From Parcubacteria group bacterium (GTDB taxonomy: Bacteria > Patescibacteriota > Minisyncoccia > UBA10092), in NCBI GenBank assembly GCA_016186325.1, contig JACPLW010000001.1, positions 187 through 64,186 on the forward strand: a stretch of 64,000 nucleotides of DNA, in the 5' to 3' direction. Under the pieces are notes generated by a model. It was not told the DNA's origin. It did no database searches and saw nothing but the letters and a program-made list of their open reading frames with translations. Numbering within the stretch: position 1 is the first letter of the stretch; every line of letters begins with the position of its first letter. Both the position numbers and the translations under genes were made by a program. Shown in pieces: positions 1-64,000 of the stretch.

Positions 1-103
1 GTGGCGGGACGCGTCTGCCTACTTGTGCTCGAGGAGGGAGTTGAACCCTCAAGCCTTGCGGCACCCCGCAACTGCGGGGCGTGTTTGCTTTATTTTTAAA
101 CTG

Positions 104-187
104 TGCCCAGGGGGAGATTTGAACTCCCATGAGATTGCTCTCACAGCGCCCTGAACGCTGCGCGTATGCCAGTTTCGCCACCTGGGC
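104..187 (-). tRNA. tRNA-Leu (anticodon CAG), class II with long variable arm
   Basis: Reverse complement folds as acceptor GCCCAGG/CCTGGGC, 3-bp D stem, anticodon stem CAGCG/CGCTG with loop TTCAGGG, 14-nt variable arm, T arm GGGAG-TTCAAAT-CTCCC. The 3' CCA is not encoded. Confidence 0.8.
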
Positions 188-1035
188 TAAAGTTCTAATT
201 TAAATTCCTCCGGATAATTAAGGACTCTTAGTTTATCAATATTATTTACCAAAGTATATAACGGCTGATTTTTAAATAATCCGAATTGCGGCCATTCTTT
301 GGGAGCAATTTTTTTTAACTCCGTTGCCGATTCATAATTTGGATTTTTAATAATATCAACCCCGTTAGAAGTCCGATGCATTTGCGCATCGGCAGACACC
401 GAAGGTGTCTGACTTCTAACGGGGTCAATCAAGTCATTATTTTTTAAAAAATAGTACATGGCGCCGTGATTATTTTTATATGATTCATAATCATATACCG
501 CTCTTTCACTTACCCAGTTCGCTAAAATAAGCGGCTTATCGGAGACATTAATTGTATTGTGGCCGTAAGACGGCGGTATTAAGAATTTTTCACCCGGACC
601 CGCTTCAGTTGCGTACGCATTTGATTCCGATTGTATGAGAAAGTAAGCTTGGCCCAGCAATACTTCGTACACCTCGGGATAACCCTTGTGATAATGACCG
701 GCGGTTTTCACGAATTCATCATCGACGGTTCCCGGAGGAATAAGCGTTAAATCATATCTTAAACTTGCCTTTTTTAACTTCGGGGTGTCTTTCGTTAAAT
801 GAACGTAGCGCCATACGTAATAAACCGGATCCGGGCCTGTATCAGTATGGGGATTTTTAAGATAGGGCCTCAGTTCCTCCAAGCTTCTCTCGGATTTTTT
901 TATGAATTGAAAATCTCCATTAAACTCTAAGTTCATTTTTTCTTCGTCAAGAAAAATCGGCAAGCCGGATATTTTCTGTAAGTCTACCATATGTTTACTA
1001 CTTCCAAACTCTTTCTGTTTCCACATACCACTCAT
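187..1035 (-). CDS. cupin-type glucose-6-phosphate isomerase (archaeal cPGI-like)
   Basis: 282 aa. Cupin PGI signature motifs are present: TAGHYHKGYPEVYEVLLG and PPSYGHNTIN. Confidence 0.5.
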   Translation of the reverse strand: MSGMWKQKEFGSSKHMVDLQKISGLPIFLDEEKMNLEFNGDFQFIKKSERSLEELRPYLKNPHTDTGPDPVYYVWRYVHLTKDTPKLKKASLRYDLTLIPPGTVDDEFVKTAGHYHKGYPEVYEVLLGQAYFLIQSESNAYATEAGPGEKFLIPPSYGHNTINVSDKPLILANWVSERAVYDYESYKNNHGAMYYFLKNNDLIDPVRSQTPSVSADAQMHRTSNGVDIIKNPNYESATELKKIAPKEWPQFGLFKNQPLYTLVNNIDKLRVLNYPEEFKLEL

Positions 1036-2698
1036 TTATTTTTGAAAACCGGTTTGAGGGAATAGCCAGCTTTTTAAGATTAATGTTTTTTATCGAATTA
1101 TTTACCGCGTAAATATAGTTAGGGGAGTAAAGGAAAACGGCCGCGGCATCATTTAGCACCAATTTTTGAAATTCCTCAAGTTTTGAAGCCCTTTTAACCG
1201 GGTCGGCAATTTGGCGAGTTTCTTCCAAAATCTTATTAACATTTCTGTTGCTGTATAAAGAGAGATTTAATCCAGGATCTTTTATAGCCGCGCCGTGCCA
1301 AAAAACGTAAGGGTCGATTATGCCGGTATATGATTCACCTATCAGTATGGCATCGTAATTCTTAGTTCGTATATAGTTCTGGTGGAGTTCGCTTAAAGAT
1401 AGAATTTTAAAATCGCTTTCAATCCCGACATTTTTAAAGTAATCATGAATAAGCACCGTAGCCAGTTGAATTGATTTTGTGGTTATGATGGTAATCTTCA
1501 AGAGCGTTTCTTCCTTATCTTTTCCCAACTTTTTGGCGTAAATGCCATCGGCATTTTTCTTCCAACCATTTTTCTGTAAAATTTCTTCCGCTTTCTGCGG
1601 ATCATAAGTATACCCCTCCAGATTCGGACTTGAACCGGACATACCGGGAGGTATTGGACCAATCGCTACCTTTCCGTCTCCACCCAAGATTTTGTTTAAA
1701 AGGTCTTCTCGATTTACCGCGTAATTAATGGCTTTTCTAATGTTGCTGTCCTTAAAAATATTGTGGTCGGTGTTAAGGAAAATTGCGTAAACCCTGAAAG
1801 AAGGAAGTGAAAAAATCGAAGAGTTTGGCAAGCCGCGCAGTTGATTTTTATTTTGCGCTGTTTGAAGTAAGAGGCCGTCAACCTCTTTTCGATTAAAGGC
1901 GGAGATCGCTTCTTCTTCGGAAAGGTAAAACTTAAATACTATGTTTTTTATCAGGGGGACAGAACCAAAATAATTGTCGTTTACGCTTAAGTTCGAGGAA
2001 ATAATGCGCCCCAACGGGTCTTTTTGCAGTTTAGTTAATTTGTAAGGTCCGGTACCGACTGGTTTTAGGTTGAAGTCTGCCAGCGGAAAATTTTGTGGGA
2101 TAACCTTGCTCCAAATATGTTTTGGCAGAATGCCCAAAAGCGCCAAATTTTCAATGAAGGCGCCATAAGGCGTTTTTAAATTAATTATAACAGTGTCTTT
2201 GTCCGGAGACTCCGCTTTTACTCCTTGCCAAGCTGTCCTTAATGGGCTGTTATATTCCGGATTTTGCGCGGCGTTAATTGTGAAAATTACATCGTCAGCG
2301 GTAAAATCCGTCCCGTCGTGCCATAAGATTTTATCTTTAAGTTTTATAGTATAAGTTTTACCATCTTTTGAAATCTGATAACTCGCGGCTAAATCCGGTA
2401 TAAGTTCACCGTTTTCGCTGTACTTTAATAGCGATGAAAATATCAATCTGGAAAGGTCGCGGTCGGCGTCATTAGTTGACAGTATTGGGTTTAGGTTATG
2501 GGGCGATTCAGAAAGCGCCTCAACATATACGCCTCCTTCCGCCGGAGTTATCCTAGTTTGGCTGCGGTAAAGATTATTTGTTAAAAAAGAAATTGAAAAG
2601 AGAATTATAACAGCGAAAAAGGCCAACCAAAGCCTTTCTTTAGCATTAAGATGATTCCAAAGCTTGTTCCAGGTTTTTATTTTACCGAATTTACGCAA
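998..2698 (-). CDS. ABC transporter substrate-binding protein, family 5 (peptide/nickel type)
   Basis: 566 aa with an N-terminal transmembrane anchor. Length and motifs (GTGPYKL etc.) are typical of SBP family 5. Confidence 0.55.
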   Translation of the reverse strand: MRKFGKIKTWNKLWNHLNAKERLWLAFFAVIILFSISFLTNNLYRSQTRITPAEGGVYVEALSESPHNLNPILSTNDADRDLSRLIFSSLLKYSENGELIPDLAASYQISKDGKTYTIKLKDKILWHDGTDFTADDVIFTINAAQNPEYNSPLRTAWQGVKAESPDKDTVIINLKTPYGAFIENLALLGILPKHIWSKVIPQNFPLADFNLKPVGTGPYKLTKLQKDPLGRIISSNLSVNDNYFGSVPLIKNIVFKFYLSEEEAISAFNRKEVDGLLLQTAQNKNQLRGLPNSSIFSLPSFRVYAIFLNTDHNIFKDSNIRKAINYAVNREDLLNKILGGDGKVAIGPIPPGMSGSSPNLEGYTYDPQKAEEILQKNGWKKNADGIYAKKLGKDKEETLLKITIITTKSIQLATVLIHDYFKNVGIESDFKILSLSELHQNYIRTKNYDAILIGESYTGIIDPYVFWHGAAIKDPGLNLSLYSNRNVNKILEETRQIADPVKRASKLEEFQKLVLNDAAAVFLYSPNYIYAVNNSIKNINLKKLAIPSNRFSKINEWYVETERVWK

Positions 2699-2707
2699 GT
2701 GATTTAT

Positions 2708-2923
2708 TTAGACTAAAAACATGGCTAAACTGGTTGCGATAAACAATACTGCCAGTATAATAGTGGCGAAGAAAACAATTTTTTCTATGCCGCGGCGGGT
2801 ATGATAAAAGGTTGATTCGCCGCCGAAAACCGAAGAAAGACCGCTGCCGCGGGATTGAAGCAAGATCGCTCCGATTAGGAGAACGGAAATTATTATTTGA
2901 ATTATTGTAAGATAATTTAACAT
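2708..2923 (-). CDS. secG: preprotein translocase subunit SecG
   Basis: 71 aa with two transmembrane segments. LLQSRGSGLSSVFGG matches the SecG LLQxGKGxGLGxxFGG signature. Confidence 0.7.
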   Translation of the reverse strand: MLNYLTIIQIIISVLLIGAILLQSRGSGLSSVFGGESTFYHTRRGIEKIVFFATIILAVLFIATSLAMFLV

Positions 2924-3312
2924 CAGTCTCGTTTATTGGTTGCTGCTGAAACAATAAAATTAAAGGCGCTTAAAATTAACGTTGTCAGAAAGTAGGCATA
3001 AAATCCGCTTATAGAAAGTTCGGGGGTAAAGTAGACCACCAACCAGAGAAGAAATATGTTGATAACAAAAGTAAAGAGGCCCAATGTGATAAGTATAAGC
3101 GGACTGAATATCAATTTCAAGACCGGTTTAAGAAAGGTGTTTACGAGAGCCAAAATAAGGGCGAGTTTTAGGAGAGCGATAAATTCGTAATTAAAAACAA
3201 TGTTCGGCACCAGCCAGGCGGCGGCAAGAATTGCCAAAGCGTTAGCGATAATACGAAACAAAAAACCAATAATCATTAATTTAATAGTAACACTTTGGCG
3301 CGTTTTTGACAA
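2923..3312 (-). CDS. DUF360 / phage-holin-4-like small membrane protein
   Basis: 129 aa with 4 predicted transmembrane segments. The ANALAILAAAWLVPNI region resembles the DUF360 family. Confidence 0.35.
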   Translation of the reverse strand: MSKTRQSVTIKLMIIGFLFRIIANALAILAAAWLVPNIVFNYEFIALLKLALILALVNTFLKPVLKLIFSPLILITLGLFTFVINIFLLWLVVYFTPELSISGFYAYFLTTLILSAFNFIVSAATNKRD

Positions 3313-3404
3313 GTCGCTGTTTTTTGCTATTATATTTTTGTAAGTATCTTTGTCTAAAGCTCTTTAAAATCGCAGGAGAGAATAATGTCAATGAAGAGCC
3401 GGCT

Positions 3405-4067
3405 ATGAAAAAAATCAGAAAATCGTCTGGCGATGAAAGTGGTAATGGAGAGACGGGCAGGTTGAGTTTTCATAAAAGTTCGCGCTATATTTCTATTTCC
3501 GGAGAAATCGACCAGAAATTGGCCGACGAATTTTTTAATACTCTGATTGGTTTTGAGTCGCTTAAGTCAAGAAAACCCCTTACCATTTACATTAATAGCG
3601 AGGGCGGTGATGTTGACGATATGTTTAAAATTTATGACCATATCAAAAATTCTCCGCTTTTTATTACAACCGTTGTTGCCGGATGCGCGTTATCGGCCGG
3701 ATTTATAATATTTCTGGCAGGCGATTTGAGAAAAGCGTTCCCGCATGCCCTTTTTGGTTTTCATGCGCCGACAATTTATTATTCACGTGATTACAGCGAA
3801 GGACCGGTTGAAGCAGCGGAATTGGCTTTTTACCAAAAACAGATGTTTGAAACCATGGTGAAAATTGTTAAAGATAATTCAAATATGTCGGAAAAAGCGA
3901 TCAGGAAATATTTCCGCGTTTTAACCAGAATTGATGCTAAAACTGCTTTAAAATTCGGTTTGGCGCATCAGGTTGTCAATCCGCCGAAAAAGATTTTGCC
4001 CAAATCCTGGCCCGCTTCGCCAAAGCTCCAGCGAGGCGAGCAGAAAATTTTAAAACCCCGCCCTTAA
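3405..4067 (+). CDS. clpP: ClpP-family ATP-dependent protease proteolytic subunit (with terminal extensions)
   Basis: Carries ClpP core motifs LTIYINSEGGDV, GCALSAGFIIF (catalytic Ser context) and FGFHAP (His). The start is taken at the internal ATG at 3405, because the track ORF starts at 3306 inside the upstream gene. Confidence 0.6.
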   Translation: MKKIRKSSGDESGNGETGRLSFHKSSRYISISGEIDQKLADEFFNTLIGFESLKSRKPLTIYINSEGGDVDDMFKIYDHIKNSPLFITTVVAGCALSAGFIIFLAGDLRKAFPHALFGFHAPTIYYSRDYSEGPVEAAELAFYQKQMFETMVKIVKDNSNMSEKAIRKYFRVLTRIDAKTALKFGLAHQVVNPPKKILPKSWPASPKLQRGEQKILKPRP

Positions 4068-4174
4068 GCTTAAGGGCGGGGTAAAAGAGCCTAAATAAGC
4101 TCTTTTATTTTATATAAGTGTTAATGCTGAAAAATAAAAAATCGCTGGATAAATCCAGTCGATTGTTCGTATTC

Positions 4175-5134
4175 TTATTCTAACATTTTTTTGAAAAATC
4201 TGTCCTTGATTAAATGAACTTTTTCGAAGTAATGAATTTCACAATCAAGACATGGGGTTCCATCTCCTCGGTCTTTAAGATGCGGGAATACTCTCACCAT
4301 GGCTTCTGTAGCTCGGTCTTTGCTTTTTGATGAGTAGAAAGTATTAATATCCCATCGTGCGTTCTGACAAGTGTACTTCAGATTTGCGAACATTGTTAGA
4401 GCTCGGCTTACGTATTCTTTAGCCGCCCAAAGATTAAGACGATCGTTTTCATCACGAAGTTGTTTTTCGGCATCAATACAGAGACTTGGATAACAGAATG
4501 CCAGAGGAGAAACAAGATGGAGTGCGGTTAGATTTAATCCACCAGCCACTCCGAGACCTAAACGAAACTTCTCTGCCGCAAGTGCGTCAAGATAATCTTT
4601 AGCTATATTTGTATCGAGCGCTTTTCCTAATCCACTGCTTTGGTCAAGAAGAATATAGTCAACTAGGTCATGGTACTCTTCAAGTTTTTTTGCTAACGCG
4701 TCGGGATAATATCCTATTTGTTCAAAAGCGTTATGCCCAACTTGTAAAACTATCTTCATATCCCAATGGCGTCTTCGATAATTTTCAAGCGCATGTATAT
4801 CGGGCCATGCAATGTTGAGCTGGAATCCGTGTAAGTTCGGGCCCGAAATATCCGTTGCCTCTACCATTTGGTCGTACAGCGTAGAAAGCTCTCTGGTATT
4901 ATAATGCATCAAATTAAGCGCCCGTGGATGGTCGGTAAATATTTCTGCAATATCTTTTGCCGTTGGATAGAGATTTGGTCTGCTATTCTGTCCGCCTCTT
5001 ATTGTATTTTGACTTGCAAGTACGCCAATCATCAATTTGTGTTTTGAACCATATGGCATTATTGCCAAAACGGCATCACTTTCTTTCTTAGTCATGAATC
5101 CCGTAACTCCAATATACGGCGTCCATTTTGACAT
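4175..5134 (-). CDS. hypothetical TIM-barrel-like protein with TrpF (phosphoribosylanthranilate isomerase)-like motifs
   Basis: 319 aa. LHGFQLN, ILLDQSSGLGKALD and VAGGLNLTAL resemble the TrpF QLHG / LLD..GGxG / SGGLN motifs. Function uncertain. Confidence 0.3.
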   Translation of the reverse strand: MSKWTPYIGVTGFMTKKESDAVLAIMPYGSKHKLMIGVLASQNTIRGGQNSRPNLYPTAKDIAEIFTDHPRALNLMHYNTRELSTLYDQMVEATDISGPNLHGFQLNIAWPDIHALENYRRRHWDMKIVLQVGHNAFEQIGYYPDALAKKLEEYHDLVDYILLDQSSGLGKALDTNIAKDYLDALAAEKFRLGLGVAGGLNLTALHLVSPLAFCYPSLCIDAEKQLRDENDRLNLWAAKEYVSRALTMFANLKYTCQNARWDINTFYSSKSKDRATEAMVRVFPHLKDRGDGTPCLDCEIHYFEKVHLIKDRFFKKMLE

Positions 5135-5207
5135 TTGCGACTCCTATCTAGTATTGTTCAAGAACAAAAAATTAATTATCCTATACGATAATATAAATAT
5201 ATCTTGC

Positions 5208-5230
5208 TGTCAAAAAATAAAAATTTGACA
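5208..5230. promoter_or_regulatory. inverted repeat TGTCAAA-N9-TTTGACA overlapping a TTGACA -35, upstream of groES
   Basis: Seen in sequence. CIRCE-like 9-bp-spacer architecture, but not the CIRCE consensus. Confidence 0.3.
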
Positions 5231-5273
5231 TCAGATTGATGTTTTGCTATTTTAATTATTAATTACAAAAACT

Positions 5274-5561
5274 ATGGCGAAACAATTAAATATAAAACCT
5301 TTAGGCGATCGGGCGGTTATCGCGCCGATAAAAGAAACCGAAAAAACCAAATCCGGCATTATTTTGCCCGAAACCGTGGATAAGGAAAAACCGGCCCAGG
5401 GCCGGGTGGTGGCGATTGGGGCGGGTGAAAAAATAAAAAAATCCGGAATTAAAAAAGGCGACGAAGTCGTTTATGAAAAGTATGCCGGCACTGAATTTAA
5501 AACAGGCAGCACTGATTATAAGATTTTAAAAGAGGACGAAATCCTCGCGATTTTAGAATAA
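5274..5561 (+). CDS. groES: co-chaperonin GroES
   Basis: 95 aa; typical GroES sequence (GDRAVIAP...ILPETVDKEKP...DEVVYEKYAGTE). Confidence 0.9.
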   Translation: MAKQLNIKPLGDRAVIAPIKETEKTKSGIILPETVDKEKPAQGRVVAIGAGEKIKKSGIKKGDEVVYEKYAGTEFKTGSTDYKILKEDEILAILE

Positions 5562-5693
5562 ACCCCAATTTTCAATTTCCAATTATCAATTTTCAACAAA
5601 TGATTTAATTTAACAATTTTCAAACGTTTGAAAATTAATTCATTGAAAATTCAATGAAAATTGAAAATTAAAAATTGTAAATTATATAAATAT

Positions 5694-7334
5694 ATGTCAA
5701 AACAAATAATTTCAGGCGTTGCCGCTAGAGAAGCGATAAAAAGAGGCGTTGACCAGTTGGCCAATGCCGTAAAAATCACCCTTGGCCCACGCGGGCGCAA
5801 TGTTATTTTGGATAAAGGTTATGGCGCGCCGGTCATTACCAACGACGGCGTTACTATTGCCAAAGATATAGAACTAAAAGACAAGTTTGAGAACATAGGC
5901 GCCCAACTGGTAAAAGAAGCGGCGTCAAAAACCAACGACATTGCCGGCGATGGCACTACAACGGCCGTAGTTTTGGCGCAGGCGATGATCGCCGAAGGCA
6001 TAAATCTTATAAATTCCGGCGCTAATGGCATGGTTTTAAAACGAGGTATGGATAGGGCGACAACTAAGGTTTCAGAAATTTTAAAAAAGAATGCCAAACC
6101 GGTAACAAAAGAGAAAATTAAAGATGTTGCCGTGATTTCTGCCAATGACGCGGAAATGGGCTCTCTTATCGCTGAAGTGATAAACAAAGTCGGCAAAGAA
6201 GGCGTGGTTACCGTTGAGGAAGCTCAAACGCTTGGAGTTGATTACGAGCTCGTTGAAGGACTTCAATTTGACCGCGGCTATGTTTCAGCCTATATGGTGA
6301 CCGATACTGAAAGAATGGAAGCGGTTATGGAAAAACCGCATATTTTAATAACTGACAAGAAAATTTCTTCTCTGACAGAAATAATGCCGCTTTTGGAAAA
6401 AGTTGTTAAATCTGGAAGCAAAAATTTGGTAATTATTGCCGATGAAGTTGAAGGCGAGGCGCTCGCTACTCTTGTTGTAAACAAATTGCGCGGCGTTTTC
6501 AACGTTCTCGCGGTCAAGGCGCCGGGATTTGGCGACAGGCGGAAAGAGCTTTTGGAAGACATCGCCGTAGTTGTTAACGGTGAGGTAATTTCAGAAGATA
6601 AAGGCATGAAGCTTGAAAGTGTTGATTTAAACATGCTTGGAGAAGCCAAAAAAATTATTGCCAACAAAGACAACACAACGATTGTCGGCGGTTCCGGCGG
6701 AAAAGGGGAAATTGAAAAGAAAATAAAACAAATAAAAGTCCAGCTTGAAAAAACCGAATCAGAATTTGACCGCGAAAAATTACAAGAACGGCTGGCAAAA
6801 CTTTCCGGCGGGGTGGCGGTGATTAAAGTAGGCGCCGCGACCGAAACAGAAATGAAAGAAAAGAAATTCCGCATAGAAGACGCCGTGGCAGCCACTAAAG
6901 CCGCGATTGAAGAAGGCATTGTTTCCGGCGGCGGAGTGGCTTTATTTGAGGCTGCAAGAGAACTAAAAAACCTTAAAACTTTGGCGGGTATTTCTGAATT
7001 CGGCGATGAAGCTAAGGGCGTTAATTTGGTAGTTAACGCGCTTGAGTCGCCGATGAGGGTTATCGCGCGTAATGCCAATAAAGATGAAAATGAAGTAATT
7101 CAAACTATCAGTTCCGTGGAAAAAGGAACGGGTTTTAATGCCGTTACCGGCGAATATGCCGATCTTATTAAAGATGGCGTAATTGATCCTCTCAAAGTGA
7201 CGCGCACGGCTTTGCAAAACGCCGTTTCTGTTGCTTCCATGCTTTTAACAAGTGAATTTTTAGTGGCTGATCTACCGGAAAAAAATAACCCACCAGCCGG
7301 CGGGATGCCCGGTATGGGCGATATGGGGATGTAA
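5694..7334 (+). CDS. groEL: chaperonin GroEL
   Basis: Unmistakable GroEL with [28 protein letters not shown] and a C-terminal GGM repeat. Start is the ATG at 5694. Confidence 0.9.
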
Positions 7335-7339
7335 AATTT

Positions 7340-7687
7340 ATGCTTGTAATAAGATTGCAAAAAGTCGGGAAAAAACATACTGCCACCTTCAGGGTTGTGG
7401 TAACTCAAAAAACTGCCGCCGCGAAGCGGAAATATTTGGAGTTGCTCGGCAATGTTAATCGAAAAACCAAAGCGGTGAGTTTGAACAAAGAAAGAATTTT
7501 ATATTGGATTTCAAAAGGCGCCCAGCCCTCTGACACAATTCATAATTTATTAGTTTCACAAAGTATAATTTCCGGCGCTAAAAAACCGGTTCATAAAAAA
7601 TCAAAAAAAGAAGTGGCTAAAACAGAGGTAAAATTAGAGGCGGCGCTGGCTGAAACTCCAGTTGAAACGCCGGAAGTAGTATCTTGA
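7340..7687 (+). CDS. rpsP: 30S ribosomal protein S16
   Basis: MLVIRLQKVGKKHTATFRVVV is a typical S16 N-terminus, followed by a C-terminal Lys/Ala-rich extension. Confidence 0.85.
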   Translation: MLVIRLQKVGKKHTATFRVVVTQKTAAAKRKYLELLGNVNRKTKAVSLNKERILYWISKGAQPSDTIHNLLVSQSIISGAKKPVHKKSKKEVAKTEVKLEAALAETPVETPEVVS

Positions 7688-7715
7688 CCCCGCCCTTTGA
7701 GCTCAAAGGGCGGGG
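7688..7715 (+). terminator. intrinsic terminator after rpsP
   Basis: Hairpin CCCCGCCCTTTGAGCTCAAAGGGCGGGG. Confidence 0.5.
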
Positions 7716-7744
7716 TTGACGGATTTTTGTGTTTCCGTTATACT
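7716..7744 (+). promoter_or_regulatory. sigma70-like promoter (TTGACG-17 nt-TATACT)
   Basis: Near-consensus -35 and -10 hexamers with a 17-nt spacer, upstream of the KH protein gene. Confidence 0.5.
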
Positions 7745-7825
7745 ATATGGCAATTAGTAGTTTGCCCTAATTTTACAGAGGGGCTTGGTCGACTACTCTA
7801 AATCTTAAATAAGTTATTCAAAGAA

Positions 7826-8149
7826 ATGACTAATACATCGGTTGATCAGGAGTTTCTTGAATACCTTGTGAAATCAATTGTTGATAATCCTAATGATGTC
7901 AAAATTGATCGCAGGGTAGATGAAATGGGCGTCCTCTTAAACCTTAAAGTAAATCCGGAAGATATGGGTATGCTTATCGGTCGAGAAGGCTCAACCGCTA
8001 AAGCTATCCGAACCCTTCTTCGCATCGTGGGCGCTCGCAACAACGCGCGTGTCAATCTGAAGATAGAGGAACCGGAAGGCGGAGCTCGTCCCAGAAAAGA
8101 AAGAACTCAAACAATGGATGAGGTTGTGGAAGATTTGAAACAGCTTTAA
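7826..8149 (+). CDS. KH domain RNA-binding protein (YlqC/UPF0109 family)
   Basis: 107 aa. The GMLIGREGSTAKAIRTLL KH motif, in the rpsP-adjacent position typical of this family. Confidence 0.7.
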   Translation: MTNTSVDQEFLEYLVKSIVDNPNDVKIDRRVDEMGVLLNLKVNPEDMGMLIGREGSTAKAIRTLLRIVGARNNARVNLKIEEPEGGARPRKERTQTMDEVVEDLKQL

Positions 8150-8270
8150 TCCGAAAAAAACAATCCCGCGCAGTTGCGGGGTTGTTTTTTTATTTGATTT
8201 TAATGGCTTTTAGGGTTATATAGTTTATAAAAGTCTTGGTATCTTAAAAACTTAATAGGAGCAGGCAAAA

Positions 8271-10493
8271 TTGGGAAGGAAGTGGATGAAATTGTTAGTC
8301 ATTTTATGCTGTTTTACGGTAATTTTTGGTTCTACAGGTTATTTGGTTTTTTGGTACTATTTTGACTATAAAGATGGTGATTTACCAGACGTTCTGGCCC
8401 TTAGGGATTATAAGTTTAATTTGACCACTATTGTTCGGGATGACGGTGGAGAAATAATCGATAAATTCAAAGTTGAGGATCGGGTTTATATTTCATTCCA
8501 TTCGGTACCGGTAGCTGTTTTGTTGGCAACGGTATCGGCAGAAGATAAAAATTTCTTTGAGGGACGCTTAATTTATGGCATTGATTTTACGGGAGTTGTA
8601 AGAGCGGCTTTTAAAAATATAATTGCCGGCAAAGTAATTGCCGGCGGTTCAACTATTTCCCAGCAAACTGCCAAGTTAATTTGGTTGAATAACGAAAAAA
8701 CATTCAAAAGAAAGTTTAAAGAAGCGCGACTCGCTTATAGGATGGAAAAGTATTTATCCGACGAACTGATTTTTGAAATTTACATTAACCTAGTTTATTT
8801 TGGCCATGGCAAGTACGGCATTGTTTCCGCTTCGGAATTTTATTTTAGTAAACAGCCGTCAGAGTTGACGTTTGATGAAGCTGCCATGTTAGCCGGGCTT
8901 ATTAAGTGGCCTTATCAATTTTCGCCTATTGTCAATAAAAAAATTGCAACCAGCCGGCGCAATATGATTTTAAGCAGGATGATGAATAATGGTTTTATCA
9001 AGTATGGCGAGTATATCGCACTTACAGAAAAACCCGTTGTTTTAAGCATTAAAAGTATTGATCCGAAAGCTCCGTATCTTTCAAACTTTTTTATGGATGA
9101 ACTTCATCGTCTCGGTTACAGCAAAGTGGTAAATCAAGGCTTGAATGTAAAGACCTCAATTAATTCTTCTTTCCAGCTAATTGCAAGTGAAGCTCTAAGC
9201 AAGGGGTTGAAAGCTTATGATAAGAGACACGAAAAGCGTCTTGTTCTCTACAATATTTTTTCCGAATATAAGTTAGAATCCATTGAAGATTTTAAATCAG
9301 AGTCATGGAACGGTGAACTTGGCATTGAAAGCACTGTCGATGGTTTGGTTATTGAAGTTGACAGCTCTTTTGTAGTGTTAAAAATTGGGAACGAGACAGC
9401 AACTATTACTGCTAAATCGCTTCCCAATATCCAGAACGGTATCGCGGATTTTAAAAGGGTATTCAAAGTAGGCGACGTGGTAATGGTTAAAATTACCGGC
9501 GTTAACGCTAGTAATGATTTTATTGTTGAGATTGTTCAGCCAGAGGCGCAAGGAGCGGTAGTAATTTTAGAAGTTACAACCGGCGCGATAAAAGCAGTTG
9601 TTGGCGGCCGGGATTTCAAGGTCAGTAAGTATAATAGAGCGATGCAGGCCGAAAGACAGCCTGGCTCGGCTTTCAAACCGTTTGTTTATGGCGCTTATTT
9701 TGAAAAGTATCCGGATAAAGATTTGGAAAGCCATGTTTTGGATACTCCAATTTGTTTTAAAACCGGCAATCCTAAAAAGCCAAAATGGTGCCCCAAGAAT
9801 TACGAAGAGAAATCTTTACCGCCGTTTATGGGCTCGATTCCGATTAAAACTGCCATCGCGCGGTCTCGAAATGTGGCCGCCGTTCACGCGGCTAAAGAAG
9901 TTGGGATTAATAATGTGGTGGATTTAGCCCGCAGCATGGGTATTGCAAGCGATCTGCCTCGTTATCTTCCGACTGCCATCGGTGCCGCCGATGTAAAAGT
10001 AATTGATATGGCTAATGCCTACTCCACGCTTTTTAGGCAGGGAATTTATAAACCATATTGGTTTATAAATTCAATTACCGATAGAAACGGTTCAACGAAA
10101 AACTTAGAAACTATAGAAGAAAAACAAGCATTAAGCACTGAATCGGCAAATAAAATTTTGGGAGCAATGCGATGGGTAGTCTTGGCTGGTACGGCCCGTT
10201 CGGCTTCAAAAGAATTGCCCTTTGCGACGGCTGGTAAAACCGGAACGACCAATAACTTTACCGATGCTTGGTTTGTAGGCGGCTCGCCAAAGTATGTTGT
10301 CGCTGTGTGGATTGGCTTCGACCGAAAATCTATACCGCTAGTAAGTAGAGAAAGTTATTTTAAAGAAACCGGCGGTTCAGTAGCTCTTCCGATTTTTATT
10401 GAGATTATGAAAGAAATTTATAAGATCCGGCCGCCCGATTTATTTCCGGAAGAGATTGAGAATATAATTTTAGAGAAAAATGAAGATAAATAA
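8271..10493 (+). CDS. mrcA: penicillin-binding protein 1A (bifunctional transglycosylase/transpeptidase)
   Basis: 740 aa. GT51 motifs EDKNFF, GGSTISQQ, RKFKEA, and a transpeptidase SAFKP motif. Confidence 0.8.
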   Translation: MGRKWMKLLVILCCFTVIFGSTGYLVFWYYFDYKDGDLPDVLALRDYKFNLTTIVRDDGGEIIDKFKVEDRVYISFHSVPVAVLLATVSAEDKNFFEGRLIYGIDFTGVVRAAFKNIIAGKVIAGGSTISQQTAKLIWLNNEKTFKRKFKEARLAYRMEKYLSDELIFEIYINLVYFGHGKYGIVSASEFYFSKQPSELTFDEAAMLAGLIKWPYQFSPIVNKKIATSRRNMILSRMMNNGFIKYGEYIALTEKPVVLSIKSIDPKAPYLSNFFMDELHRLGYSKVVNQGLNVKTSINSSFQLIASEALSKGLKAYDKRHEKRLVLYNIFSEYKLESIEDFKSESWNGELGIESTVDGLVIEVDSSFVVLKIGNETATITAKSLPNIQNGIADFKRVFKVGDVVMVKITGVNASNDFIVEIVQPEAQGAVVILEVTTGAIKAVVGGRDFKVSKYNRAMQAERQPGSAFKPFVYGAYFEKYPDKDLESHVLDTPICFKTGNPKKPKWCPKNYEEKSLPPFMGSIPIKTAIARSRNVAAVHAAKEVGINNVVDLARSMGIASDLPRYLPTAIGAADVKVIDMANAYSTLFRQGIYKPYWFINSITDRNGSTKNLETIEEKQALSTESANKILGAMRWVVLAGTARSASKELPFATAGKTGTTNNFTDAWFVGGSPKYVVAVWIGFDRKSIPLVSRESYFKETGGSVALPIFIEIMKEIYKIRPPDLFPEEIENIILEKNEDK

Positions 10494-10501
10494 TTTAGAT
10501 A

Positions 10502-10519
10502 CCCCCAATTGGGGGTTTT
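10502..10519 (+). terminator. intrinsic terminator after PBP1A
   Basis: CCCCCAATTGGGGG followed by TTTT. Confidence 0.6.
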
Positions 10520-10554
10520 GATTTTTTATGAAATAAAACTTAGAATTGTTTTAC

Positions 10555-10585
10555 CTCGCCGAATCCGCCAGTTGGCGGAGAAGGC
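10555..10585. repeat. 31-bp palindrome-containing element, copy 1 (identical inverted copy at 19107-19137)
   Basis: CTCGCCGAATCCGCCAGTTGGCGGAGAAGGC, with a nested CCGCC-AGTT-GGCGG hairpin. The reverse complement is present at 19107-19137. Confidence 0.7.
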
Positions 10586-10597
10586 GGGCAAAAATTT

Positions 10598-11306
10598 ATG
10601 CAATTCGATATTATAACTATTTTTCCAAATATCTTTAGATTTTATTTCAACGAGAGCATAATTTTGCGCGCCCAAAAATATCTTTAGATTTTATTTCAAC
10701 GAGAGCATAATTTTGCGCGCCCAAAAATCGGGGAAAATAAAAATTAACATTGTTGATTTAAGGAAATTTTCAGCCGACAAAAATAAAAAGGTAGATGACA
10801 AGCCCTATGGCGGGGGACCCGGTATGGTTTTTAAAATTGAACCACTTATTAAAGCGATTTCAAATCTGAAACTGAAGGGCGGTAAAGAAAAACTTATTTT
10901 ATTTTCACCTAGCGGAAAACAATTCAGTTCCAAAATGGCCACAGAGTGGGCTAAAAAATATAATCGGATAATAATGGTTGCCGGCCATTACGAAGGAGTA
11001 GACGAAAGAATTAAAAAAATTTTTAAGATGGAAGAAATTTCAATCGGGCCATATATTTTAACCGGCGGAGAACTACCGGCAATGATTGTTATTGATTCGG
11101 TTTCGCGCCATATTCCGGGAGTTTTGGGGAAAAACGAGTCGCTTGAAGAAAAACGTTTTGGCGCTGGTGTTCCGGTTTTCACCCGTCCGGAAGTTATTAA
11201 ATATAAAAATAAAAAATACATTGTTCCAAAAGTTCTTCTTTCCGGAGATCACAAAAAAATAGAGGAATGGAGAAAAAAGCATCAAAAAAGCGATTTGACT
11301 TACTAA
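10598..11306 (+). pseudogene. trmD: tRNA (guanine37-N1)-methyltransferase TrmD, frameshifted by a 49-bp perfect tandem duplication
   Basis: The 5' frame MQFDIITIFPNIFRFYFNESIILRAQKYL stops at 10685. Removing one 49-bp copy (10680-10728) restores the frame into ...AQKSGKIKINIVDL..., matching the TrmD fold. The track ORF 10713..11306 uses a TTG start. Confidence 0.55.
10631..10728 (+). repeat. perfect 2 x 49 bp tandem duplication inside trmD
   Basis: 10631-10679 equals 10680-10728 (ATCTTTAGATTTTATTTCAACGAGAGCATAATTTTGCGCGCCCAAAAAT). Confidence 0.9.
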
Positions 11307-11371
11307 TAGTGCTTGGATATACTCGCACTTATATAAGTATAGTTCTTTGAACACACCAACAGGAGTGTCTA

Positions 11372-11713
11372 ATGACTGAACTGCAAAAAACTAATGCGTT
11401 GCTTAGAGAACTTCTTCAGCTAATATATGTTCAGCATCAGTTCTTTATGTGGGCATTATCACCAGATCATTATGGGGCTTGGCTCAACAGAATGACGCTA
11501 GCATACCGACTTCAAAAACATCATGTCTGGACTGAAGAAGAATGGTCGATTTTGGTTAAGAAAGATTTTAAAGATGGATGTAAGCGATGGCCTCAGATGA
11601 AAGAAACCTGGAAGAAGCTCCGAAAGTATTATAGTCGCGATGTTGTGCGGTTTATGGACGAACTTTTCGTCTCTATGGATACGCCGCAAAAGAAAAGTAG
11701 AAAAAGAAAATAA
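11372..11713 (+). CDS. hypothetical protein
   Basis: 113-aa ORF with a basic C-terminus; no recognisable motifs. Confidence 0.3.
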   Translation: MTELQKTNALLRELLQLIYVQHQFFMWALSPDHYGAWLNRMTLAYRLQKHHVWTEEEWSILVKKDFKDGCKRWPQMKETWKKLRKYYSRDVVRFMDELFVSMDTPQKKSRKRK

Positions 11714-11876
11714 ATAACAGATACCCGTCTTATGGCGGTATTTATTTTATCTCAAAATCAGTAAAAAAGATTATATAATTTATGCCGGCAATTTAACCAC
11801 TTAATTTCCGATCGGTTGCAAAGTTGTAACTTTTGAAATATAGTATCTTTGTTAAACTTTAGTTAAATTTTTATTC

Positions 11877-12428
11877 ATGGAACGAATGGGATCAATGTCT
11901 AAAAAAGTCATGCTCCTTTTGATAGGGGGCGCTTCTTTAAGTTTAGCAAGAAGACCTGATCAATATTTTAAAATTGTCAAAAATATTGCTAAAGAATGGA
12001 AAAAGATTAATGAAAGAAATTTGAAACTGGCAATTAAAAATCTGTATAAATCAAAATTGATTGATTATAAGGAAAATCGCGATGGGACAGTTGCTATTGT
12101 TTTGACGGATAATGGAAGAAAAAAAATTCTAAAGTATGATTTAGATAAAATTCAAATAAAAAAACCCGTAAAATGGGATATGATGTGGAGAGTGGTAATT
12201 TTTGACATTCCGGAAGAGAAACGACAGGGAAGGATTGCATTAGCTGAAAAATTAAAAGAGCTTGGATTTTATCCTCTGCAAAAAAGCGTTTTTCTTTATC
12301 CGTATGAATGCAAAGACGAGATTGATTTTATAATAGAAATTTTCAATCTCTCACCGTATGTCAGATTTTTGAGGGTTAAAAATACCGATATTGATATAGA
12401 TCTAAAAGTTCGATTTCATTTGTCATAG
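11877..12428 (+). CDS. PaaX-like regulator: N-terminal wHTH-like region plus C-terminal Cas2/VapD-fold domain
   Basis: The C-terminal WRVVIFDIPEEKRQGRIALAEKLKELGFYPLQKSVFLYPYEC follows the Cas2-like pattern (VxxYDI..KRR......L...G.R.Q.SVF.C). No CRISPR array or cas1 nearby. Confidence 0.4.
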   Translation: MERMGSMSKKVMLLLIGGASLSLARRPDQYFKIVKNIAKEWKKINERNLKLAIKNLYKSKLIDYKENRDGTVAIVLTDNGRKKILKYDLDKIQIKKPVKWDMMWRVVIFDIPEEKRQGRIALAEKLKELGFYPLQKSVFLYPYECKDEIDFIIEIFNLSPYVRFLRVKNTDIDIDLKVRFHLS

Positions 12429-12454
12429 TGATTTTAGCAGCTTCTCAATTTAAC

Positions 12455-12560
12455 AGTTTAATTTACGATCGTCTGATAATATGTAATTTATGTAATTCAT
12501 GTAATTTATGAAAATTTTTATAAATTACGCATGGTCACATTCATAAATTTGTAAAAAGTT
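12455..12560. promoter_or_regulatory. iteron-like direct repeats (ATGTAATTY x3, ATGAAAATT) plus flanking inverted ATAAATTACGCAT / CATAAATTTG
   Basis: Seen in sequence, between the PaaX-like gene and the PRTase gene. Confidence 0.35.
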
Positions 12561-12620
12561 CTTTTTTTGATATACTGACTGGGTAAAAAATCTGGTACTT
12601 TAAAAAATAGGGGAGTGCAA

Positions 12621-13025
12621 ATGTACGAAACTGAAAAATGGCTTGTATACGAACAAAAAGATTTTAATAAAGATATTCAAGCGCTAGTATTCATAATTAA
12701 ATACTGTACAAAATTGTTTGATGGCATATTCGGTATTCCCGAAGGCGCTAATGTTTTGGCGGCCTATCTTCATTATCGGTTGAAATTACCTATCTTCAGA
12801 ACTCCTGAAGAGATAACTGAGAACACTATTATAGTTGATGATATTGCTGATACTGGTGCAACTCTTACTAAGTATGTCAAAGATGGAAGTTTTGTCGTTA
12901 CGCTTTTTTATCATAAACAAAGCATTTTTGTTCCCAGTATCTGGCTTCATGAGAAGCATGACAAATGGGTTCATTTTCCATGGGAAGATCCGGAGGATGG
13001 CGATGACCGACTAGTGCGAGATTAA
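12621..13025 (+). CDS. small phosphoribosyltransferase-domain protein
   Basis: VDDIADTGATL PRPP-binding motif. RBS AGGGGAG lies 8 nt upstream of the ATG at 12621. Confidence 0.5.
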   Translation: MYETEKWLVYEQKDFNKDIQALVFIIKYCTKLFDGIFGIPEGANVLAAYLHYRLKLPIFRTPEEITENTIIVDDIADTGATLTKYVKDGSFVVTLFYHKQSIFVPSIWLHEKHDKWVHFPWEDPEDGDDRLVRD

Positions 13026-13095
13026 CTTATTTTTGAAAAACCATTGACGCAAAAATTTTGCGTCAATGGTTTTTTTGTAATAATATATATTTTGT

Positions 13096-14568
13096 ATGGA
13101 CTTTAGAGACAAAATAATTGAAGCGGGGCTAACTTTTTCTGATATTTCTTTGCGTCCCCAGAAATCAAATTTGAAAAGCCGTCTTGATCCGGATACTTTT
13201 AGTTATCTTACAAAGAAAATTAAATTGGCGGTTCCAATTATAAGCGCCAATATGGATACCGTTACTGAAAGCACAATGGCCATTGCCATGGCACGATATG
13301 GCGGTATTGGCATTATTCATCGAAATATGAGCATTGAAGATCAAGTTAAGGAAGTTTTGAAAGTTAAATCAGCAGACGAGGCCTTAATACGAAATCCCTA
13401 TACACTGTTTCCTGAAAATCTTGTCTGGCAAGCCCGGGAACTTTTAGCGGAAAAACAGATCGACAGTGTGTTGATAATTGATAAGAAAAAAAAATTAGTC
13501 GGCCTTGTTACCAAGCATGAGTTGGCAAAAGCTCAGAGCATGGAATCAATTGAAAAATATATGTTACCGAGGCGGGATTTAATTGTTGCAGAAATTAATG
13601 GAAAATCTCTTACTGAAAAAGACGCGCGTATTTTAGCTGAAAAGATTTTTGCCAAACAGCATCTTCTTGGTAAATTGCCATTCATTGATAAAAAAGGCAA
13701 TTTAGTAGCACTTTTGATTAAAAAAGACTTGCTTAAAGAGGCGTCATATCCTTCGGCTACAAAAAATGAACTCGGTCGACTAAGGGTTGGGGCCGCAATT
13801 GGGGTGAGTGAAGATACTATTGGAAGAGCCCAGGCGCTCGTTAATGTCGGGGTCGACGTTTTAGTTTTAGACATCGCTCACGGTCATGCTGTAAAGCCTA
13901 TGGAGATAGCGCGGTTAATTCGCAGGCGATTGCCAAATTGTGAATTAATTGTTGGCAATGTAGCCACCAAAGAAGCGGTTCGTGATTATGCGCGGCTTAA
14001 CGTTTCGGCCATTAAAGTAGGCATTGGCCCGGGCGCCACTTGTTCAACGCGCATTGTTTCCGGCGCCGGCGTACCGCAAGTTTCGGCACTTCTGGAATGT
14101 GTTCGTGAGTCACAAAAATTCGGAATACCGATTATTGCCGACGGCGGTATCCGTTATCCGCGAGATGTCTCTATTGCCATCGGTTGCGGCGCTTCAAGCG
14201 TAATGATTGGCACTTTATTTGCCGGAACCGACGAAAGCCCGGGAGATGTCATTCATGACAACGGCCGGCTCATGAAAATTGTTCGCGGTATGTCTTCTTT
14301 AGACGTCAATCTTGAAATTAAAGGTGATAAATTTATGAACTCTGACTTGAGAGCGGTGATTCAACCGGAGGGAGAAACCGGACGCATTTCTTATCGCGGA
14401 CCTCTTATTCGGGTTTTGGGTTCTTTAGTAAGCGGTCTTCGTTCGGGAATGACTTACGCCGGAGCGGCAAATATTAAAGAATTACAGCGGCCATTTGAAA
14501 GGAAATTTACCAGGATGAGCCAAGCTGCTTGGGAAGAATCCAAGCCTCACGATATTGAAATAATTTAA
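13096..14568 (+). CDS. guaB: inosine-5'-monophosphate dehydrogenase
   Basis: 490 aa. IMPDH catalytic loop GIGPGATCSTR, CBS pair, GVPQ and ADGGIRY motifs. Confidence 0.85.
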   Translation: MDFRDKIIEAGLTFSDISLRPQKSNLKSRLDPDTFSYLTKKIKLAVPIISANMDTVTESTMAIAMARYGGIGIIHRNMSIEDQVKEVLKVKSADEALIRNPYTLFPENLVWQARELLAEKQIDSVLIIDKKKKLVGLVTKHELAKAQSMESIEKYMLPRRDLIVAEINGKSLTEKDARILAEKIFAKQHLLGKLPFIDKKGNLVALLIKKDLLKEASYPSATKNELGRLRVGAAIGVSEDTIGRAQALVNVGVDVLVLDIAHGHAVKPMEIARLIRRRLPNCELIVGNVATKEAVRDYARLNVSAIKVGIGPGATCSTRIVSGAGVPQVSALLECVRESQKFGIPIIADGGIRYPRDVSIAIGCGASSVMIGTLFAGTDESPGDVIHDNGRLMKIVRGMSSLDVNLEIKGDKFMNSDLRAVIQPEGETGRISYRGPLIRVLGSLVSGLRSGMTYAGAANIKELQRPFERKFTRMSQAAWEESKPHDIEII

Positions 14569-14722
14569 TGCTTCAACTTCACTCAGCATTAATCCTGAGC
14601 TTGTCGAATGGATTAACCCCACAACTGCGGGGTTTTATTTCGCTATTTAAATTTTGTATTGTCAAGGTTGACGGTAAAAAATTTAAAATATAAACTGGAA
14701 ACAATCTAAGGGTCTTTTACAA

Positions 14723-17347
14723 ATGAAAATGGGGACAGAAATGAAAAGAGATGAAATTACCGAGTTGAGAAGAAGATTTAACATTCCGAGAAAACCTCCT
14801 ATAGGTTTTTATTTGACGGCTCAAGGTAAAAAAATTCTTCTTTCTCTTCTTAAATTAGGTCTTGATAGGGGGAAGATAGCTAAGCTTCTCAATAAGCCGA
14901 CGGTTATGGCTGTTGAAAAAATATATAATCGCGCTAGTATAAAATTGCGAATGCCAGAGACAAAAAATTTGGTCTGGAATGAAAAAATGGATCAAGTTAT
15001 GGTTGATGGATTTAAGGAAAGCGCCGATTATAGCCGCGGTGTCGAACGCAACAAACTTAGAACTGAACTCATAAAGCGCATTAATGACTTACGCGATCCC
15101 GGTACGCGGAAAATCAAAACCTGGAATGCAGTGTTTGATCATATGAAATATAGGTCTGGCGATAAAAAATTGTCTTGGGGCAATGATAAGGCTGGGCCCA
15201 AGGCAAAGGTTGATAAAGAAAAAGTTAAGCAAGAAGAGATAGAGAAATTTACCGCGCAATTAAAGAAGGAAGAACGCTCTTGGCCAGAACAGGAAGTTTT
15301 GGAAGTTAGCGAAGAGGCATGGAATCGTCCAGGCGTAAGACGCGGCTATACTTCGCGTTGGGATTATAAAGGGCCCGGATATCGTAGTGGCATTATTTTA
15401 GAAGGTTGTCGTAAGTTTGCCGAAGAAGGGTGCCGTTTTATTGTTCTTGTTGGCGGTTTGGTGAGTAAAAACTACGTTAGGAAAGAATTAAAGAGACGTT
15501 TTAAGGATGTTAAACTTGAATATAGAGATAATGTTGCGGAACATTTTGTTAATGAGTCGGCGAAAGAACTGGCTTTCATTATTCCTAAAATTAAGAAACC
15601 CGTAAGTATTTGGGCTGATCCGAATAAACCGGAATTTGTTCGGTTTTATATTTCTACCAGCCCGATTTACGATGGCCCTAACAGCGAACTTTATGAAAGC
15701 ACTTATGGCGAGGAAATCGCTCGCCGACTTCAGGCATTGAGGCCTGACGATATTCGTCTTGAAAACGAGGGTAGTGCTCGTCTTGAAGTTAAGGGCGTTA
15801 ACGAAGTTGATTGGGCAATCAGTCCTGTTAAACATCGCTTGCCCAGCCAGTATTATAGCGCGGCTGCCGAGCGTGAAATTAGAGATAAATCAGCCCAATC
15901 AGATCAGTTATTTCCGGATCTTTGGGTAGTTGGCACGCATGCCTCCGCTATTCATAAAACGAGCGGCGAGAAAGAAAGACCATATATTACTATTCCGGCT
16001 TCTTGTCGGCTTGAAGCGACTACCGTTGCCGAAAATCAAGAAGGAATAGTCGTTGTAGAATCAATTGACGGTAACCGTTTTGTACGATTTTGGAACCTCA
16101 AGGATTTAATTCATACCGAAAGACAGTTTATTACTGGTATTAAAGAAGGAGCTTCTGATCTTCACAAAAAGATCGTTAAAGTTATCAAAGACCACGGAGC
16201 AATGACTGTCGGGCTTTTATCGGATAAACTTGGGATTGAAAGGGAAATAGTTGAACGGGAAATAAAATATCTTGAAGAGCCTAAAATGTCGGCCAGAAAA
16301 ACTTGGCCAGGACTTTATTATAATCCCAAATCCCAGCGATACGATTTTCACCTTGATTGGATTCAGGAAAAACTAAGACATCACCTACCTGTTGAGTACT
16401 CTGAAAATACATCGCTTATGTTCGGCTGTCTTCACGCCAGTTATACTACAACGGATTATCAGCATTTCGTTTTAAAGTATCCTGAAATTATCTTAGCTCA
16501 TAAAGTTAAAACCTTGATTGGCCTGGGCGATTTTGTCGCTGGTTTAAAGCACGACCTGATGCATCGTGGCGAAATTATCGGCTCTCTTAACGAAACTGAT
16601 CATCAAATTTTTGCTGCTGAACTTGTCGCAACGATTATTTTTAAGTCATTTAGAAAGCGATTTGAAGATGCGCTCTTAAAATTTACGACTGTTAAACCAA
16701 CTGTTGTTGAATTAAAATCTATAGTTGCGGATCCCTTAGTTCTTGTGGATTTTATTTATATCGTAGGCAATCATGATGCGTGGCCGCTAGGCTTTGGTAC
16801 TTCGCCCTTAGGAACTTTCCGCGATAAATTAACAAGAATTTTATATCGGGAAATCAGTGTCCTTTTTGCATCTCGTGGTCTTCCGCTAATCGATTTTTAT
16901 GATTTGATTGAAAAAAAGATTATTCTATTACCTGATTTTAATCCTGTCTGCACATTACCTTCAGTATTGACCTTCGGCGCTCGCCATCCGGGTATGGCAA
17001 GAGCGGATACTACCTCACTAAGAGCCCAGAAAGCATTAGAAGCCCTGGGTACTCAAATTGTTGGCATTGCCAACTTCCATGTAGCCACCACGGTTCGTGT
17101 TTGGCGGCCCGATTTGGGCCAATGCGTGGCGGTTCAAGCGTCAACGCAAGTTATTTACACGCCGTTTGAAGGTAGTAAAATGAAAAAGCTTGATTTTGGG
17201 CCGACATTATTAAGAACTCTCTCTCACGATAATAGGATTTATATGGATGAAACCGCTTATTTTAATAAGCCTATGTTGAAAGAACCTTATTCAAAATCTA
17301 TTGACGTTGATAAGCTTAAAGATTCACTCGGTCTTTTAAGAGCTTAA
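14723..17347 (+). CDS. large multidomain hypothetical protein: N-terminal HTH-like region, C-terminal calcineurin-like metallophosphoesterase motifs
   Basis: 874 aa. The HTH-like region is GKIAKLLNKPTVMAVEKIYNRASIKL. The phosphoesterase-like motifs are LIGLGDFVAG, IVGNHDAWP and GIANFHV. Confidence 0.3.
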   Translation: MKMGTEMKRDEITELRRRFNIPRKPPIGFYLTAQGKKILLSLLKLGLDRGKIAKLLNKPTVMAVEKIYNRASIKLRMPETKNLVWNEKMDQVMVDGFKESADYSRGVERNKLRTELIKRINDLRDPGTRKIKTWNAVFDHMKYRSGDKKLSWGNDKAGPKAKVDKEKVKQEEIEKFTAQLKKEERSWPEQEVLEVSEEAWNRPGVRRGYTSRWDYKGPGYRSGIILEGCRKFAEEGCRFIVLVGGLVSKNYVRKELKRRFKDVKLEYRDNVAEHFVNESAKELAFIIPKIKKPVSIWADPNKPEFVRFYISTSPIYDGPNSELYESTYGEEIARRLQALRPDDIRLENEGSARLEVKGVNEVDWAISPVKHRLPSQYYSAAAEREIRDKSAQSDQLFPDLWVVGTHASAIHKTSGEKERPYITIPASCRLEATTVAENQEGIVVVESIDGNRFVRFWNLKDLIHTERQFITGIKEGASDLHKKIVKVIKDHGAMTVGLLSDKLGIEREIVEREIKYLEEPKMSARKTWPGLYYNPKSQRYDFHLDWIQEKLRHHLPVEYSENTSLMFGCLHASYTTTDYQHFVLKYPEIILAHKVKTLIGLGDFVAGLKHDLMHRGEIIGSLNETDHQIFAAELVATIIFKSFRKRFEDALLKFTTVKPTVVELKSIVADPLVLVDFIYIVGNHDAWPLGFGTSPLGTFRDKLTRILYREISVLFASRGLPLIDFYDLIEKKIILLPDFNPVCTLPSVLTFGARHPGMARADTTSLRAQKALEALGTQIVGIANFHVATTVRVWRPDLGQCVAVQASTQVIYTPFEGSKMKKLDFGPTLLRTLSHDNRIYMDETAYFNKPMLKEPYSKSIDVDKLKDSLGLLRA

Positions 17348-17492
17348 ATTACTTTTTTTCGCCCCGCAATCGCAGGGCGATTTTTATTGATCCCGCACAT
17401 AAAAGTTATGTGTGGGATTGACAACAGATTATTTGGGTGATAAGTAAATTATATGGTTCTTTATTTTATATAAATAAGTCATCGGAGGTAGC

Positions 17493-17942
17493 TTGGGCTC
17501 ATCGGCTGACACGCTATCGCAACCAAAACACTATAACAGACATCACACTTATCCAAAAAGCCGCATCCCGACGAAGTATCACGGAGGAAAAAATAAAGTT
17601 TTAGGCAAGTGGATGGTGCTTCAAGGCGTCCCAATAAAAGCCCACAACGCATTGCACGCTATTTTCGGCAATCGCGTTCCCGAGGAGCAGATTGTATTTT
17701 TGAAAAAACTCTGTGATCAAAATGGAATTCTTAATTTGGAAATCTATGCGGCTTATAAAGATGCATTCGATGCTCTTTTTAGCGGCAACATTTCTTTCGT
17801 TAGTATGTTGGAAGTTACAAAGCAATGGGATTTGTCAAAAGAGGCGCGAGAAAGATACGCCGACAGGCTTGCGATGCTTTATAAAGTTTTAAATTTTGAT
17901 ATTTCCGGAGGAATTCCGTTAAGAAAATTTAAATTGAATTAA
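17493..17942 (+). CDS. hypothetical protein
   Basis: 149-aa ORF preceded by a hairpin and a TTGACA promoter-like element. Confidence 0.3.
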   Translation: MGSSADTLSQPKHYNRHHTYPKSRIPTKYHGGKNKVLGKWMVLQGVPIKAHNALHAIFGNRVPEEQIVFLKKLCDQNGILNLEIYAAYKDAFDALFSGNISFVSMLEVTKQWDLSKEARERYADRLAMLYKVLNFDISGGIPLRKFKLN

Positions 17943-17969
17943 CCCCAAATCGGGGTTATATTTATCTTT

Positions 17970-18623
17970 ATGAACACGCTTGTTTCTGATTTAATTAAAC
18001 AGGGCATTTTGAAAACTCCGCGGATTATTGAGGCATTTAAAAAAATCAACCGCGCTGATTTTGTGCCGCCGGAGTTAAAAGAACGGGCGTACGTTAATGA
18101 ACCATTGCCAATAGGGGAAGGGCAGACCATATCACAACCTTTAACCGTTGCTTTTATGTTGGAACTTTTACAGCCGGAGCCGGGAAATAAAATTTTTGAA
18201 ATCGGTTTTGGGTCAGGATGGCAAACAGCATTATTAGCGGAAATAGTTGGAATAAAAGGACGAATATTCGCAGTTGAAAGAATCCCAGAACTTTTTAGAT
18301 TCGGCAGGAAAAATATTGCTAAATACGGTTTTATTAAAAACGGCACGGTGAAAATGATTGGCGGCGACGCGATCTTAGGATTAAAACGCCACGCGCCGTT
18401 TGATAAAGTAATCGCCGCGGCATCGGGCAAGGAAGTGCCAGAGACATGGCTGAAAGAATTAAGAATCAACGGTCGGTTAGTTGCTCCGATTAAAGAAAGC
18501 ATTTGGCTTTACGTAAAAAAATCTTCACCCGCCAAAATTTCCAAAGGAAACTTAGGCGGGCAAGAAGAATTTGAAAAAAAAGAATACCCCGGCTTTATTT
18601 TTGTTCCTCTTATCAAAACTTGA
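17970..18623 (+). CDS. pcm: protein-L-isoaspartate O-methyltransferase
   Basis: GQTISQP motif and the EIGFGSGW SAM-binding motif. Confidence 0.8.
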   Translation: MNTLVSDLIKQGILKTPRIIEAFKKINRADFVPPELKERAYVNEPLPIGEGQTISQPLTVAFMLELLQPEPGNKIFEIGFGSGWQTALLAEIVGIKGRIFAVERIPELFRFGRKNIAKYGFIKNGTVKMIGGDAILGLKRHAPFDKVIAAASGKEVPETWLKELRINGRLVAPIKESIWLYVKKSSPAKISKGNLGGQEEFEKKEYPGFIFVPLIKT

Positions 18624-18697
18624 CGCTTTTAGCCAGTTGTGATATAAAAATATAAATAACATTGTTCTTTAATTTTAAAACAAAAGGGGGCGGATTA

Positions 18698-19027
18698 ATG
18701 AAAAAGCTAAAATGGGTGGTTTTGGGTGTTATCGTGTCGGTTCTCTATTTGAATATAGGATATCTTGTCGCTTATTCGCTTGATTCTGGAGTTTCGCAGA
18801 CCGCTTTTTCCGAAGCTGTTTTCAAAACCGTGAATTTTATGAATTCTCTTAATAGGGACAAAGCAGATAATTCTAATACAACTAAGAATATAATTTACGG
18901 AGTCACGATAATTTTTTGGCCCTTTGTAGTGTTAGTTTTTTGGATGGTCAATTTATTTGTTTTGTTATGGACAGTTTTTGTTTGGCTTGTTAACGGTGGT
19001 ATTTTCCGTTGGCTTGGCTTGATTTAG
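18698..19027 (+). CDS. small membrane protein (hypothetical)
   Basis: Two or three transmembrane segments. The internal start MKKLKW is preferred over the track start at 18662. Confidence 0.3.
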   Translation: MKKLKWVVLGVIVSVLYLNIGYLVAYSLDSGVSQTAFSEAVFKTVNFMNSLNRDKADNSNTTKNIIYGVTIIFWPFVVLVFWMVNLFVLLWTVFVWLVNGGIFRWLGLI

Positions 19028-19075
19028 GTAGGAAAATTTTAGGGGCTTGACGCCCCTTTTAATATTTGATAAGGT

Positions 19076-19320
19076 TGTTATATTCTGCAGACAACGGGCA
19101 CAAGCTGCCTTCTCCGCCAACTGGCGGATTCGGCGAGCCGAAGTAAGTCCCGTCGAGGATTACAAAACATTTATGTGTTTTGTGTCGTCTGCGGGCATAC
19201 GCCCGTTTTTTTGTTTAGAAATTATCCCTCGACTTTGCTCGGGATCCTGAGCTTGTCGAAGGAGAAATTAGGATTTATCTGGCTTCGCCAGATCTCGCGA
19301 AGCGAGAGAAATTTAGATAT
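19076..19320 (+). promoter_or_regulatory. rplJ (L10) leader region with attenuator-like hairpin (CGGGCATACGCCCG followed by T7)
   Basis: Structured ~240-nt 5' region upstream of rplJ. Contains the inverted copy of the 31-bp element (19107-19137) and the 17-bp repeat (19244-19260). Confidence 0.4.
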
Positions 19321-19323
19321 AAT

Positions 19324-19851
19324 ATGGCTTTAACACGCGAGCAAAAAGGAAATATTTTAAAAGATTTAAAAGAAAAATTCAGCCGTGCTAAAGCGGTAAT
19401 TTTGGTTGAATTTAATAAACTTCCGGTTAGTAAAACTATGGAACTTCGCCGCATACTTACGGGCATCGGCGCTGAATATAGGGTCGTTAAAAAAACTTTA
19501 ATAAGCCGGGTTTTAAAGTCGGAAAAATACGAAGAAATTAATATAGACGATATAAAAACTCAAGTGGCTTTTGTTTTAAGTTATGATGATCCGGTGCCAG
19601 TGGCAAGTTCGCTTTACAAATTTTCAAGGTTAAATGAAGCGTTAAAAATTTTAGGCGGGTTTCTCGGATTGGATTGGAAAGACAAGGCTAAAGTTATAGA
19701 ACTTGCTAAGCTACCGCCACGAGAAGTTTTACTAGGCCGGGTTGTAAGAGTTATTGCCTCGCCGCTTTCCGGTTTAGCCATCGTGCTTTCTGGCAATACG
19801 CGCAACTTAATAAATTTATTAAATAATTTACAAAATAAAAGGTCGACGTAA
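19324..19851 (+). CDS. rplJ: 50S ribosomal protein L10
   Basis: Typical L10 N-terminus MALTREQK...AKAVILVEFNKL. Confidence 0.85.
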   Translation: MALTREQKGNILKDLKEKFSRAKAVILVEFNKLPVSKTMELRRILTGIGAEYRVVKKTLISRVLKSEKYEEINIDDIKTQVAFVLSYDDPVPVASSLYKFSRLNEALKILGGFLGLDWKDKAKVIELAKLPPREVLLGRVVRVIASPLSGLAIVLSGNTRNLINLLNNLQNKRST

Positions 19852-19936
19852 CATTTATGTAGCTGTCCGCCTTCGCATAAAGCTTCGGCGGATGCTCATA
19901 ATTGTTGCTAAAATTTTAAGAAAATTTTAGACAATT

Positions 19937-28286: not shown

Positions 28287-29333
28287 ATGCCCGCACAAGT
28301 CGTTGTTGTTCCCGGGAGATTGCCGGAAGGCAGAGTCGATCCTCTTTATGGATATGTGGTGGTTATATCAGCGGCGCGAGCGCTTCGAGAAAGCAAAATA
28401 GATCCAGAGTCTACTCATCCGCCTATTCTTCCGGACTATGATGAAAATTGCGGTTTTTGTCCTCGTAACGAAGATAAAACGCCCCCGGAACTCGTTTCTT
28501 TTAGGCGCGATCCGTTTGATATTACATCGTGGGGTACTCGCGGTTTTACCAATCTTTATCCTATTTTAGCGCTTGAAGCCGAAGGACCGGCGCAAGGCGT
28601 TAACGAAATTGTTGTTGAAACCATGCGCCATAATGGTTTTCTTTCTTCCGTTTCCATTGAGGAACTTTCAGAAGCGTTTAGAGCCATTACGATCCGATAT
28701 TTTTCTTTAAGAAACGATCCACGATTAGAATGGTTTTCGGCTTTTAAAAATTATGGGAAACTCGCCGGAGCTTCCATGGAACATCCTCATTTTCAAATGG
28801 CAGTTGAAGCTTGTATCCCCCCTAAATTTAGGGAGCGGTTAAACCGGGCGCAAGATTATTTTTATGACAGCAGGCAGTATCTTTGCTGCGATTACATCGA
28901 AAAACAGAGGAAATTAGGTCAAGTAATTTTTGAAACCGAACATTTTGTAGTATTAGTCCCGTATGCGGCGAGAGTCCCTTATCATTTTAGAATCTTTCCT
29001 GTTAAACACAATCCCTCTTTTGCTCATGTGCTTCGCGACAGCGACCGGGTAAAAAAAGATTTTGCTGAAACACTCCATCGAACAACTTTTCTTTTTAAAG
29101 TCGCGGTCCAGGGAGGGGATTTCCGGCAATATGCCGATCCGCTTTATAATTTCTATATTGAAACCGCGCCATATCGTGACGACCATAAGGAGGGCATCTT
29201 GCATTGGCATGTTGAATTTCGTGGCAAGACCACGATAGAGGCGGGATATGAATACCATACGGGTAAATTTGTGAATCCAACTTATCCGGAAGAAATTGCC
29301 GAACAACTTAGAGGTATTGCGGCAAGGTTTTAA
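28287..29333 (+). CDS. galactose-1-phosphate uridylyltransferase-like (GalT/HIT superfamily)
   Basis: CGFCPRNE zinc motif and the EHPHFQM (HxHxQ) active-site motif. Confidence 0.5.
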   Translation: MPAQVVVVPGRLPEGRVDPLYGYVVVISAARALRESKIDPESTHPPILPDYDENCGFCPRNEDKTPPELVSFRRDPFDITSWGTRGFTNLYPILALEAEGPAQGVNEIVVETMRHNGFLSSVSIEELSEAFRAITIRYFSLRNDPRLEWFSAFKNYGKLAGASMEHPHFQMAVEACIPPKFRERLNRAQDYFYDSRQYLCCDYIEKQRKLGQVIFETEHFVVLVPYAARVPYHFRIFPVKHNPSFAHVLRDSDRVKKDFAETLHRTTFLFKVAVQGGDFRQYADPLYNFYIETAPYRDDHKEGILHWHVEFRGKTTIEAGYEYHTGKFVNPTYPEEIAEQLRGIAARF

Positions 29334-29494
29334 AAATTACGCCCCGTAGCTGCGGGGCGTTTTAATTTTTTATGTCATATTGTTAAACGGCTTTTAAACA
29401 GAGTATAATATAAGGAAATACCAAATGTCGTATTAGTCGAGCCGCTATCGTCTAATGGCTTAGGACGTCGCGTTCTTTCACCCGCCAAAATTTT

Positions 29495-29566
29495 GGCCCC
29501 ATCGTCTAGTGGTCAGGACGCGGCGTTCTCAACGCTAAAACACGGGTTCGACTCCCGTTGGGGCTA
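29495..29566 (+). tRNA. tRNA-Glu (anticodon CTC)
   Basis: Acceptor GGCCCCA/TGGGGCT, D arm GTCTAGTGGTCAGGAC, anticodon loop TTCTCAA, T arm ACGGG-TTCGACT-CCCGT. One C-A mismatch at 27-43. Confidence 0.7.
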
Positions 29567-29632
29567 TTAAGAAAATTTAGGCGGGCAAGACGCTAAAACC
29601 TGGGTTCGATTCCCCGTAGCGGTACAAACCCT

Positions 29633-30466
29633 ATGCTTTCTCATAATTTAAATTTAAAAATTTTTATACAAGAATCGGTTGCTTTTCTGTCGGTAGGAAC
29701 TATTAGTATTTTTTTGGCCGGACGATTTTACGAGTTAAAAACCGTAATGGAAGCGCCAACACAAGTTGTAGAGTGGTGGCAATTTATTCTGGCCTTTGGC
29801 ATCGGAACCGCTATTGTTCTTGGGCTTATCCGTATTTCCCACGGCGGCCTATTTTTACGGATTTTTTTTCTTTTCGCGTTGTTTGCCGGAGTTTTTATAA
29901 CTTTCGGAGCTTTCACTTCGCAAACCTTTGCCTTTATTCTTTCTCTTATTTTAATTTTTTCTTACGTTCTCTGGCCATACGTTTGGCTTCACGATTTGGT
30001 TCTTATTCTCACTTTGTCCGGTATCGCCGCTTTAATTGGCGCATCGCTTAATCCTTGGACGGTGGCGCTACTTTTGATAGTTATGTCTATTTATGATTAT
30101 GTAGCGGTTTATAAAACAAAACATATGGTGAAAATGGCTAAAGCCATGATTGCCGGAAGAGCAATTTTTGCAATGGTTTTTCCAGAGAAAGTTGAAGATT
30201 TTACAGAACATATTGATAGGGCCCACCCTGGCGAAGGCTTTATGATGCTTGGAACCGGCGATTTTGTTTTCCCGATAGTAATGGCTGCTTCGGCGTTTGC
30301 TTTGAGCCCTTTGGCACCATGGCTGGTACTGGGGTTTTCCTTACTGGGACTTTTAATTATGCATCTTATATTCTTTTCTCAAAAAATCCGCCGGCCGATG
30401 CCGGCTTTGCCGCCGCTTGCCGCTTTTTCAATCATCGGTTTTATAATCGCAGTTTTGGTTAAATAA
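29633..30466 (+). CDS. presenilin/signal-peptide-peptidase-like intramembrane aspartyl protease (A22 family)
   Basis: Polytopic membrane protein with YD (SIYDYVAV), GxGD (LGTGDFVFP) and PAL (RPMPALPP) motifs in the canonical order. Confidence 0.6.
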   Translation: MLSHNLNLKIFIQESVAFLSVGTISIFLAGRFYELKTVMEAPTQVVEWWQFILAFGIGTAIVLGLIRISHGGLFLRIFFLFALFAGVFITFGAFTSQTFAFILSLILIFSYVLWPYVWLHDLVLILTLSGIAALIGASLNPWTVALLLIVMSIYDYVAVYKTKHMVKMAKAMIAGRAIFAMVFPEKVEDFTEHIDRAHPGEGFMMLGTGDFVFPIVMAASAFALSPLAPWLVLGFSLLGLLIMHLIFFSQKIRRPMPALPPLAAFSIIGFIIAVLVK

Positions 30467-30474
30467 AATTAAGG

Positions 30475-30825
30475 ATGAATATTCTTAAAGCCTATTTAGG
30501 CGATTTTAAAATAAAAATAATCTTAATTTTAAGCGTTGTTTTGAATGCGGGTCTTTTTATGTTTTTTTATTTTTTTATAAAACAAAGCAATGTGCCCATT
30601 GTTCTTCATTATAATGTTAATTGGGGCGTCGATTATTTTGGGGAAGTTAAAGATGTCTTTACCTTGCCGGTTATCGGTTTTTTAATTCTGTTTTTTAACA
30701 CTGTTTTGGCGGTACGACTTTGGTTCAAAAGCAGAATTTTATCATATTTTATCACTGCTATTATTTTAATTTCCCAAATTTTTCTGGTTCTTTCCGGAAT
30801 CGCCTTATATTTGATAAACCGTTAA
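30475..30825 (+). CDS. small membrane protein (hypothetical)
   Basis: Three transmembrane segments. Confidence 0.3.
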   Translation: MNILKAYLGDFKIKIILILSVVLNAGLFMFFYFFIKQSNVPIVLHYNVNWGVDYFGEVKDVFTLPVIGFLILFFNTVLAVRLWFKSRILSYFITAIILISQIFLVLSGIALYLINR

Positions 30826-30875
30826 ATTTGACTTAAAAAGATTGGTCAATTAGAATAGTTTAGTTAATTTTACCC

Positions 30876-31184
30876 ATGACTTACGCAGTAATAAAAAGCG
30901 GGGGAAAACAATATCTCGTCAAAGAGGGGGATAAAATAAGGGTTGAAAAAATAAACACGCCCGAAGGCGAGGAAGTTAAGTTTGGCGAGGTTTTATTGGT
31001 TTTTGATAAAGACATAAAAATCGGCACCCCGTTTTTAGAAGGCGTCGAAGTTTCTGCCAAGGTTTTAAAAAACGGCCGCGCTAAAAAAATAATTATTTTC
31101 CATTATCATTCTAAGACTCGGTATAAGAAAAAAGGCGGCCATCGCCAGCATTTTACGGAAGTTGAAATTTTGAAAATAAAATAA
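30876..31184 (+). CDS. rplU: 50S ribosomal protein L21
   Basis: MTYAVIKSGGKQYLVKEGDKI N-terminus. Confidence 0.85.
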   Translation: MTYAVIKSGGKQYLVKEGDKIRVEKINTPEGEEVKFGEVLLVFDKDIKIGTPFLEGVEVSAKVLKNGRAKKIIIFHYHSKTRYKKKGGHRQHFTEVEILKIK

Positions 31185-31355
31185 GGATAAAAGTACAGAA
31201 GCGAATGCAAATATTTTTCTGAAGCTTCCGCAGGCATTTTAGCATGGTTTTCCCTCAATTCCTTGCTATAGCAAGGAATTGAGGGAAATAAAATGCCGAG
31301 GACGGACAGCGAACTTCGCGCTGGCGAAGTGAGCGCGCGAGGAAAATGATTTTGG

Positions 31356-31973
31356 TTACTTTATTTCTTTTCTTGATTCTAAGGCGCCTGAAAGGGTTTG
31401 GGCATCGGCAAATTCTACGTCCGACCCGTAAGGCAGGCCCCGCCCAAGGCGGGTTATTTTAACTTTGAGCGGTTTGAGTAGCTTTTCCAAGTAATAAGCG
31501 GTTAAATCGCCCTCGTGCGTTGGCGAAATCGCTAGAATAATTTCTTCGATTTTTTCGCTGACGTCTTTTTTTTCCGATATTCGGTTTATCAACTCCGGCA
31601 TTTTTAGGTTCTTGGGAATTGCCGTATCTAGCGCGGAAAAAAGTCCGCCCAAAACATGATAAAGACCTTTATATACGCTCGATTTTTCAATCGTAGCCAG
31701 ATCGGTTTCTTTTTCCACCACGCATATTGTTTTGTGGTCTCTTGATGGATTATCACAAAAGTGACATTTTTGCCCATTGTTTTCAATAATAAAAAAGCAG
31801 GAAGAACAAACGCTAGCGTCTTTGTCTAAGCTTTCAATAGCTTTTTTTAATTCTTCTCGCTTATTTTTCGGCCCATTTAAAAGCCAAAAAGCCAAACGCG
31901 CCGCTTGGCGGGGTCCTACTCCGGGAAGACGGGAAAATTTATCTATAAAATTTTGGATTGTTTTAGGATACAT
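31356..31973 (-). CDS. recR: recombination protein RecR
   Basis: HhH region (LPGVGPRQAARLAF), C4 zinc finger and Toprim domain. Confidence 0.85.
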   Translation of the reverse strand: MYPKTIQNFIDKFSRLPGVGPRQAARLAFWLLNGPKNKREELKKAIESLDKDASVCSSCFFIIENNGQKCHFCDNPSRDHKTICVVEKETDLATIEKSSVYKGLYHVLGGLFSALDTAIPKNLKMPELINRISEKKDVSEKIEEIILAISPTHEGDLTAYYLEKLLKPLKVKITRLGRGLPYGSDVEFADAQTLSGALESRKEIK

Positions 31974-33354
31974 TTTGATGTTGTTTATCCAAATTTTTAA
32001 AGCTCACAAAGTCTTCATTGAAATACAATTCTATTCTTCCGGTTGGCCCGTTTCTGTGCTTAGCGACTTCAATCTCGGCAATATTTTTCCTTTCAGCGTC
32101 TTTTTTCACCTTATCTTCACGGTAGATAAAAAGTACTACATCGGCGTCCTGTTCAATGGCGCCCGATTCCCTCAAGTCGGATAATTTTGGCCTTTGATCA
32201 GTTCGGGTTTCCGGGGAACGTGAAAGCTGGGAAATGGCCAAAACCGGAATGTTCAGTTCTTTAGCCAGGCCTTTTAGGGCGCGGGAAATTTCGCTGACCT
32301 CTTGAGTTCGGTTTTCAAATCTTCCATGTCCCTGCATCAGCTGAAGATAGTCGACAATTAAAAGTTCTAAACCTTTTTCGGCCTGAAGCCGGCGTGCCAT
32401 CGTTCTTATTTGGAGAACATTGGGGCTCGCGGTGTCATCAATATAAATCGGTGCTAGCGAAAGGCGGTTTAACGCTTGTGATATGCGAATGAAATCATTG
32501 TCGTCGGTACCTTCATCGGATAATTTTCCGGTGCGAAGCCGCCACAAATCAACGCCAGCTTCGGAGGCAATCAAACGCTCTACCAGCTGCTCTTTTGACA
32601 TTTCCAAACTGAAAATTCCAACCGGCACTTTTTCATTGGTTGCGGCGTGCCGTGCTATATCAATCACTAGCGATGTTTTGCCTAAAGAAGGCCTGGCGGC
32701 AAGAACAATTAGGTCGGATTTCTGAAGTCCGGCCAAGATATTGTCCAGATCGGTAAATCCGGTGGCAATTCCATGGGCACCGTCGCCCTTATGACGCTTA
32801 TCAATTCTTTCAAACGCACTGTTTAAGTGGTTTTTTATATGAGCAAATTCACGGCTGTTTGATGTTTGAGAAACGCTGAAAATTTTCTTTTCTGCTTCAT
32901 CGAGTAGGGCGTCTACATCTTCACTTTCTTGCCAGCCGAGTTCTTGTATCTGATGAGAAGCGCTTATTAGATCGCGCAGAACCCGTTTTTGTCTGACTAT
33001 TTTAGCGTAGTGGATTATATGGGAAGCGGTCGGGACGGAATTCATCAAGGTTGTAAGGTAAGAAAGGCCGCCGATATCTTTTAGCAGTTTCTTTGATTTT
33101 AAGGCGCTCGAAACGGTTAAAAGATCAATCGGTTCATTCTTTTTGTAAAGTTCAATTACGGCGCTAAAAATTATTTCGTGTATTTTGCGATAAAAATCTT
33201 CCGGACCGATAATATCGGCGACTTTATTAATCGCGTCCTTATCTATAAAAAGCGAACCCAAGACCGATTGCTCGGCTTCAATATCCTGCGGCGGCAGGCG
33301 GTTTGGGTCGATTGAGGTTTTTGAATATTGTTTTTTAGCGTAATGAGAAGGCAT
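31963..33354 (-). CDS. dnaB: replicative DNA helicase DnaB
   Basis: 463 aa; Walker A GARPSLGKTS and DnaB C-terminal motifs. Confidence 0.85.
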   Translation of the reverse strand: MPSHYAKKQYSKTSIDPNRLPPQDIEAEQSVLGSLFIDKDAINKVADIIGPEDFYRKIHEIIFSAVIELYKKNEPIDLLTVSSALKSKKLLKDIGGLSYLTTLMNSVPTASHIIHYAKIVRQKRVLRDLISASHQIQELGWQESEDVDALLDEAEKKIFSVSQTSNSREFAHIKNHLNSAFERIDKRHKGDGAHGIATGFTDLDNILAGLQKSDLIVLAARPSLGKTSLVIDIARHAATNEKVPVGIFSLEMSKEQLVERLIASEAGVDLWRLRTGKLSDEGTDDNDFIRISQALNRLSLAPIYIDDTASPNVLQIRTMARRLQAEKGLELLIVDYLQLMQGHGRFENRTQEVSEISRALKGLAKELNIPVLAISQLSRSPETRTDQRPKLSDLRESGAIEQDADVVLFIYREDKVKKDAERKNIAEIEVAKHRNGPTGRIELYFNEDFVSFKNLDKQHQNVS

Positions 33355-33446
33355 GGATAGTAATTAGTATAATTCCGAAAGCCAACACTTTCAAATTATA
33401 AAACTGAATAAACTGTGGATTAAGTTATTAAAACAACAACCATAAC

Positions 33447-33715
33447 TTGACGTTAATAATTTTAAGGAGATAGCCAGGCGTCTTTCCATGAAATATGGCG
33501 AGACAGAGCTTATGAGTGCACCTGGGGGAAGACGTTCGTTCTATTCGTATCAAGATCTCGATTTCCATGAACGCAGCTGAAAGAATTTTAAGGAGACCCA
33601 CTCATTTCATTATCGCCATGGTAAGAGAAATAAATTGCTGGGCAGACAAGTAAACCTAGTCGGTGCACTACACTAGCCTTTTTAGAATGGCGGACCCCGG
33701 TCCGCCATATTTTTC
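33447..33715 (+). ncRNA. candidate plus-strand small transcription unit or sRNA ending in tandem intrinsic terminators
   Basis: Strong hairpin TGGCGGACCCCGGTCCGCCA + T5 at 33688-33715, preceded by a weaker terminator at 33655-33682. No plus-strand protein gene follows. Two copies of AATTTTAAGGAGA (33460, 33585) each precede a tiny ORF. Confidence 0.3.
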
Positions 33716-33847
33716 AAATAAATGAGGCAATTTCTAAATTCTAATAATTTTCCACTTTTTATGATATATCATAAAAAGTGGTAACACCATTATAATAACA
33801 GCAGTATTATTAGAAAATTTTGGTTTAATGTGTATTTTAAAATTTAA

Positions 33848-34546
33848 TTATTTTCCAAAACGCCTTTCGGTTTTATCGTAATTTTCTATAACATTTTCAA
33901 ATTCTTCGATTGAAAAATCCGGCCACAAAGTTTTTGTAAAATGCAATGCGGCTTCGGCCACGTCCCACATCATAAGTCCCGCTGACCAATGCGGTTCTCC
34001 TCCGGTTCGTATGACCAAATCGACCGGAGGAAGATTGTGTGTCCATAAGTTATTTTTTATAAGTTCTCCGCCTATAAGCGGCGGTTTGTTTTCAGCGTTT
34101 ACGATTTTTTTAATGGCTTCAATCATTTCATCTGTCCCGCTATAAGCCAAAAGAAAAGTTAAAACAAAGCGATCGTATTTTTCCGTAGCTTTTATGGCTT
34201 TTCTAATTTGATTTTTTGTTTTTTCTGGGAATAAAGTTTCCCATCTCCCTAAAACATTTATTTTCACTCTATTATCGTGAATTATTTTATCGGTGGCGAT
34301 TTTTTTGAAGTACTGCTCAAAAATTTTAAATAAAAAGTTCGCTTCTGAAAGCGGCCTTTTCGTAACGTTATTGATAGAACAGCCCCAGAAAGTAAGATAG
34401 GGTATATTTAAATTTAAAGCTTTCTCCAGTATCTTTTTGGTGGTTTTAGCTCCTTCCATGTGACCCAAAAAGGACTGTTTGTTATTCTTTTTGGCCCAGC
34501 GCCTGTTTCCGTCAGGAATAATTACCACATGTTGCGGCAGTTTCAT
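33848..34546 (-). CDS. uppS: undecaprenyl diphosphate synthase
   Basis: HVVIIPDGNRRWAK motif. Confidence 0.85.
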   Translation of the reverse strand: MKLPQHVVIIPDGNRRWAKKNNKQSFLGHMEGAKTTKKILEKALNLNIPYLTFWGCSINNVTKRPLSEANFLFKIFEQYFKKIATDKIIHDNRVKINVLGRWETLFPEKTKNQIRKAIKATEKYDRFVLTFLLAYSGTDEMIEAIKKIVNAENKPPLIGGELIKNNLWTHNLPPVDLVIRTGGEPHWSAGLMMWDVAEAALHFTKTLWPDFSIEEFENVIENYDKTERRFGK

Positions 34547-34559
34547 ATAATAAAAACTT

Positions 34560-35960
34560 TTATCTTCTTTTTAATTTTGGTCCTTTTTCCGTATCTTCAA
34601 TCATCCAGCCTAGGTTTTCTGCCTTCTTTCGCAACTCATCAGCTTTAGCGAAATTTTTTTCCTTGCGACTTTTTTCCCGATCTTTTATCAGTTTTAAAAT
34701 TTCCATCGGAATTTTTTCGGTTTTCATTTTGATAAGATTTAGTCCCAGAACTTTATCAAAATCGATAATCAGCGCATATTTTGTTTTGGGATCTAATTTT
34801 TGGGATTTTACAATTTCCCACAAAAGCGCCAGCGCGCGCGGAGTTTCCAGGTCGTTGTTTATATAATTTTTAAATTTCTTCAGTAGCAGAAGTTTTGCTT
34901 CGCTACTGGACTTTGCTTCGCTCGTTTTTTTTATATTCAAAATTGCTTCTTTTAATTTATTTAGAGCATTTTTTGCCGCTTCAAGCGATTCCCAAGTGAA
35001 ATTTAATTTTGAGCGATAATGAGCGGTTAAAACAAGATAACGAAAGGCAAGCGGATTAAAACCATGTTTTTTTAGCGTGTCCAAAGTAATAAAATTTCCT
35101 TCAGATTTTGCCATTTTGCTTTGGTCTATAATCAAAAATTCTCCGTGAAGCCAAAATCTTGCCAATGGCTTTCCAAAAGCCGCTTCAGATTGAGCTATTT
35201 CATTTGTGTGATGAGTGCCTATGTGGTCTACGCCTCCGGTATGGATATCGAATGGCTGGCCGAGATATTTTGTAGATATGGCGGAACATTCAATATGCCA
35301 ACCGGGAAATCCCAAACCCCAAGGAGAAGGCCAGCGCATACTATGATTTTTGTACCGACCAGCTAGTTTGAACCATAAGGCAAAATCCGCCGGATGTTTT
35401 TTTTCCGGATCTTCTACGACTTCTCCACGTGCTGCGGTAATTTTTTGAGAAAGAGGCTGACGTGAAAGTTTAGTATAATTTTTGAATTTAATAACGTCAA
35501 AATAAACGGCTTTTGAAGTTTCATAAGCGTATTTTTTACTAATTAATATATTTATTATTTTAATTTGATCAGCAACTGTTTTTGTGGCCTGAATTATATT
35601 TTCTGGTTTTTTTATATTTAGTTCTTTAGTATCTTTCAAAAAGGCAGCTGTATAAAATCTGGCAATTTCCCAAACCGATTTTTTTTCCTTTTGTGCCCCC
35701 TTTTCCATTTTATCTTCACCTGTGTCGGCGTCGGAAGTTAAATGGCCGACATCGGTTATGTTCATAACTCTTTTTACTTTATAACCGTTATATTCAAGAG
35801 TTTTTTGCAATACATCGGCAAAAACATAAGTTCTTAAATTACCAATATGCGCGTAATTGTAAACTGTCGGCCCACAAGTATATAGACCAACTTTTTTATC
35901 GCGAAGCGGTTTAAAAACCTGTTTTTTACGAGTAAGAGTATTGTAAAGTTTTATAGCCAT
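34560..35960 (-). CDS. cysS: cysteine--tRNA ligase
   Basis: HIGN and KMAKSEGN (KMSKS) class I motifs, with zinc-binding Cys residues. Confidence 0.85.
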
Positions 35961-36865
35961 TTTCTCGTTTTAAAATAAAGCCACATTCCTAGAACCGTAA
36001 GCATCGCAAAACCGACAATAATCCAAAAATCATATGGCAGATTTCTGATCGGATTAGTAACCATGTCAACTTGCAAAAGTGTAATTATAAGCATTGTCGG
36101 GAATGTTATGAAAGAAAGAATTGTGAATGTTTTTACAATCGCGTTTGTTTTATCGTTTAAAAGATTAGTATTTGTTGCCTCAAGCGCGTTTATCGTTTCC
36201 ATATAATTATCAGCCTCGCTCCACGCCCGCTCGTAATCGCTTGTAAGATCGTTAAGATAAACCGCAAGGTCGCCAGATTCTAACCAAAAATTTTTACTCT
36301 TTTCTCCGAGTGAAATTAGTATTCGGTGCATTGGCTTGATGGCGATTCTAAAATCCAAAATATCTCTTTTGATGAAGGAAATCTCTTTAATCATATCGCG
36401 CTCTATATTTTTAAATATCCCGTCTTCAATGCGCTCTATGTTTTTTGCGATGTGAACCAGCTGGCGCGCCGCGAAACTTAATACGTCTTCTATTAAATAA
36501 TACAAAAGATGACCGGAGGTTTTCCCGAAACAATCTTCTCGTATGCCGATCGCTTGGCATTTTTTTAAGAACGACCCAAGTGGTTCAATTGGTTCGTCGT
36601 GGACGGTAATGATATGGCTTTGGGTTATTAAAACATCAAGTTCCGTCGGTTTTGTGGTCCGATTTTTTTTGTTAAAAACGGGCACGTACATGACCAAGAA
36701 AAGATAGTCGGGGAATTGTTCAACTTTTTCTCTCGACGAGGCGGGGATTAATTCTTCTAAAGTTAATTTATGAAAATTAAAATTATTTTTAATCCATTCA
36801 ATGTCTTCTTGGGTCGGTTTCTCAATATCAACCCAGGTCAAATTATTTTCGGTAATTTGTTTCAT
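35951..36865 (-). CDS. CorA-family divalent cation transporter (divergent GMN motif)
   Basis: Soluble N-terminal domain plus two C-terminal transmembrane segments. GMW sits in the GMN position. Confidence 0.5.
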
Positions 36866-37012
36866 TTGATTTATTTAAATAATAACCCTTATATTTTAGC
36901 ACAGATATTCCAAAAAAACATATCAGATAAAAAATTTGACTTTCATTTGGAAGAATTATATGATATAAACAATCTTTAACAATTAGTAGAATGTAAAGCC
37001 TATGGGGTAGCC

Positions 37013-37357
37013 ATGATAACTGAAGCGACTTATTATTGCGAAACTTGCTTCGATAATTTTAAAGATTCTGCTAGGTGCGAAGCCCATGAAGCTAATTGCG
37101 AGAAATACGCAGTAGGTGACAGAGTAGAAGTTTTTTATCAAGACAATTGGATTAGCCAAGGCAAATGGTGGAGCGGGACAATTTCGCGTATTTCACTTGA
37201 ATTTCCTAAGAAGCGTTTTGTGGAAGTTAGGACCGATGAACAGTTTGCCAAGGCTGATTTACCTCTATACACTGGTTATGACTGGGGTATTTGGGAGGAC
37301 AGCGGCGACAAGAAACATCTTCGCCGACTGGTTGATCAGGAAGGTACCAAGCAATAA
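37013..37357 (+). CDS. hypothetical protein with N-terminal Cys cluster
   Basis: CETC...CEAHEANC. Confidence 0.3.
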   Translation: MITEATYYCETCFDNFKDSARCEAHEANCEKYAVGDRVEVFYQDNWISQGKWWSGTISRISLEFPKKRFVEVRTDEQFAKADLPLYTGYDWGIWEDSGDKKHLRRLVDQEGTKQ

Positions 37358-37620
37358 ACCGGGTTGATGTTATATAAGGAGCAGATTTTTCAAACGGCTT
37401 TCGGCCGTTTTTCTTTTTTATTATAGCGGCCGCGAATATAAACTGTCGCATAAGAATCCTATAGGAAGTTTGTGCGACGAGCACGCATGATTTTGCGAAG
37501 CATTTACTTGCTTTCGCTGGCAAATGATGCGCTTGGCTGGTACATTTATTTGACTTTGTTAGTAAAATGTTATATTATATTCCCAATCTTTAACAATAAA
37601 ATTGCCTAGAGGAGGCAAAA

Positions 37621-37983
37621 ATGGATGAAATCAAAAACCATCCTTCAACGGTTGAGTTTGGGGAAAAAGAGTGCTGTGCTTTAAAAATCGCGGTTGAAAA
37701 CGCAACTCATCGGGAATTTATTCGCGAATTCATTAAAAAAGCTGGGGAAAAAGAGCCGAAACACTCTTGGGCGATTTTGGCGGAAATCTTTACAAATACA
37801 ATTAACCTTATTTTCATTCCTCGGGGAATTCATCGTGAATTCTACGCAACACTTGCTATTTTAGAGAGGGGACAACTTACGGAAGGTAATAAAGAACTTG
37901 CTTGCGGCCATACGGTTATAGAACATATTCAAGCTCTTGATAATATTTATTTTTTGATGGCATATCCTGCGGGAAATAATTAA
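37621..37983 (+). CDS. hypothetical protein
   Basis: 120-aa ORF with a GAGG RBS. Confidence 0.3.
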   Translation: MDEIKNHPSTVEFGEKECCALKIAVENATHREFIREFIKKAGEKEPKHSWAILAEIFTNTINLIFIPRGIHREFYATLAILERGQLTEGNKELACGHTVIEHIQALDNIYFLMAYPAGNN

Positions 37984-38006
37984 GCGGCTAAACGCCGTTT
38001 TATTTT

Positions 38007-38058
38007 TTGCCAAATTACGTATAATAAATCGATCGATTAAAAACACGTAATTTGGCAA
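38007..38058. promoter_or_regulatory. 14-bp inverted repeat TTGCCAAATTACGT-N24-ACGTAATTTGGCAA abutting the hrcA promoter -35 (candidate HrcA operator)
   Basis: Seen in sequence. TTGACA at 38063-38068, 16-nt spacer, TATACA. Confidence 0.4.
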
Positions 38059-38102
38059 TCTCTTGACAAGAGTGCCAGCCATCGTATACACTAGTATTTG
38101 TC

Positions 38103-38525
38103 ATGGACTTAGATAGCAGACAGATATATATATTTGAAATTGTAGTTGCGGAGTTTATAAAAACGGCCCGGCCGGTCGGTTCGCGGTTTCTGGCTGAAAA
38201 TTACGATTTAGAAGTAAGCTCCGCAACTATCAGAAATGATTTGGCTTTTTGGGAAGAGCTGGGGTTTCTTACTAAGCCGCATCCTTCCGGCGGGCGAATT
38301 CCGACTTCAAAGGGCTGGCATTATTTTACTCACGAAATTCATGAGCCAGATGAGTTTTCAATGGAAGAAATGGCGCGGCTTAATGCTTTAACGAATAAGC
38401 TGTTAAGCACTTCTCAAGAAATTATGTCGTGTGTTTCAAAAATGTTTCCCGAGGTCTCCGATGAATTTTTTAAGAAATTTTTAGTAGATAAATTATTTAA
38501 CAATGAATATGAACGAAGAAAATAA
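38103..38525 (+). CDS. hrcA: heat-inducible transcription repressor HrcA, short form (winged-helix DNA-binding domain only)
   Basis: The N-terminus aligns to HrcA (EPVGSR...ATIRNDLAFWEELGFLTKPHPSGGRIPTSKGW) and sits in operon position before grpE-dnaK-dnaJ, but is only 140 aa versus ~340 aa. Confidence 0.55.
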   Translation: MDLDSRQIYIFEIVVAEFIKTARPVGSRFLAENYDLEVSSATIRNDLAFWEELGFLTKPHPSGGRIPTSKGWHYFTHEIHEPDEFSMEEMARLNALTNKLLSTSQEIMSCVSKMFPEVSDEFFKKFLVDKLFNNEYERRK

Positions 38526-38967
38526 AAATGAAATTGAAAATTTAAAAAAACAAGCCGAAGAATATTTAAATGGCTGGAAAAGGGCTAAGGCAGACTACCT
38601 TAACCTTAAAAAAGAAATGGAGTCGCAAGGTATAGAGATTAAAGATTGGATGTCAAAGATAATGCTGTTACCGCTTCTTGGAATTATGGATGGTTTTGAT
38701 AAAGCATTTGCCAATATTCCAGAAAGTATTGCGACCGACGGCTGGATTAAAGGAATAGAAGGTATTAAAAAACAACTTGAAGATTATCTTAAATCGCAAG
38801 GAGTTGAAGCGATGGCGGCAAAAGGTGAAAAGTTTGATCCGATAAAACACGAGGCGGTGGAATCAGTAGAGGGAGGCGAGTCTCAAATTGTCGCGGAAGA
38901 ATTACAAAAAGGTTATCTCAAAAATGGCGAAGTTTTGCGTCCGGCAAAAGTAAAAGTATATAAATAA
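38503..38967 (+). CDS. grpE: nucleotide exchange factor GrpE (short)
   Basis: GrpE C-terminal motifs, in operon context. Confidence 0.7.
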   Translation: MNMNEENKNEIENLKKQAEEYLNGWKRAKADYLNLKKEMESQGIEIKDWMSKIMLLPLLGIMDGFDKAFANIPESIATDGWIKGIEGIKKQLEDYLKSQGVEAMAAKGEKFDPIKHEAVESVEGGESQIVAEELQKGYLKNGEVLRPAKVKVYK

Positions 38968-39006
38968 TTTAAAATTTAGAAATTAAAATTTAAAATTTAT
39001 AAATAT

Positions 39007-40935
39007 ATGACAAAGATTTTAGGAATTGACTTAGGCACCACCAATTCGGCAATGGCGATTACCGAAGGCGGCACTCCAAAGATAATTGAAAACAAAGAGG
39101 GCAACAGAACGACGCCCTCTATAGTTGCTGTATCAAAAGGCAACGAACGGCTAGCCGGTCTTTTGGCCAAGCGGCAGGCAGTAGTTAATCCGGAAAATAC
39201 TCTTTTTTCCATAAAGCGTCTTATCGGCCGCCGGTGGGATGATCCGGAAATTTTACGCGACCAAAAATGGCTGCCATATCAGATTAGAAAATCCGAATCA
39301 GGGGGTGTTGAAATTAAAATGGCGGATAAATGGTATCGGCCTGAAGAAATTTCAGCACTGGTATTGCAGAAGTTAAAAGCGGATGCTGAAGAAAAACTCG
39401 GAGAAAAAATTACCGAAGCAATTATTACGGTTCCGGCTTATTTTGATGATTCCCAAAGACAAGCGACAAAAAACGCCGGCGAAATCGCAGGTTTAAAAGT
39501 TTTAAGAATTATCAACGAACCGACGGCGGCGGCTTTAGCTTACGGTTTGGATAAAAAGAAATCAGAGCAAATTGTAGTTTATGATTTTGGTGGCGGCACA
39601 TTTGATGTTTCGGTTTTAGAAATTGGCGATGATACGATTGAAGTTAAATCAACCGGCGGCGATACGCATCTTGGGGGCGACGATTTTGACCAGCGTATTA
39701 CTAATTATCTCGCGGATCTATTTAAAAAAGAACAAGGGATTGATTTATCAAAAGACGCCATGGCTCTTTCGCGCCTTAAAGAAGGTGCCGAGAAAGCCAA
39801 ACACGAACTTTCCACGGTTTTAGAGACTGAAATAAACCTTCCGTTCATTACTTCAGATGCTTCCGGACCCAAACATTTCATAACCAAAATGACTCGCGCT
39901 AAACTGGAAGAATTGGTTCATGATTTTATTGCCGCATCTATTGAGCTCACAAAACAAACGGTTAAAGAAGCAAAGTTTGCCCTAACCGATGTGGATGAGG
40001 TTGTTCTTGTCGGCGGCCAAACCAGAATGCCGGCGATAGTTGAAGCGGTAAAAAATCTTTTTGGCAAAGAACCGCATAAGGGTATTAATCCCGACGAAGT
40101 TGTTGCTCTTGGCGCGGCGGTTCAGGGCGGCGTTATGGCCGGCGATGTCCGCGATATTCTGCTTTTGGATGTTACGCCTTTGACTCTCGGCATTGAAACT
40201 TTGGGCGGCGTTGCTACTCCTATGATTTCTAAAAATACGACTGTTCCGACGGCAAAAACCCAGACATTTTCAACGGCAGCCGACAATCAACCGCAGGTAG
40301 AAATTCATATTCTACAGGGCGAACGGCCAATGTCGACCGATAATAAAACGCTCGGCAAGTTTATTTTAGACGGCATTCTTCCTGCGCCTCGGGGCGTTCC
40401 TCAAATTGAAGTTACTTTTGATATTGACGCCAATGGTATTTTGAATGTTTCCGCGATTGATAAAGCAACCAATAAAAAACAGGCGATTACTATTACCGCT
40501 TCCACAAGCTTATCCAAAGAAGAAATTGAGAAAATGAAAAAAGAAGCCGAAGTGAATGCGGTCGAAGATGCGAAGAAAAAAGAAACGATAGAAATTAAAA
40601 ATTCCGCCGAATCAATGGTATATATGTCCGAAAAGGCCTTAAAAGATGCTGGTGAAAAAATAAAACCGGAAGATAAAAAGACAATTGAAGAAAGGATTGA
40701 GGCTCTTAAAAAAATAAAAGATGGCGCCGATGTTGAAGCGATTAAAAAAGCGTCAACTGAACTTTCAACTGAAATCCAAAAAATCGGCGAGGCATTATAC
40801 AAAAAAGATGAAGCTTCAAAAGAAGAAACAAAACCAGAAGAGAGTAAGGAAGAACCCTCCTCCGCCCCGCAAAGCGGGGCTACGGAGGGCGCCGCCGAAG
40901 GCGAGCCTCGCCCCGAAGGGCGGGAGGGAAAATAA
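39007..40935 (+). CDS. dnaK: molecular chaperone DnaK
   Basis: 642 aa; canonical Hsp70 ([17 protein letters not shown]). Confidence 0.95.
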
Positions 40936-40940
40936 AATAA

Positions 40941-41552
40941 ATGGCAAAAGATTATTACGAAATTTTAGGAGTGCAAAAGAGCGCGTCTGATGATGAAATT
41001 AAGCGCGCTTACAGAAAATTGGCGCACCAATATCATCCCGACAAAAATAAAGGTGACGATAAAAAATTCAAAGAAATAAATGAGGCATATCAGATTTTAG
41101 GAAACCGTGATAAGCGAAAACAATACGACAGATTCGGGAGTTCTTTTGAGAATCAGGGATTTTCAAGTAGGGAAGGTTTTGGCGATTTTGGCGGTCTGTC
41201 GGATATTTTGGAAGAATTGTTTGGCTTTGGCCGCCGAAGCCACGCGGAGCGGGGCGAAGGCGGCTTTGGTTTTGATTTTGGTAGGGGAGGAGGGTTTGGC
41301 CGCCAATGGTCAACCGTGCAGACGACTTTAGTTATTGATTTTGTAACCGCCGTATTGGGAGGAGATGTTGAAGTTTCCGTAAGAGGCGAAAGAATAAGAC
41401 TTAAAATTCCTTCCGGCATTCAAAATAACGAAGCCCTGGTGCATCACGGTAAAAACGGTGATATAATTTTTATTATCAACATTAAAATGCCTAAACATAT
41501 TTCTAAAAAAGCAAAAGAGCTTCTTGAAGAATTAAGAAATGAGGTGGATTAA
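40941..41552 (+). CDS. dnaJ: J-domain protein (DnaJ-like with G/F-rich region, no zinc finger)
   Basis: HPD motif in an N-terminal J domain, followed by a Gly/Phe-rich linker. Confidence 0.7.
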
Positions 41553-41568
41553 AAATCAAAAATGAGTT

Positions 41569-42087
41569 ATGGAATATATAAATGTATTAAGAGAAACAAC
41601 TAACTCGTTTTTATCTGATCCCACTTGGGATATTTTGCTTTTATTATTTTTTTTCGCGACTGTTTTTATTTATGGTCTTGTTGTTGGACGAAATAGAATA
41701 ATTGTGTTATTATTAGCTTCTTATCCTGCCGCCCTCATCAATAGTCATGTGCCTTTTTACGGGAGATTTTTAAATAATCTAAATATTTATCAGGGTCTGT
41801 TTATTAGAGCTTTTAGTTTTTTTATTTTAACTTTTTTTATTTTCTGGATTTTAAGTAATCTGGGATTTTCAAGAAAAGAAATAAATAAAAAAACCGGTCA
41901 AATTTTATTTTTAAGTTTTCTTAATGTCGGACTTTGGGCTAGTATAATTTTTGGTTATGCCCTGGATTTAAATACAGAGGCTTTAAAATTAGCTCCACTG
42001 ACAAAATTACTTTTTGGTTTTGATACGGCGCAGTTTATTTGGTTTATCATCCCTATTTTTGTTTTATATTGGTTAGAAAGAAAATAA
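41569..42087 (+). CDS. membrane protein (hypothetical)
   Basis: Four or five transmembrane segments. Confidence 0.3.
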   Translation: MEYINVLRETTNSFLSDPTWDILLLLFFFATVFIYGLVVGRNRIIVLLLASYPAALINSHVPFYGRFLNNLNIYQGLFIRAFSFFILTFFIFWILSNLGFSRKEINKKTGQILFLSFLNVGLWASIIFGYALDLNTEALKLAPLTKLLFGFDTAQFIWFIIPIFVLYWLERK

Positions 42088-42177
42088 AATATGAACGCCT
42101 TTGTGTATATCTTAAGGGGTCAAAGTGGAAAATTTTATGTAGATTGAGAAAATAGTAGAAGATGGAAAGATTAACAT

Positions 42178-42251
42178 GCGCCCTTAGCTCAGCCCGGTAG
42201 AGCAACTCCCTTTTAAGGAGATGGTCGAAGGTTCAAATCCTTCAGGGCGCA
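42178..42251 (+). tRNA. tRNA-Lys (anticodon TTT)
   Basis: Acceptor GCGCCCT/AGGGCGC, anticodon loop CTTTTAA, T arm GAAGG-TTCAAAT-CCTTC. Confidence 0.8.
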
Positions 42252-42414
42252 CAGCAACTCCGACGTTCTGGTTTACGCCAGAAGTCGGAGTTCCGACCTC
42301 CAAAGCATTGGAGCGTCGGAATTGACCCAGGTCCGATTCCTGGTGGGGGCATAAGCGTTTTGATGTGGATAAACTCCCGTCTACGGCGGGAGTTTATCGT
42401 GGTATAATTTAATT

Positions 42415-43437
42415 ATGATAAAAACGATAAAATGGCAATTTGTTATAATTTTTATAGTTTTTTTGTCCCTGAATACCACCTCTTATGCCGCTACCGGAAC
42501 CCCGACAATTTTTAGTTATCAGGGGCGACTGACTAATGCCGCCGGCGCTTTGCAAACCGGTACTTTTTATTTTAAATTTTCCATATGGGACGTGGCTACG
42601 GGGGGAACTGCCGGAACCAATCGTCTTTGGCCATCGGGCGGTCCCGCTGAAGTTTCAGCTACGGTTACGTCCGGAGTGTTTAACGTGAATATAGGCGACA
42701 CGGATAATGGATATCCGGATTCTTTAGATTATAATTTTAATACCAATAAAGATATTTATCTTCAGGTTGAGGCTTCTTCTTCAAGTGGTAGCGGTTTTGA
42801 AACTCTTGACCCAAGACAGCGAATTTCTTCCGCTGTTTTCGCCCGGCTTGCCGCGGCAGTAAGCGGAACGGGTCAATCATCTTTTGGCACCACAACCCCA
42901 AGTTCGGGAGCCATCGTTACTGTCGCGGCTACTACCACTTCCGCCATTCCTCTTTTCATACGCGGCGCGCTGGGGCAGGTGGCAAATTTATTTAGAATTG
43001 AAAATTCAATTTCAGACCTTTTGTTTTCTATTGATTACTCCGGCGGTATTTTTTCCGCTTCAACCACCGCAATCCTTGGTAATGTCGGCGTTGGTACAAC
43101 AACTCTGACCAGGAAATTTAATGTTTTTAGCGCGGATAGCGTTCCGCAGTTTAGGTTGAACCAGTCAAATTCCAACTACGGCGAGTTTCAAGCCGATTCT
43201 TCTGGTGACATTAAAATTTCTTCAACCGGCGGAAATATTAGGGGAGATAATGAAAATTTGTGGATCTGCGAGGGTGCGGGTTGTGGCGCAGATGATCCGG
43301 CGGATAAGGGAAATGTAATAGTGGAAACGAAAGTTATTTTTAATAATAACTTTAAACTTGGATACACCAGCGCCACAACAACAACCATGTATAATTCAAC
43401 AGGGACTCCAATACTGATATTTGACCAGGAGCAATGA
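42415..43437 (+). CDS. secreted Gly/Ser/Thr-rich protein (hypothetical)
   Basis: Signal peptide ...NTTSYAATG. Confidence 0.3.
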   Translation: MIKTIKWQFVIIFIVFLSLNTTSYAATGTPTIFSYQGRLTNAAGALQTGTFYFKFSIWDVATGGTAGTNRLWPSGGPAEVSATVTSGVFNVNIGDTDNGYPDSLDYNFNTNKDIYLQVEASSSSGSGFETLDPRQRISSAVFARLAAAVSGTGQSSFGTTTPSSGAIVTVAATTTSAIPLFIRGALGQVANLFRIENSISDLLFSIDYSGGIFSASTTAILGNVGVGTTTLTRKFNVFSADSVPQFRLNQSNSNYGEFQADSSGDIKISSTGGNIRGDNENLWICEGAGCGADDPADKGNVIVETKVIFNNNFKLGYTSATTTTMYNSTGTPILIFDQEQ

Positions 43438-43452
43438 TGACGCGCCCCCCCC

Positions 43453-44247
43453 ATGTCTTTTCTTGAAGAACTAAAAATATTCATAAAAAATATTTTTTAT
43501 TGGATTCTGTCCTTTATCGGTTTTTCTTTTTTCTTTTTCGCTTTTGGTTTAAAAAAAGCGGCGATTTTCGGGCAAAATTATTTTCTGCCGCTGCCGACCG
43601 AAAATTCTTTTTCCGCGCAAGTTTTTAAAAAAATCAGGCACGATCTTCTTCCGCCGGACGTTGCTCTTATCGCCACCAATCCAATGAGCGCTTTTATATC
43701 CCAGATAACGCTTTCTCTGTTATTAGGTTTTTTGGTAACCGTTCCCTTTTTTCTTTATAAAATTATTATGTATCTCCGGCCCGCCCTTCTTTTTCGCGAA
43801 AGAAGGGCGGTAATGTTGTCTTTGCTGCCTTTTGTTTTTTTATTTTTTTCCGGTTCCGCGTTCGCTTATTTTTTTCTGATCCCGACCACCTTTAAAACGC
43901 TTTATCCGTACACCGCGGCTATCGGCGCGATTCCATTTTTTTCAATAAACGAATTTATGTATTATGTTTTCGGCCTTACTATTGCCACCGGGACTATGTT
44001 TTTACTGCCACTATTTATGGTCTTATTGAGCATTTTAGGGATTATACCGGCTTGGGTATGGAAAAAAAATTGGCGATACGCTAACTTTCTTTTTCTGGTT
44101 TTGGCCGCCATAATCACTCCGGATGGGACGGGAATCACTATGATTTTACTTTTCATTCCTTTGTCGTTCTTGTACTTTATAGGGTCTTTTTTTGCTGTTA
44201 AACTTAGTAATAGACATGCGACTATAAAAAAGGTCGAAAATTTGTAA
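43453..44247 (+). CDS. tatC: twin-arginine translocase subunit TatC
   Basis: Six-transmembrane topology with an MSFLEELKIF N-terminus, adjacent to tatA. Confidence 0.55.
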   Translation: MSFLEELKIFIKNIFYWILSFIGFSFFFFAFGLKKAAIFGQNYFLPLPTENSFSAQVFKKIRHDLLPPDVALIATNPMSAFISQITLSLLLGFLVTVPFFLYKIIMYLRPALLFRERRAVMLSLLPFVFLFFSGSAFAYFFLIPTTFKTLYPYTAAIGAIPFFSINEFMYYVFGLTIATGTMFLLPLFMVLLSILGIIPAWVWKKNWRYANFLFLVLAAIITPDGTGITMILLFIPLSFLYFIGSFFAVKLSNRHATIKKVENL

Positions 44248-44268
44248 AAAATTAAATACAATAACAAT

Positions 44269-44355
44269 ATGTTTGGACTAGGGTTTACGGAAATAACAAT
44301 AATTTTAGTCGCGGCAGCCGTCGTAATTTATTTTTTTTACTGGAAAAAAAAATAG
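44269..44355 (+). pseudogene. truncated duplicate of the tatA 5' end (28 codons)
   Basis: MFGLGFTEITIILVAAAVVIYFFYWKKK. The ~60-bp block AATAACAATATGTTTGGACTAGG... is repeated at 44255 and 44370. Confidence 0.4.
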
Positions 44356-44384
44356 ATTGATAAAAAATTAGGCTCAATAACAAT

Positions 44385-44579
44385 ATGTTTGGACTAGGTA
44401 TCCCCGAAATAACAATAATTTTAATCGCGGCGGTGATTTTCTTTTTTGGCGGGGAAAAACTATCGGAATTGGCGAGGGCGTTGGGCCGGTTTACCGGAGA
44501 ATTTAAAAAAGGCAAAGCGGAAATGGAAAAAGAAATAAAAAAAGTCGAAAAAGAATTTAAATCTGATAAAAAATCGTAG
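44385..44579 (+). CDS. tatA: twin-arginine translocase subunit TatA/E
   Basis: MFGLGIPEITIILIAAVIFFFGGEKLSELARALGRFTGEFKKG is canonical TatA. Confidence 0.75.
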   Translation: MFGLGIPEITIILIAAVIFFFGGEKLSELARALGRFTGEFKKGKAEMEKEIKKVEKEFKSDKKS

Positions 44580-44588
44580 TAAACGAGG

Positions 44589-44711
44589 ATGGATCCCGTT
44601 AGAGATTCAGGCCTTGTTTAGATCTGACGGGTATCATAAATTATCAAAACATGTTAAATCACGTATTAGACTTAATAACGGAAACGAAAGTTTCCTATCT
44701 CTAACGGGATG
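44589..44711 (+). repeat. start-codon-embedded inverted-repeat element, copy B (arms 44594-44606 and 44697-44709)
   Basis: ATGGATCCCGTTAGAGAT ... ATCTCTAACGGGATG. The A-to-G change is compensated in both arms. The 3' ATG is the start of the Tat-signal ORF. Confidence 0.6.
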
Positions 44712-44939
44712 GATGAAAATAGAAGAAAATTCCTTAAAATAATACTGATTGGCGGCGGGGCTATTTTAGCGGAGAAGGTTTTAACTCCTCTGTTTTCGTT
44801 TCTAAATGATTCATCCGCCAAAACCGGTTTGCTTAATAAAACCAGTTTTGGGAATTTTAAAATTGTGGAAAATAAAGAAAAACTGTCTATTCGCGACAGT
44901 TCGGGAGAAGAAATATTTCAAATTGATGATGAGGCGTAA
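44709..44939 (+). CDS. small protein with twin-arginine (Tat) signal peptide
   Basis: MDENRRKFLKIILIGGGAILA matches the RRxFLK Tat motif and lies directly downstream of tatA. Confidence 0.35.
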   Translation: MDENRRKFLKIILIGGGAILAEKVLTPLFSFLNDSSAKTGLLNKTSFGNFKIVENKEKLSIRDSSGEEIFQIDDEA

Positions 44940-44959
44940 AATTTCATTACAATAAATCA

Positions 44960-45062
44960 ATGGTCCCGTTAGAAATTTATAAAATATAACCTGCCGGGAC
45001 TATAAATCAGTAATTATTTTTGATAAATTATAATAAATTAAACATAGATTTCTAACAGGATG
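44960..45062 (+). repeat. start-codon-embedded inverted-repeat element, copy C (arms 44964-44976 and 45048-45060)
   Basis: ATGGTCCCGTTAGAAAT ... ATTTCTAACAGGATG, with one C/A mismatch in the stem. The 3' ATG is the start of the next ORF. Confidence 0.55.
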
Positions 45063-45551
45063 GCAGAAAAAATAGAATGTAAAAATCATGAATGGATCCC
45101 TCTTTTAGGGATTAATAAGGGAAAAGGCGTTGTTACCTCTCTTTTTACTTGTCTAAAATGCGGAGACCTTAAAGTCGGCGAACAGACCATTAAAATTTCT
45201 CAATATCGTCTGGATATGGGCGAACTGCCCATAAATAATGTTCTCGGCATTAAATTGGTTGAATCGCCGACGGCCAATCAAACTGCTTCCGGACTCATAG
45301 TTAGTATGACCTATGGCGAATCTATTACTTTAGGCGACCTTTTATATTTCAAATCGGACGAAAAAGTTTATAAGGCGGACGCGAACGGGGCTTCCACTTA
45401 TCCGGTGGCGGGTTTGGCTTTGGCCACCGCGAGCAGCGGGTCAAACAATGTCCTCTTGCACGGTATTTACAGAGACAGCGTTAAATGGACCGGAGGAAGC
45501 GTCTTAACTGTTGGGGCGTTTGTTATCTGTCAACTACAGTGGGAGGAATAA
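45060..45551 (+). CDS. hypothetical protein (N-terminal C4 cluster)
   Basis: 163-aa ORF. Confidence 0.3.
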   Translation: MAEKIECKNHEWIPLLGINKGKGVVTSLFTCLKCGDLKVGEQTIKISQYRLDMGELPINNVLGIKLVESPTANQTASGLIVSMTYGESITLGDLLYFKSDEKVYKADANGASTYPVAGLALATASSGSNNVLLHGIYRDSVKWTGGSVLTVGAFVICQLQWEE

Positions 45552-45661
45552 CCCAATCTCAACCTGCGGCGACAAACGATGTAATTCAGGTTGTCGGAAT
45601 CGCCACCCACACCGACACTATTAATTTCAATCCGTCCGCGGACTATATTACTCATACATAA

Positions 45662-45682
45662 TTAAGGACGTCGGACGTCCTT
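45662..45682. repeat. 21-bp perfect palindrome TAAGGACGTC-G-GACGTCCTTA (copy 1 of 3)
   Basis: Identical copies with a variable centre base at 57273-57293 and 58992-59012. Contains GACGTC. Confidence 0.8.
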
Positions 45683-45757
45683 ATATTGAGAGCTCTTTTC
45701 AAATACCTGTCGTTTATGGTATTTTTTTGTATATTTGGCATATCTAATTAAAATATT

Positions 45758-46675
45758 ATGCTTTCAATAGCAATACCAAGCAGAAACGAAATATTTTTGA
45801 GAAAAACAATTCTTGATGTATTGGCTAACGCTACCGGAGAAATTGAGATTTTTCCTGTTCTGGACGGATATGAACCGCCAAGCGAAGAAATTGTTGATGA
45901 TCCCAGGGTTCATTATTTGCGGATTCCTTTAGGGGATGGGAAATGCCATAAGCGCCAGGGCATAAACATGATGGTCGATGTATGCAAGGGAGAATACGTT
46001 TCTTCTCTGGATGCGCATTGCATGATGGCCAAAGGATTTGACGAACAGTTAGCCAAAGATCATCAGCCAAACTGGGTGCAAGTTCCTCGCAGGCACAGAT
46101 TAGACGCAGAAAATTGGTGTCTGCAAACCCAGTCCGATAACCGGCCGCCAATTGACTATGAATATCTAATGTTTCCCTTGAATTATCACCGCATGTCAGG
46201 CTCGCCCAAAGAGCCAAAGAAAGATTACCATCCGGCATTGCACGGCTTTAAGTGGGACGCGAGAACTCTGGCCCGTTCCCACATCCCGACTGACGAAACC
46301 ATAACCATACAGGGAAGTTTTTGGTTTATGACCAAGGACTGGTTTCGCAAAATAGATTTAATGCAGATAGAAGGATTCAGCGGGTGGGGACAAGAAGGAG
46401 AGGAAATTTGTTTTAAAACCTGGTTATCGGGGGGTAAGGTGATGGTCAATAAGAATACTTGGTACGCGCATCTGCACAAGGGACCCAAATACGGCCGAAT
46501 GTATCATATGAGCAAGGAATCAATCAGGAAATGCAATAACTATTCATACGATTTCTGGGTAAACAATCGCTGGGAAAAAAGAATTCATGATTTTGAATGG
46601 CTTATCCAAAAGTTCTGGCCGCTGCCAAACTGGCCGGATAACTGGAAAGAACTTCTATCCAAATGGTCTCAATAA
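45758..46675 (+). CDS. GT-A-fold glycosyltransferase-like protein, paralog family A (copy 1 of 4)
   Basis: The IAIPSRNE N-terminus is typical of GT2 and precedes a VLDGY motif. Shares the C-terminal WLIxKFWPxPxWPxNWKE motif with 46663, 50033 and 54102. Confidence 0.5.
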   Translation: MLSIAIPSRNEIFLRKTILDVLANATGEIEIFPVLDGYEPPSEEIVDDPRVHYLRIPLGDGKCHKRQGINMMVDVCKGEYVSSLDAHCMMAKGFDEQLAKDHQPNWVQVPRRHRLDAENWCLQTQSDNRPPIDYEYLMFPLNYHRMSGSPKEPKKDYHPALHGFKWDARTLARSHIPTDETITIQGSFWFMTKDWFRKIDLMQIEGFSGWGQEGEEICFKTWLSGGKVMVNKNTWYAHLHKGPKYGRMYHMSKESIRKCNNYSYDFWVNNRWEKRIHDFEWLIQKFWPLPNWPDNWKELLSKWSQ

Positions 46676-47499
46676 TAATTCCATCAAGAAACGAGATATT
46701 TCTCGAAAAAACGGTCAAAGGTCTTCTCGATAACTGTACCGGTGAGTTTGAAATTCTCGTTGTCTTGGATGGCTACAATCCCCCGGAGAGAAATTCTGAT
46801 TCGAGGGTCAAGTACATTCTTCATGAAGATAGCGTTGGTATGAGGGCGGGCATAAATTCCGCCGTGAAGATCGCCAAAGGCGAATTCTTGATGAAAATCG
46901 ACGCGCATTGCGTTGTAGACAAAGGTATAGATGAGAAACTGGCGGCGGATTGCGGGGATAATACGGTTATGATACCGAGGAGATACAAGCTGGACGACGA
47001 GAATTGGCGCGCCAATATGAATGAGACGCCGATTGATTACGAGCATTTCATATATCCCCTAAAATACGACCCGGTATCCCTTCACGGATTTAGGTGGAAA
47101 AGCAGAGCCGAAGAGCGAAAAGATATTTTAATAGACGATACTCTGACATTCCAAGGCTCATGCTGGTTTATGAAAAAGAGTCACTTCGAAAAGCACAAGT
47201 TTCTGAAGGTAAAAGAATTCCACGGCCTGCTTTACGGAGAGCCGGAGGAATTGGGATTGACCACGTGGCTTTCAGGAGGCAGGGTAGTGACGAATAAGAA
47301 AACCTGGTATGCGCACCTGTTCAAAGGGAAGAAATACGGGCGTGGCTATTTTATTGACAGAAATCAGGGCAGGGACTGCTATAGATATTCTTATAATTAT
47401 TGGGCTAACGAGAACAAAGAGGGTTTCATAAAGGTAATAGAAAAGTTCTGGCCGATTCCGGGATGGCCAGCTGACTGGAAAGAACGTTTATGGAATTAA
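46663..47499 (+). CDS. GT-A-fold glycosyltransferase-like protein, paralog family A (copy 2)
   Basis: MVSIIIPSRNEIFLEKT...VVLDGY with the shared C-terminal motif. Confidence 0.5.
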   Translation: MVSIIIPSRNEIFLEKTVKGLLDNCTGEFEILVVLDGYNPPERNSDSRVKYILHEDSVGMRAGINSAVKIAKGEFLMKIDAHCVVDKGIDEKLAADCGDNTVMIPRRYKLDDENWRANMNETPIDYEHFIYPLKYDPVSLHGFRWKSRAEERKDILIDDTLTFQGSCWFMKKSHFEKHKFLKVKEFHGLLYGEPEELGLTTWLSGGRVVTNKKTWYAHLFKGKKYGRGYFIDRNQGRDCYRYSYNYWANENKEGFIKVIEKFWPIPGWPADWKERLWN

Positions 47500-48140
47500 C
47501 AGTACTTTACTACACATCAAATAGAGAGGATGAATTTTTTGAGAATAAGGTTGTAGAAACAATAATACAGAACAAGGGAGGTTTGCCTGTGGTTTCTGTT
47601 TCTCAAAAACACATGAATTTTGGATATAATATCTGCGTGGGAACACAAGATAACTGCTACCATAATGAATTTCGCCAGATACAGTTAGGGTTGCTGGCCG
47701 TGAAGACGCCATATGTGATTATCGCCGAAGCAGATACGCTTTACCCGCCGGATTACTTTGCGTTCAGACCGCCAGAAAGAGGGCATGCTTATATGTATGA
47801 CAATGTATGGGTTCACTACACTCGATTCAACGGTAAACCTAAATTTTGGTTCAAAAAAAACAGTGATTGCGCTCAAGTAATCGACAGGAGTATGTGGTTG
47901 GAAAAGATCAATAAGGTCTTAGATTCGACCCCCAAATGGACATCAAAAGAAAATAAAGAATCTTATCGGATACAATATCGGGCAAATGGAGCGTGTATGT
48001 GGAACGGTAATCCGGTGGTCACATTCAAAACCCTCAATGGAGTTAAATCAAACACGGCTACCAAGAGGGGGGTTCCTCCACGATATAGCTTGCCATATTG
48101 GGGAAGCGCTATAGAACTTAGAAAACAAATGTTTACATGA
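47490..48140 (+). CDS. hypothetical protein, paralog family B (copy 1; paralog of 52085..52735)
   Basis: Shared YYTSNRE..FENK..VSQ..FG.NICVG motifs. Confidence 0.35.
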   Translation: MELTVLYYTSNREDEFFENKVVETIIQNKGGLPVVSVSQKHMNFGYNICVGTQDNCYHNEFRQIQLGLLAVKTPYVIIAEADTLYPPDYFAFRPPERGHAYMYDNVWVHYTRFNGKPKFWFKKNSDCAQVIDRSMWLEKINKVLDSTPKWTSKENKESYRIQYRANGACMWNGNPVVTFKTLNGVKSNTATKRGVPPRYSLPYWGSAIELRKQMFT

Positions 48141-48823
48141 AAAACTTAATGATTTACATAAATCCGTTAAAAGAATTTACCGAAGATTATATACGCCTGG
48201 TTAAGGTGCAGATAGATAATTCTATACGAACATGGGATAGAAAAGATATCTTATTGGTAACTAATTTCCCTTATTCCTACGGGGGGATTAATTCAATAGT
48301 GGTGCCCGATGACTTATTTTGTAACCATCGCAAAAGAGCCAGTAAGATAAATGTAATTTGCCACATGATGGATAACTACATGGTAGACGACATGTGCTGG
48401 TTTCATGATTTTGACGCGTATCAAGTTGATATATTTCCGGAAGATATATTAGGAAACAAAGACGCGGCCTTTACCGATTATGGGTTTAATACAATGTGGA
48501 ATACCGGAAGCTTCTTTTTTACCCAGAAAGCAAGGGATATTTTTGAACTTATCCGTCAGACTATGAACGCGAGGGTTGTAAATGAAGAAATAGCCTTAAG
48601 ATGGCTGACTTCTAGAAATATAAACAATATTAACGAACGGTATATAAAACTTAATAATACTTATAACTTGGGGCGAATGAGACACAATGAACTTACTTTT
48701 AAAAAAGCGGATAAACCCATTAAGGTATTCCATTTCCACCCCCGGATGACCCAGCTTTATGAAGAAGTTAAACCGCTTCTCCCAGATCATTTAATCGGAA
48801 TATTTGAAAAACATGGTTACTAA
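48137..48823 (+). CDS. putative glycosyltransferase (GT-A fold, HDFD DxD-like motif)
   Basis: 228 aa. Confidence 0.35.
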   Translation: MKNLMIYINPLKEFTEDYIRLVKVQIDNSIRTWDRKDILLVTNFPYSYGGINSIVVPDDLFCNHRKRASKINVICHMMDNYMVDDMCWFHDFDAYQVDIFPEDILGNKDAAFTDYGFNTMWNTGSFFFTQKARDIFELIRQTMNARVVNEEIALRWLTSRNINNINERYIKLNNTYNLGRMRHNELTFKKADKPIKVFHFHPRMTQLYEEVKPLLPDHLIGIFEKHGY

Positions 48824-48838
48824 AATTCATACTTCACA

Positions 48839-49492
48839 ATGGTAACGCTTCTTATAATGACAAATGGCCGCCGGGAATATCTAGAACGAACTTTGTCCAC
48901 ACTGGGGAAACTTCACGGTAATTTTTCGAGAATTCTGATTCATGACGATTCGGGAGATGAAGATTATCGTGATTGGCTTAAACAATTCGGCTACGAGCTT
49001 GCCACAACCCAGCGAGTCGGATTCACAAAGGCCATAGTTTCCGCATGGCAAAAACTCAAAGAAGATTCCAATGACTGGGTCTTCCACCTGGAAGACGACT
49101 TTATTTTTATGGAGGATATATATATTGACAACATGATTAATGTCATTAAAAATAACGACTATATCAAACAAATCGTGCTTCTCAGACAGCCGATCGGCAA
49201 CCGGGAGCGAAGAAAAGGAGGGATAATAGCTTCGCACCCTGAACGATATGAAGATAAAACTGACGGTACTAATTATTGGATAGAACATCGAGTTAATTAT
49301 TCTACCAATCCTTCTGTTTATAATAAATCTCTTATTTACGAACATCCTTGGCCAGATATGCCATATTCAGAACGTAAATACGGGCGAATGCTATTTAAGG
49401 ATCCAAATGCAAAATGCGCTTATTGGGGCAAAAGCACCGATAAGCCAAGAGTGATACATATAGGAGATGTTAGAAACGGATTTGGTTATTAA
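48839..49492 (+). CDS. GT2-like glycosyltransferase
   Basis: TLLIMTNGRREYLERTL N-terminus and an IHDDSGDED motif. Confidence 0.4.
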   Translation: MVTLLIMTNGRREYLERTLSTLGKLHGNFSRILIHDDSGDEDYRDWLKQFGYELATTQRVGFTKAIVSAWQKLKEDSNDWVFHLEDDFIFMEDIYIDNMINVIKNNDYIKQIVLLRQPIGNRERRKGGIIASHPERYEDKTDGTNYWIEHRVNYSTNPSVYNKSLIYEHPWPDMPYSERKYGRMLFKDPNAKCAYWGKSTDKPRVIHIGDVRNGFGY

Positions 49493-49495
49493 ATT

Positions 49496-50029
49496 ATGAA
49501 GTTTGATAAATACCGGAAAAAAGGGGCCTATCATTGGAAAATGTACGATGAGGACAGATATTACCGCGAGCATGCGCATAGGATAAAGGAGTGGGTAAAA
49601 GAAAAAAATATTCTCGATATCGGCGCCGGGGATGGGAGAATAACTCACCTTCTGGGTATAATAGGAGTAGACGATGAACCGGAGGCGGTAAGGTTAGCAA
49701 TAGAAAAGGGGGCAAATGTGGTGCTTGGCGACGCCTATAATCTGACTTATAAAGATGAAGAGTTTGACTCCGTGCTTTTGGTAGATACGCTGGAACATTT
49801 CGAATTTCCGGAAAAGGCGCTCAAGGAAGCAAGGAGGGTTCTCAAATATTATATCTACATCGCCACGCCGCCGAGAGGCATGCTGGGAAGAATGGATAAA
49901 TATCATTATCAGGAATGGACGGAAGAAGAGCTCGTAAAGTTTGTCGAAGGGCAAGGGTTTACTCTGGAAGGCCGGACGCTTCTTGTTTTGAAAGAGCAGT
50001 GCATCTATGCTAAGTTTAAAAAATTATAA
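49496..50029 (+). CDS. class I SAM-dependent methyltransferase
   Basis: ILDIGAGDGRIT motif I. Confidence 0.55.
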   Translation: MKFDKYRKKGAYHWKMYDEDRYYREHAHRIKEWVKEKNILDIGAGDGRITHLLGIIGVDDEPEAVRLAIEKGANVVLGDAYNLTYKDEEFDSVLLVDTLEHFEFPEKALKEARRVLKYYIYIATPPRGMLGRMDKYHYQEWTEEELVKFVEGQGFTLEGRTLLVLKEQCIYAKFKKL

Positions 50030-50032
50030 CTT

Positions 50033-50929
50033 ATGTTATCTGTAATAATTCCATCAAGAAGCGATGCTTATCTGCAAAAAACTGTAGATGATGTTTTAAA
50101 TAAGGCGAAAGGGGAGGTAGAAGTAGTTGTTGTGCTGGATGGTTATTGGCCCGGTACGATGGTAAGAGATGATAAGCGGGTTATAGTAATACACCACGGA
50201 GAACTACGTTCAAATTTCGGACTTCGAACGAGTGTAAATAGAGGCGTATTGGTTTCCAGAGGAAAATATATAATGAAAATAGACGACCATGTCGCTCTTG
50301 ATGAAGGATTTGATGTAAAGTTGGCCGCTGATTGTAAAGATGATTGGGTTGTTGTTCCAAGATTGTATGCATTAAAAGATGAAGGCTGGACCAAAGATAA
50401 CGCCGGCAGAGCGCCGTTTGACGCGGGATACGTGACATATCCTCTCAAAGATGGCACACTCTCCGGCAAGCCGTGGTCGGGGTGGCTTGAGAGCAGGAAA
50501 GAGATATTGATAGATGATTGCATGCTTTCGGCCGGAGCGTGCTATTTTATGAAACGGGAGCATTGGAATAAACTTGGCCTGCTTGATGAAAAGAATTATG
50601 GCGCCTTTCCATCTTTTGAGAACTTGGAGGTATGCCTCAAGACATGGCTAGGCGGCGGCAGAGTGGTAACAAATAAAAAAACCTGGTGCGCGCATAGATG
50701 GGGAGAAAGGGGACCCAAACATAAAGGTTGGGATTATTCAAATGAACAAGTCAGAAAAATACACGAGAATAGACGTGCGGCAATAAATTATACGAACGAT
50801 TTTTGGTTAAACAACAAATGGCCGGACAGAATCTACGATTTTGACTGGCTTATAGATAAATTCTGGCCGGTTCCCGACTGGCCCGAGAATTGGAAAGAAG
50901 AAATAAGAAAATGGTCACAGCAGCCATAA
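50033..50929 (+). CDS. GT-A-fold glycosyltransferase-like protein, paralog family A (copy 3)
   Basis: MLSVIIPSRSD...VVLDGY with the shared C-terminal motif. Confidence 0.5.
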   Translation: MLSVIIPSRSDAYLQKTVDDVLNKAKGEVEVVVVLDGYWPGTMVRDDKRVIVIHHGELRSNFGLRTSVNRGVLVSRGKYIMKIDDHVALDEGFDVKLAADCKDDWVVVPRLYALKDEGWTKDNAGRAPFDAGYVTYPLKDGTLSGKPWSGWLESRKEILIDDCMLSAGACYFMKREHWNKLGLLDEKNYGAFPSFENLEVCLKTWLGGGRVVTNKKTWCAHRWGERGPKHKGWDYSNEQVRKIHENRRAAINYTNDFWLNNKWPDRIYDFDWLIDKFWPVPDWPENWKEEIRKWSQQP

Positions 50930-50938
50930 TTACAATAT

Positions 50939-51430
50939 ATGGGTAAAAATATAATTGAATGGGGGACTCACTTGCCGCTCTTGGTGAGAATGTTTGATAA
51001 AACCGAAGGCGATGTTTTGGAGATGGGAATGGGGCATTTTTCCACTCCGGTATTAAAATGGCTTTGCGAGATGAGCGGAAGAACTTTGTATTCCTATGAA
51101 AGCAAAATGGATTGGTATGAAAAAGCTGCTAGCGAAAGCAAGCCTTTTCATAAAGTGATTTTTTGCCAAGATTGGGCAAGCGCGGATATAGAACGGCATT
51201 GGGGGCTGGCTTTTATAGACCATAGTCCGATGAGGGAAAGATATATTGACATAAAAAGGCTGGCCAATTATGCCGACATTATTGTCATACATGATACGCA
51301 ACCGCAAAGCGACTGGGTTTATCGCTACAGCAAAATTTTCCCTTTATTCAAATACCGTCTGGATTTTTCTAAATATATTCCCTGGACAAGCGCGGTCAGT
51401 AATTTTATAGATGTTTCAAAACTTGGTTAA
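50939..51430 (+). CDS. hypothetical protein (possible methyltransferase-like)
   Basis: VLEMGMGHFST. Confidence 0.3.
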   Translation: MGKNIIEWGTHLPLLVRMFDKTEGDVLEMGMGHFSTPVLKWLCEMSGRTLYSYESKMDWYEKAASESKPFHKVIFCQDWASADIERHWGLAFIDHSPMRERYIDIKRLANYADIIVIHDTQPQSDWVYRYSKIFPLFKYRLDFSKYIPWTSAVSNFIDVSKLG

Positions 51431-51443
51431 AAAAATTCTCGAT

Positions 51444-52088
51444 ATAAATATGAAAAAAGTCTGTCTTGACCTCCACGATTTTAGTGTTGTGAATAATCGG
51501 CTAGACCTTTTGTTGAAACTTAAGGAGCATTTTCCCGGCTTTAAAATTTCTCTTTTTACCGTCGCTTCGGATATAAGCGCGGATTGGGGGCCGTTTTGTA
51601 TTCGGAAAGATATGCTCAAAGAAATCAAAAAACATCTTGATTGGATACAGATAATTCCGCACGGTTTAACCCATAATAAAGATCTGGAATTCTGCGATTA
51701 CGATATTTTCAAGTATGAAATTATGCCGGCCGTTACAGCTGCTTTTGAAAAGGACGGTCTGCCTTTTCAAAAAGGTTTCTGCGCGCCCCATTGGAGGTGG
51801 AGCGAGGGCGTGGTGAGGGCGCTGGATGAAGAAGGATGGTGGGGAGCGGTGGACAGAAACCAGCCCCAAATGCTTTCTACCAAAAAGTTTTATAAATGGT
51901 CGCATAGTTTGCATGAGCCTTACCATGATTTTAATACTGAAGTTTTAAAACTTCACGGCCATGTTTATGGACTCAAAAATGATTTAGGCAAATGCCTTCC
52001 CGCTTTATTAAAACTGCCCCAATCGGTTGAGTGGCATTTTGTGACTGATTTTTTGGAAGACTTAAATGGGGGACAATTACACGCATGA
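51444..52088 (+). CDS. hypothetical protein
   Basis: The internal ATG (MKKVCLDLHDF) is preferred over the track start at 51411. Confidence 0.3.
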   Translation: MNMKKVCLDLHDFSVVNNRLDLLLKLKEHFPGFKISLFTVASDISADWGPFCIRKDMLKEIKKHLDWIQIIPHGLTHNKDLEFCDYDIFKYEIMPAVTAAFEKDGLPFQKGFCAPHWRWSEGVVRALDEEGWWGAVDRNQPQMLSTKKFYKWSHSLHEPYHDFNTEVLKLHGHVYGLKNDLGKCLPALLKLPQSVEWHFVTDFLEDLNGGQLHA

Positions 52089-52735
52089 AACCAGCGATAA
52101 TATATTACACATCAAACAGGGAAAAAGAAGAGTTTGAAAACAAAATCAGGCAGAATATCCTGAATGTTTGTGGCGGAATACCTATTATTTCCGTATCCCA
52201 AAGGCCAATAGATTTCGGAAAAAATATATGTGTCGGCGAAGTCGGCATTAATGACGATAATTTATTCAGGCAAGTCCAAATTGCTTGTCAGAACACGGAT
52301 GCCGATTACATAATATCTACGGAGTCGGATGTCATTTATCCCAAGGATTACTTCAAATTTATTCCCTCGCGCCTGGATCAAGTTTACAGAAGCGACAACA
52401 TATGGATTTTATACAAAACAAGGCCGGGGTATCATAAAAAAGAATATTCTGAAGGGGGCCAGATAATCGGTAGGGAATTTTATCTATCTATACTTGAAGA
52501 GGCGCTTCAAAATTTGCCCATGTGGAATCATTCCACCTTGTATGTTAACGGAGGTTCCAATAAAATAAGAAATCCTTTCGTAAAATTTAGATGGGAATAT
52601 TTTCATACCGACCCTATCATAAGCGTAAAAACCGGCGATGGGTTAAGGCATTTCGGAGGAATGTCGCATGGGCGCGAAGAAGACCTGCCTATTTGGGGAA
52701 ATCATGAAAAATTAAAAAAAGAATTCTTTATTTAA
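52085..52735 (+). CDS. hypothetical protein, paralog family B (copy 2)
   Basis: Paralog of 47490..48140. Confidence 0.35.
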   Translation: MKPAIIYYTSNREKEEFENKIRQNILNVCGGIPIISVSQRPIDFGKNICVGEVGINDDNLFRQVQIACQNTDADYIISTESDVIYPKDYFKFIPSRLDQVYRSDNIWILYKTRPGYHKKEYSEGGQIIGREFYLSILEEALQNLPMWNHSTLYVNGGSNKIRNPFVKFRWEYFHTDPIISVKTGDGLRHFGGMSHGREEDLPIWGNHEKLKKEFFI

Positions 52736-53341
52736 ATGGATACGCTAAATTTTATTTGCAATCGATATAAAATTGATTTAAACGAAACTTCGTCTCCAAT
52801 TAAAATACCCGTGAGCCGGTGGCATGACATGGGTTGTTTATTCAACGATCTAGGATTTAGAAAAGGAGTTGAATTGGGGGTATATAGAGGGAACTTCACG
52901 AGTAGGATAGCTAAGAAAGCTCCCAATTTGGAGTTGATAGGCGTTGACGCTTGGACTGCTTACCCCGGTTACAATGATTATGACGCAAAGGACTTAGAAA
53001 ATGAGGCCTATGTTGAAGCGATGGCAAGGACCAAAGGATATAAAAATGTAAAATTTATCAAAGGCTGGTCTCTCGATGTCGTTAAGCGGTTTGAGAACGA
53101 GTCGCTGGATTTTGTCTTTATTGACGCAAACCATAATTACGAATATGTGGTTGCCGATATCGCGTCTTGGAGCAAGAAAGTCCGCAAAGGAGGCCTGGTG
53201 TTGGGACATGATTATTTTAAAAATCGCAAGTATAATTTTGGAGTCGTAGAAGCCGTAAATGGCTGGTGTTCCGCTTATGACATAAAACCATTATTTACGT
53301 GGGCGGATAAATGTCCATCGTGGATGTATGTAAAAAGATAA
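52736..53341 (+). CDS. class I SAM-dependent O-methyltransferase (TylF/MycF-like)
   Basis: VELGVYRGNFT and FIDANHNYEYV motifs. Confidence 0.5.
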   Translation: MDTLNFICNRYKIDLNETSSPIKIPVSRWHDMGCLFNDLGFRKGVELGVYRGNFTSRIAKKAPNLELIGVDAWTAYPGYNDYDAKDLENEAYVEAMARTKGYKNVKFIKGWSLDVVKRFENESLDFVFIDANHNYEYVVADIASWSKKVRKGGLVLGHDYFKNRKYNFGVVEAVNGWCSAYDIKPLFTWADKCPSWMYVKR

Positions 53342-53342
53342 T

Positions 53343-54089
53343 ATGAATCCGACTAAAATATCCATTATTATAGCGATTTATAATAGCCATGGAGCTGTGG
53401 CCAGGCAAGTGAAGCATTTCAAGGCGATGAATTTGCCGGATGATATTGAGTTTATTTTTATGGACGATGGCAGCAACCCGCCGCATAAAATTGAGGATTA
53501 CGAACTTTCGAACCTGCGCATTCATTACACTAACGATAAGCGTCCTTGGACCCAAGGTCTGGCCCGCAATGCCGGCGCCAAATTAGCGAAGGGAGAGTAT
53601 CTTTTTTTTACAGATATTGACCACATAATTTCAAAAGAAGCTATTGAAGCGGTTTATGAATTTACGGGCGATAAAATGGTTTTTCCGCGCCACTTCGGAG
53701 TTTTACTGGAAGACGGCGTTCTTTCCCAAGAGCCATCAGTTTTAGAAGAGTATGGCATGGATATGGGAAGGCTGAAAACTGAAAGGGGCTTATACGCCAG
53801 CGTTCACGGGAATACTTATGCTATAAAAAAGACGACATTCGAAAGGATTGGGGGCTATTCGGCCAGATACTGCACTTACGGCCACCACGCTCCTTCAAGA
53901 GGAGGAGAAGACGGTCATTTTAATCATTTGTGGAATCGTTATGCCAAAGCTAACGGTATACAATCAATTTGGGGCCCCAAGATATATATTTTCCCAATCG
54001 GCCAATATCATGTGCGAGGTGATTTAAATCCCAAAGGTTTATTTCATAATTTAAGCCATGATCAGGCCCCGCAGCCTCTAAAAGAATGA
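53343..54089 (+). CDS. GT2-family glycosyltransferase
   Basis: ISIIIAIYNS...IFMDDGSNPP. Confidence 0.5.
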   Translation: MNPTKISIIIAIYNSHGAVARQVKHFKAMNLPDDIEFIFMDDGSNPPHKIEDYELSNLRIHYTNDKRPWTQGLARNAGAKLAKGEYLFFTDIDHIISKEAIEAVYEFTGDKMVFPRHFGVLLEDGVLSQEPSVLEEYGMDMGRLKTERGLYASVHGNTYAIKKTTFERIGGYSARYCTYGHHAPSRGGEDGHFNHLWNRYAKANGIQSIWGPKIYIFPIGQYHVRGDLNPKGLFHNLSHDQAPQPLKE

Positions 54090-54101
54090 AAATCGTAATT
54101 T

Positions 54102-55769
54102 ATGAAATACAACCTAAGCATTCTTATCCCCGCTCGCAACGAAGAATTCCTCAAAAAAACAATTGAGGATATTTTGAGCAACATTGAAGGAAATACGGAA
54201 ATTATCGCCGTCTTAGACGGCTATGAGACAGAACTGCCGGACGATCCAAGATTGAAAGTAATATGCAATCCGGAAAGCAAGGGCCAACGGGCCGCTACCA
54301 ACCAGGCCTGCCGGCTTTCGGAAGCAAAATATATAATGAAATGCGACGCTCATTGCGCTTTTGACAAAGGATTTGACGTCAAGATGACAGCCGAAATGAA
54401 AGATAACTGGACGATGATTCCGGTTATGAGGAATCTCCATGCTTTTAATTGGGTTTGTCCGGACGGGCATAGCAGATACCAAAGTCCTTCCGGCCCGTGC
54501 AAAGAGTGCGGCAAGCCCACAATCAAGGATGTGGTCTGGATAGCGAAAACAAACCCGCAAAGCACCGCTTATTGTTTTGATCAGGAACCGCATTTCCAAT
54601 ATTTCAGAGGATTCAAAAAGCGTCCCGAATATAAAAAAGATTTAGAAATAAATTTAACGGAAACAATGTCTATTCAGGGCTCTTGTTTCATGCTTACTCG
54701 CGACAAATACTGGGAACTAAATATTTGTGACGAATCTTTCGGCTCATGGGGTTCGCAGGGGATTGAAGTGGCATGTAAAACATGGCTTTCAGGAGGCAGG
54801 GTAGTGGTTAATCACAAAACATGGTATGCCCACATGTTCAGGACGCAGGGCGGCGATTTTGGTTTTCCTTATGAGAACCCGGGCAGTAAAGTCCAGCAGG
54901 CGAAGAAAACGGTAAGAGAAATATTTTTTGATAATAAATGGGACAAGCAAATCCGCCCGTTGTCATGGCTTATAGAAAAATTTTGGCCGGTGCCGGGCTG
55001 GACGGAAGAGATGAGAGCAAAAATCAAGGCCTGGCCGCTTCAGAATCAAAATCGTGGAATCAATGTTTCCACGATTTCGCCGGTCGCGCCGACTAAGGGC
55101 ATATTGTATTATTCGGACAACCGGCTAAATATCAAATTTGCCAAAACTATCAAGAAACAGATCGCAAAATCGGGGCTCAATATCACGTCAGTTACATTGA
55201 AGCCTACTAACTTCGGCACCAATTTTGTAGTAAGCGGGGAAAAGGGATATAAAACAATGTATAAGCAGATTCTCAAAGGTTTGGAAGAGATAAAGGAAGA
55301 CATCGTTTTTCTATGCGAGCATGATGTTCTGTACCACCCGAATCATTTCCTCTTTACCCCAACCGACAAAAACACTTTTTACTATAACGGCAACTATTGG
55401 TTTTTAAGACAGAAAGATGGCTTCGCGGTTCATTATAATGCCTCGCCTTTATCGGGGCTGGTGGTTTATCGGGAGGCGGCCATAAAACATTTCAGGGAGC
55501 GGGTAGAAATGATAGAAAAACTTGGCAACGATTATAGGCCTCGCCACATGGGTTTTGAGCCGTTTACGCACGGCAGGATTAGATGGAATTTTTGGTGTAA
55601 TTTTGAAAACTTTATGCCGGCGTTTCCTAATATAGATGTTTCTCACGGAGAAAATTCCACTTGGAAGCGCTGGAATCAAAAAGATTTCAGGCGCAAGCCG
55701 ACATTCTGGGAGGAGGGAAATATAGATACTATCCCCGGTTGGGATAATGTCAGAAAGTTGTTGGGGTAA
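54102..55769 (+). CDS. GT-A-fold glycosyltransferase-like protein, paralog family A (copy 4, with ~250-aa C-terminal extension)
   Basis: LSILIPARNEEFLKKT...AVLDGY. The last ~105 bp are duplicated at 57148-57262. Confidence 0.5.
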   Translation: MKYNLSILIPARNEEFLKKTIEDILSNIEGNTEIIAVLDGYETELPDDPRLKVICNPESKGQRAATNQACRLSEAKYIMKCDAHCAFDKGFDVKMTAEMKDNWTMIPVMRNLHAFNWVCPDGHSRYQSPSGPCKECGKPTIKDVVWIAKTNPQSTAYCFDQEPHFQYFRGFKKRPEYKKDLEINLTETMSIQGSCFMLTRDKYWELNICDESFGSWGSQGIEVACKTWLSGGRVVVNHKTWYAHMFRTQGGDFGFPYENPGSKVQQAKKTVREIFFDNKWDKQIRPLSWLIEKFWPVPGWTEEMRAKIKAWPLQNQNRGINVSTISPVAPTKGILYYSDNRLNIKFAKTIKKQIAKSGLNITSVTLKPTNFGTNFVVSGEKGYKTMYKQILKGLEEIKEDIVFLCEHDVLYHPNHFLFTPTDKNTFYYNGNYWFLRQKDGFAVHYNASPLSGLVVYREAAIKHFRERVEMIEKLGNDYRPRHMGFEPFTHGRIRWNFWCNFENFMPAFPNIDVSHGENSTWKRWNQKDFRRKPTFWEEGNIDTIPGWDNVRKLLG

Positions 55770-55845
55770 GTAAATACTCCTTATCCACAGCTAAAACTTG
55801 TGTTTTTTCGAAATACCGATTACAATTGAACTGGAGGTAACACCC

Positions 55846-56451
55846 ATGGTAGCTTCCAGTCCACATATGCAAAAATCAGAAATATTGAATATTTTAAGGG
55901 CGAACAACACAGTCTTCACATTCAAGGAGATTCTTTTGGCATCCGAAGGAACAAACACCTTGTTATTAAAAAGAAGGTTGAATTATTATGTCAAAAAAGG
56001 TGAATTATACTCAATCCGGAGAGGATTTTATGCCAAGGACAAAAACTACGATAAGCTTGAATTAGCGACTAAGATTTACACCCCTTCCTATATAAGTTTT
56101 GAGACGGTTTTAAGACAGGCCGGTATGATATTTCAGTATTATGAGAGAATTTTTATTGCCTCATACATTACCCGAGAAATTACTGCCGATAATCAGACCT
56201 ATGAATATAGGAGAGTAAAAGATACTATTTTGACCAATTCTGTTGGCATAGAAAAGAAAGAATATTACTCCATTGCTTCTCCCGAGCGCGCATTTCTTGA
56301 TGTGTTGTATGTTAGTAAGGATTATTATTTTGATAATTTGCGTTCTTTAAATTGGGATAAAGTGTTTGAACTGCTTCCTATTTACGCAAATAAACGAATG
56401 GAAAAAGTTGTAAATAAAATATTCAATGGCGCTCAACATCGCAATTCATAA
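55846..56451 (+). CDS. type IV toxin-antitoxin system AbiEi-family antitoxin
   Basis: ~200 aa with a wHTH N-terminus. RBS GGAGGT lies 8 nt upstream of the ATG at 55846, and the 3' end overlaps the downstream toxin gene. Confidence 0.5.
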   Translation: MVASSPHMQKSEILNILRANNTVFTFKEILLASEGTNTLLLKRRLNYYVKKGELYSIRRGFYAKDKNYDKLELATKIYTPSYISFETVLRQAGMIFQYYERIFIASYITREITADNQTYEYRRVKDTILTNSVGIEKKEYYSIASPERAFLDVLYVSKDYYFDNLRSLNWDKVFELLPIYANKRMEKVVNKIFNGAQHRNS

Positions 56452-57142
56452 GAATATCATGATTAAGATATTGAAAGATATTTACTCCGATGCTACTATC
56501 GGTCCCATTTTAGCTTTCAAGGGTGGGACGGCGGCATATTTATTTTACGAATTAGATCGTTTTTCGGTGGACTTGGATTTTGACCTCTTGGATGCTGAAA
56601 AAGAAGATTATGTCTTTGAAAGAGTCAGAAATATTTTAGAGAAATATGGCACATTGAAAGAGGCCAGCAAGAAAAGATTTAATCTGTTTTACTTGCTCTC
56701 ATATTCTGAAAAAATTAAAGGTGGACAGAATATTAAGCTTGAAATAAATCGGAGGGATTTTAATTCTAAATATGAAGTAAGGTCGTATCTAGGTATTCCC
56801 ATGAAAATAATGGTGCGAGAAGATATGGCGGCTCACAAGATAGTCGCGATGTTTGAGAGATTTGGCACTACGAATCGCGACATCTTTGATGTTTGGTTTT
56901 TCTTGCAGAATGACTGGCCGGTCAACAAAGAGATTATAGAAAAACGAACCGGCATGTTGTTCAGGGAACTTTTAGAAAAATGTATTGAACTGCTTGAAAA
57001 GATGGACAACGGCAGCATATTATCTGGTATGGGAGAGCTTTTGACTCCAAAACAAAAAGATTGGGCCAGGGCAAAGCTTCGAACTGACACTATCTTTCTT
57101 TTAAAATTAAGATTAGAAAACGAAAAATCAATGAAATTCTAG
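56426..57142 (+). CDS. AbiEii/AbiGii-family nucleotidyltransferase toxin (DUF1814)
   Basis: FKGGTAAYLFY...RFSVDLDFD matches the AbiEii GGTA...R.S.DLDF nucleotidyltransferase motif. Confidence 0.55.
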   Translation: MALNIAIHKNIMIKILKDIYSDATIGPILAFKGGTAAYLFYELDRFSVDLDFDLLDAEKEDYVFERVRNILEKYGTLKEASKKRFNLFYLLSYSEKIKGGQNIKLEINRRDFNSKYEVRSYLGIPMKIMVREDMAAHKIVAMFERFGTTNRDIFDVWFFLQNDWPVNKEIIEKRTGMLFRELLEKCIELLEKMDNGSILSGMGELLTPKQKDWARAKLRTDTIFLLKLRLENEKSMKF

Positions 57143-57147
57143 TCGGA

Positions 57148-57262
57148 GAAGCGCTGGAATCAAAAAGATTTCAGGCGCAAGCCGACATTCTGGGAAGAAG
57201 GAAATATAAACACCATTCCCGGTTGGGATAATGCGAGGAAGCTGTTATCAAGAAGCCAATAA
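57148..57262 (+). pseudogene. orphan duplicate of the 3' end of the 54102..55769 gene
   Basis: ~85-90% nucleotide identity to 55664-55769. Translates as EKRWNQKDFRRKPTFWEEGNINTIPGWDNARKLL. Confidence 0.6.
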
Positions 57263-57272
57263 AATTAAAAAT

Positions 57273-57293
57273 TAAGGACGTCCGACGTCCTTA
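57273..57293. repeat. 21-bp palindrome TAAGGACGTC-C-GACGTCCTTA (copy 2), preceded by AAATTAAAAAT
   Basis: Seen in sequence. Confidence 0.8.
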
Positions 57294-57347
57294 ATATTGG
57301 CCTACTTAAATTGTTTATTATTAACATGTAACATAATGGTAAAAAAC

Positions 57348-58409
57348 ATGCAGAAAAGTAAAAAAATAAAAATCAAATTATTCCAGCCGTATGTTTCTCC
57401 GCTGGCCAGAAAAATGGTCCAAAAAGTTTTATCGGGAATCTGGATAGCCGAGGGCCCGATGGTAAAAGAATTTGAAAAAGAATTTGCCAAAAAATTCAAT
57501 CTGAAAAACGTTGCGGCAGTTAACTCCGGCACCAGCGCCTTAGAGCTGGCTTACGAACTCGCGGATATCAAATCGGGCGATGAGGTAATCACACCGGTTT
57601 TAACTTGCGTGATTACCAATGTTCCTTTGGTAAGGCGGGGAGCGAAAATAATTTTTGCCGATATAGATTACGATTTGAATATGAGTATTGAAGATGTCAA
57701 GAAAAAAATAACCCCAAGAACCAAGGCGATAGTTTTTATGCATTTCGGAGGAAATAACCGCGGGCTGAAAGAATTGATTAAAATATGCAAAGAACGGAAG
57801 ATTTGCCTCATTGAAGACGCCGCCCAAGCGGTCGGTTCCGATTTTTGGGGGAAGGCTGATTTTACCGCCGTCTCGCTTCAAGCGATTAAAATGATAACTT
57901 CCGGGGACGGAGGATTTTTGATATGTAAAAATAAAAAAGATTGCGACAAGGCCAAGCGGCTGCGCTGGTTCGGATATGACAGGGACAAAAGAGCAAAACT
58001 GGGAGATATTGATTTAAAAGAAGCCGGATACAAATATCAAATGTGCGATGTCGCGGCTTCTATAGGTTTGGGCAATTTGTTGTCTATTGATCCTGTTCTA
58101 GCCCATGGAAAACGCCTACAAAAAATTTATAAAAAATACGGACTGAAACCCCATGCCTGGGTATCGGTGGGTTTCACTGATAATTATAAAAAATTAAAAG
58201 AACTTTACGGCCGGGAGGGGATAGAAATAGGAAAAAATCATTTTCGTAACGATAAATACACTTTGTTCAAAAAATTTAGAACCCCTTTACCAATAATGAA
58301 CGAATTAGAGCATAGGTATTTTATTGTGCCAAGCCACTATGCGGTACCGGAAAAAATTGCCCATAAAATCGGCCGGATTTTTGTGAACAGTAAATTAAAT
58401 TTAAAATGA
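57348..58409 (+). CDS. DegT/DnrJ/EryC1/StrS-family PLP-dependent sugar aminotransferase
   Basis: EGPMVKEFEKEFAKKFN...AAVNSGTSALELA...PVLTCV. The internal ATG at 57348 is preferred. Confidence 0.65.
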   Translation: MQKSKKIKIKLFQPYVSPLARKMVQKVLSGIWIAEGPMVKEFEKEFAKKFNLKNVAAVNSGTSALELAYELADIKSGDEVITPVLTCVITNVPLVRRGAKIIFADIDYDLNMSIEDVKKKITPRTKAIVFMHFGGNNRGLKELIKICKERKICLIEDAAQAVGSDFWGKADFTAVSLQAIKMITSGDGGFLICKNKKDCDKAKRLRWFGYDRDKRAKLGDIDLKEAGYKYQMCDVAASIGLGNLLSIDPVLAHGKRLQKIYKKYGLKPHAWVSVGFTDNYKKLKELYGREGIEIGKNHFRNDKYTLFKKFRTPLPIMNELEHRYFIVPSHYAVPEKIAHKIGRIFVNSKLNLK

Positions 58410-58410
58410 A

Positions 58411-58800
58411 ATGACTGATTTAAATAATGAAAATCCGCCATGGTATTCCTCGTATGAGAAAAATAATTACGGAGATTTGTTTTACGCGCTGATGCGCATT
58501 TATAAACCCAAGAAAGTTGTTGAATTGGGTACTAAAGCTGGATACAGCGCTTACCATATAGCAAGGGGGCTTAAGGATAATAGAAGAGGCACTCTGGACT
58601 GTTATGACTTGTGGGAGAGGTATGAATTTAAATCGGTACCTAAATCGGTTGCCGAGAAAAATTTAAAAAAATTTAAAGATATCATAAAACTTAAACAGCG
58701 CGACGCGATTGGAGTAAATAAGTTATATAAAAAAATTGATATTTTACATGTTGATGTCAGTAATGAGGGCGGAATTTTAGAAAAAATAATACCGAACTAG
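58411..58800 (+). CDS. small class I methyltransferase-like protein
   Basis: VVELGTKAGYSAYHIARGL. Confidence 0.35.
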   Translation: MTDLNNENPPWYSSYEKNNYGDLFYALMRIYKPKKVVELGTKAGYSAYHIARGLKDNRRGTLDCYDLWERYEFKSVPKSVAEKNLKKFKDIIKLKQRDAIGVNKLYKKIDILHVDVSNEGGILEKIIPN

Positions 58801-58991
58801 ATAGATAAGACACGCCAGCTTATAATTATTGAAGGCGGCTCACTAGAACGCGACAAGGTTGAGTGGATGATAAAATATAAAAAGATACCGATAAGAAAAT
58901 GGCTTAAAAATTTCGCTGACAAGAATGGAGATATTGAATATTTGATGATAGAACCGTTTCCTTCCATAACTATTATCTGCAAATTAAAAAT

Positions 58992-59012
58992 TAAGGACGT
59001 CTGACGTCCTTA
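58992..59012. repeat. 21-bp palindrome TAAGGACGTC-T-GACGTCCTTA (copy 3), preceded by AAATTAAAAAT
   Basis: Seen in sequence. Confidence 0.8.
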
Positions 59013-59016
59013 GATT

Positions 59017-60141
59017 ATGAATAAAATTATTACAAATCAAGAAAAGAACGCCCCGATTTCTAACGGGGTGAAATTAAATTTAGGTTGCGGTAAAGAGCAT
59101 AAAGAGGGATATATCAATATTGATATTCAAGAACCTTGCGATTTGAGGCATGATTTAAGAACCCCTTGGCCGTTTGACGACGGTTCGGTTGATGAAATAT
59201 TCACCGAAGATACTGTCCGCATTTTTTCGCTCAAAGAATGGGAGAAGGTTAAAAAAGAGATGGCCAGGGTTTTAAAACCCGGCGGCAAGCTGGAGATTAT
59301 CTTCCCGGACTTTGAATACATACTTAATGCTTTTTTAAAAAATGAAGACGGAAGAAGATGGAGTTGGTGGTGGCGGGTAATCTTTGGCTCTCAAGAGAAC
59401 GACGAATACCGTGATATTTGCAAAAACAGTTTTACTTATAAAAAATTATTGGCCGAGTTATTTAAGAAAGGGATGATAAACTTTAAAAAACAGCGATTAG
59501 AAGAACAACCGGGCTATATCCATTTAACTTGTCATAAACAGCCAGTTGACTATAAGATGCCGCATTCCCTAAGAGTTTTAATCGGAGTGCCAATTCATAT
59601 AAATTATCCTATAGAAAAATGCTTGGGATATATCTCTAAATTGAAATACCGGGCAGACCTTTTAATGGTAGATACTTCCTCTGGCCTTGGCTATCTGGAG
59701 AAAGTGAATGGGTACTGCGCTAAATACGGGATAAAGAATTATAAGATAGAACATTTGGAAATTAATCAAGAACAAGGAGAGGATGAAAGAATCGGCCGCT
59801 CAAGGGAGATAATCCGGCAATATGTTCTTTCCCATAATTACGACGCATGGTTTTCCGTTGAATATGACAACATCCTGCCGGCTAATGCCTTGGACAAACT
59901 GGTCGGGTTGATGGAAGAAGGCAATTTTATGATGGTATTCGTCCCCGCATTGGCAAATAAAATTCTTTGTGAACCCACTACTAATTTTGGTTGCGCTTTA
60001 ATCAGGCGGGAATGCTTTGAAAAGCATGGTTTTTTGTCTGAATATGATGCGATCAAATGTTGGCATGGAGTGGAGGTTTTTTTCAAAAAACGTTTCATTA
60101 AAAGCAGAAACTATTCCGACGATATTTACGAAATGGTTTAA
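59017..60141 (+). CDS. two-domain protein: SAM methyltransferase (LNLGCG motif) fused to paralog family C domain
   Basis: The first 17 codons (MNKIITNQEKNAPISNG) derive from a degenerate copy of the IR element. The true start is probably the GTG at 59068, giving (M)KLNLGCG. Confidence 0.45.
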   Translation: MNKIITNQEKNAPISNGVKLNLGCGKEHKEGYINIDIQEPCDLRHDLRTPWPFDDGSVDEIFTEDTVRIFSLKEWEKVKKEMARVLKPGGKLEIIFPDFEYILNAFLKNEDGRRWSWWWRVIFGSQENDEYRDICKNSFTYKKLLAELFKKGMINFKKQRLEEQPGYIHLTCHKQPVDYKMPHSLRVLIGVPIHINYPIEKCLGYISKLKYRADLLMVDTSSGLGYLEKVNGYCAKYGIKNYKIEHLEINQEQGEDERIGRSREIIRQYVLSHNYDAWFSVEYDNILPANALDKLVGLMEEGNFMMVFVPALANKILCEPTTNFGCALIRRECFEKHGFLSEYDAIKCWHGVEVFFKKRFIKSRNYSDDIYEMV

Positions 60142-60187
60142 TTAACATATCGTTACTGATAATTCCTCGGAAATTTTTAAAACGAAA

Positions 60188-60808
60188 ATGAAAATCCTTA
60201 TCGGCACGCCAATCCATATTTGTAAGGACTATTGCATGGAGCGATGGCTCCAAAACGTAGTCGAACTCCGTCTAAAATATCCGGCCGATTTGCTTTTGGT
60301 TGATAATTCCCCAGGGCTTGAATATGTGGAGAAAATGAAGGGGTACTGTGCGAAATATGGAATAAAAAATTATAAGATTGAACACATAGAACTTCCCCAG
60401 GAAAAGGTTTATCACGAAAAAATAGCCCGCTCAAGGGAGATAATCAGACAAGAAATGCTTGCCCATGATTATGATGCTTGGTTTACATGGGAATCCGACC
60501 AGCTCATACCAACCAATACTTTGGGCGAACTGGTTAGGATAATGAAGGGTGGAAATTTTATGATGATTAATCCCAATAACTGGGCAAGGGGGGTTCCCGA
60601 TCAGCCCAATACCGACCACGGCCTTTCTTTAATTAAAAGAGAAGTTCTGGAAAAGCATGGTTTCCTGCTTGAGTTTGGCACCGATCCTGAGATGCCAAAA
60701 AACTGGGACGAAAGCGATGCTTGGTTTAAGAAACGCGTTCTAAGGGATGGAGGCAATTTTATTGAACTTTATGGCGTTATTGAACCAGTTTATCACTTAA
60801 ACGAATAA
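60188..60808 (+). CDS. paralog family C protein (small GT-A-like, uncharacterised), copy 2
   Basis: MKILIGTPIHICKDYCMERW...LLLVDNSPGLEYVEKMKGYCAKYGIKNYKIEH. Confidence 0.4.
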   Translation: MKILIGTPIHICKDYCMERWLQNVVELRLKYPADLLLVDNSPGLEYVEKMKGYCAKYGIKNYKIEHIELPQEKVYHEKIARSREIIRQEMLAHDYDAWFTWESDQLIPTNTLGELVRIMKGGNFMMINPNNWARGVPDQPNTDHGLSLIKREVLEKHGFLLEFGTDPEMPKNWDESDAWFKKRVLRDGGNFIELYGVIEPVYHLNE

Positions 60809-60811
60809 TTT

Positions 60812-61618
60812 ATGCAACTTGGAATAACCACAATTCAACGCGACAGAGCTCCATGGATAAAAGAATGGGTTGCATTTCATTATTTAGTCGGCTTCAGGAA
60901 ATTTTATATCTATACTCACATGTGCTTGGATAACACGGAAGAGATTCTTAATGGTTTAAAAAATAAATTTGACATTACAATAATTCCGGTGGGGCCAGAG
61001 GTTGAAACGGCCCAAATGACGTCTTATCAGCATTCCTGCGACAATTTCCTGAAAGAAGTGGATTACATGGCGTTCATTGATAGTGATGAATTTTTATTCC
61101 CCACAGCTCATGATTCTATGGAAACTGCGCTGGCTGAATTTAACGATAAAAAAATATCCGCCCTAGGTGTTTATTGGTCGTGTTTTGGAAGCAGTGGATA
61201 TATTGAAGAACCGCCCGGTTTGATTATTGAAAATTATAGACGCAGAGCCGATGGCAATTTTGAGGCCAACCACCATGTAAAAAGCATTGTCCGCGGAAGG
61301 CAAGCCGCCTCATCCGTTCAAGTTGGTGAGAACGCGCATTTATTCAAAACTCCTCTTGGCACATTTGATGAGAATCTAAGGCCGATTACCTGCGGTCTTG
61401 AGATAAACTATGAGCCCACATATGAAAAATTTCGTATTAACCATTATATTTGCCAAAGCCGTTCATATTTTTTAAATTTCAAAAAAATTAACGTGGCGAT
61501 TTTCAAGGAAAGAATTAAACCGGAATCCTGGTGGGAGGAACATGATATAAATGATGTTTTAGACAATTCAACGGACAAATTTATCGGGCCATTAAAAAAT
61601 ATTTTAAATTCCATATGA
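60812..61618 (+). CDS. putative glycosyltransferase (GT-A fold, FIDSDEF DxD motif)
   Basis: 268 aa. Confidence 0.4.
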   Translation: MQLGITTIQRDRAPWIKEWVAFHYLVGFRKFYIYTHMCLDNTEEILNGLKNKFDITIIPVGPEVETAQMTSYQHSCDNFLKEVDYMAFIDSDEFLFPTAHDSMETALAEFNDKKISALGVYWSCFGSSGYIEEPPGLIIENYRRRADGNFEANHHVKSIVRGRQAASSVQVGENAHLFKTPLGTFDENLRPITCGLEINYEPTYEKFRINHYICQSRSYFLNFKKINVAIFKERIKPESWWEEHDINDVLDNSTDKFIGPLKNILNSI

Positions 61619-61689
61619 ATCCCGTTAGAAATAAAAAATCAGAGATTTTTGCCGACACGTCTGAAGCGAGTCGGATTTCTAACGGGATG
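61615..61689 (+). repeat. start-codon-embedded inverted-repeat element, copy D (arms 61620-61632 and 61675-61687)
   Basis: The leading ATG overlaps the upstream TGA stop as ATGA. The 3' arm ends on the ATG at 61687 (MKILIGTPIH). The ORF track reads through the element in frame. Confidence 0.6.
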
Positions 61690-62301
61690 AAAATCCTCAT
61701 CGGCACGCCAATCCACGAATGCAAGGATTATTGCATGGAAAGATGGCTGGAGAATGTTGCCAAACTTCAGCAACAGACCCCTGCCAATTTATTTTTGGTA
61801 GATAATTCGCCCGGGTTGGATTATGTGGAGAAAATCAAAAATTACTGTGCGAAATATGGAATTACGAATTACAAAATAGAACATTTGGAAATCAATCAGG
61901 CGCAAGGAGCGGACGAGAGGATCGGCCGTTCAAGAGAAATAATCAGGCAGGAAATTCTTTCCCATGATTATGACGCTTGGTTCTCCTGGGAATGCGACCA
62001 AATTATACCGGCGAATGCCTTGGATAAATTGATTGATATAATGAAAATAGGGGATTACGCGATGGTTAGCCACGGTTCATGGTCAAGAAAAAATCCCGGT
62101 AGTCCCGAAAATGATTTAGGATGCGCTTTAATAAAAGGAGTATGCTTAGAAAAATACAGTTTCTTGCTTCAAGAGTACTGGGACCTGACTCGGTCTTGGC
62201 ATGCCGGCGCAAGATGGTTTAAGCATCGTTTACTTAAAGGCGGAGACAATTATATTGAGGTCTATGGAGTAGTCGCTCCCATATACCATTTAAACGAATG
62301 A
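61687..62301 (+). CDS. paralog family C protein, copy 3
   Basis: MKILIGTPIHECKDYCMERW. The start is reassigned from 61615 to 61687. Confidence 0.45.
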   Translation: MKILIGTPIHECKDYCMERWLENVAKLQQQTPANLFLVDNSPGLDYVEKIKNYCAKYGITNYKIEHLEINQAQGADERIGRSREIIRQEILSHDYDAWFSWECDQIIPANALDKLIDIMKIGDYAMVSHGSWSRKNPGSPENDLGCALIKGVCLEKYSFLLQEYWDLTRSWHAGARWFKHRLLKGGDNYIEVYGVVAPIYHLNE

Positions 62302-62909
62302 AAATACTTATCGGCACACCAATTCATATCTGCAAAGATTATGCTATGGAAAGATGGCTTAAAAGCGTATCCGAGCTTACTTACCCTCACGATTTTATGA
62401 TGGTTGATAATTCGCCTGACGAATCATATCTGGAAACGGTTAAGGGCTATTGCGCAAAATACGGCATCACCAACTATAAGCTGGTACATGTTGACGTTGA
62501 CCAAAAGTTGGGCACTGACGGAAAGTTATCCTTTGCCAGAGAAATAATAAGGCAGGAGATTTTAACAAAAGGATATGATGCCTGGTGTACTTTGGAGTGC
62601 GACATCATTGCTCCGCCAAACGCTCTTGATGAATTAGTCAGATTAATAGCCGATTGCATGGAAATTAATCACTCCTATCCATCCAGAATAAATCCAAAGG
62701 AGATGATGAGCGGTTTCGGGCTGTCTTTAGTTAAAAGAGAAGCGCTTGAGAAATATGAGTTTATCGGCCAGTACGGCGATTGCGACCCGGAGATGCCCGG
62801 TATTTTTCAGGGAGGAGAAAGCTGGTTTATTACAAGGGTTATTAGAAATGGCGGTAGTTGTATTGATGTTTCCGGGGTTATCAAGCCAATTTTTCATCTG
62901 GATAAATAG
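62298..62909 (+). CDS. paralog family C protein, copy 4
   Basis: MKILIGTPIHICKDYAMERW. Confidence 0.4.
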   Translation: MKILIGTPIHICKDYAMERWLKSVSELTYPHDFMMVDNSPDESYLETVKGYCAKYGITNYKLVHVDVDQKLGTDGKLSFAREIIRQEILTKGYDAWCTLECDIIAPPNALDELVRLIADCMEINHSYPSRINPKEMMSGFGLSLVKREALEKYEFIGQYGDCDPEMPGIFQGGESWFITRVIRNGGSCIDVSGVIKPIFHLDK

Positions 62910-62922
62910 TTAGCATATAGAT

Positions 62923-64000
62923 ATGTCTCAATATTATTTCACAAACGACGCGCCTACCGGAAACGACCCTTCAACTTGGGGTTGGAAGGGAGCATGGGAT
63001 GACGGCACCACCACTGCGGTTACCAAACGGCTTGGAGAGGCCATTGGAGCGGGGGGCTTTACATCAATAGGCACCGACGAAGGGACGAGTTCTGTTGCTG
63101 ATTTTGATATTGCTCTGGGCCGGTGGGTCTCCGACCCATTAAGTAATGCGGTCTCATTTGCCACCAATGATACCTGGCAGGCAATTTTTGGTGTGAAGGA
63201 ACAAAACCTCGCGGCTAATTTTGTTTCGCATGTTCATATCTGGATTTCCAATGGCGATGCCGACTCGGTCAAGTCAACATTGGTCACCGATGCTATTGCC
63301 AGTGCTACGCCTAATGATGCCGAGGAATGGCCAACAACGGCTTCTGGCACAGGCAACTTGTTTGCTAATAGCACCACCAACGCTCTTGCCGATGGGCTTT
63401 CGGCCGCCGCGGGAGACCGTATCATTGTTGAAGTCGGTTATCGAGCTCTAAATACCATAACCACTTCTTATGCCGGCACGATGTATTATGGCGGCGCTAC
63501 TGGCGCCGATTTGCAAGACGACAATGCGGGAGGCACCAATCCAGGATCAAACCCGGGTTGGATATCGTTTACTACAACTATACCAAGCCCTTCAGAAAGT
63601 CCTTCTGTCAGTCCTTCTTCTTCACCATCACTTAGTCCATCATCTTCCGAATCACCGTCCCTTTCGCCCTCGGCGTCGCTAAGCCCCTCAAGTTCCGTTT
63701 CTCCGTCTGAAGTGCCGCAATCTTCTTCCGAATCACCTTCGCTTTCACCGTCATCATCTGAATCACCGTCGCTAAGCCCTTCAGCATCTTTATCTCCATC
63801 CTCATCCGTTAGTCCTTCACTCTCGCCATCCAGTTCGCAGTCGCCATCGCTTAGTCCATCAGCTTCTCTATCGCCCTCAAGCTCCGCGTCGCCGTCTCTT
63901 AGCCCCTCAAGTTCTGAATCACCGTCACTCTCGCCATCAGCTTCTCTGTCTCCGTCGGCTTCTGAATCGCCATCGCTTTCACCATCGTCTAGCGAATCGC
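62923..64000 (+). CDS. Ser/Pro-rich tandem-repeat protein (3'-truncated by window end): ~220-aa N-terminal domain followed by SPSLSPSxSxSPS repeats
   Basis: Frame +1 from the ATG at 62923 is open to the window end (>358 codons) and absent from the ORF track. From ~63590 the DNA is a tandem 9/18/36-nt periodic repeat encoding ...SESPSLSPSASLSPSSSVSPS... Confidence 0.6.
   Translation, partial: MSQYYFTNDAPTGNDPSTWGWKGAWDDGTTTAVTKRLGEAIGAGGFTSIGTDEGTSSVADFDIALGRWVSDPLSNAVSFATNDTWQAIFGVKEQNLAANFVSHVHIWISNGDADSVKSTLVTDAIASATPNDAEEWPTTASGTGNLFANSTTNALADGLSAAAGDRIIVEVGYRALNTITTSYAGTMYYGGATGADLQDDNAGGTNPGSNPGWISFTTTIPSPSESPSVSPSSSPSLSPSSSESPSLSPSASLSPSSSVSPSEVPQSSSESPSLSPSSSESPSLSPSASLSPSSSVSPSLSPSSSQSPSLSPSASLSPSSSASPSLSPSSSESPSLSPSASLSPSASESPSLSPSSSES

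Follow-up and report, generated by a model that had tools for sequence, protein, structure and literature searches.

TrmD is essential in most bacteria (PMC6795141, PMC8643618). Two described systems come closest to a tandem duplication such as the one studied here. One is microhomology-mediated slippage, and the other is scaffold-join duplication during assembly. Chen et al. 2020, from the same laboratory as He et al. 2021, reported that local assembly errors are prominent with IDBA-UD, that overlapping flanks can remain as 'duplicate sequence' after scaffolding, and that incorrect numbers of repeats are frequent among local assembly errors (PMC7111523). In the groundwater study of He et al. 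2021, each filter was assembled by MEGAHIT 1.2.9 with default parameters, followed by IDBA-UD scaffolding (PMC7906910). A further described system to which the locus bears some resemblance is the +1 frameshift site of prfB, the gene for RF2. Here we analyse a 49-bp duplication within trmD of a Parcubacteria group bacterium, located in a stretch of 64,000 nucleotides (hereafter, the window). The duplication is a property of this single assembly or, at the most, of a subpopulation in which it is not fixed, and the trmD gene of the lineage is intact.

Direct comparison of the sequence revealed two identical blocks of 49 nt (10631-10679 and 10680-10728). This was in agreement with Tandem Repeats Finder (10627-10728, period 49, 2.1 copies, 100% matches, no indels) and confirms the perfect tandem duplication that had been reported in a preliminary description of this DNA. 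The identity at period 49 spans 53 nt, i.e. the 49-nt unit and 4 nt more (AAAT), which leaves five possible phases for the copy boundaries. In the leftmost phase, copy 1 (AAATATCTTTAGATTTTATTTCAACGAGAGCATAATTTTGCGCGCCCAA; trmD codons 11-27) occupies positions 10627-10675 and copy 2, with the same sequence, positions 10676-10724, both on the plus strand. They are followed by the additional AAAT at 10725-10728 (plus strand), which is also found as the first 4 nt of each copy and thus forms a microhomology at the duplication boundary. For a blunt join with a 49-nt period in this sequence, the empirical probability that the identity extends 4 nt or more into the flank is 2.3%. The junction between the copies is represented by the 30-mer TGCGCGCCCAAAAATATCTTTAGATTTTAT, and the single-copy allele is marked by CTATTTTTCCAAATATCTTTAG and GCGCGCCCAAAAATCGGGG, exactly one unit apart. 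The identity of 49 adjacent bases is beyond chance. The 64-kb window contains no other long perfect tandem repeat, and a scan of 89 further loci (633 kb in total), almost all of them trmD loci of Patescibacteria, yielded no perfect tandem duplication with a period of 20-400. There are no N bases in the window, and the copies abut directly. A 42-nt piece of the unit had 0 matches among JGI metagenome contigs, so no further independent copy was obtained there. Two imperfect tandem arrays with a period of 30 nt (68-76% matches) are located at the very end of the window (63730-63939) and may be a repetitive coding segment.

The consequence of the duplication for trmD is a split reading frame. From the native ATG, a 29-codon plus-strand ORF (10598-10687; MQFDIITIFPNIFRFYFNESIILRAQKYL, followed by the stop) encodes the conserved xFDIITIFP strand and terminates with a TAG at 10685-10687. 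This is within copy 2, as the preliminary description had stated. The remainder of trmD runs in the +1 frame up to position 11306. When one copy was deleted in silico, a continuous 219-aa ORF for full-length TrmD was obtained, which matches the TrmD equivalog models from end to end, so the earlier claim that removal of one copy restores the frame also holds. The accompanying statement of a trmD frameshift caused by the duplication is, for the sequence as deposited, literally correct; the annotation masks this frameshift with an ATC start. The trmD CDS as deposited (MBI2634937.1; 10680-11306, plus strand; 208 aa, MFRFYFNES...) begins at this non-canonical codon in copy 2 and lacks residues 1-11, including strand β1. 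Because its 208-aa product begins at ATC 10680 in copy 2, the deposited GenBank record itself carries the duplication. In a protein search, the single 100%-identical match was the 208-aa NCBI entry 'MAG: TrmD [Parcubacteria group bacterium]'. The accessions of the neighboring genes are consecutive (MBI2634934 to MBI2634938, then MBI2634941), with locus tags of the HYW79_ series. The longest conventional ORF in the 3' frame has a TTG start (10713-11306, plus strand; 197 aa) and covers TrmD model positions 24-210 only. The choice of the ATC start by the annotation pipeline absorbs the frameshift and makes it invisible in the protein database, and an N-terminally truncated TrmD (208 instead of 219 aa) is now in nr. 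Caution is advisable here, as scoring of gene loss or of protein N-termini in Patescibacteria from such bins could mislead.

Judging from its sequence, the restored gene encodes TrmD, a tRNA (guanine37-N1)-methyltransferase of the SPOUT class (PF01746, TIGR00088, NF000648), as a full-length equivalog. With NF000648, the restored 219-aa protein reached a score of 252.7 bits over model positions 1-210 of 221 (cutoff 220), and with TIGR00088 a score of 244.3 bits (cutoff 195); it also matched Pfam family PF01746. The scores of the 197-aa ORF of the two-copy sequence were 222.1 bits (NF000648) and 215.4 bits (TIGR00088). The alignment with solved TrmD structures (3ky7 with E = 6.7e-52, as well as 4mcb and 1uaj) begins at residue 1 of the restored protein. 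The core motifs YGGGPGMV, AGHYEGVDER, and LTGGELPAM are present, and the corresponding columns are invariant or nearly so in an alignment of 12 sequences. The xFDIITIFP strand is absent from both the deposited 208-aa CDS and the 197-aa ORF. Nowhere in the window sequence is it joined to the rest of the domain, which occurs only after removal of one copy or in the independent contig L001 described below. Eleven close homologues align over the N-terminus of the restored protein, and homologues at 68-83% identity have the common N-terminus xFDIITIFPxIFxSYFNESIIxRAQKSGKIKIN. Since the homologues have this same N-terminus, the restored junction (...RAQKSGKIK...) represents the ancestral state. In a scan of GTDB species representatives, TrmD is encoded from residue 1, 2 or 3 onward in all 80 of the 80 related loci that the scan yielded, and the best TrmD among the representatives scanned was 68% identical, with Patescibacteria and Azambacteria MAGs as the sources. 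An AlphaFold2 (AF2) model of the restored protein had a mean pLDDT of 64.6 (72-87 across the first 40 residues), with strand β1 predicted at residues 2-7 and helices at residues 10-17 and 20-28. According to this model, the duplicated codons 11-27 would correspond to the helical pair between β1 and β2, and any product begun in copy 2 is predicted to lack β1.

The gene order around trmD is GroEL, rpsP, a KH-domain protein, a class A penicillin-binding protein (PBP), trmD, a 113-aa hypothetical protein, and a PaaX-like protein. The upstream PBP, with transglycosylase and transpeptidase domains (8271-10493, plus strand), is identical in three Logan contigs (L087-L089). The downstream 113-aa hypothetical protein (MBI2634938.1, HYW79_00070; 11372-11713, plus strand) served as the handle for retrieval of the independent contig L001. 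In region 7340-11713, in which some of the neighboring ORFs were scanned, rimM and rplS were not seen adjoining trmD. The 183-aa protein encoded at 11877-12428 contains the PaaX central Cas2-like domain (PF20803, E = 8.5e-21), and its position is conserved in the closest long relative (L083, SRR8863434). In that relative (L083 1-4345), genes for an isochorismatase and NAPRTase lie between trmD and the 113/114-aa hypothetical protein; the window does not contain them. Several public MAG records (L005, OZ246416.1; L031; L078) with the titles 'uncultured Gammaproteobacteria bacterium' or 'Candidatus Saccharibacteria' encode a TrmD that is 55-67% identical to the Parcubacteria one. One of them is an 886-kb 'chromosome'; the organism labels of these records look unreliable.

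Searches for identical protein products led to Logan contigs of five runs (SRR12113383, 384, 420, 422, and 424). One of them, L001 (SRR12113422, 1212 nt), which was found through the exact product of the downstream 113-aa gene, is an exact substring of the window minus one copy. It spans 10559-11819, lacks copy 2 and is otherwise 100% identical, contains a single 49-nt unit, and has an uninterrupted trmD frame. The graph underlying Logan contigs has k = 31. L001 passes straight through the unit at this k, which indicates that the junction k-mers are absent or rare in SRR12113422. Seven other Logan contigs from the same five runs cover ∼12 kb more of the window and are 100% identical to it, except for one SNP in L002 and a spacer variant. 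The deposited sequence is therefore otherwise faithful, and the duplication is its one structural discrepancy. Exact searches for products of the two-copy contig (the 197-aa TTG ORF, a 201-aa edge-of-contig product, and the GenBank 208-aa protein) gave no matches in the index, which does not contain the NCBI contig itself, so this result carries little weight. The existence of an independent assembly of the same strain with one copy and an intact trmD means that the two-copy state is not fixed in the organism, and we hold it to be very probable that this state is not a fixed biological feature. The preliminary description had left a choice between a recent inactivating duplication, an assembly or slippage artefact, and a minority allele. 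This set is supported and narrowed by the single-copy, intact trmD in the independent assembly.

These data also bear on whether trmD could be a fixed pseudogene, its loss being offset by another trmD or a Trm5-type enzyme encoded elsewhere in the genome, or tolerated through a reduced, episymbiotic lifestyle. Patescibacteria lack many core functions, and the portion examined here is only 64 kb of the genome, both of which would leave room for such a scenario. Against it stand the intact allele in the same strain background, which L001 already points to as the majority form in its sample, the intact TrmD in 80/80 related loci, and the gene itself, which has no lesion besides the duplication and scores as a full-length TrmD equivalog; in addition, no second trmD is present within the 64-kb window. 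We regard a fixed pseudogene as highly improbable. Whether the duplication is an artefact or not, the frameshift says nothing on the dispensability of TrmD.

The sequence at the end of the 29-codon ORF, read as CUU UAG A (10682-10688, plus strand), is a candidate +1 slip site, which raises the question of whether a real two-copy allele could still yield active TrmD. In one route, tRNA-Leu would slip from CUU to UUU at 10682-10688 to produce a 235-aa TrmD with a 16-aa repeat of the helical pair. Alternatively, translation could reinitiate at ATC 10680 or TTG 10713, or the 29-aa peptide could complement the truncated protein. The 0-frame ORF indeed ends with CUU UAG A, the +1 frame is open to the trmD stop, and the duplicated segment corresponds to two AF2-predicted helices (residues 10-28), placed by the model between β1 and β2. 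Slipping of this kind could be self-regulating, as tRNA-Leu(CUN) is itself an m1G37 substrate and loss of m1G37 raises +1 frameshifting (PMC8384417). However, a Shine-Dalgarno-like stimulator is absent upstream of the CUU (upstream sequence CCCAAAAAUAU), the CUU UAG A is an accidental by-product of ATC TTT AGA being read out of frame, and nothing similar occurs in the relatives, all of which have an uninterrupted trmD. Moreover, the 100% identical single-copy allele shows that the structure is extremely young and not evolved, and the reinitiation products would lack the conserved β1 strand. Production of active TrmD from the two-copy allele by any of these routes is thus very unlikely. The narrower proposition of a genuine two-copy allele that abounds in one groundwater sample and is sustained by +1 frameshifting at CUU UAG A is extremely improbable. 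If it were true, a drop in TrmD would lead to less m1G37 on tRNA-Leu(CUN), more slipping, and restored TrmD synthesis, that is, to an accidental, newborn autoregulatory loop analogous to that of RF2/prfB.

The spacer between the PBP gene and trmD is variable among strains at positions 10513-10535, and the independent contigs break here. In two contigs (L087 from SRR12113384 and L088 from SRR12113420), an 82-nt insertion follows position 10513 (positions 2391-2472 of both contigs, as determined by comparison of the Logan contigs), together with the substitutions G10515A and A10535T. A third contig (L089, from SRR12113424 and one further sample) ends exactly at 10513, which indicates that both spacer alleles co-occur in those samples. 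The two alleles have different terminator-like hairpins (ACCCCCAATTGGGGGTTTT in the window and AACTCGTTCGC-TAAA-GCGAACGAGTTTTT in the insertion allele). The possibility that the insertion is a repeated mobile element was considered; it is single-copy in all DNA examined and hence not obviously a mobile repeat. The spacer variation is located 92-114 nt upstream of copy 1. The last variant base, 10535, plus 140 gives 10675, which is the last base of copy 1 in the leftmost phase. Few strain-variant sites occur in the ∼13 kb available for comparison, which makes an accidental origin of this spacing, found post hoc, unlikely.

The spacing suggests how the second copy may have arisen during assembly. 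The default k list of MEGAHIT ends at k = 141, and the IDBA scaffolder probably trims contig ends by an estimated (negative) distance. With two co-occurring strains that differ in the spacer just upstream of trmD, the last differing base being 10535, the k = 141 graph would contain a strain-specific contig ending at 10675 (10535 + 140) and a shared downstream contig beginning at 10536, with an overlap of 140 nt (k-1) between them. An underestimate of the negative gap by the scaffolder, with ∼91 nt trimmed rather than the full 140, would leave 49 nt of the overlap in duplicate. The outcome predicted by this scheme is a perfect identity of the copies with no Ns and an end of copy 1 at 10675, which matches the window. 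The scheme suggests that the join happened through a mis-estimated negative gap. Two other assembly origins were set aside. In a simple k-mer overlap, the period would equal k or k-1, and 49 and 53 are not in the MEGAHIT k list; only the end of copy 1 fits k-1 = 140. In a two-variant model, a second strain variant at 10816-10820 would create an exact contig overlap of 49 nt; it implies a change at a non-synonymous position (codon base 1 or 2) in the invariant GGGPG motif, and the mis-estimated negative gap was adopted instead.

The trmD gene of the organism is thus an ordinary one, intact and single-copy. We consider it somewhat more probable than not that the second 49-bp copy is a scaffold-join artefact of the bin assembly. 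The MBI26... accessions and the neighboring runs SRR12113420-424 suggest that the bin belongs to the California groundwater project of He et al. 2021 (PRJNA640378); another paper cites run SRR12113421 as the origin of a genome bin from the groundwater that this study sampled at Modesto, California. Through this probable link, the artefact is favored by a pipeline that includes a scaffolder known for duplicated overlaps. It is also favored by the coincidence, noticed post hoc, of the duplication boundary with the predicted contig end at 10675, and by the low a priori likelihood of a high-frequency null allele of the essential trmD. Further points in its favor are the single-copy contig L001, the agreement of the other Logan contigs with the window, the strain heterogeneity shortly before copy 1, and the intact TrmD N-terminus of the relatives. 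Several observations count against it. Junction k-mers are not made up by de Bruijn assemblers, which means that an error of this kind must arise at scaffolding. In the form documented by Chen et al., Ns mark the join, and the window is free of Ns. At ∼10374-10513, where the same bubble has its other join, no error is seen. The MAG and the single-copy contig may stem from different samples. Finally, the 4-nt AAAT microhomology is typical of polymerase slippage.

This last observation leads to the possibility of a real but non-fixed mutation, in which replication slippage between two AAAT sequences at a distance of 49 nt gave rise to the second copy of codons 11-27 in a portion of the cells. 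Such an allele, a null or severe hypomorph of trmD, would have been abundant enough in one filter sample to assemble, and would coexist with the intact allele or be in the course of being purged in its favor. Besides the perfect head-to-tail arrangement of the copies with microhomology at their boundary, this explanation is supported by the rule that every k-mer of a de Bruijn contig must occur in the reads, by a population that is visibly heterogeneous at the trmD locus, and by a single-copy allele with 100% identical flanks, as would be expected of a very recent polymorphism. MEGAHIT prunes paths below ∼20% of the local depth. To be assembled, the allele would therefore have had to make up much of the population, a frequency difficult to reconcile with a codon-27 frameshift in a mostly essential gene. 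Furthermore, none of the indexed assemblies, among which the NCBI contig itself is not included, contains a contig with a two-copy product, and the exact 140-nt spacing to the nearest strain variant would have no biological reason. Taken together, we regard a real slippage allele as a serious alternative, though less likely than the artefact. If the duplication were real DNA at high frequency, it would constitute a rare natural near-null trmD allele persisting in a population, which the evidence does not favor.

When the locus is compared with the described systems, the restored 219-aa protein corresponds to known TrmD as a full-length equivalog. The deposited gene differs from it in being split into a 29-codon 5' ORF and a 3' ORF without the conserved strand at the N-terminus. 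The resemblance to prfB (+1 site CUU UGA C) consists of a CUU followed by a 0-frame stop and of a +1 frame that leads into a functional protein. However, the trmD site has no stimulator, is not conserved in relatives, and was made by the duplication itself, so this is a resemblance only and not membership. With classic microhomology-mediated slippage duplications, the locus shares perfect head-to-tail copies, a short direct repeat (AAAT), a length that is not a multiple of 3, and polymorphism relative to a single-copy allele. However, an allele of this type would be expected to remain rare when the gene is essential, whereas here it is the assembled consensus. In the scaffold-join duplications that Chen et al. 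described in IDBA-UD and CLC scaffolds (PMC7111523), overlapping contig ends are left unmerged. The trmD duplication is similar in that the same scaffolder was probably used, a perfect two-copy repeat is located at the expected graph break (variant + k-1), and an independent assembly lacks the duplication. It differs in that the flanks in their cases are separated by Ns, whereas the copies here abut, and in the 4-nt microhomology, which is unexpected for a blunt join.

Follow-up and report, generated by a model that had tools for sequence, protein, structure and literature searches.

A resident tRNA-Glu gene appears to have been split by a palindromic selfish DNA that carries a second, intact tRNA-Glu gene, such that the interrupted outer copy is left as a shell and the inner copy does the work. 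We assign this reading, which was reached by comparing and folding sequences, a probability of roughly 55%. The arrangement, here called the nest, occupies 184 nt at positions 29441-29624 (+) of the window, the whole 64-kb stretch of DNA that was analyzed. As the earlier note had described, two tRNA-half look-alikes enclose a helix, and the helix in turn encloses a tRNA-Glu(CTC) gene at 29495-29566. The same arrangement recurs across the bacterial group and appears to be undescribed; no pertinent publication emerged from literature searches on CPR tRNA introns or nested tRNAs.

Architecture and folding of the nest

The features of the nest and its flanks are listed below in window coordinates.

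28287-29333, upstream of the nest: GalT-like gene (Pfam match GalP_UDP_transf)
29339-29360 (+): terminator-like hairpin, a 9-bp stem and then a T-rich tail, which ends the upstream GalT-like gene
29380-29409 (+): sigma-70-like promoter, TTGTTA-18-TATAAT, with 10 of 12 consensus matches
29441-29476 (+): outer 5′ part, corresponding to the resident "B" allele of tRNA-Glu(CTC) from position 1 to 35
29477-29480 (+): TTCA, a junction motif that links the outer 5′ part to the left arm; TTCA also stands before the left arm of the solo copy at 18524
29481-29494 (+): left arm CCCGCCAAAATTTT, 5′ strand of the helix, found by inverted-repeat detection
29495-29566 (+): inner tRNA-Glu(CTC), "A" allele (Rfam RF00005 and ARAGORN)
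29567-29571 (+): TTAAG spacer between the 3′ end of the inner tRNA and the right arm; in locus L002, a homologous motif, TTAAGAAA, stands 3′ of the inner tRNA
29572-29585 (+): right arm AAAATTTAGGCGGG, 3′ strand of the helix, with arm copies at 24929-24941 and 18548-18560
29586-29590 (+): CAAGA, a junction motif that leads from the right arm into the outer 3′ part; CAAG(A) also follows the right arm of a solo copy at 18561
29591-29624 (+): outer 3′ part, read as positions 39-73 of the resident "B" allele by comparison with plain loci
29633-30466 (+): Presenilin/SPP-family protease gene, starting 8 nt past the outer 3′ end

The outer 5′ part contains the acceptor strand, the D arm, the 5′ strand of the anticodon stem, and the first four loop nucleotides, TTCT. 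The outer 3′ part contains the 3′ strand of the anticodon stem, the variable loop, the T arm, the acceptor strand, and the discriminator. Between them lies an insert of 114 nt (29477-29590), 72 nt of which are the inner tRNA. A permuted or split tRNA gene was rejected, as the 5′ half, the insert, and the 3′ half follow in normal order on a single strand within 184 nt. No promoter-like site other than that at 29380-29409 lies upstream of the nest, and thus the outer and inner parts are expected to share one transcript. A homologous promoter region lies 5′ of the tRNA in three related loci (L002, L210, and L212). The eight neighboring genes compared with Pfam include those for GalT, a hydrolase, a Mur ligase, SPP, L21, RecR, and DnaB.

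The two arms are 93% complementary. The earlier note had claimed a 14-bp helix that abuts both ends of the tRNA: the helix is real but consists of 13 pairs plus an A·A mismatch at 29487/29579, and it abuts the 5′ end of the inner tRNA but not the 3′ end, where the five nucleotides TTAAG intervene. The outer acceptor strands GCCGCTA (29441-29447) and TAGCGGT (29617-29623) pair at 7 of 7 positions and the outer D stem GTCT/GGAC at 4 of 4, both as claimed. The outer T hairpin, CTGGG/CCCCG, is likewise present but has one mismatch (U·C), and the outer anticodon stem, TCGCG/CGCTA, has one as well (C·U), such that 19 of 21 outer stem positions are paired in the window. When the 184-nt RNA was folded, a check proposed in the earlier note, its energy was −71.4 kcal/mol (z = −3.95), and 0 of 200 shuffles folded as well. 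The minimum free energy (MFE) structure included the long helix, the outer acceptor stem, and the acceptor, D, anticodon, and T stems of the inner tRNA.

Detection programs recognized the inner copy. The inner tRNA-Glu(CTC) matched RF00005 at 59 bits against a gathering score of 29 (E = 2.4e-12, model positions 1-71), and both ARAGORN and Rfam reported a single tRNA-Glu(CTC) at 29494/5-29566/7, which was also the sole call at the nest when ARAGORN was run on the whole window. The outer halves gave no RF00005 match at E <= 10, and the ARAGORN intron mode proposed earlier (0-200 nt; 29381-29680) called the inner gene alone and no outer tRNA. An outer tRNA was called by ARAGORN solely after the insert was deleted in silico, with an anticodon for Lys, Leu, or Pyl according to the cut, and none of the 7-nt junction choices in the window yielded a Glu anticodon loop. 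Because two of its stem pairs are broken and removal of the insert gives no Glu loop, the outer copy of the window is read as an inactivated shell, and the inner tRNA is presumably the intact and working gene of the nest.

Several other candidates were set aside. Matches to mascRNA (16 bits), tmRNA_permuted (13 bits), and Phe_leader (24 bits) in the Rfam scan of 29300-29750 were weak chance matches. A spliced outer copy that forms a UCA (Sec/opal-like) tRNA with a 6-bp stem fits the nest L172 and fails for the window and L144.

Orthologous loci and a dispersed palindromic repeat

Orthologous loci were located in relatives (Azambacteria/Parcubacteria) by means of the SPP gene as a conserved neighbor, and each carried either a plain A or B gene or, in L002, the reciprocal nest with B inside A. 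A plain B-type tRNA-Glu(CTC) stands directly upstream of SPP in five loci (L001, L003, L004, L211, and L212), in which the acceptor stem and the 3′ flank are as in the outer halves of the window; the 3′ flank CAAA..TATGCTTTCTCATAATTTAAA is common to the window and the plain loci. The outer 5′ part differs from the uninterrupted tRNA-Glu of L212 by one base (position 26), and two types of B allele are combined, as a mosaic, in the outer 3′ part. A plain A-type gene stands before SPP in L214 and after the GalT promoter in L210, and differences between the inner tRNA and the plain tRNA-Glu of L214 are confined to the D loop. Because relatives have a single uninterrupted gene, we read the outer halves as a resident gene split in the anticodon loop by the 114-nt insert. 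A tRNA gene split by insertion of another tRNA was one of the possibilities raised in the earlier note, and the five plain loci support it. A degenerate tandem duplicate, another of those possibilities, is contradicted by the order of 5′ half, whole tRNA, and 3′ half and by relatives that have one gene. The earlier note would have been refuted by a tandem pair in relatives with no conserved long-range pairing; no tandem pair was seen, and the pairing is kept with compensatory changes in other lineages.

One trivial explanation is that an assembler wrongly joined strain alleles A and B. Both alleles are present in related populations, and three of the four listed independent Logan contigs that carry the upstream gene end at window position 29460, inside the outer 5′ half. 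In Logan assembly L216, however, an identical 184-nt nest likewise lies between GalT and SPP, and 800 nt of flanking sequence are identical as well; an identical nest in an independent assembly indicates that the nest is not an artifact of one MAG. Moreover, the junctions are a specific repeat element rather than allele sequence, and comparable nests come from many studies and assemblers (see below). We therefore regard misassembly as hardly credible, and nests would themselves explain such assembly breaks.

The arms of the nest have copies elsewhere in the window. The 13-mer CCCGCCAAAATTT occurs exactly three times in the 64 kb, at 18528, 24910, and 29481, each time with an inverted partner, where simple arithmetic gives a chance expectation of about 0.002 for an exact 13-mer. 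The three element copies span 18528-18560, 24910-24941, and 29481-29585; their left arms are identical (13 nt), and their right arms are identical at 12 to 13 of 13 positions. The two solo copies are as follows.

18524-18565 (+): TTCA-CCCGCCAAAATTT-CCAAAGG-AAACTTAGGCGGG-CAAGA, within the PCMT gene, encoding the 12 residues SPAKISKGNLGG
24906-24941 (+): TTAA-CCCGCCAAAATTT-TGGAGG-AAATTTAGGCGGG, a 36-nt in-frame insertion in the D-Ala-D-Ala ligase gene (ddl)

Both solo copies add exactly 12 codons, inside or at the edge of Pfam-recognized domains. The 36-nt ddl insertion is missing from a 93%-identical orthologue (L215:6482-7648). The 12-amino-acid PCMT insertion is present in 9 of 19 aligned homologues and absent from 8, and the remaining 2 have another insertion at the site. 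Thus, the element has the dispersed copies, the presence/absence polymorphism, and the in-frame insertion in coding sequence by which palindromic repeats are recognized. The arms of the nest are, as judged by their sequence, the two arms of this dispersed repeat, and on this comparison the element is a mobile or recombinogenic selfish DNA. Two other readings of the arms were rejected: a tyrosine-recombinase site (lox/dif-like 13-7-13), as the nest lacks two full sites, and descent of the left arm from the 3′ end of a tRNA-Asp lying upstream, prompted by a resemblance to CCCGCCA in L069, for which other nests gave no support.

TAA...TAA, with one additional T, brackets the ddl copy, TTCA...CAAGA brackets the two other copies, and no consistent target-site duplication was definable across the copies. 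No transposase, recombinase, or homing endonuclease was found by Pfam among the eight genes neighboring the nest, no GIY-YIG gene was found in the 64-kb window, and no arm-tRNA-arm cassette was found outside a tRNA gene. For other nests, a search of their loci gave no solo copies of the arms, but these loci are too short for the result to be informative. With no mobility gene near the nest, no target-site duplication, and no free cassette, we infer mobility of the tRNA-carrying form rather than observe it.

By comparison with the relatives, the resident B-allele gene is interrupted after anticodon-loop position 35 by the 114-nt insert, a short palindromic repeat element with a complete A-allele tRNA-Glu(CTC) in its loop. 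The proposed mechanism is as follows. The arm-tRNA-arm cassette may have entered the resident gene via transposition or short-homology recombination, and an insertion that destroys a tRNA-Glu gene would be tolerable because the cassette supplies its own replacement; solo copies within open reading frames would persist only if in frame. One transcript would arise from the promoter at 29380-29409, and pairing of the arms would separate the inner tRNA from outer halves that are nearly identical to it. Cleavage by RNase P at 29494/29495 and 3′ nuclease trimming after 29566 would then yield a working tRNA-Glu(CTC). The outer halves of the window would be expected to decay like those of L002, L054, L055, and the outer layer of L144. 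In populations, the A and B alleles would turn over at one locus with the nested forms as intermediates. The tRNA-Glu locus is a hotspot of mobile DNA in these bacteria: a GIY-YIG gene adjoins it in 19 loci and a large serine recombinase gene in 9. Weighing against the model, the inner tRNA in other lineages is like the local tRNA rather than a shared cargo, and thus a cargo model needs an extra assumption, for example gene conversion or donors that belong to one and the same population.

Nested loci in other lineages and the rival explanations

Among the matches listed, about 70 loci have an intact tRNA-Glu accompanied by a 5′ fragment of tRNA-Glu or enclosed by both halves. All lie on low-GC, CPR-like contigs. 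The first contig pattern was too loose; the matches listed for it were mostly chance matches in high-GC genomes, and it gave at least seven useful loci. A scan of viral contigs found no nested tRNA-Glu loci. Every interrupted copy found encloses, or directly precedes, an intact tRNA-Glu, which is weak support for the model because the search pattern demanded an intact tRNA-Glu. The loci can be arranged as a decay series in which the outer copy is equal to the inner (L144 and L132), diverged (L131 and L127), partly deleted (L002 and L054), or reduced to terminal fragments (L055 and L190). L144 is a three-layer nest, the outermost layer of which is full of hairpin insertions. The outer copies in L144 and L172 are approximately equal to the inner ones, which resemble the local tRNA.

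Parts of the comparison point instead to a two-in-one precursor, in which a tRNA intron that does not self-splice hosts a tRNA and both tRNAs function. RNase P and a 3′ endonuclease would free the inner tRNA, the arm helix would hold the outer halves together, and the outer tRNA would be trimmed and ligated by some enzyme or used as a two-piece molecule. Consistent with this, 20 to 21 of 21 outer stem positions are paired in the 12 other two-halved nests, out of 13 with the window. RNAalifold returned a double cloverleaf with compensatory changes in 27 of 61 pairs, including all five split pairs of the outer anticodon stem. Moreover, a comparison of L131 with L146 shows similar amounts of change in the outer and inner copies, exclusively of a structure-preserving kind in the outer one, and identical arms. 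In the type (ii) nests, the insert lies between positions 34 and 35, and its removal gives an exact 7-nt Glu anticodon loop in seven cases (L131, L146, L187, L150, L158, L177, and L200). Near-perfect outer stems and structure-preserving changes elsewhere look like selection on the outer copy rather than decay.

The window itself does not behave in this way: two outer pairs are broken, and neither here nor in the other five type (i) nests tested does excision give the 7-nt Glu loop. Nor is there a bulge-helix-bulge (BHB) at the junction, as judged by the MFE structure and by inspection, or a group I intron or ribozyme match in Rfam at E <= 10. Truncation or additional hairpin insertions are frequent in outer copies (L002, L054, L055, L163, and the outer layer of L144). 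Both copies of a nest mostly have the same anticodon, which would bring a small genome no gain, and one plain gene suffices in close relatives. Finally, complementary outer stems would be automatic if the insert had entered an intact local gene. We consider a two-in-one precursor distinctly unlikely, and we are just as doubtful of the broader claim that the nest is a maintained two-in-one tRNA gene of CPR/Patescibacteria of which the window copy has recently lost the outer function.

A third explanation is that no unit moves and that the nest is a scar of break repair, left by template switching or short-homology recombination with the allele of a related strain. The premise is that palindromic repeats and highly transcribed tRNA genes are fragile and give rise to duplications with inverted junctions. 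Such repair would account for the mosaic outer copy of the window, for A and B as alternative alleles of one locus, and for a nest with no transposase found nearby. Inverted tRNA pieces also occur: the left arm of L144 runs on into an inverted copy of the 3′ end of the inner tRNA (22-bp pairing), and L190 and L202 have an inverted partial T arm. In addition, units of 5′ fragment plus arm are tandemly amplified in L170, L132, L104, L138, and L206. GIY-YIG nuclease genes also adjoin many of the loci; the adjacent GIY-YIG proteins are ~90-amino-acid catalytic domains only, with putative activity. A GIY-YIG enzyme, SegB, has been tied to segmental amplification in a tRNA gene region (PMC13096335). 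Random repair, however, would not be expected to give the same junction motif, position, and homologous arms in distant lineages, yet TTCA before the left arm and CAAG(A) after the right arm are both also found in L144, L163, L172, and L174. Furthermore, the arms belong to a defined repeat family with clean 36-nt insertions elsewhere. We consider break repair unlikely. The shared junction motif and insertion position also count against the main reading, as they may stem from a common ancestor whose structure was maintained and not from insertions that recurred.

A fourth explanation takes up the RNase III-type processing stem raised in the earlier note: the helix, which would stack on both the acceptor stem of the inner tRNA and the extended anticodon stem of the outer one, is an RNase III-type site or folding clamp for tRNA-Glu maturation, with the outer tRNA-like parts co-opted as a structured leader and trailer rather than as a tRNA. 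The helix is stable and covaries, and the tRNA is predicted to be cotranscribed with the SPP-L21 genes, from which no terminator separates it. Related loci have a conserved leader fold of 5′ fragment plus hairpins before tRNA-Glu. Across lineages in this "leader" class, the 14-nt 5′ fragments track the acceptor sequence of their own tRNA within a conserved fold, which would not be expected of plain junk; the first hairpin shows 4 to 7 two-sided changes per pair, and the flanking stems are invariant. A similar leader stands upstream of tRNA-Gln. On the other side, relatives with a plain tRNA-Glu have neither complementary flanks nor an arm stem, and thus the stem is not needed for maturation of the same tRNA. 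The helix is only 13 bp, short for RNase III, and lacks the length and the conservation among relatives that mark stems of the rRNA-operon type. The arms are identical to selfish insertions inside open reading frames, and the outer stems of the window are degenerating. We think a dedicated processing or regulatory scaffold decidedly improbable.

Comparison with known systems and significance

The element resembles both MITE/REP-like repeats and the Rickettsia palindromic elements (RPEs) that Ogata et al. reportedly described in 2000, as its short palindromic copies are scattered through a small genome, with in-frame examples in ddl and PCMT. RPEs are ~100 to 150 nt long, and in-frame insertion into coding sequence is their hallmark, whereas the solo element here is ~36 nt. 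The tRNA copy bears a whole tRNA in its loop and lies within the anticodon loop of a gene of the same isotype; we know of no RPE or MITE with a tRNA gene in its loop inside a tRNA of the same isotype. Prokaryotic MITE/REP-like palindromic repeats have been reviewed (PMC10969869, PMC3733652).

Integrative elements can target and restore tRNA genes (PMC9897764). Like them, the insertion brings a replacement and leaves partial tRNA copies beside an intact gene, and serine recombinase genes adjoin several related loci. Such elements at tRNA genes, with their attL and attR fragments, were reportedly the subject of Williams in 2002. Integrases leave one direct-repeat fragment at the far side of a multi-kilobase element, whereas here both halves surround 114 nt, a whole tRNA serves as the replacement, inverted repeats form the junctions, and an integrase gene is found neither between the halves nor among their neighbors. 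An integrase att site was rejected as the origin of the halves on this spacing and on the neighbors from GalT to DnaB, none of which is an integrase.

Disrupted tRNA genes in archaea were reportedly described by Marck and Grosjean in 2003, and split tRNAs with complementary leaders reportedly by Randau et al. in 2005. In Nanoarchaeum, complementary leaders hold the halves of split tRNAs together. Similarly, the halves here are bordered by a GC-rich complementary strand of ~14 nt able to join them, the insertion points lie in the anticodon loop or D arm, and the insert sequences look mobile. The BHB motif consists of a 3-nt bulge, 4 bp, and a 3-nt bulge over both splice sites. A BHB intron was rejected, as the MFE fold runs through the junction as an unbroken rod in which UCA faces C in a 3x1 internal loop, and inspection of every register showed no 3-4-3 arrangement; type (ii) relatives, read from their sequences, have a 4-nt and a 1-nt bulge of opposite handedness. 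The eight neighboring genes tested bear no relation to a splicing endonuclease (EndA) or a ligase. In contrast to the archaeal BHB introns and split or tri-split tRNAs (PMC10714607, PMC4390854), the nest is bacterial, its halves are joined in cis through a whole tRNA, and excision in the window rebuilds no 7-nt loop.

Two further systems share single features with the nest. Free-standing homing endonuclease cassettes can carry a substitute for the displaced part of a gene (PMC2988022). Here too, selfish DNA lies in an essential gene region with function kept by a substitute copy, and GIY-YIG genes stand directly beside many related tRNA-Glu nests, but no endonuclease gene lies in or near the nest of the window. 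T4 SegB belongs to a phage tRNA cluster. Group I introns interrupt bacterial tRNA anticodon loops, for example in cyanobacterial tRNA-Leu(UAA), and the type (ii) site at 34/35 is the site of the tRNA-Leu intron. Their catalytic core, P1-P9, takes ~200 nt or more. A group I intron was rejected, as the insert is 114 nt and has no group I core and no Intron_gpI or ribozyme match at E <= 10.

If the resident gene was indeed split by selfish DNA, then ultra-small bacteria, from groundwater in the case of the window, carry selfish palindromic DNA of the kind first known from Rickettsia, one form of which invades an essential tRNA gene by bringing a spare copy. Turnover of tRNA genes would then have a new mechanism, and the tRNA "fragments" that mislead annotation would have a new source. 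If the nest were a two-in-one precursor, a protein-dependent system of tRNA introns or split tRNAs would exist in Bacteria, with a bearing on the long debate over the origin of tRNA halves and introns. On either reading, the ~70 loci among the matches listed are open to tRNA-seq. True tight tandem Glu-CTC/Glu-TTC pairs from the same scan (L134, L142, L169, and others) look different.

The nested tRNA-Glu locus

The nest lies in the genome of a low-GC bacterium (about 39 to 40% GC), in a window whose genes include those for L21, RecR, DnaB, Mur ligases, and a presenilin-type protease and whose nearest database proteins were labelled Parcubacteria group or Candidatus Azambacteria, i.e., CPR/Patescibacteria. 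A tRNA-Glu(CTC) was found within the two halves of another at 29441-29624, as an earlier note made from the sequence alone had proposed, and the arrangement stands, with small corrections, on the basis of sequence, Rfam, ARAGORN, and folding.

Parts of the locus, with positions in the window
28287-29333, GalT-like gene, 5′ of the nest
29339-29360, terminator-like hairpin between the GalT-like gene and the nest
29380-29409, good sigma-70-like promoter, 5′ of the nest
29441-29476, outer 5′ part (acceptor strand GCCGCTA, D arm, TCGCG, TTCT)
29477-29480, TTCA
29481-29494, left arm, CCCGCCAAAATTTT
29495-29566, inner tRNA-Glu(CTC)
29567-29571, TTAAG spacer
29572-29585, right arm, AAAATTTAGGCGGG
29586-29590, CAAGA
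29591-29624, outer 3′ part (CGCTA, AAAC, T arm, TAGCGGT, A)
29633-30466, presenilin-type protease gene, 3′ of the nest

The inner tRNA scored 59 bits against the Rfam tRNA model (gathering score, 29) and was the only tRNA called at the nest by ARAGORN; the intron mode suggested by the earlier note likewise called the inner gene alone and no outer tRNA. The helix described there as 14 bp is real but has 13 pairs and one A·A mismatch (93% complementarity), and it abuts the inner tRNA on the 5′ side as claimed but not on the 3′ side, where TTAAG intervenes. Folding of the 184-nt RNA, also suggested there, gave a structure 3.95 standard deviations better than shuffles; in it, the arm helix formed, as did the outer acceptor stem and all four stems of the inner tRNA (acceptor, D, anticodon, and T). 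One mismatch was present in each of the outer anticodon and T stems.

That the nest is an assembly artefact is very improbable. An independent Logan assembly (L216) contained an identical nest and 800 nt of identical flank. Three other independent Logan contigs (L217, L218, and L219) all ended within the outer 5′ half, at window position 29460, as a repeat or a polymorphic site would lead one to expect; the nest breaks assemblies through either its internal repeat or a mixture of alleles in the population.

Alleles of the locus and the inserted repeat

Orthologous loci were located by using the downstream protease gene as an anchor. A plain tRNA-Glu(CTC) lay directly 5′ of the protease gene in five loci (L001, L003, L004, L211, and L212), with the acceptor GCCGCTA/TAGCGGT and the 3′ flank of the window's outer halves; we call this allele B. 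In two further loci, the plain tRNA-Glu(CTC) had the acceptor GGCCCCA/TGGGGCT and matched the window's inner tRNA; this allele A lay before the protease gene in L214 and after the GalT promoter in L210. By alignment, the outer 5′ part differed from the plain B of L212 solely at position 26, the outer 3′ part was a mosaic of two B types, and the inner tRNA differed from the plain A of L214 only in the D loop. Moreover, L002 contained a reciprocal nest in which an intact B lay within a badly damaged A, the latter with a D-arm hairpin, loss of positions 23 to 35, and a 55-nt T-loop insert. Because of the orthologous loci and these alignments, we conclude from sequence comparison that A and B are alternative alleles, or xenologues, of one locus and that the window holds both, with A inserted in the anticodon loop of B. 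A degraded tandem pair is therefore ruled out, as relatives carry a single plain A or B, and the earlier suggestion of a tRNA gene split by another tRNA is supported.

The GalT-like gene next to the tRNA locus was a presence/absence polymorphism: the gene, terminator, and promoter preceded the tRNA in the window, L002, L210, and probably L212, and were absent from L001, L003, L211, and L214, in which the tRNA followed a divergent hydrolase gene. The D-arm insert of the dead outer tRNA in L002 (1800-1819) was a 20-nt palindrome, CCTGCCTGCCGGCAGGCAGG, found identically in a different lineage at L204:632-651 in an unrelated terminator-like context.

The window contained exactly three occurrences of the 13-mer CCCGCCAAAATTT, every one of them followed a few bases downstream by its inverted partner. 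Two solo copies formed compact hairpins within genes.

Solo copies of the repeat
24906-24941, in the D-Ala-D-Ala ligase gene ddl (24659-25918, + strand), TTAA-CCCGCCAAAATTT-TGGAGG-AAATTTAGGCGGG
18524-18565, near the C terminus of the protein-isoaspartate methyltransferase gene PCMT (17970-18623, + strand), in frame, SPAKISKGNLGG

The ddl copy adds NPPKFWRKFRRV in frame to the ligase N-terminal domain. The orthologue L215, 93% identical, lacks exactly these 36 nt (12 codons). With this copy, the CPR genome contains selfish DNA of the RPE kind. In PCMT, the copy adds 12 residues that some homologues have and others lack, and PCMT homologues carried further in-frame insertions of 10 to 33 amino acids at several other sites. 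The TTCA and CAAGA motifs flanking the nest arms also flank the PCMT copy. The tRNA copy differs from the solo copies only in loop length, which is 77 nt (inner tRNA plus TTAAG) versus 6 to 7 nt. Rickettsia palindromic elements are short palindromes that survive inside open reading frames when in frame, and the solo copies behave in the same way.

We consider it most probable, at roughly 55%, that the nest is a gene-replacement cassette. A palindromic repeat with a tRNA-Glu as cargo would have been inserted into the resident tRNA-Glu at the anticodon loop. In the transcript, pairing of the arms would let the inner tRNA fold without hindrance and stay accessible to cleavage by RNase P and a 3′ nuclease, and the old outer gene would decay. 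The cell would tolerate such an insertion, since the destroyed gene is replaced by the cargo. In its working, the cassette would most resemble selfish palindromes of the RPE or MITE type that also follow the "bring your own replacement" logic of tRNA-targeting integrative elements and some homing-endonuclease cassettes. Comparison of sequences shows the orthology of the loci, the insertion, the polymorphic repeat family, the recurrence of nests, and their series of decay; how the cassette moves and what the helix does in RNA are inferred. Scars of break repair or template switching, made with no dedicated element, are a possible but unlikely source of the nest.

In ddl, a second insertion relative to L215 (about 25550-25573; 24 nt; 8 amino acids, KPFDSAQG; AAACCCTTCGACTCGGCTCAGGGT) was weakly palindromic. 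Other palindromes, GC rich and perfect or nearly so, with bases of the CCCGCC(C)/GGGCGGG type, lay at 4057-4080, 7689-7714, 22412-22470, 25947-25968, and 43780-43811 and may be terminators or further members of palindromic families; the one at 25947, CCCGCACCTGTACAGGTGCGGG, resembled the arms found in the nests of L054 and L127.

Recurrence and decay of nests

Other genomes were scanned for pairs of tRNA-Glu 5′ ends separated by less than about 80 nt. In species-representative genomes, the matches listed were mostly chance occurrences in high-GC genomes; seven among them were real, all in low-GC MAGs, six labelled CPR/Patescibacteria (Moranbacteria, Woesebacteria, Saccharibacteria, and others) and one Rickettsiales (L069). 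A tighter pattern returned 81 metagenome stretches. Eight (59 to 70% GC) were ordinary tight Glu-CTC/Glu-TTC tandems or otherwise held no nested tRNA, and the remaining roughly 70, mostly low GC, had an intact tRNA-Glu with a 5′ fragment or both halves around it. The viral contigs scanned contained no nested tRNA-Glu.

Nest types
Type (i), junction as in the window, distant loci: L144/L170, L172, L174, L163/L171, L159; variant form, L127
Type (ii), insert at position 34/35 or 35/36: L131, L146, L187, L153, L150, L158, L177
D-arm inserts with ends TCCCGATT...AATCGGGA: L132, L194
Terminal fragments alone: L055, L190, L196
Leader class: 14-nt 5′ fragment, then hairpins

Type (i) nests shared the order stem, YTYT, TTCA, arm ... 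arm, CAAG(A), stem, and their arms were homologous yet covarying (CCCGCC[A/T]AAATTT, or CCCC-YCAC-N-AATTTGGAT). In type (ii), removal of the insert restored the exact Glu loop. Units of 5′ fragment plus arm were tandemly amplified in some loci (L170, L132, L104, and L138). L144:5725-6075 was a three-layer nest with hairpin insertions filling the outermost layer, which suggests successive rounds of one and the same event. That layer was a GGCCCC-type tRNA-Glu 5′ half broken by several hairpins, followed by the arm TTCA-CCTGCCTAAAATTTT; the second layer was identical to the innermost tRNA-Glu(TTC), and the intact gene came next.

A real tRNA-hosting intron or split tRNA would demand a functional outer copy and is unlikely. 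The window's outer copy paired at 19 of 21 stem positions, fewer than in any other of the 13 two-halved nests; its two strands, 5′ and 3′, derived from different B-allele types, and no 7-nt junction gave a Glu anticodon. In the nest, Rfam and the predicted fold revealed neither a BHB motif nor any signature of a group I intron or ribozyme, and in close relatives a single plain gene suffices. The outer copy was plainly broken in L002, L054, L055, L163, and the outer layer of L144. We infer that it is inactive, at least in the window. In other lineages, there is evidence for function: outer copies paired at 20 to 21 of 21 positions in 12 of the 13 nests, RNAalifold recovered a double cloverleaf from six type (i) nests with compensatory changes in 27 of 61 pairs (all split anticodon-stem pairs among them), and L131 and L146 had diverged similarly in outer and inner copies, by structure-preserving changes alone, with all 33 nt of the arms identical. 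Insertion into an intact local gene gives complementary stems automatically, and pairing is therefore no proof of function; judged from sequence, outer-copy function in other lineages is possible.

As a candidate class, BHB intron, group I intron, att-site fragment, and permuted or split tRNA gene were each rejected on their defining features. tRNA gene fragments have been attributed to integrated elements or CRISPR (PMC9897764). For CPR bacteria, neither a tRNA gene nested in another nor an RPE-like element was found described in the searchable literature, and there is a minority chance that the nest is something categorically new.

Neighboring genes and leaders

The commonest neighbor of tRNA-Glu nests was a small GIY-YIG nuclease (19 loci), encoded by an open reading frame of about 63 to 103 amino acids directly beside the nest; three representatives matched Pfam PF01541 (E = 7e-14 to 1e-21). 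A large serine recombinase (Resolvase, Recombinase, and Zn_ribbon_recom) adjoined nine nests, which suggests that integrative elements use the tRNA-Glu locus. Neither gene was near the window's nest.

GIY-YIG and serine recombinase genes beside nests
GIY-YIG downstream: L131, L173, L201, L055, L183, L198, L135, L143, L145, L204, L153, L158, L167, L176, L197
GIY-YIG upstream: L187, L200, L165, L206
Serine recombinase: L055:541-2158(-) relative to the nest; L130, L168, L176, L183, L186, L198, L200, L208

An evolved processing or regulatory scaffold is a doubtful explanation of the nests. In the leader class, the sequence of the 5′ fragment varies with the acceptor of the tRNA it belongs to, and the fragment is part of a conserved fold with invariant flanking stems and, in the first hairpin, 4 to 7 two-sided compensatory changes per pair; this counts toward function in lineages other than that of the window. 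This structured leader lay 60 to 77 nt upstream of tRNA-Glu in L055, L135, L139, L143, L145, L155, L161, L167, L176, L180, L197, L203, L206, L208, and L186, in the order GGCCCCATCGTCTAC, variable hairpin, G.TATACGAT, second hairpin, TGCCAA. An analogous leader preceded tRNA-Gln (TGCGGGATCGTCTG, hairpin, ...GACATGGTAGG, hairpin). The conserved leader is possibly an RNA motif that has yet to be described.

Similar 5′ fragments with hairpins accompanied tRNA-Gln and tRNA-Lys in nest loci. On the reverse strand of L206 (about 430-680), at least three tandem units preceded tRNA-Lys, each consisting of that tRNA's own positions 1 to 22, the hairpin TCCGCCAACTGGCGGA, and the anticodon-loop region; these units are the nest phenomenon in another isotype.

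Follow-up and report, generated by a model that had tools for sequence, protein, structure and literature searches.

The window analysed here, a 64-kb stretch (64,000 nt) of DNA from a Parcubacteria group bacterium, carries on its forward strand a tat locus in which tatC (43453-44247; PF00902 TatC, E=2.5e-39; TIGR00945/TIGR01912) is followed by tatA (44385-44579; PF02416, E=2.3e-10; TIGR01411), an open reading frame (ORF) of 76 amino acids (44709-44939) and a further gene (45060-45661) with a weak Phage_cement_2-like match (PF09956, E=3.2e-4) below the cut-off. This last gene is frameshifted in the window, its frame changing near 45510-45520 in a tblastn comparison with an intact 207-aa orthologue. 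A real and conserved gene, the 76-aa ORF has 35 homologues, all of about 76-97 aa, and in the relatives examined it always lies directly after tatC-tatA. It encodes a small protein with an N-terminal RRKFLK motif, a hydrophobic helix and a small C-terminal beta domain, for which an AF2 model gives a helix at residues 3-30 and three strands at residues 51-73 (mean pLDDT 64). Among 26 aligned homologues, R5, R6, F8 and L9 never vary and K10 is kept in at least 90%; beyond RR-x-FL and the hydrophobic helix, a variable linker leads to a conserved FKIVENK..LSIYDSSGEEIFQID unit.

The first-pass annotation of this DNA had called the N-terminus of the ORF a textbook twin-arginine (Tat) signal, which holds for the motif and not for the profiles. 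The N-terminal residues N-R-R-K-F-L-K-IILIGGGAILA fit the S/T-R-R-x-F-L-K motif followed by a hydrophobic stretch, and RRxFL does not vary in the family. The Tat-signal profiles PF10518 and TIGR01409 gave no match to the ORF at E<=0.01, and at E<=10 PF10518 matched one of the 26 members and TIGR01409 two, with E values of about 0.1-0.2 and below the curated cut-off. The uncleaved Rieske/PetC signal-anchor (PF25471) gives the best sub-threshold match and is hit by 22 of 26 members, and positions 2-39 of TIGR01416 are also weakly matched by the family, again below cut-off. Both the Rieske/PetC signal-anchor and the ORF family have an RR-x-F-L motif and then a single hydrophobic N-terminal helix, whereas the ORF lacks a Rieske domain and has as its C-terminal part a small beta unit of ~25 residues. 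Judged from these comparisons, a twin-arginine-like N-terminus that resembles a Rieske-type Tat signal-anchor and scores below the HMM thresholds is partly supported.

On either side of the ORF lies a hairpin-forming inverted-repeat element, copy B (44594-44709) and copy C (44964-45060), both on the forward strand 3' of tatC-tatA, both ending on an ATG and both built on the arms CCCGTTAGARRT and AYYTCTAACRGG. Copy B comes after the tatA stop (44577-44579) and the sequence ATGGAT, with an older ATG upstream at 44589, and consists of a terminal T, a left arm (44595-44606, CCCGTTAGAGAT), an interior, a right arm (44697-44708, ATCTCTAACGGG) and a terminal A that is also the A of the ORF's ATG. With the flanking AT counted, its arms are 100% complementary across 14 nt (ATCCCGTTAGAGAT at 44593-44606, ATCTCTAACGGGAT at 44697-44710), and the ATG at 44709, immediately 3' of the right arm, begins within the last two paired bases of the repeat. 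The predicted RNA fold of copy B (-38.7 kcal/mol, z=-3.3) has a stem that takes in the AU of the AUG. Its interior includes a degenerate right-arm-like segment (AGATCTGACGGG, 44620-44631, forward strand), which can pair with the left arm to give an alternative short hairpin, and a subterminal hairpin (GGAAAC-GAAA-GTTTCC, 44680-44695, forward strand) that adjoins the right arm and marks a subfamily of ~115-119 nt. Copy C comes after the ORF stop (44937-44939) and the sequence ATGG, with an older ATG at 44960; a terminal T and left arm (44965-44976) are joined by an AT-rich interior to a right arm (45048-45059) with a single mismatch (CAGG) and to a terminal A that is the A of the next gene's ATG at 45060. 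Its fold has z=-1.9, and in the hairpins predicted for the two copies the A and U of both start codons are paired.

The paired-arm pattern was found at five loci in the window (361-423, 22576-22672, 44595-44708, 44965-45059 and 61621-61686) and in none of 100 dinucleotide shuffles, so that the bracketing elements are not due to chance. A relaxed arm scan returned six pairs against 0-1 in 20 shuffles, the sole addition being the degenerate inner arm of copy B. Nor do copies B and C stem from an assembly artefact, since both are present in a second, independent assembly of the same organism (L001). Coordinates, arm pairing, shuffles and the second assembly agree in this respect with the first-pass annotation, which had noticed two start-codon inverted-repeat elements around the 76-aa ORF downstream of tatA.

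All five window copies form long hairpins (z from -1.9 to -9.7) and have interiors of 39-90 nt that differ in sequence. The copy with the strongest fold (360-424, no strand assigned; z=-9.7) has C..G ends and the target-site duplication TCAA at 356-359 and 425-428; it sits in frame inside a cupin-type glucose-6-phosphate isomerase (PGI) gene (187-1035, minus strand), where it is read through as 23 aa (DPVRS...TSNGV). On the forward strand, the copy at 22575-22673 splits the ATGA stop/start overlap of an rsmH/ftsL-like junction with the duplication TGA, and that at 61620-61687 splits an ATGA overlap between two glycosyltransferase genes with the duplication TGAA (fold z=-5.8) and is open in frame from the upstream ATG. 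A solo right arm followed by GTG (59056-59068, forward strand) lies at the putative true start of a methyltransferase gene and is probably a decayed copy. The neighbours of the element in the window (PGI, rsmH/ftsL, glycosyltransferases and the tat sites) are thus functionally unrelated genes. Among curated structured RNAs (Rfam 15), only tRNAs pass the gathering score in the window, and at E<=10 the elements match generic hairpin (miRNA-type) models only, far below threshold.

Comparison of related loci reveals the sites of B and C in their empty state. In seven related loci the order tatC-tatA-ORF-next gene is kept and no intact copy of either element is present; both copies are absent from L122-L127 and L135-L137. 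Around the ORF's nearest relatives, at 87%, 71% and 62% protein identity, tatC, a mini-TatA ORF, tatA, the ORF and the next gene follow in the same order, with spacers of 2-21 nt in place of B and C, and three more distant relatives likewise have no element. The empty sites at the tat locus, ATGGATGAAAAT and ATGGCAGAAA, carry a single copy of TGGA and TGG, respectively, from which it follows that each element is flanked by a duplication of 3-4 nt. For copy B, L122 has gacATGGATGAAAAT where the window has ...ATGGA-T[CCCG...CGGG]A-TGGATGAAAAT; the left duplication TGGA (44590-44593), together with A44589, is the orphaned original start codon, and the right duplication TGGA (44710-44713) is read from the window sequence and the empty site in relatives. 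For copy C, the empty site in L122 is aatcaATGGCAGAAAA (written out, aatcaATGGCAGAAA) and the window reads ...ATGG-T[CCCG...CAGG]A-TGGCAGAAA; here the left duplication TGG (44961-44963) makes up the orphaned start codon with A44960, and the right duplication TGG (45061-45063) is again defined by the window and by the empty site in relatives. All four duplications are on the forward strand. The landings of B and C are probably fairly recent.

Other copies of the element give a similar picture. The rsmH/ftsL junction is a plain ATGA overlap in L131-L133, and target-site duplication was thereby checked against empty sites for the copy at 22576 as well as for B and C. The 23 PGI residues are missing in most orthologues; one orthologue, 71% identical, carries a related insert in the corresponding position, and a 97%-identical one retains a 10-residue stump of the insert. 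In L134, only a right-arm remnant (CCCCTAACGGG) stands before a mutated start ATA of the ORF, the left arm having been lost, so that the start of the ORF is either a recurrent insertion target or an old site. L095 contains a nested insertion, flanked by a repeat of 5 nt.

These observations bear directly on the proposal, made in the first-pass annotation, that the hairpin pair serves as a cis-regulatory design by which translation of a Tat substrate is gated and coupled with the Tat machinery genes. The pairing of A and U of both start codons in the predicted stems, the invariable position of the ORF beside tatA with its invariant RRxFL, and the element remnant at the same start codon in a second lineage (L134) are all in keeping with such a design. 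Against it, both elements are absent in seven related loci in which the gene order is the same, the remnant in L134 has no left arm and cannot form the hairpin, and further copies of the element lie at rsmH/ftsL and glycosyltransferase genes, inside PGI and at housekeeping genes in more than 100 genomes. Synteny in relatives, which the first-pass annotation had suggested as a check, therefore speaks against coupled, structure-gated Tat expression: intact elements are absent from seven related loci with conserved gene order, one decayed remnant is left at site B, and the element is found at unrelated genes. We consider the gating design very unlikely, and the effect that the hairpins may possibly have on translation would be generic instead of Tat-specific.

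Identical arms occur in at least 120 stretches among genome contigs scanned with one genome per species. Among the matches listed, ~97 are in Patescibacteria of many classes and 23 are in contigs labelled Planctomycetota, Omnitrophota, delta- and gammaproteobacteria, Nitrospirota, WOR-3, KSB1 and Stahlbacteria, one of these contigs being 1.24 Mb long. Viral contigs gave three matches in 2.9 million, and phages were accordingly rejected as the vector. The genes next to the element in more than 100 other genomes are unrelated housekeeping genes. Anatomy was studied in a sample of 130 copies at 117 loci. The ends are inverted repeats of 13-14 bp, Y-CCCGTTAGARRT ... AYYTCTAACGGG-R, in which 12 nt are invariant and a covarying terminal pair lies outside CCCG/CGGG, the apparent conservation of the arms being partly an ascertainment bias of a scan that demanded intact arms. 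Complementary bases make up the terminal pair in 97% of copies (74 T..A and 52 C..G), and two variable arm positions co-vary as complements in 122 of 130. Between the arms is a variable, mostly self-pairing interior. The element is 60-145 bp long, with 60-143 nt as the range in this sample, and its lengths fall into a class of ~60-69 nt made of two GC-rich hairpins, one of ~100 nt and one of 115-119 nt; it is the longest class that has the subterminal hairpin, whose stem varies with compensatory changes (GGAAATC/GATTTCC, GGTCGTC/GACGACC, GGAGGCG/CGCCTCC). Nested copies and arm-only hairpins of 29 nt are the extremes. The flanks of the 130 copies show an exact 4-nt repeat in 83 and a 3-nt repeat in nine, and positions L-5..L-2 match R+2..R+5 in 73-83% of cases per position. 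The duplication has the consensus T-N-N-A, with a purine before it and a pyrimidine after it. A 6-nt duplication with later correction at the end positions was also considered and rejected, as 17 of the 83 copies mismatch at both outer positions.

About half of the copies (66/130) directly adjoin an ORF start, ORFs of 80 aa or more being counted. Start-codon sites account for 64 of the 74 T..A copies, with the duplications TGAA, TGGA or TGAG, and non-start sites account for 35 of the 52 C..G copies versus 10 of the 74 T..A copies. This association with start codons arises because the last base of the element is A or G and the duplication mostly opens with TG, which together recreate ATG or GTG. 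In the window there are 378 ATGRA sites and 4,694 RTNNA sites; if some 25 of the former are real gene starts, which is our own estimate rather than a measured count, and if ATGRA-like targets are preferred and gene-disrupting insertions lost, an estimated ~40% of the surviving copies would lie at start codons. Survivorship alone does not explain the scarcity of T..A copies away from start codons.

Of the 130 copies, 23 lie within ORFs that read through them, and 19 of these 23 have lengths that are multiples of three, compared with 47 of 130 (36%) overall. These in-gene copies are in frame, multiples of three and stop-free, and for this reason their sequences show them as translated, neither spliced out nor hopped over. 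The same counts bear on the idea that the element is lost from the RNA as a small intron, or else is skipped in translation by ribosomes that hop from one duplicated codon to the other, for which T4 gene 60 and the mitochondrial byp elements are precedents. Such removal would suit the identical codons (ATG NNA) that flank the element and the stable hairpin after the first of them. A constraint to be stop-free and a multiple of three is, on the other hand, needed only when a copy is translated; read-through of the PGI insert gives 23 residues, and the related insert persists in the orthologue of 71% identity; and at start codons the downstream ATG can simply initiate. We rejected an intron or translational bypass on the basis of this reading-frame constraint (19/23 vs 36% overall) and regard it as highly improbable.

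Another rival reading takes the element for a recombinase or DNA-binding site, such as an integron attC, an invertible-promoter repeat or paired operators. The arm GTTAGAA / TTCTAAC does resemble the attC core GTTRRRY / RYYYAAC, and the taxa include integron-rich groups. The order of the attC boxes is nevertheless reversed, with GTT on the 5' arm here on both strands, and attC itself was rejected because it needs 5' RYYYAAC ... GTTRRRY 3' where the element has GTTAGAA as its 5' arm and TTCTAAC as its 3' arm. Moreover, the copies are solitary at housekeeping genes and form no cassette arrays, their variable flanking duplications fit transposition, and the 40-95 bp between the arms are too short for ordinary inversion. 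The chance that any of these sites is the right reading appears slight.

Instead, copies B and C are very probably two independent insertions of a small, non-autonomous, MITE-like mobile DNA element. The element is small, non-coding, multicopy and dispersed (five copies in 64 kb; 130 at 117 loci) and has terminal inverted repeats; observed, too, are its flanking duplications, the sites without it in relatives, its spread over loci and phyla and the in-frame translated copies. By the mechanism that we propose, the element would insert at a near-palindromic target R|TNNA|Y and duplicate 4 nt (3 nt in a minority). A landing in the TG of A|TGNA would rebuild ATG or GTG right after the element and leave the old ATG orphaned upstream, and insertions at start codons would survive because the protein is left unchanged. 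Insertions within genes would persist only if they are in frame and stop-free, and they would then be translated. The copies near tatA would be there by chance of target sequence (ATGGAT and ATGG); they have no specific link to Tat.

We infer that the element moves by cut-and-paste through a DDE-type transposase acting in trans. A transposase or autonomous copy was found neither in the window (Pfam search of 30 window proteins) nor near solo arms, which are copies with one mutated arm, nor as a recurrent gene in 933 kb of flanks, where all-against-all clustering of 1,024 flank ORFs gave housekeeping families only; the collection searches reach arms up to 600 nt apart. An IS1380/piggyBac-like enzyme is only a lead as the mobiliser, suggested by the CC(C) ends, the 4-bp T..A duplication and the TAGAAA in the repeat. 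The likeness presumably lies in ends that start with CC(C) and in duplications of 4-5 bp or TTAA (T-N-N-A here), and we take the piggyBac repeat CCCTAGAAAGATA to be comparable with CCCGTTAGAAAT of the element. PiggyBac excises precisely, which would suit the clean empty sites. The searches turned up no transposase of IS1380 or piggyBac type, and the element differs from IS1380/piggyBac in having an extra Y/R base outside CCCG and in a duplication that is not limited to TTAA.

Insertion by a mobile element does not by itself account for the polarity of the family with respect to genes. Among 72 start-associated elements, a degenerate internal right-arm-like CGGG motif, as in copy B, lies by the gene-distal arm in 32(+2), and only 2(+2) have it in mirror-image placement. 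The distal arm has a local pairing partner in 51 of 69 cases, compared with 32 of 69 for the mirror (p=1.4e-4), and the subterminal hairpin is gene-proximal in 14 cases versus four. Such a bias counts against plain transposition, because a symmetric transposase and a palindromic target would not produce it: either insertion is polar or the RNA matters. If the long hairpin is transcribed, it would probably dampen or modulate initiation by pairing the AU of the AUG, as we infer from the predicted folds.

These data could also be read as those of a mobile but non-neutral portable leader, which would bring a start codon and a bistable RNA with it, tune initiation and keep its orientation through selection. 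The three counts above would agree with this reading, as would the enrichment of T..A ends at start codons and the compensatory changes in the terminal pairs and hairpin stems. Presence and absence in close relatives speaks against necessity, and the orientation bias could equally stem from polar insertion or from selection against a harmful orientation. Motifs like a -10 box inside the elements show no strand bias (54 sense vs 60 antisense of 80), and no promoter or terminator was called on the + strand within B or C; a promoter carried by the element was rejected on the same grounds, with -10-like motifs equal on both strands and no + strand call in B or C. The leader reading is compatible with MITE-like insertion, to which it adds a function, and it is in our opinion doubtful. 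In its fullest form, the family would be a polar, start-codon-seeking mobile leader across phyla, with its own initiator base and a two-state hairpin: when the distal arm pairs with its internal partner the AUG would be free, and when it pairs with the start-proximal arm the AUG would be half-buried. We offer this form, which extrapolates from sequence patterns, as a long shot.

In the preferred reading as MITE-like insertions, the closest known systems, by analogy of behaviour, are the Rickettsia palindromic elements and bacterial MITEs such as the Correia elements. Mobile GC clusters/byp of yeast mitochondria are a more distant comparison: they are small palindromic hairpins in AT-rich DNA and coding regions with short flanking repeats, and we know of no mobilising enzyme for them. 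They differ from the present element in that byp is skipped by the ribosome, whereas the in-gene copies here keep the frame and are translated, and in that the hosts here are bacterial. Rickettsia palindromic elements are short, palindromic mobile repeats that are often inserted in frame in genes and translated (Ogata et al. 2000, as summarised in PMC10969869). Compared by behaviour only, they share with the element the lack of a known transposase, dispersal in a small genome and in-frame translated insertions. They are unlike it in that the present family has sharp terminal repeats of 13-14 bp, a T..A duplication of 3-4 nt and half of its copies on start codons, and in their range, which is one genus there and Patescibacteria plus several other phyla here. 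For bacterial MITEs (Correia/NEMIS of Neisseria, ERIC and IS-derived ones), hairpin transcripts can affect neighbouring genes (PMC10969869). Correia/NEMIS, ERIC and IS-derived MITEs resemble the element in their terminal inverted repeats, short duplications, length of 60-150 bp and presence/absence polymorphism. Known MITE families, however, are restricted to one genus or family, and their parent IS can usually be recognised, whereas here identical arms extend across phyla and no parent IS was identified; identical 12-nt arms over several phyla are unusual for a MITE. Very heterogeneous interiors (down to the 29-nt arm-only form), start-codon rebuilding and polarity set the element further apart from known MITEs and also from the Rickettsia palindromic elements. 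No family of this sort is listed in a review of MITEs (PMC10969869), and searches of the literature on the arm sequences and on MITEs in Patescibacteria, Saccharibacteria, Parcubacteria and CPR found no matching element described.

With regard to Tat, the outcome is negative, and the hairpins fall outside any design of the Tat locus. The Tat hypothesis was an ordinary one and is largely refuted; it is the element family itself that is absent from Rfam and from the literature searched. The small RR-motif protein that is conserved downstream of tatA may merit follow-up as a lead in its own right. If the leader reading were true, each landing would rewire translation initiation of the host gene, and the one-sided orientation would be the footprint of function or of an insertion mechanism that reads gene starts. 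More generally, a repeat with identical ends across phyla that rebuilds the start codon it disrupts raises the questions of what mobilises it, how it moves between phyla and why it is oriented relative to genes. The element also matters for annotation: it creates false N-terminal extensions (e.g., in the ORF calls that begin at 61615 and 59017 and in P0011 of a relative), breaks ATGA overlaps and inserts extra peptide segments into enzymes, PGI among them. It is an element that annotators of Patescibacteria genomes need to recognise.

A copy of the element (a MITE-like mobile hairpin repeat) lies between two glycosyltransferase genes (region 61615-61686, forward strand). The reading frame that begins at the orphaned ATG runs through this copy without a stop, so ORF calling extends the downstream glycosyltransferase by 24 spurious residues (MNPVRNKKSEIFADTSEASRISNG). 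In the methyltransferase ORF region at 59017-59068 (forward strand), the annotated start is ATG 59017, while a solo right arm is present at 59056-59067 and is directly followed on its 3' side by GTG 59068, which is probably the true start of this gene instead of the annotated ATG. The ATGAA upstream resembles the left-hand duplication that a now decayed element would have left. A single CCCGTTAGA arm was also found just 5' of a methyltransferase gene in two related loci, L124 (arm at 5775, gene start at 5801) and L125 (3986 and 4012, respectively). On the 3' side of the Tat locus, genes for glycosyltransferases, methyltransferases, and aminotransferases form a long cell-surface glycan cluster (45758-62909), within which two element copies are located.

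The start of ORF76, the conserved small protein downstream of tatA, is replaced by ATA in the homologue of a relative with 70% identity (L134, 1201-1260), where the arm remnant CCCCTAACGGG precedes the ATA; this homologue is called from an upstream ATG overlapping tatA, resulting in the extension MKNQNLMENKTPNG. In another related locus (L135, 840-960), the spacer 3' of the ORF76 homologue contains a tandem repeat of about 46 nt (gagcgtagcgaacacttatgccgaggta...), which differs from and has no relation to the CCCGTTAGA element. Copy C, the element copy 3' of ORF76, is followed by a gene (45060-45661, forward strand; weak Phage_cement_2 match) that is unbroken in relatives (197-207 aa) and split by a frameshift near 45510-45520 in the window; here it is a pseudogene, unless the frameshift stems from a sequencing error. 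Between tatC and tatA lies a 28-aa mini-TatA ORF (MFGLGFTEITIILVAAAVVIYFFYWKKK; 44269-44355, forward strand), a duplication limited to TatA's N-terminal transmembrane helix and the upstream leader. This ORF also occurs in relatives, including L122 (2676-2762), L124 (annotated as a 34-aa gene), and L137 (two copies).

An IMG/VR contig (L129) contains mini hairpins made up of the arms alone, each about 29 nt long (3436-3464 and 3961-3989; for example, CCCCGTTAGAAAT-CCA-ATTTCTAACGGGG), both with GCAAGCC on their 3' side and neither with an obvious duplication. A 92-93-nt element subfamily is common to L030, L062, and L105, which come from three different genomes (contigs labelled delta proteobacterium) and have a near-identical element interior (TTCCAGCGGGGCATTAAACC..GCCGGAATT...CAGAGCAGC..GGCATT). 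This common interior sequence suggests lineage-specific subfamilies of the element outside Patescibacteria.

What the first reader, a model, noticed from the sequence alone, without database searches (positions are those of the whole stretch)
45662..62909. ~17-kb glycosylation island built from expanded paralog families and partitioned by identical GACGTC palindromes
Family A is four GT-A/GT2-like genes (45758, 46663, 50033, 54102) sharing the IIPSRNE...VLDGY start and an unusual C-terminal WLIxKFWPxPxWPxNWKE motif. Family B is two copies (47490, 52085). Family C is four copies (59017 C-terminal domain, 60188, 61687, 62298) of a ~200-aa MKILIGTPIH...VDNSPG protein. The island also holds three different SAM methyltransferases, a DegT-type aminotransferase and two further GT-A genes. 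The three 21-bp perfect palindromes (45662, 57273, 58992) bound modules. The DegT plus MTase pair lies exactly between copies 2 and 3. Both copies share the extended 32-bp AAATTAAAAATTAAGGACGTCNGACGTCCTTA, like cassette boundaries or shared terminators. This degree of paralog amplification in a genome this compact is notable.
Basis: partly seen in the sequence, partly recalled or inferred. Interest (0 to 1): 0.75.

Follow-up and report, generated by a model that had tools for sequence, protein, structure and literature searches.

The report
Conserved CPR glycosylation locus peppered with REPs
This 17-kb stretch of an ultra-small (CPR/Patescibacteria) bacterium's genome is an old, widely conserved set of sugar-adding enzymes that most likely coats a giant serine/proline-repeat protein encoded next door, and its three identical palindromes are stray copies of a small mobile hairpin (REP) found across this bacterial group, not module boundaries.

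Summary
The three paralog families are real (33-59% identity), and the three 21-bp palindromes lie where stated (0 expected by chance).

- **Host:** the window is a CPR (Microgenomates-like) chromosome.
- **Conservation:** the "island" is syntenic in eight loci from other CPR lineages.
- **Paralogs:** they are ancient. Family C copies pair with orthologs in other genomes, and relatives carry more copies than this genome. This is not a recent amplification.
- **Fold:** all three families are GT-A fold. Family A is closest to eukaryotic mucin-type polypeptide GalNAc-transferases (GT27, profile E 3e-18).
- **Likely function:** none of the enzymes has a membrane segment, and there is no lipid-carrier machinery. 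A giant Ser/Pro-repeat protein gene follows the cluster in every locus examined. I infer cytoplasmic O-glycosylation of that protein.
- **Palindromes:** AAGGACGTCNGACGTCCTT recurs across distant CPR classes. In other genomes it brackets a Y1/HUH transposase (RAYT-like). Each RAYT clade has its own palindrome, usually with a third copy inside the RAYT ORF. The window's copies are therefore solo REPs. REP3 is a clean insertion relative to an ortholog.
an AbiE toxin-antitoxin cassette at the module junction, an A-B fusion enzyme, and two decayed genes.

The parts
42415..43437 (+). Conserved secreted ~340-aa protein with an N-terminal signal-like hydrophobic segment. It marks the left edge of the conserved locus.
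   Evidence: 55-60% identical to the syntenic genes in L038 and L040. Hydrophobic N-terminus. No Pfam match.
43453..44247 (+). TatC
   Evidence: Pfam PF00902, E 2.5e-39. Syntenic in L038 and L040. Tat genes are also next to the cluster in L005 and L124.
44385..44579 (+). TatA. A second, partial TatA-like copy lies just upstream; the tandem repeat is 44240-44315 / 44356-44431.
   Evidence: 64-70% identical to TatA genes of L038 and L040. Direct repeat family D9.
44709..44939 (+). Small protein with a twin-arginine-like N-terminus (MDENRRKFLKIILIGGGA...)
   Evidence: ORF translation. 38-50% identical to syntenic ORFs in L038 and L040. The Tat-signal reading is inference from the sequence.
45060..45661 (+). 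Conserved ~200-aa Zn-ribbon / DUF2190-like protein gene, frameshifted in this genome. The two pieces are 45060-45551 and 45485-45661.
   Evidence: Alignment with intact 199-203-aa orthologs. Weak Pfam Phage_cement_2 hit, E 3e-4, below cutoff. The same truncated 163-aa gene call appears in independent assemblies L121 and L123.
45663..45683 (.). REP copy 1 (TAAGGACGTCGGACGTCCTTA). It starts 1 nt after the stop codon (45659-45661) of the frameshifted gene.
45758..46675 (+). Family A1: GT27-like GT-A glycosyltransferase
   Evidence: Pfam GT2. 67% identical to the syntenic genes in L038 and L040. Family profile matches polypeptide GalNAc-transferases at E 3e-18.
46663..47499 (+). Family A2
   Evidence: 47% identical to A1. 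Pfam GT2, E 7e-16.
47490..48140 (+). Family B1: GT-A-like, no Pfam match
   Evidence: 34% identical to o52085 and 35% to o54102 residues 334-433. AlphaFold model pLDDT 80. Foldseek hits SpsA, K4CP and ppGalNAc-T1 at E 2e-6 to 6e-6.
48137..48823 (+). Conserved 228-aa protein of unknown function
   Evidence: 75% identical to L040 7421-8104. No Pfam or NCBIfam match.
48839..49492 (+). GT2-type GT-A glycosyltransferase
   Evidence: Pfam PF00535, E 5e-6, above cutoff. 76% identical to L040 8611-9261.
49496..50029 (+). SAM methyltransferase (Methyltransf_11)
   Evidence: Pfam E 2e-16.
50033..50929 (+). Family A3, a divergent paralog
   Evidence: 38-40% identical to A1 and A2. The nearest 50%-cluster representative is 53% identical.
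50939..51430 (+). 163-aa protein of unknown function
   Evidence: 37% identical to L040 8156-8611. No Pfam match.
51411..52088 (+). 225-aa protein of unknown function
   Evidence: No Pfam or NCBIfam match. No homolog in the four comparison loci.
52085..52735 (+). Family B2
52736..53341 (+). SAM methyltransferase (Methyltransf_24)
   Evidence: Pfam E 7e-21. 65-70% identical to orthologs in L038 and L040.
53343..54089 (+). GT2 / Glyco_tranf_2_2 glycosyltransferase
   Evidence: Pfam E 7e-17. 72% identical to the L038 ortholog.
54102..55769 (+). A-B fusion: a two-domain GT-A enzyme, the most conserved gene of the locus
   Evidence: One search shows both domains. 65-76% identical homologs occur across CPR, with 6259 hits.
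55664..55762 (+). Left copy of the 99-nt direct repeat (the true 3' end of o54102)
   Evidence: Repeat family D8, 90% identity.
55798..56451 (+). AbiEi antitoxin / transcriptional regulator
   Evidence: PADLOC AbiEi, 209 bits, E 1e-62.
56426..57142 (+). AbiEii nucleotidyltransferase toxin
   Evidence: Pfam PF08843, E 1e-19. PADLOC 259 bits.
57148..57262 (+). Relic second copy of the 3' end of o54102. It reads ...EKRWNQKDFRRKPTFWEEGNINTIPGWDNARKLL..., and the stop codon is at 57260-57262.
   Evidence: family D8.
57273..57293 (.). REP copy 2. The unit shared with copy 3 is 32 nt long and starts at 57262.
   Evidence: (family D10).
57297..58409 (+). DegT/DnrJ/EryC1-type PLP sugar aminotransferase. 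The likely ATG start is at 57336.
   Evidence: Pfam E 4e-59. A 357-aa gene call appears in L001.
58411..59004 (+). Methyltransf_24 gene with an in-frame TAG at 58798-58800 (Trp in orthologs). The frame runs into REP3 and ends at the TGA in the hairpin loop.
   Evidence: 74% identical over 182 aa to the L005 ortholog across the stop. A 129-aa gene call recurs in L001-L003.
58992..59012 (.). REP copy 3. It is a ~31-nt insertion between two genes that overlap (ATGA) in the Roizmanbacteria ortholog.
59017..60141 (+). Methyltransf_11 + family C fusion
   Evidence: Pfam. C-terminal residues 185-374 are 39-49% identical to the other C copies. The ortholog is L005 6910-7980.
60188..60808 (+). Family C: compact GT-A-fold protein, no Pfam match
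   Evidence: AlphaFold model pLDDT 94. Foldseek hits ColGalT1, SpsA, TarP and RmlT at E 1e-9 to 1e-7, TMq 0.65-0.69.
60812..61618 (+). GT92 / Glyco_tranf_2_4-like glycosyltransferase
   Evidence: Pfam E 8e-15. 64-68% identical to orthologs in L005 and L007.
61615..62301 (+). Family C. The likely true start is the MKILIGTPIH methionine at 61687.
62298..62909 (+). Family C
62923..64000 (+). Ser/Pro-repeat protein: a ~215-aa N-terminal domain followed by SPSxSPS repeats that run off the window. It is the candidate glycosylation substrate.
   Evidence: Translation. The ortholog in L005 is 1287 aa. An equivalent giant S/P-rich ORF follows the cluster in L007/L008, L038, L040, L124, L125 and L126.

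Best explanation
Two unrelated things are superimposed here.

**1. A conserved glycosylation locus.** The 17-kb stretch is this organism's version of a locus shared across Candidate Phyla Radiation (Patescibacteria) bacteria.
- It encodes 14 GT-A-fold domains in 13 genes. Family A is GT27-like. Families B and C are GT-A folds with no Pfam family. There are also three single GT2/GT92 genes.
- It also encodes four SAM methyltransferase domains and one DegT sugar aminotransferase.
- All of these are soluble proteins. The locus has no flippase, polymerase or lipid-carrier transferase.
- A giant Ser/Pro-repeat protein gene follows the cluster on the same strand, here and in every related locus examined.
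- The most likely mechanism (inferred, not shown): DegT and the methyltransferases tailor nucleotide sugars or the growing glycan. GT27-like family A enzymes attach the first sugar to serines of the SPS repeats in the cytoplasm. The B, C, GT2 and GT92 enzymes extend it stepwise, each old paralog adding a different sugar or linkage. The glycoprotein is then exported, possibly with help from the adjacent Tat genes (speculative).

**2. Solo REP elements.** The three GACGTC palindromes are non-autonomous hairpins that a RAYT-like Y1/HUH transposase recognises.
- This REP/RAYT family is spread across CPR.
- The RAYT gene itself is not in the window.
- The copies have landed in three intergenic junctions of the locus.
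- The same junction after the A-B fusion gene has also taken up an AbiE toxin-antitoxin cassette here, and other selfish genes in relatives.
For: **Host.** GroEL, DnaK, penicillin-binding proteins, DnaB and CysRS are in the window. Homologs come from Levy-, Roizman-, Gottesman-, Kaiserbacteria and Paceibacterota.

**Families.** BLASTP confirms them.
- Family A profile: the top 14 PDB hits are all polypeptide GalNAc-transferases, E 3e-18 to 2e-13, covering profile positions 4-255 of 289. The alignment includes LDAHC (the DxH motif) and the Gal/GalNAc-T motif. D36, D85, H87 and H238 are invariant.
- Family C model: pLDDT 94, GT-A fold.
- Family B model: pLDDT 80, GT-A-like.

**Solubility.** No enzyme has a TM-like segment.

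**Synteny.**
- Secreted protein - TatC - TatA - 200-aa protein - A - MT24 - GT2_2 - A-B fusion is shared with L038 and L040 at 50-76% identity.
- DegT - MT24 - MT11/C - C - GT92 - C - C is shared with L005 and partly with L007/L008.
- The family C tree groups copies by ortholog, not by genome.

**Substrate candidate.** A giant S/P-rich ORF lies downstream on the same strand in the window and in 8 of 8 comparison loci.

**REP identity.**
- The exact 19-mer occurs in 29 stretches of the species-representative genome set. About 25 are Patescibacteria of different classes, and several genomes carry multiple copies.
- The stem flanks differ between copies but stay complementary.
- The pair brackets a ~227-aa Y1_Tnp protein in L010, L011, L016 and L033. 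That protein has the HUH motif (NHYHLL) and the Tyr motif (YYIHLNP).
- Its only NCBIfam hit is REP_Tyr_transpos.
- In 80 metagenomic RAYT loci each clade is flanked by its own palindrome. L041-L043 carry the very 21-mers seen in the window.
- REP3 is a clean insertion relative to L005.
- AbiE is confirmed by PADLOC and flanked by 99-nt repeats.
- The same slot holds a RAYT in L038, Fic plus AbiEii in L007/L008, and GIY-YIG in L124.
Against: - No biochemical or expression data exist. The acceptor, the sugars and the export route are all inferred from gene neighbourhood and fold.
- Family A lacks the lectin domain of GT27 enzymes. Its similarity to them is remote and was detected with a profile.
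- The Ser/Pro-repeat protein has no recognisable signal peptide or twin-arginine motif.
- A soluble-enzyme cluster could instead decorate teichoic-acid-like polymers or other acceptors.
- For the REP reading, no RAYT lies in the 64-kb window and the rest of the genome is not available.
- Only 3 copies are seen, all within 13.4 kb. That is far below classical REP abundance.
- The CPR protein scores 39.6 bits against NCBI's RAYT model (cutoff 80).
- It lacks the (R/K)xG part of the RAYT-specific motif.
- The REP has no GT(A/G)G head.
- A hairpin can also act as a transcript stabiliser or terminator whatever its origin.
Confidence: 0.72

Rival explanations
1. The palindromes are intrinsic transcription terminators or mRNA-stabilising hairpins that mark operon ends within the cluster. 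On this view that is their main reason for being there.
For: All three lie in intergenic positions right after stop codons. The hairpins are stable, at -11 to -19 kcal/mol with z-scores of -3.3 to -6. The window holds many other long perfect intergenic palindromes, so hairpins at gene ends are a habit of this genome. REPs in E. coli are known to stabilise upstream mRNA (my own knowledge).
Against: On the coding strand no U-tract follows any of the three. The consensus scan calls them terminator-like only on the antisense strand. An identical 19-21-nt sequence shared with distant CPR classes is not expected of independently evolved terminators. Orthologous clusters work without them, and the genes flanking REP3 overlap (ATGA) in L005. 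This function could still coexist with a REP origin.
Confidence: 0.2
2. The palindromes are cassette boundaries or site-specific recombination sites (integron-attC-like) that move glycosylation modules in and out.
For: Copies 2 and 3 bracket a two-gene unit (DegT plus methyltransferase) and share 32 nt. The cluster's gene content differs between lineages.
Against: There is no integrase or recombinase in the locus. DegT-MT24 sits in the same place in L005, and DegT is also present in L007/L008, in every case without any palindrome. The same palindrome occurs in unrelated contexts in other CPR genomes, and its only recurrent gene partner is a Y1 transposase. attC sites are longer and imperfect (my own knowledge).
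Confidence: 0.05
3. The palindromes are operator sites for a transcription factor that co-regulates the glycosylation genes. A tandem GACGTC-N-GACGTC would suit a dimeric regulator.
For: There are three identical copies upstream of three gene groups. GACGTC is over-represented in the window, with 13 matches against 5 expected, but 6 of the 13 belong to the three palindromes.
Against: Flanks outside the core co-vary to keep a longer stem. That points to a hairpin in a single strand, not to a duplex operator. The same core flanks and even lies inside RAYT genes. Syntenic clusters in relatives lack it.
Confidence: 0.04
4. The cluster is a recently acquired or recently amplified accessory island specific to this genome.
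For: GC3 of the cluster genes is 0.41-0.43 against 0.355 for 28 core genes. Codon-frequency correlation with the core is 0.84-0.91 against 0.98 between core halves. A tRNA-Lys lies 3.5 kb upstream. The cluster holds selfish inserts and decayed genes. Cluster proteins are 65-76% identical to those on Kaiserbacteria/Paceibacterota contigs, which is high for such distant lineages and may reflect lateral exchange among CPR.
Against: Order and neighbours (Tat genes, secreted protein, S/P-repeat gene) are kept in eight other loci. Paralogs are 33-59% identical and group with orthologs elsewhere. There is no integrase. Overall GC does not stand out.
Confidence: 0.1
5. The enzymes build or decorate a non-protein glycan, for example a cell-wall polysaccharide, a teichoic-acid-like polymer or a glycolipid. 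The neighbouring Ser/Pro-repeat gene would then be a bystander.
For: Structural neighbours of families B and C include TarP, RmlT (wall teichoic acid glycosyltransferases), SpsA and chondroitin polymerase. Many GT2 enzymes act on lipid or polymer acceptors.
Against: The locus has no membrane-embedded enzyme, flippase, polymerase, ABC exporter or priming phosphoglycosyl transferase. Family A's nearest solved relatives are protein O-GalNAc transferases. A giant S/P-repeat ORF follows the cluster in all eight comparison loci.
Confidence: 0.22

Closest known systems
REP / RAYT systems (E. coli REP-BIME with TnpA-REP/RayT; Pseudomonas and Stenotrophomonas REPs and REPINs; Nunvar et al. 2010, PMC2817692; Bertels et al. 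2017, PMC5581495)
   Same: - Short extragenic palindromes are scattered as solo copies at gene ends.
- The cognate gene is a Y1/HUH (IS200-like) transposase flanked on both sides by the same palindrome.
- The palindrome sequence and the transposase clade co-vary.
- Stems are kept by compensatory changes.
- Supporting calls: 29, 30, 33, 51, 52, 87.
   Different: - The host is CPR/Patescibacteria. I found no such report in the papers searched.
- The hairpin is a perfect palindrome without a GT(A/G)G head.
- The protein is ~227 aa and falls below NCBI's RAYT cutoff (39.6 against 80 bits).
- It has NPL but not the following (R/K)xG.
- Copy number appears low.
- A third copy of the palindrome lies inside the RAYT ORF in 27 of 27 loci with a detectable flanking pair.
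- No RAYT lies in this window.
Serine-rich repeat protein (SRRP) glycosylation islands of Gram-positive bacteria (Fap1, GspB, PsrP with GtfA/B, Gtf3, GlyA-G and the accessory Sec system; e.g. PMC5207161, PMC7948813)
   Same: - A very long Ser-rich repeat protein is encoded next to an array of soluble glycosyltransferases, several of them paralogous.
- In SRRP systems these enzymes glycosylate the protein in the cytoplasm, step by step, before export.
- Glycan-tailoring enzymes sit in the same locus.
- GlyE of the PsrP system is among the structural neighbours of family B.
   Different: - There is no GtfA/GtfB (GT4, GT-B fold) initiating pair and no SecA2/SecY2 or Asp genes.
- The likely initiating enzymes here are GT27-like.
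- The repeats are SPS(V/L/A), not SASx/SVSx dipeptide-type.
- Tat genes, not accessory Sec genes, are the conserved neighbours.
- None of this has been tested experimentally here.
Eukaryotic mucin-type O-glycosylation: polypeptide GalNAc-transferases (CAZy GT27)
   Same: - The family A profile aligns over the whole GT27 catalytic domain.
- The DxH (LDAHC) motif, the Gal/GalNAc-T motif and the C-terminal metal-binding His are kept.
- The putative acceptor is a Ser/Pro-rich tandem repeat, as in mucins.
   Different: - There is no ricin-type lectin domain and no membrane anchor.
- A distinct C-terminal WLIxKFxPxPxWP motif is present instead.
- The proteins are cytoplasmic, not Golgi-resident.
- Sequence identity is low and detectable only with a profile.
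- Donor sugar and acceptor are unknown.
AbiE (AbiEi/AbiEii) type IV toxin-antitoxin / abortive-infection module
   Same: There are two overlapping genes in the order antitoxin-regulator then nucleotidyltransferase toxin. PADLOC scores are strong, at 209 and 259 bits.
   Different: Here it is an insert inside a glycosylation locus, flanked by a 99-nt duplication of the neighbouring gene's 3' end. No activity has been tested.
Integron gene cassettes with attC sites
   Same: Short palindromic sequences lie between co-oriented genes.
   Different: - There is no integrase.
- The palindromes are perfect and only 21 nt long.
- Only three junctions carry them.
- The same sequence is linked to a Y1 transposase elsewhere.
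- I rejected this reading.

Membership tests
REP/RAYT system | Short palindromic repeats, mostly extragenic, present in several copies per genome | tested here: met
   Three identical copies lie at gene ends in the window. Other CPR genomes carry 2-4 exact copies on different contigs. The whole-genome count for the source organism is not available.
REP/RAYT system | A Y1/HUH transposase gene flanked on both sides by the same REP | tested here: met
   Met in other genomes: L010, L011, L016, L033 and L041-L043 carry exactly this palindrome. 27 of 48 full-length RAYT loci have identical-arm palindromes on both sides. No RAYT lies in the window itself.
REP/RAYT system | Catalytic HUH motif and nucleophilic tyrosine | tested here: met
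   NHYHLL and YYIHLNP are invariant in alignment A4. Pfam Y1_Tnp E about 1e-10. PDB hits to IS200-family TnpA cover the HUH region.
REP/RAYT system | RAYT-specific NP(L/V)(R/K)xG motif next to the tyrosine (Nunvar 2010, PMC2817692) | tested here: not met
   NPL is present, but it is followed by DLI, not (R/K)xG.
REP/RAYT system | REP carries a conserved 5' GT(A/G)G head (Nunvar 2010) | tested here: not met
   The flanks are A/T-rich (AATATT or AAAATT) and contain no GTAG or GTGG.
REP/RAYT system | Score above NCBIfam NF047646 (REP_Tyr_transpos) cutoff | tested here: not met
   39.6 and 39.0 bits against a cutoff of 80. It is nevertheless the only NCBIfam hit.
REP/RAYT system | REP sequence co-evolves with the RAYT clade | tested here: met
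   At least 20 different palindromes were seen, each flanking its own RAYT clade.
REP/RAYT system | RAYT is single-copy per genome while REPs are abundant (dozens to hundreds) | not testable with these tools
   Only 64 kb of the source genome is available. In the species-representative set, most loci with the palindrome have no RAYT within 8 kb.
GT2 (Pfam PF00535), family A | Pfam gathering score reached | tested here: met
   39.7-59.1 bits against a cutoff of 23.3 for all four members.
GT27 polypeptide GalNAc-transferase (family A) | Catalytic domain with DxH motif, Gal/GalNAc-T motif and C-terminal metal-binding His | tested here: met
   Profile A7 aligns to GalNAc-T catalytic domains over positions 4-255 of 289. 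LDAHC aligns to LDAHC. D85, H87 and H238 are invariant.
GT27 polypeptide GalNAc-transferase (family A) | C-terminal ricin-type lectin domain and type II membrane anchor | tested here: not met
   The proteins are 278-305 aa, have no TM segment and end in a WLIxKFxPxPxWP motif instead.
GT27 polypeptide GalNAc-transferase (family A) | Transfers GalNAc from UDP-GalNAc to Ser/Thr of a protein | not testable with these tools
   This needs an enzyme assay.
GT-A fold glycosyltransferases (families B and C) | Rossmann-like GT-A fold with an acidic DxD-like motif | tested here: met
   Family C: pLDDT 94, TMq 0.65-0.69 to ColGalT1, SpsA and TarP. D39 and D104 are invariant and E102 nearly invariant, in the WExD stretch. 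Family B: pLDDT 80, TMq 0.5-0.57 to SpsA and K4CP. E80 and D82 are invariant. Family B support is the weaker of the two.
SRRP-type glycosylation island | Ser-rich repeat substrate gene next to multiple glycosyltransferase genes | tested here: met
   True for the window plus 8 of 8 comparison loci.
SRRP-type glycosylation island | GtfA/GtfB initiating pair and accessory Sec (SecA2/SecY2/Asp) export genes | tested here: not met
   None appear among the Pfam hits of the locus. Tat genes are the conserved neighbours instead.
AbiE toxin-antitoxin | Adjacent AbiEi and AbiEii genes | tested here: met
   PADLOC 209 and 259 bits. The genes overlap by 26 nt.
Integron cassette array | IntI integrase and attC sites at each cassette end | tested here: not met
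   No integrase lies in the locus. Only 3 of about 25 gene junctions carry the palindrome.

The most novel reading that the evidence does not exclude
CPR/Patescibacteria may share a previously undescribed, Tat-linked, cytoplasmic mucin-type O-glycosylation system. In it, GT27-like enzymes and two unclassified GT-A families would coat giant Ser/Pro-repeat proteins of 1,000 to more than 2,700 aa. These proteins would be likely surface fibres relevant to the episymbiotic lifestyle.

The same genomes host a distinct REP/RAYT lineage. Its transposase gene carries a third copy of its own hairpin inside the coding sequence, at nt +140 to +200, co-varying with the flanking REPs. This suggests self-recognition or autoregulation by the transposase.
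Probability: 0.4. Interest if true: 0.8.

Novelty: new variant of a known kind. Interest (0 to 1): 0.62.

Why it matters
CPR bacteria are tiny, mostly uncultivated episymbionts, and how they build their surface and attach to hosts is largely unknown.

**The glycosylation locus.** A cluster conserved across CPR classes pairs mucin-type-like glycosyltransferases with giant Ser/Pro-repeat proteins. This gives a concrete, testable candidate for a major surface glycoprotein system. It would also extend GT27-like protein O-glycosylation to bacteria.

**The palindromes.** REP/RAYT systems have been described mainly in Proteobacteria and a few other phyla.
- Finding a co-evolving REP/RAYT family in streamlined ~1-Mb genomes bears on how such elements persist.
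- The hairpin embedded in the transposase ORF bears on how they are controlled.

**For annotation.**
- Families B and C, and the CPR RAYTs now labelled only "transposase", could be named.
- The antisense mis-calls over the Ser/Pro-repeat genes in public gene sets could be corrected.

Tried and rejected
- **Phage origin.** Megablast of 12 kb of the window against phage genomes found nothing. The window holds housekeeping genes.
- **Known RNA family.** An Rfam E-value scan of 45-64 kb gave only two chance snoRNA-like hits, and none at the palindromes.
- **Degenerate copies.** The window has no further copies of the palindrome at up to 3 mismatches.
- **RAYT in the window.** tblastn found none.
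- **Palindrome in syntenic clusters of relatives.** It is absent from L005, L007, L008, L038, L040 and L124-L126. The palindrome therefore does not belong to the cluster as such.
- **Integron or cassette model.** Rejected, because no integrase is present and the sequence has a Y1-transposase partner elsewhere.
- **DNA-uptake-sequence idea.** Considered because CPR rely on DNA uptake. Rejected because exact-copy numbers per genome are low and the stem flanks co-vary.
- **Restriction-site (AatII GACGTC) idea.** Nothing supports it beyond the hexamer itself.
- **ETV6/TELSAM hits to the B domain of o54102.** Each individual stretch has an i-Evalue of 0.29 or worse. The summed score comes from triplicated fusion constructs, so I treated these as spurious.
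- **GC content.** It does not mark the locus. GC3 and codon usage differ modestly, which is not decisive.
- **Literature.** Searches for RAYT or REP in CPR, and for CPR O-glycosylation, GT27 or serine-rich proteins, found nothing relevant. The library lacks most subscription journals, so absence is weak evidence.
- **Unresolved proteins.** o48137, o50939 and o51411 have no Pfam or NCBIfam match.

Full report
**1. The observation**

The pattern GGACGTCNGACGTCC occurs exactly three times in the 64-kb window, at 45666, 57276 and 58995. No match appeared in 100 shuffles. No degenerate copies turn up at up to 3 mismatches.

Each occurrence is the centre of a perfect 21-bp palindrome, TAAGGACGTCNGACGTCCTTA. 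Copies 2 and 3 share a 32-nt unit that differs only at the central base (family D10).

The region 45758-62909 is one uninterrupted run of + strand ORFs. All-vs-all BLASTP confirms the three paralog families:
- Family A: o45758, o46663, o50033 and o54102, at 33-47% identity.
- Family B: o47490 and o52085, at 34% identity.
- Family C: o59017 C-terminal half, o60188, o61615 and o62298, at 39-59% identity.

Pfam confirms GT2 for family A. It also confirms DegT, Methyltransf_11/24, two further GT2 genes and a GT92-like gene.

- A third family B copy is fused to family A in o54102.
- An AbiEi/AbiEii pair lies at 55798-57142.
- That pair sits between 99-nt direct repeats of 90% identity. These duplicate the 3' end of o54102.
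- The gene at 45060-45661 is frameshifted.
- The methyltransferase gene at 58411 has an in-frame TAG.

**2. Host**

The rest of the window encodes GroEL, DnaK/DnaJ, two penicillin-binding proteins, D-Ala-D-Ala ligase, IMPDH, DnaB, CysRS and four tRNAs. There is no match to phage genomes.

Homologs of the cluster proteins come from Levy-, Roizman-, Gottesman-, Blackburn-, Collier- and Kaiserbacteria and from Paceibacterota. The window is therefore a chromosome segment of a CPR (Patescibacteria, Microgenomates-like) bacterium. Identical genes occur on short contigs from several runs (SRR12113383-SRR12113424).

**3. The palindromes are REPs**

*Distribution.* A scan of one genome per species (596 Gb) for AAGGACGTCNGACGTCCTT found 29 stretches.
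- About 25 are Patescibacteria of very different classes: Saccharibacteria, Lipton-, Wolfe-, Kaiserbacteria and unnamed groups.
- Several genomes have copies on two or three contigs.
- My own estimate is that an 18-base palindromic pattern should occur by chance roughly nine times in the whole collection, and well under once in the small CPR fraction.

*Structure.* The central base varies freely. The sequence outside the 19-mer differs from copy to copy yet stays complementary, for example cacaaaaat|core|atttttgtg and ccaatct|core|agattgg. A hairpin is therefore being maintained. Most copies lie within a few bases of gene ends.

*Partner gene.* In four of these loci (L010, L011, L016, L033) the palindrome is adjacent to one short gene, and in L010 and L033 a pair of copies brackets it.
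- The gene encodes a ~227-aa Y1/HUH transposase (Pfam Y1_Tnp, E about 1e-10).
- It has an NHYHLL (HUH) motif and a YYIHLNP tyrosine motif.
- Its only NCBIfam hit is "REP-associated tyrosine transposase", at 39.6 bits, below the cutoff of 80.

*Co-variation.* A metagenome scan with these proteins returned 80 loci.
- Almost every gene is flanked on both sides by a perfect palindrome.
- The palindrome differs between protein clades. Examples are CGACATCNGATGTCG, GGAGATCGTATCTCC, AGAGGCCNGGCCTCT and CGGGGTCNGACCCCG.
- The closest clade (L041-L043) carries exactly the 21-mers seen in the window.
- In a conservative count, 27 of 48 full-length loci had identical-arm perfect palindromes on both sides.

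A Y1 transposase flanked by its own co-evolving palindrome, plus dispersed solo copies, is the defining arrangement of REP/RAYT systems (Nunvar 2010, PMC2817692).

*In the window.* It contains no RAYT, so its three copies are solo REPs. REP3 is visibly an insertion:
- In Roizmanbacteria the two flanking genes overlap (…AAGTTATGA…).
- Here about 31 nt separate them.
- The upstream frame runs five codons into the hairpin and stops at the TGA in its loop.

None of the eight syntenic clusters from other genomes carries this palindrome.

*Departures from classical RAYT systems.*
- The REP has no GT(A/G)G head.
- The protein has NPL but not the following (R/K)xG.
- It scores below NCBI's cutoff.
- Copy number appears low.

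I found no report of REP/RAYT in CPR in the papers searched. The family has 4440 homologs, annotated only as "transposase".

**4. Terminators?**

The hairpins are stable, at -11 to -19 kcal/mol. On the coding strand, however, no U-tract follows them. The consensus scan calls all three terminator-like only on the antisense strand.

A role in transcript stabilisation or in blocking antisense transcription cannot be excluded. It would be secondary to their origin.

**5. The cluster is old and conserved, not an amplified accessory island**

*Module 1* runs: secreted 340-aa protein - TatC - TatA - small RR-motif protein - 200-aa Zn-ribbon/DUF2190-like protein - A - … - MT24 - GT2_2 - A-B fusion.
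- It is syntenic at 50-76% amino-acid identity in L038 and in L040. L040 is a contig whose A-B fusion protein (P0132) is named Kaiserbacteria in the protein database.
- Similar versions occur in L124-L126.

*Module 2* runs: DegT - MT24 - MT11/C fusion - C - GT92 - C - C.
- It is syntenic in Roizmanbacteria L005.
- It is partly syntenic in Gottesmanbacteria L007/L008.

*Age of the paralogs.*
- A neighbour-joining tree of family C groups copies by ortholog across genomes, for example W_60188 with R_7987 and G_10001, and W_62298 with G_18567.
- Those relatives have 6-7 copies against 4 here.
- The extra A and B copies are 33-47% identical to their paralogs.
- A3, which is 38-40% identical to A1 and A2, has a nearest 50%-cluster representative at only 53% identity.
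- The C-terminal WLIxKFWPxPxWP motif is a hallmark of the whole family A, not a peculiarity of this genome.

*Composition.* GC content does not set the locus apart. GC3 is somewhat higher, at 0.41-0.43 against 0.355.

*Junction hotspot.* The slot after the A-B fusion gene collects selfish DNA:

| Locus | Insert after the A-B fusion gene |
|---|---|
| Window | AbiE cassette plus REP2 |
| L038 | A RAYT with its own GC-rich REPs |
| L007/L008 | Fic plus AbiEii |
| L124 | A GIY-YIG gene |

*Decay.* The frameshift at 45060-45661 and the TAG in the MT24 gene recur in independent assemblies, so both are real.

**6. What the enzymes are**

- *Family A.* A profile finds, among all solved structures, polypeptide GalNAc-transferases (GT27) as its 14 best hits (E 3e-18 to 2e-13). 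The alignment spans the whole catalytic domain, with LDAHC matched to LDAHC (the DxH motif) and the Gal/GalNAc-T motif. D36, D85, H87 and H238 are invariant. Family A lacks the lectin domain and the membrane anchor.
- *Family C* (no Pfam match). The model has pLDDT 94 and is a GT-A fold. Its nearest structures are collagen galactosyltransferase ColGalT1, SpsA, TarP and RmlT.
- *Family B* (no Pfam match). The model has pLDDT 80 and is also GT-A-like, though less clearly. This makes o54102 a two-domain enzyme.

In all there are 14 GT-A domains in 13 genes, four methyltransferase domains and one PLP aminotransferase. None has a TM-like segment. The locus has no flippase, polymerase, ABC exporter or priming transferase.

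**7. Likely substrate and mechanism (inference)**

The ORF immediately downstream (62923 to the window end) has a ~215-aa N-terminal domain followed by SPSxSPS repeats. Its ortholog in Roizmanbacteria is 1287 aa, of which about 1000 aa are SPSV repeats.

A giant Ser/Pro(/Thr)-rich ORF lies downstream, on the same strand, in every comparison locus:

| Locus | Position and size of the S/P-rich ORF |
|---|---|
| L007/L008 | from 19278 |
| L038 | 14231-18541, and a second from 18554 |
| L040 | 12343-14826 |
| L124 | at least 2752 aa |
| L125 | at least 2660 aa |
| L126 | at least 1375 aa |

Public gene calls often place spurious antisense genes over these repeats.

The simplest model combines soluble GT27-like enzymes, many other GT-A enzymes, sugar-tailoring enzymes and a mucin-like neighbour. 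It is stepwise cytoplasmic O-glycosylation of the repeat protein, analogous in logic to the serine-rich-repeat-protein islands of Gram-positive bacteria. It lacks GtfA/B and the accessory Sec system.

The conserved Tat genes suggest an export link. The repeat protein shows no twin-arginine signal, however, so this link is speculative. A non-protein acceptor remains a serious rival.

**8. Verdict**

It is wrong on cassette boundaries, recent amplification and accessory status.

What is there is a conserved CPR glycosylation locus carrying three solo REPs of a CPR-wide REP/RAYT lineage and an AbiE insert.

Both the locus (GT27-like enzymes with a giant Ser/Pro-repeat protein) and the REP/RAYT lineage look undescribed. 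In the RAYT lineage the hairpin is repeated inside the ORF in 27 of 27 loci that have a flanking pair. Both are variants of known kinds of system. All functional statements are inferences from sequence, fold and neighbourhood.

Noticed in passing
L041-L117 (RAYT loci; e.g. L042 3153-3167, L046 +143, L060 +150, L061 +156): CPR RAYT genes carry a third copy of their own clade-specific REP core inside the coding sequence, at nt +134 to +202 (about aa 46-67, a variable loop before the HUH motif). It co-varies with the flanking REPs. It was seen in 21 of 23 hand-checked loci and in 27 of 27 loci with a detectable flanking pair. It may be an autoregulatory or self-recognition hairpin. It is not mentioned in Nunvar 2010 (no occurrences of 'inside', 'intragenic' or 'coding region').
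   Followed up: partly
window 55664-55762 and 57148-57246: 99-nt direct repeats of 90% identity flank the AbiEi/AbiEii cassette. The second copy is a relic duplicate of the last ~38 codons of the A-B fusion gene, and REP2 follows it. This suggests the cassette arrived by recombination together with a diverged copy of the gene end.
   Followed up: partly
window 45060-45661: The highly conserved ~200-aa Zn-ribbon / DUF2190-like (weak Phage_cement_2) protein is 73% identical between L038 and a contig whose A-B fusion protein is named Kaiserbacteria (L040). It is frameshifted in this population, and the same truncated call appears in independent assemblies. Its function is unknown. It always sits between TatA and the first glycosyltransferase.
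   Followed up: partly
window 58798-58800: There is an in-frame TAG where orthologs have Trp (TGG) in an otherwise intact Methyltransf_24 gene. It is present in several independent assemblies. It is either a pseudogene or a read-through or recoding event.
   Followed up: partly
window 4055-4082 and 7687-7716; also 25946-25969: A second repeated palindrome family has arms ACCCCGCCCTT...AAGGGCGGGGT. One copy lies upstream of the chaperonin gene and one downstream of the ORF that follows it. A related CCCCGCACC...GGTGCGGGG lies after the D-Ala-D-Ala ligase gene. These may be another REP family or GC-rich terminators.
   Followed up: no
window 21170-21202, 13036-13074, 31249-31288, 20341-20382: Many other long perfect intergenic palindromes have stems of 16-20 bp. 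The one at 21170 has a centre GATGTCCGACATC that resembles the REP core. Long hairpins at gene ends appear to be a general habit of this genome.
   Followed up: no
L038 11722-11750 and 12474-12506: In the closest long relative, a RAYT (34% identical to the L010 type) sits directly after the A-B fusion gene. It is flanked by its own REP, GGGGGAAGC(n)GCTTCCCCC. This is the same slot that holds AbiE plus REP2 in the window.
   Followed up: yes
L005 14643-14981, L124 13509-21791, L126 17685-21668: Public gene calls place spurious antisense ORFs rich in G, E, T, D and L over the giant Ser/Pro-repeat genes. As a result these proteins are missing or mis-stranded in protein databases.
   Followed up: partly
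window 44240-44315 and 44356-44431: A tandem duplication of 84% identity covers the start of TatA. The first copy appears truncated. A similar 32-33-aa ORF precedes TatA in L038 and L040.
   Followed up: no
L009, L015, L020, L021, L032: In some CPR genomes the REP occurs as a doublet, with a second GGACGTCNGACGTCC placed 0-25 nt away. This is reminiscent of REPIN- or BIME-like arrangements.
   Followed up: no
L031 1992-2010 and L037 2284-2302: Two contigs of one Thermoanaerobaculia genome carry the same 19-mer within a longer shared context (cattccgaac|core|ggaggaatc). This suggests an unrelated repeat family there that happens to share the core.
   Followed up: no
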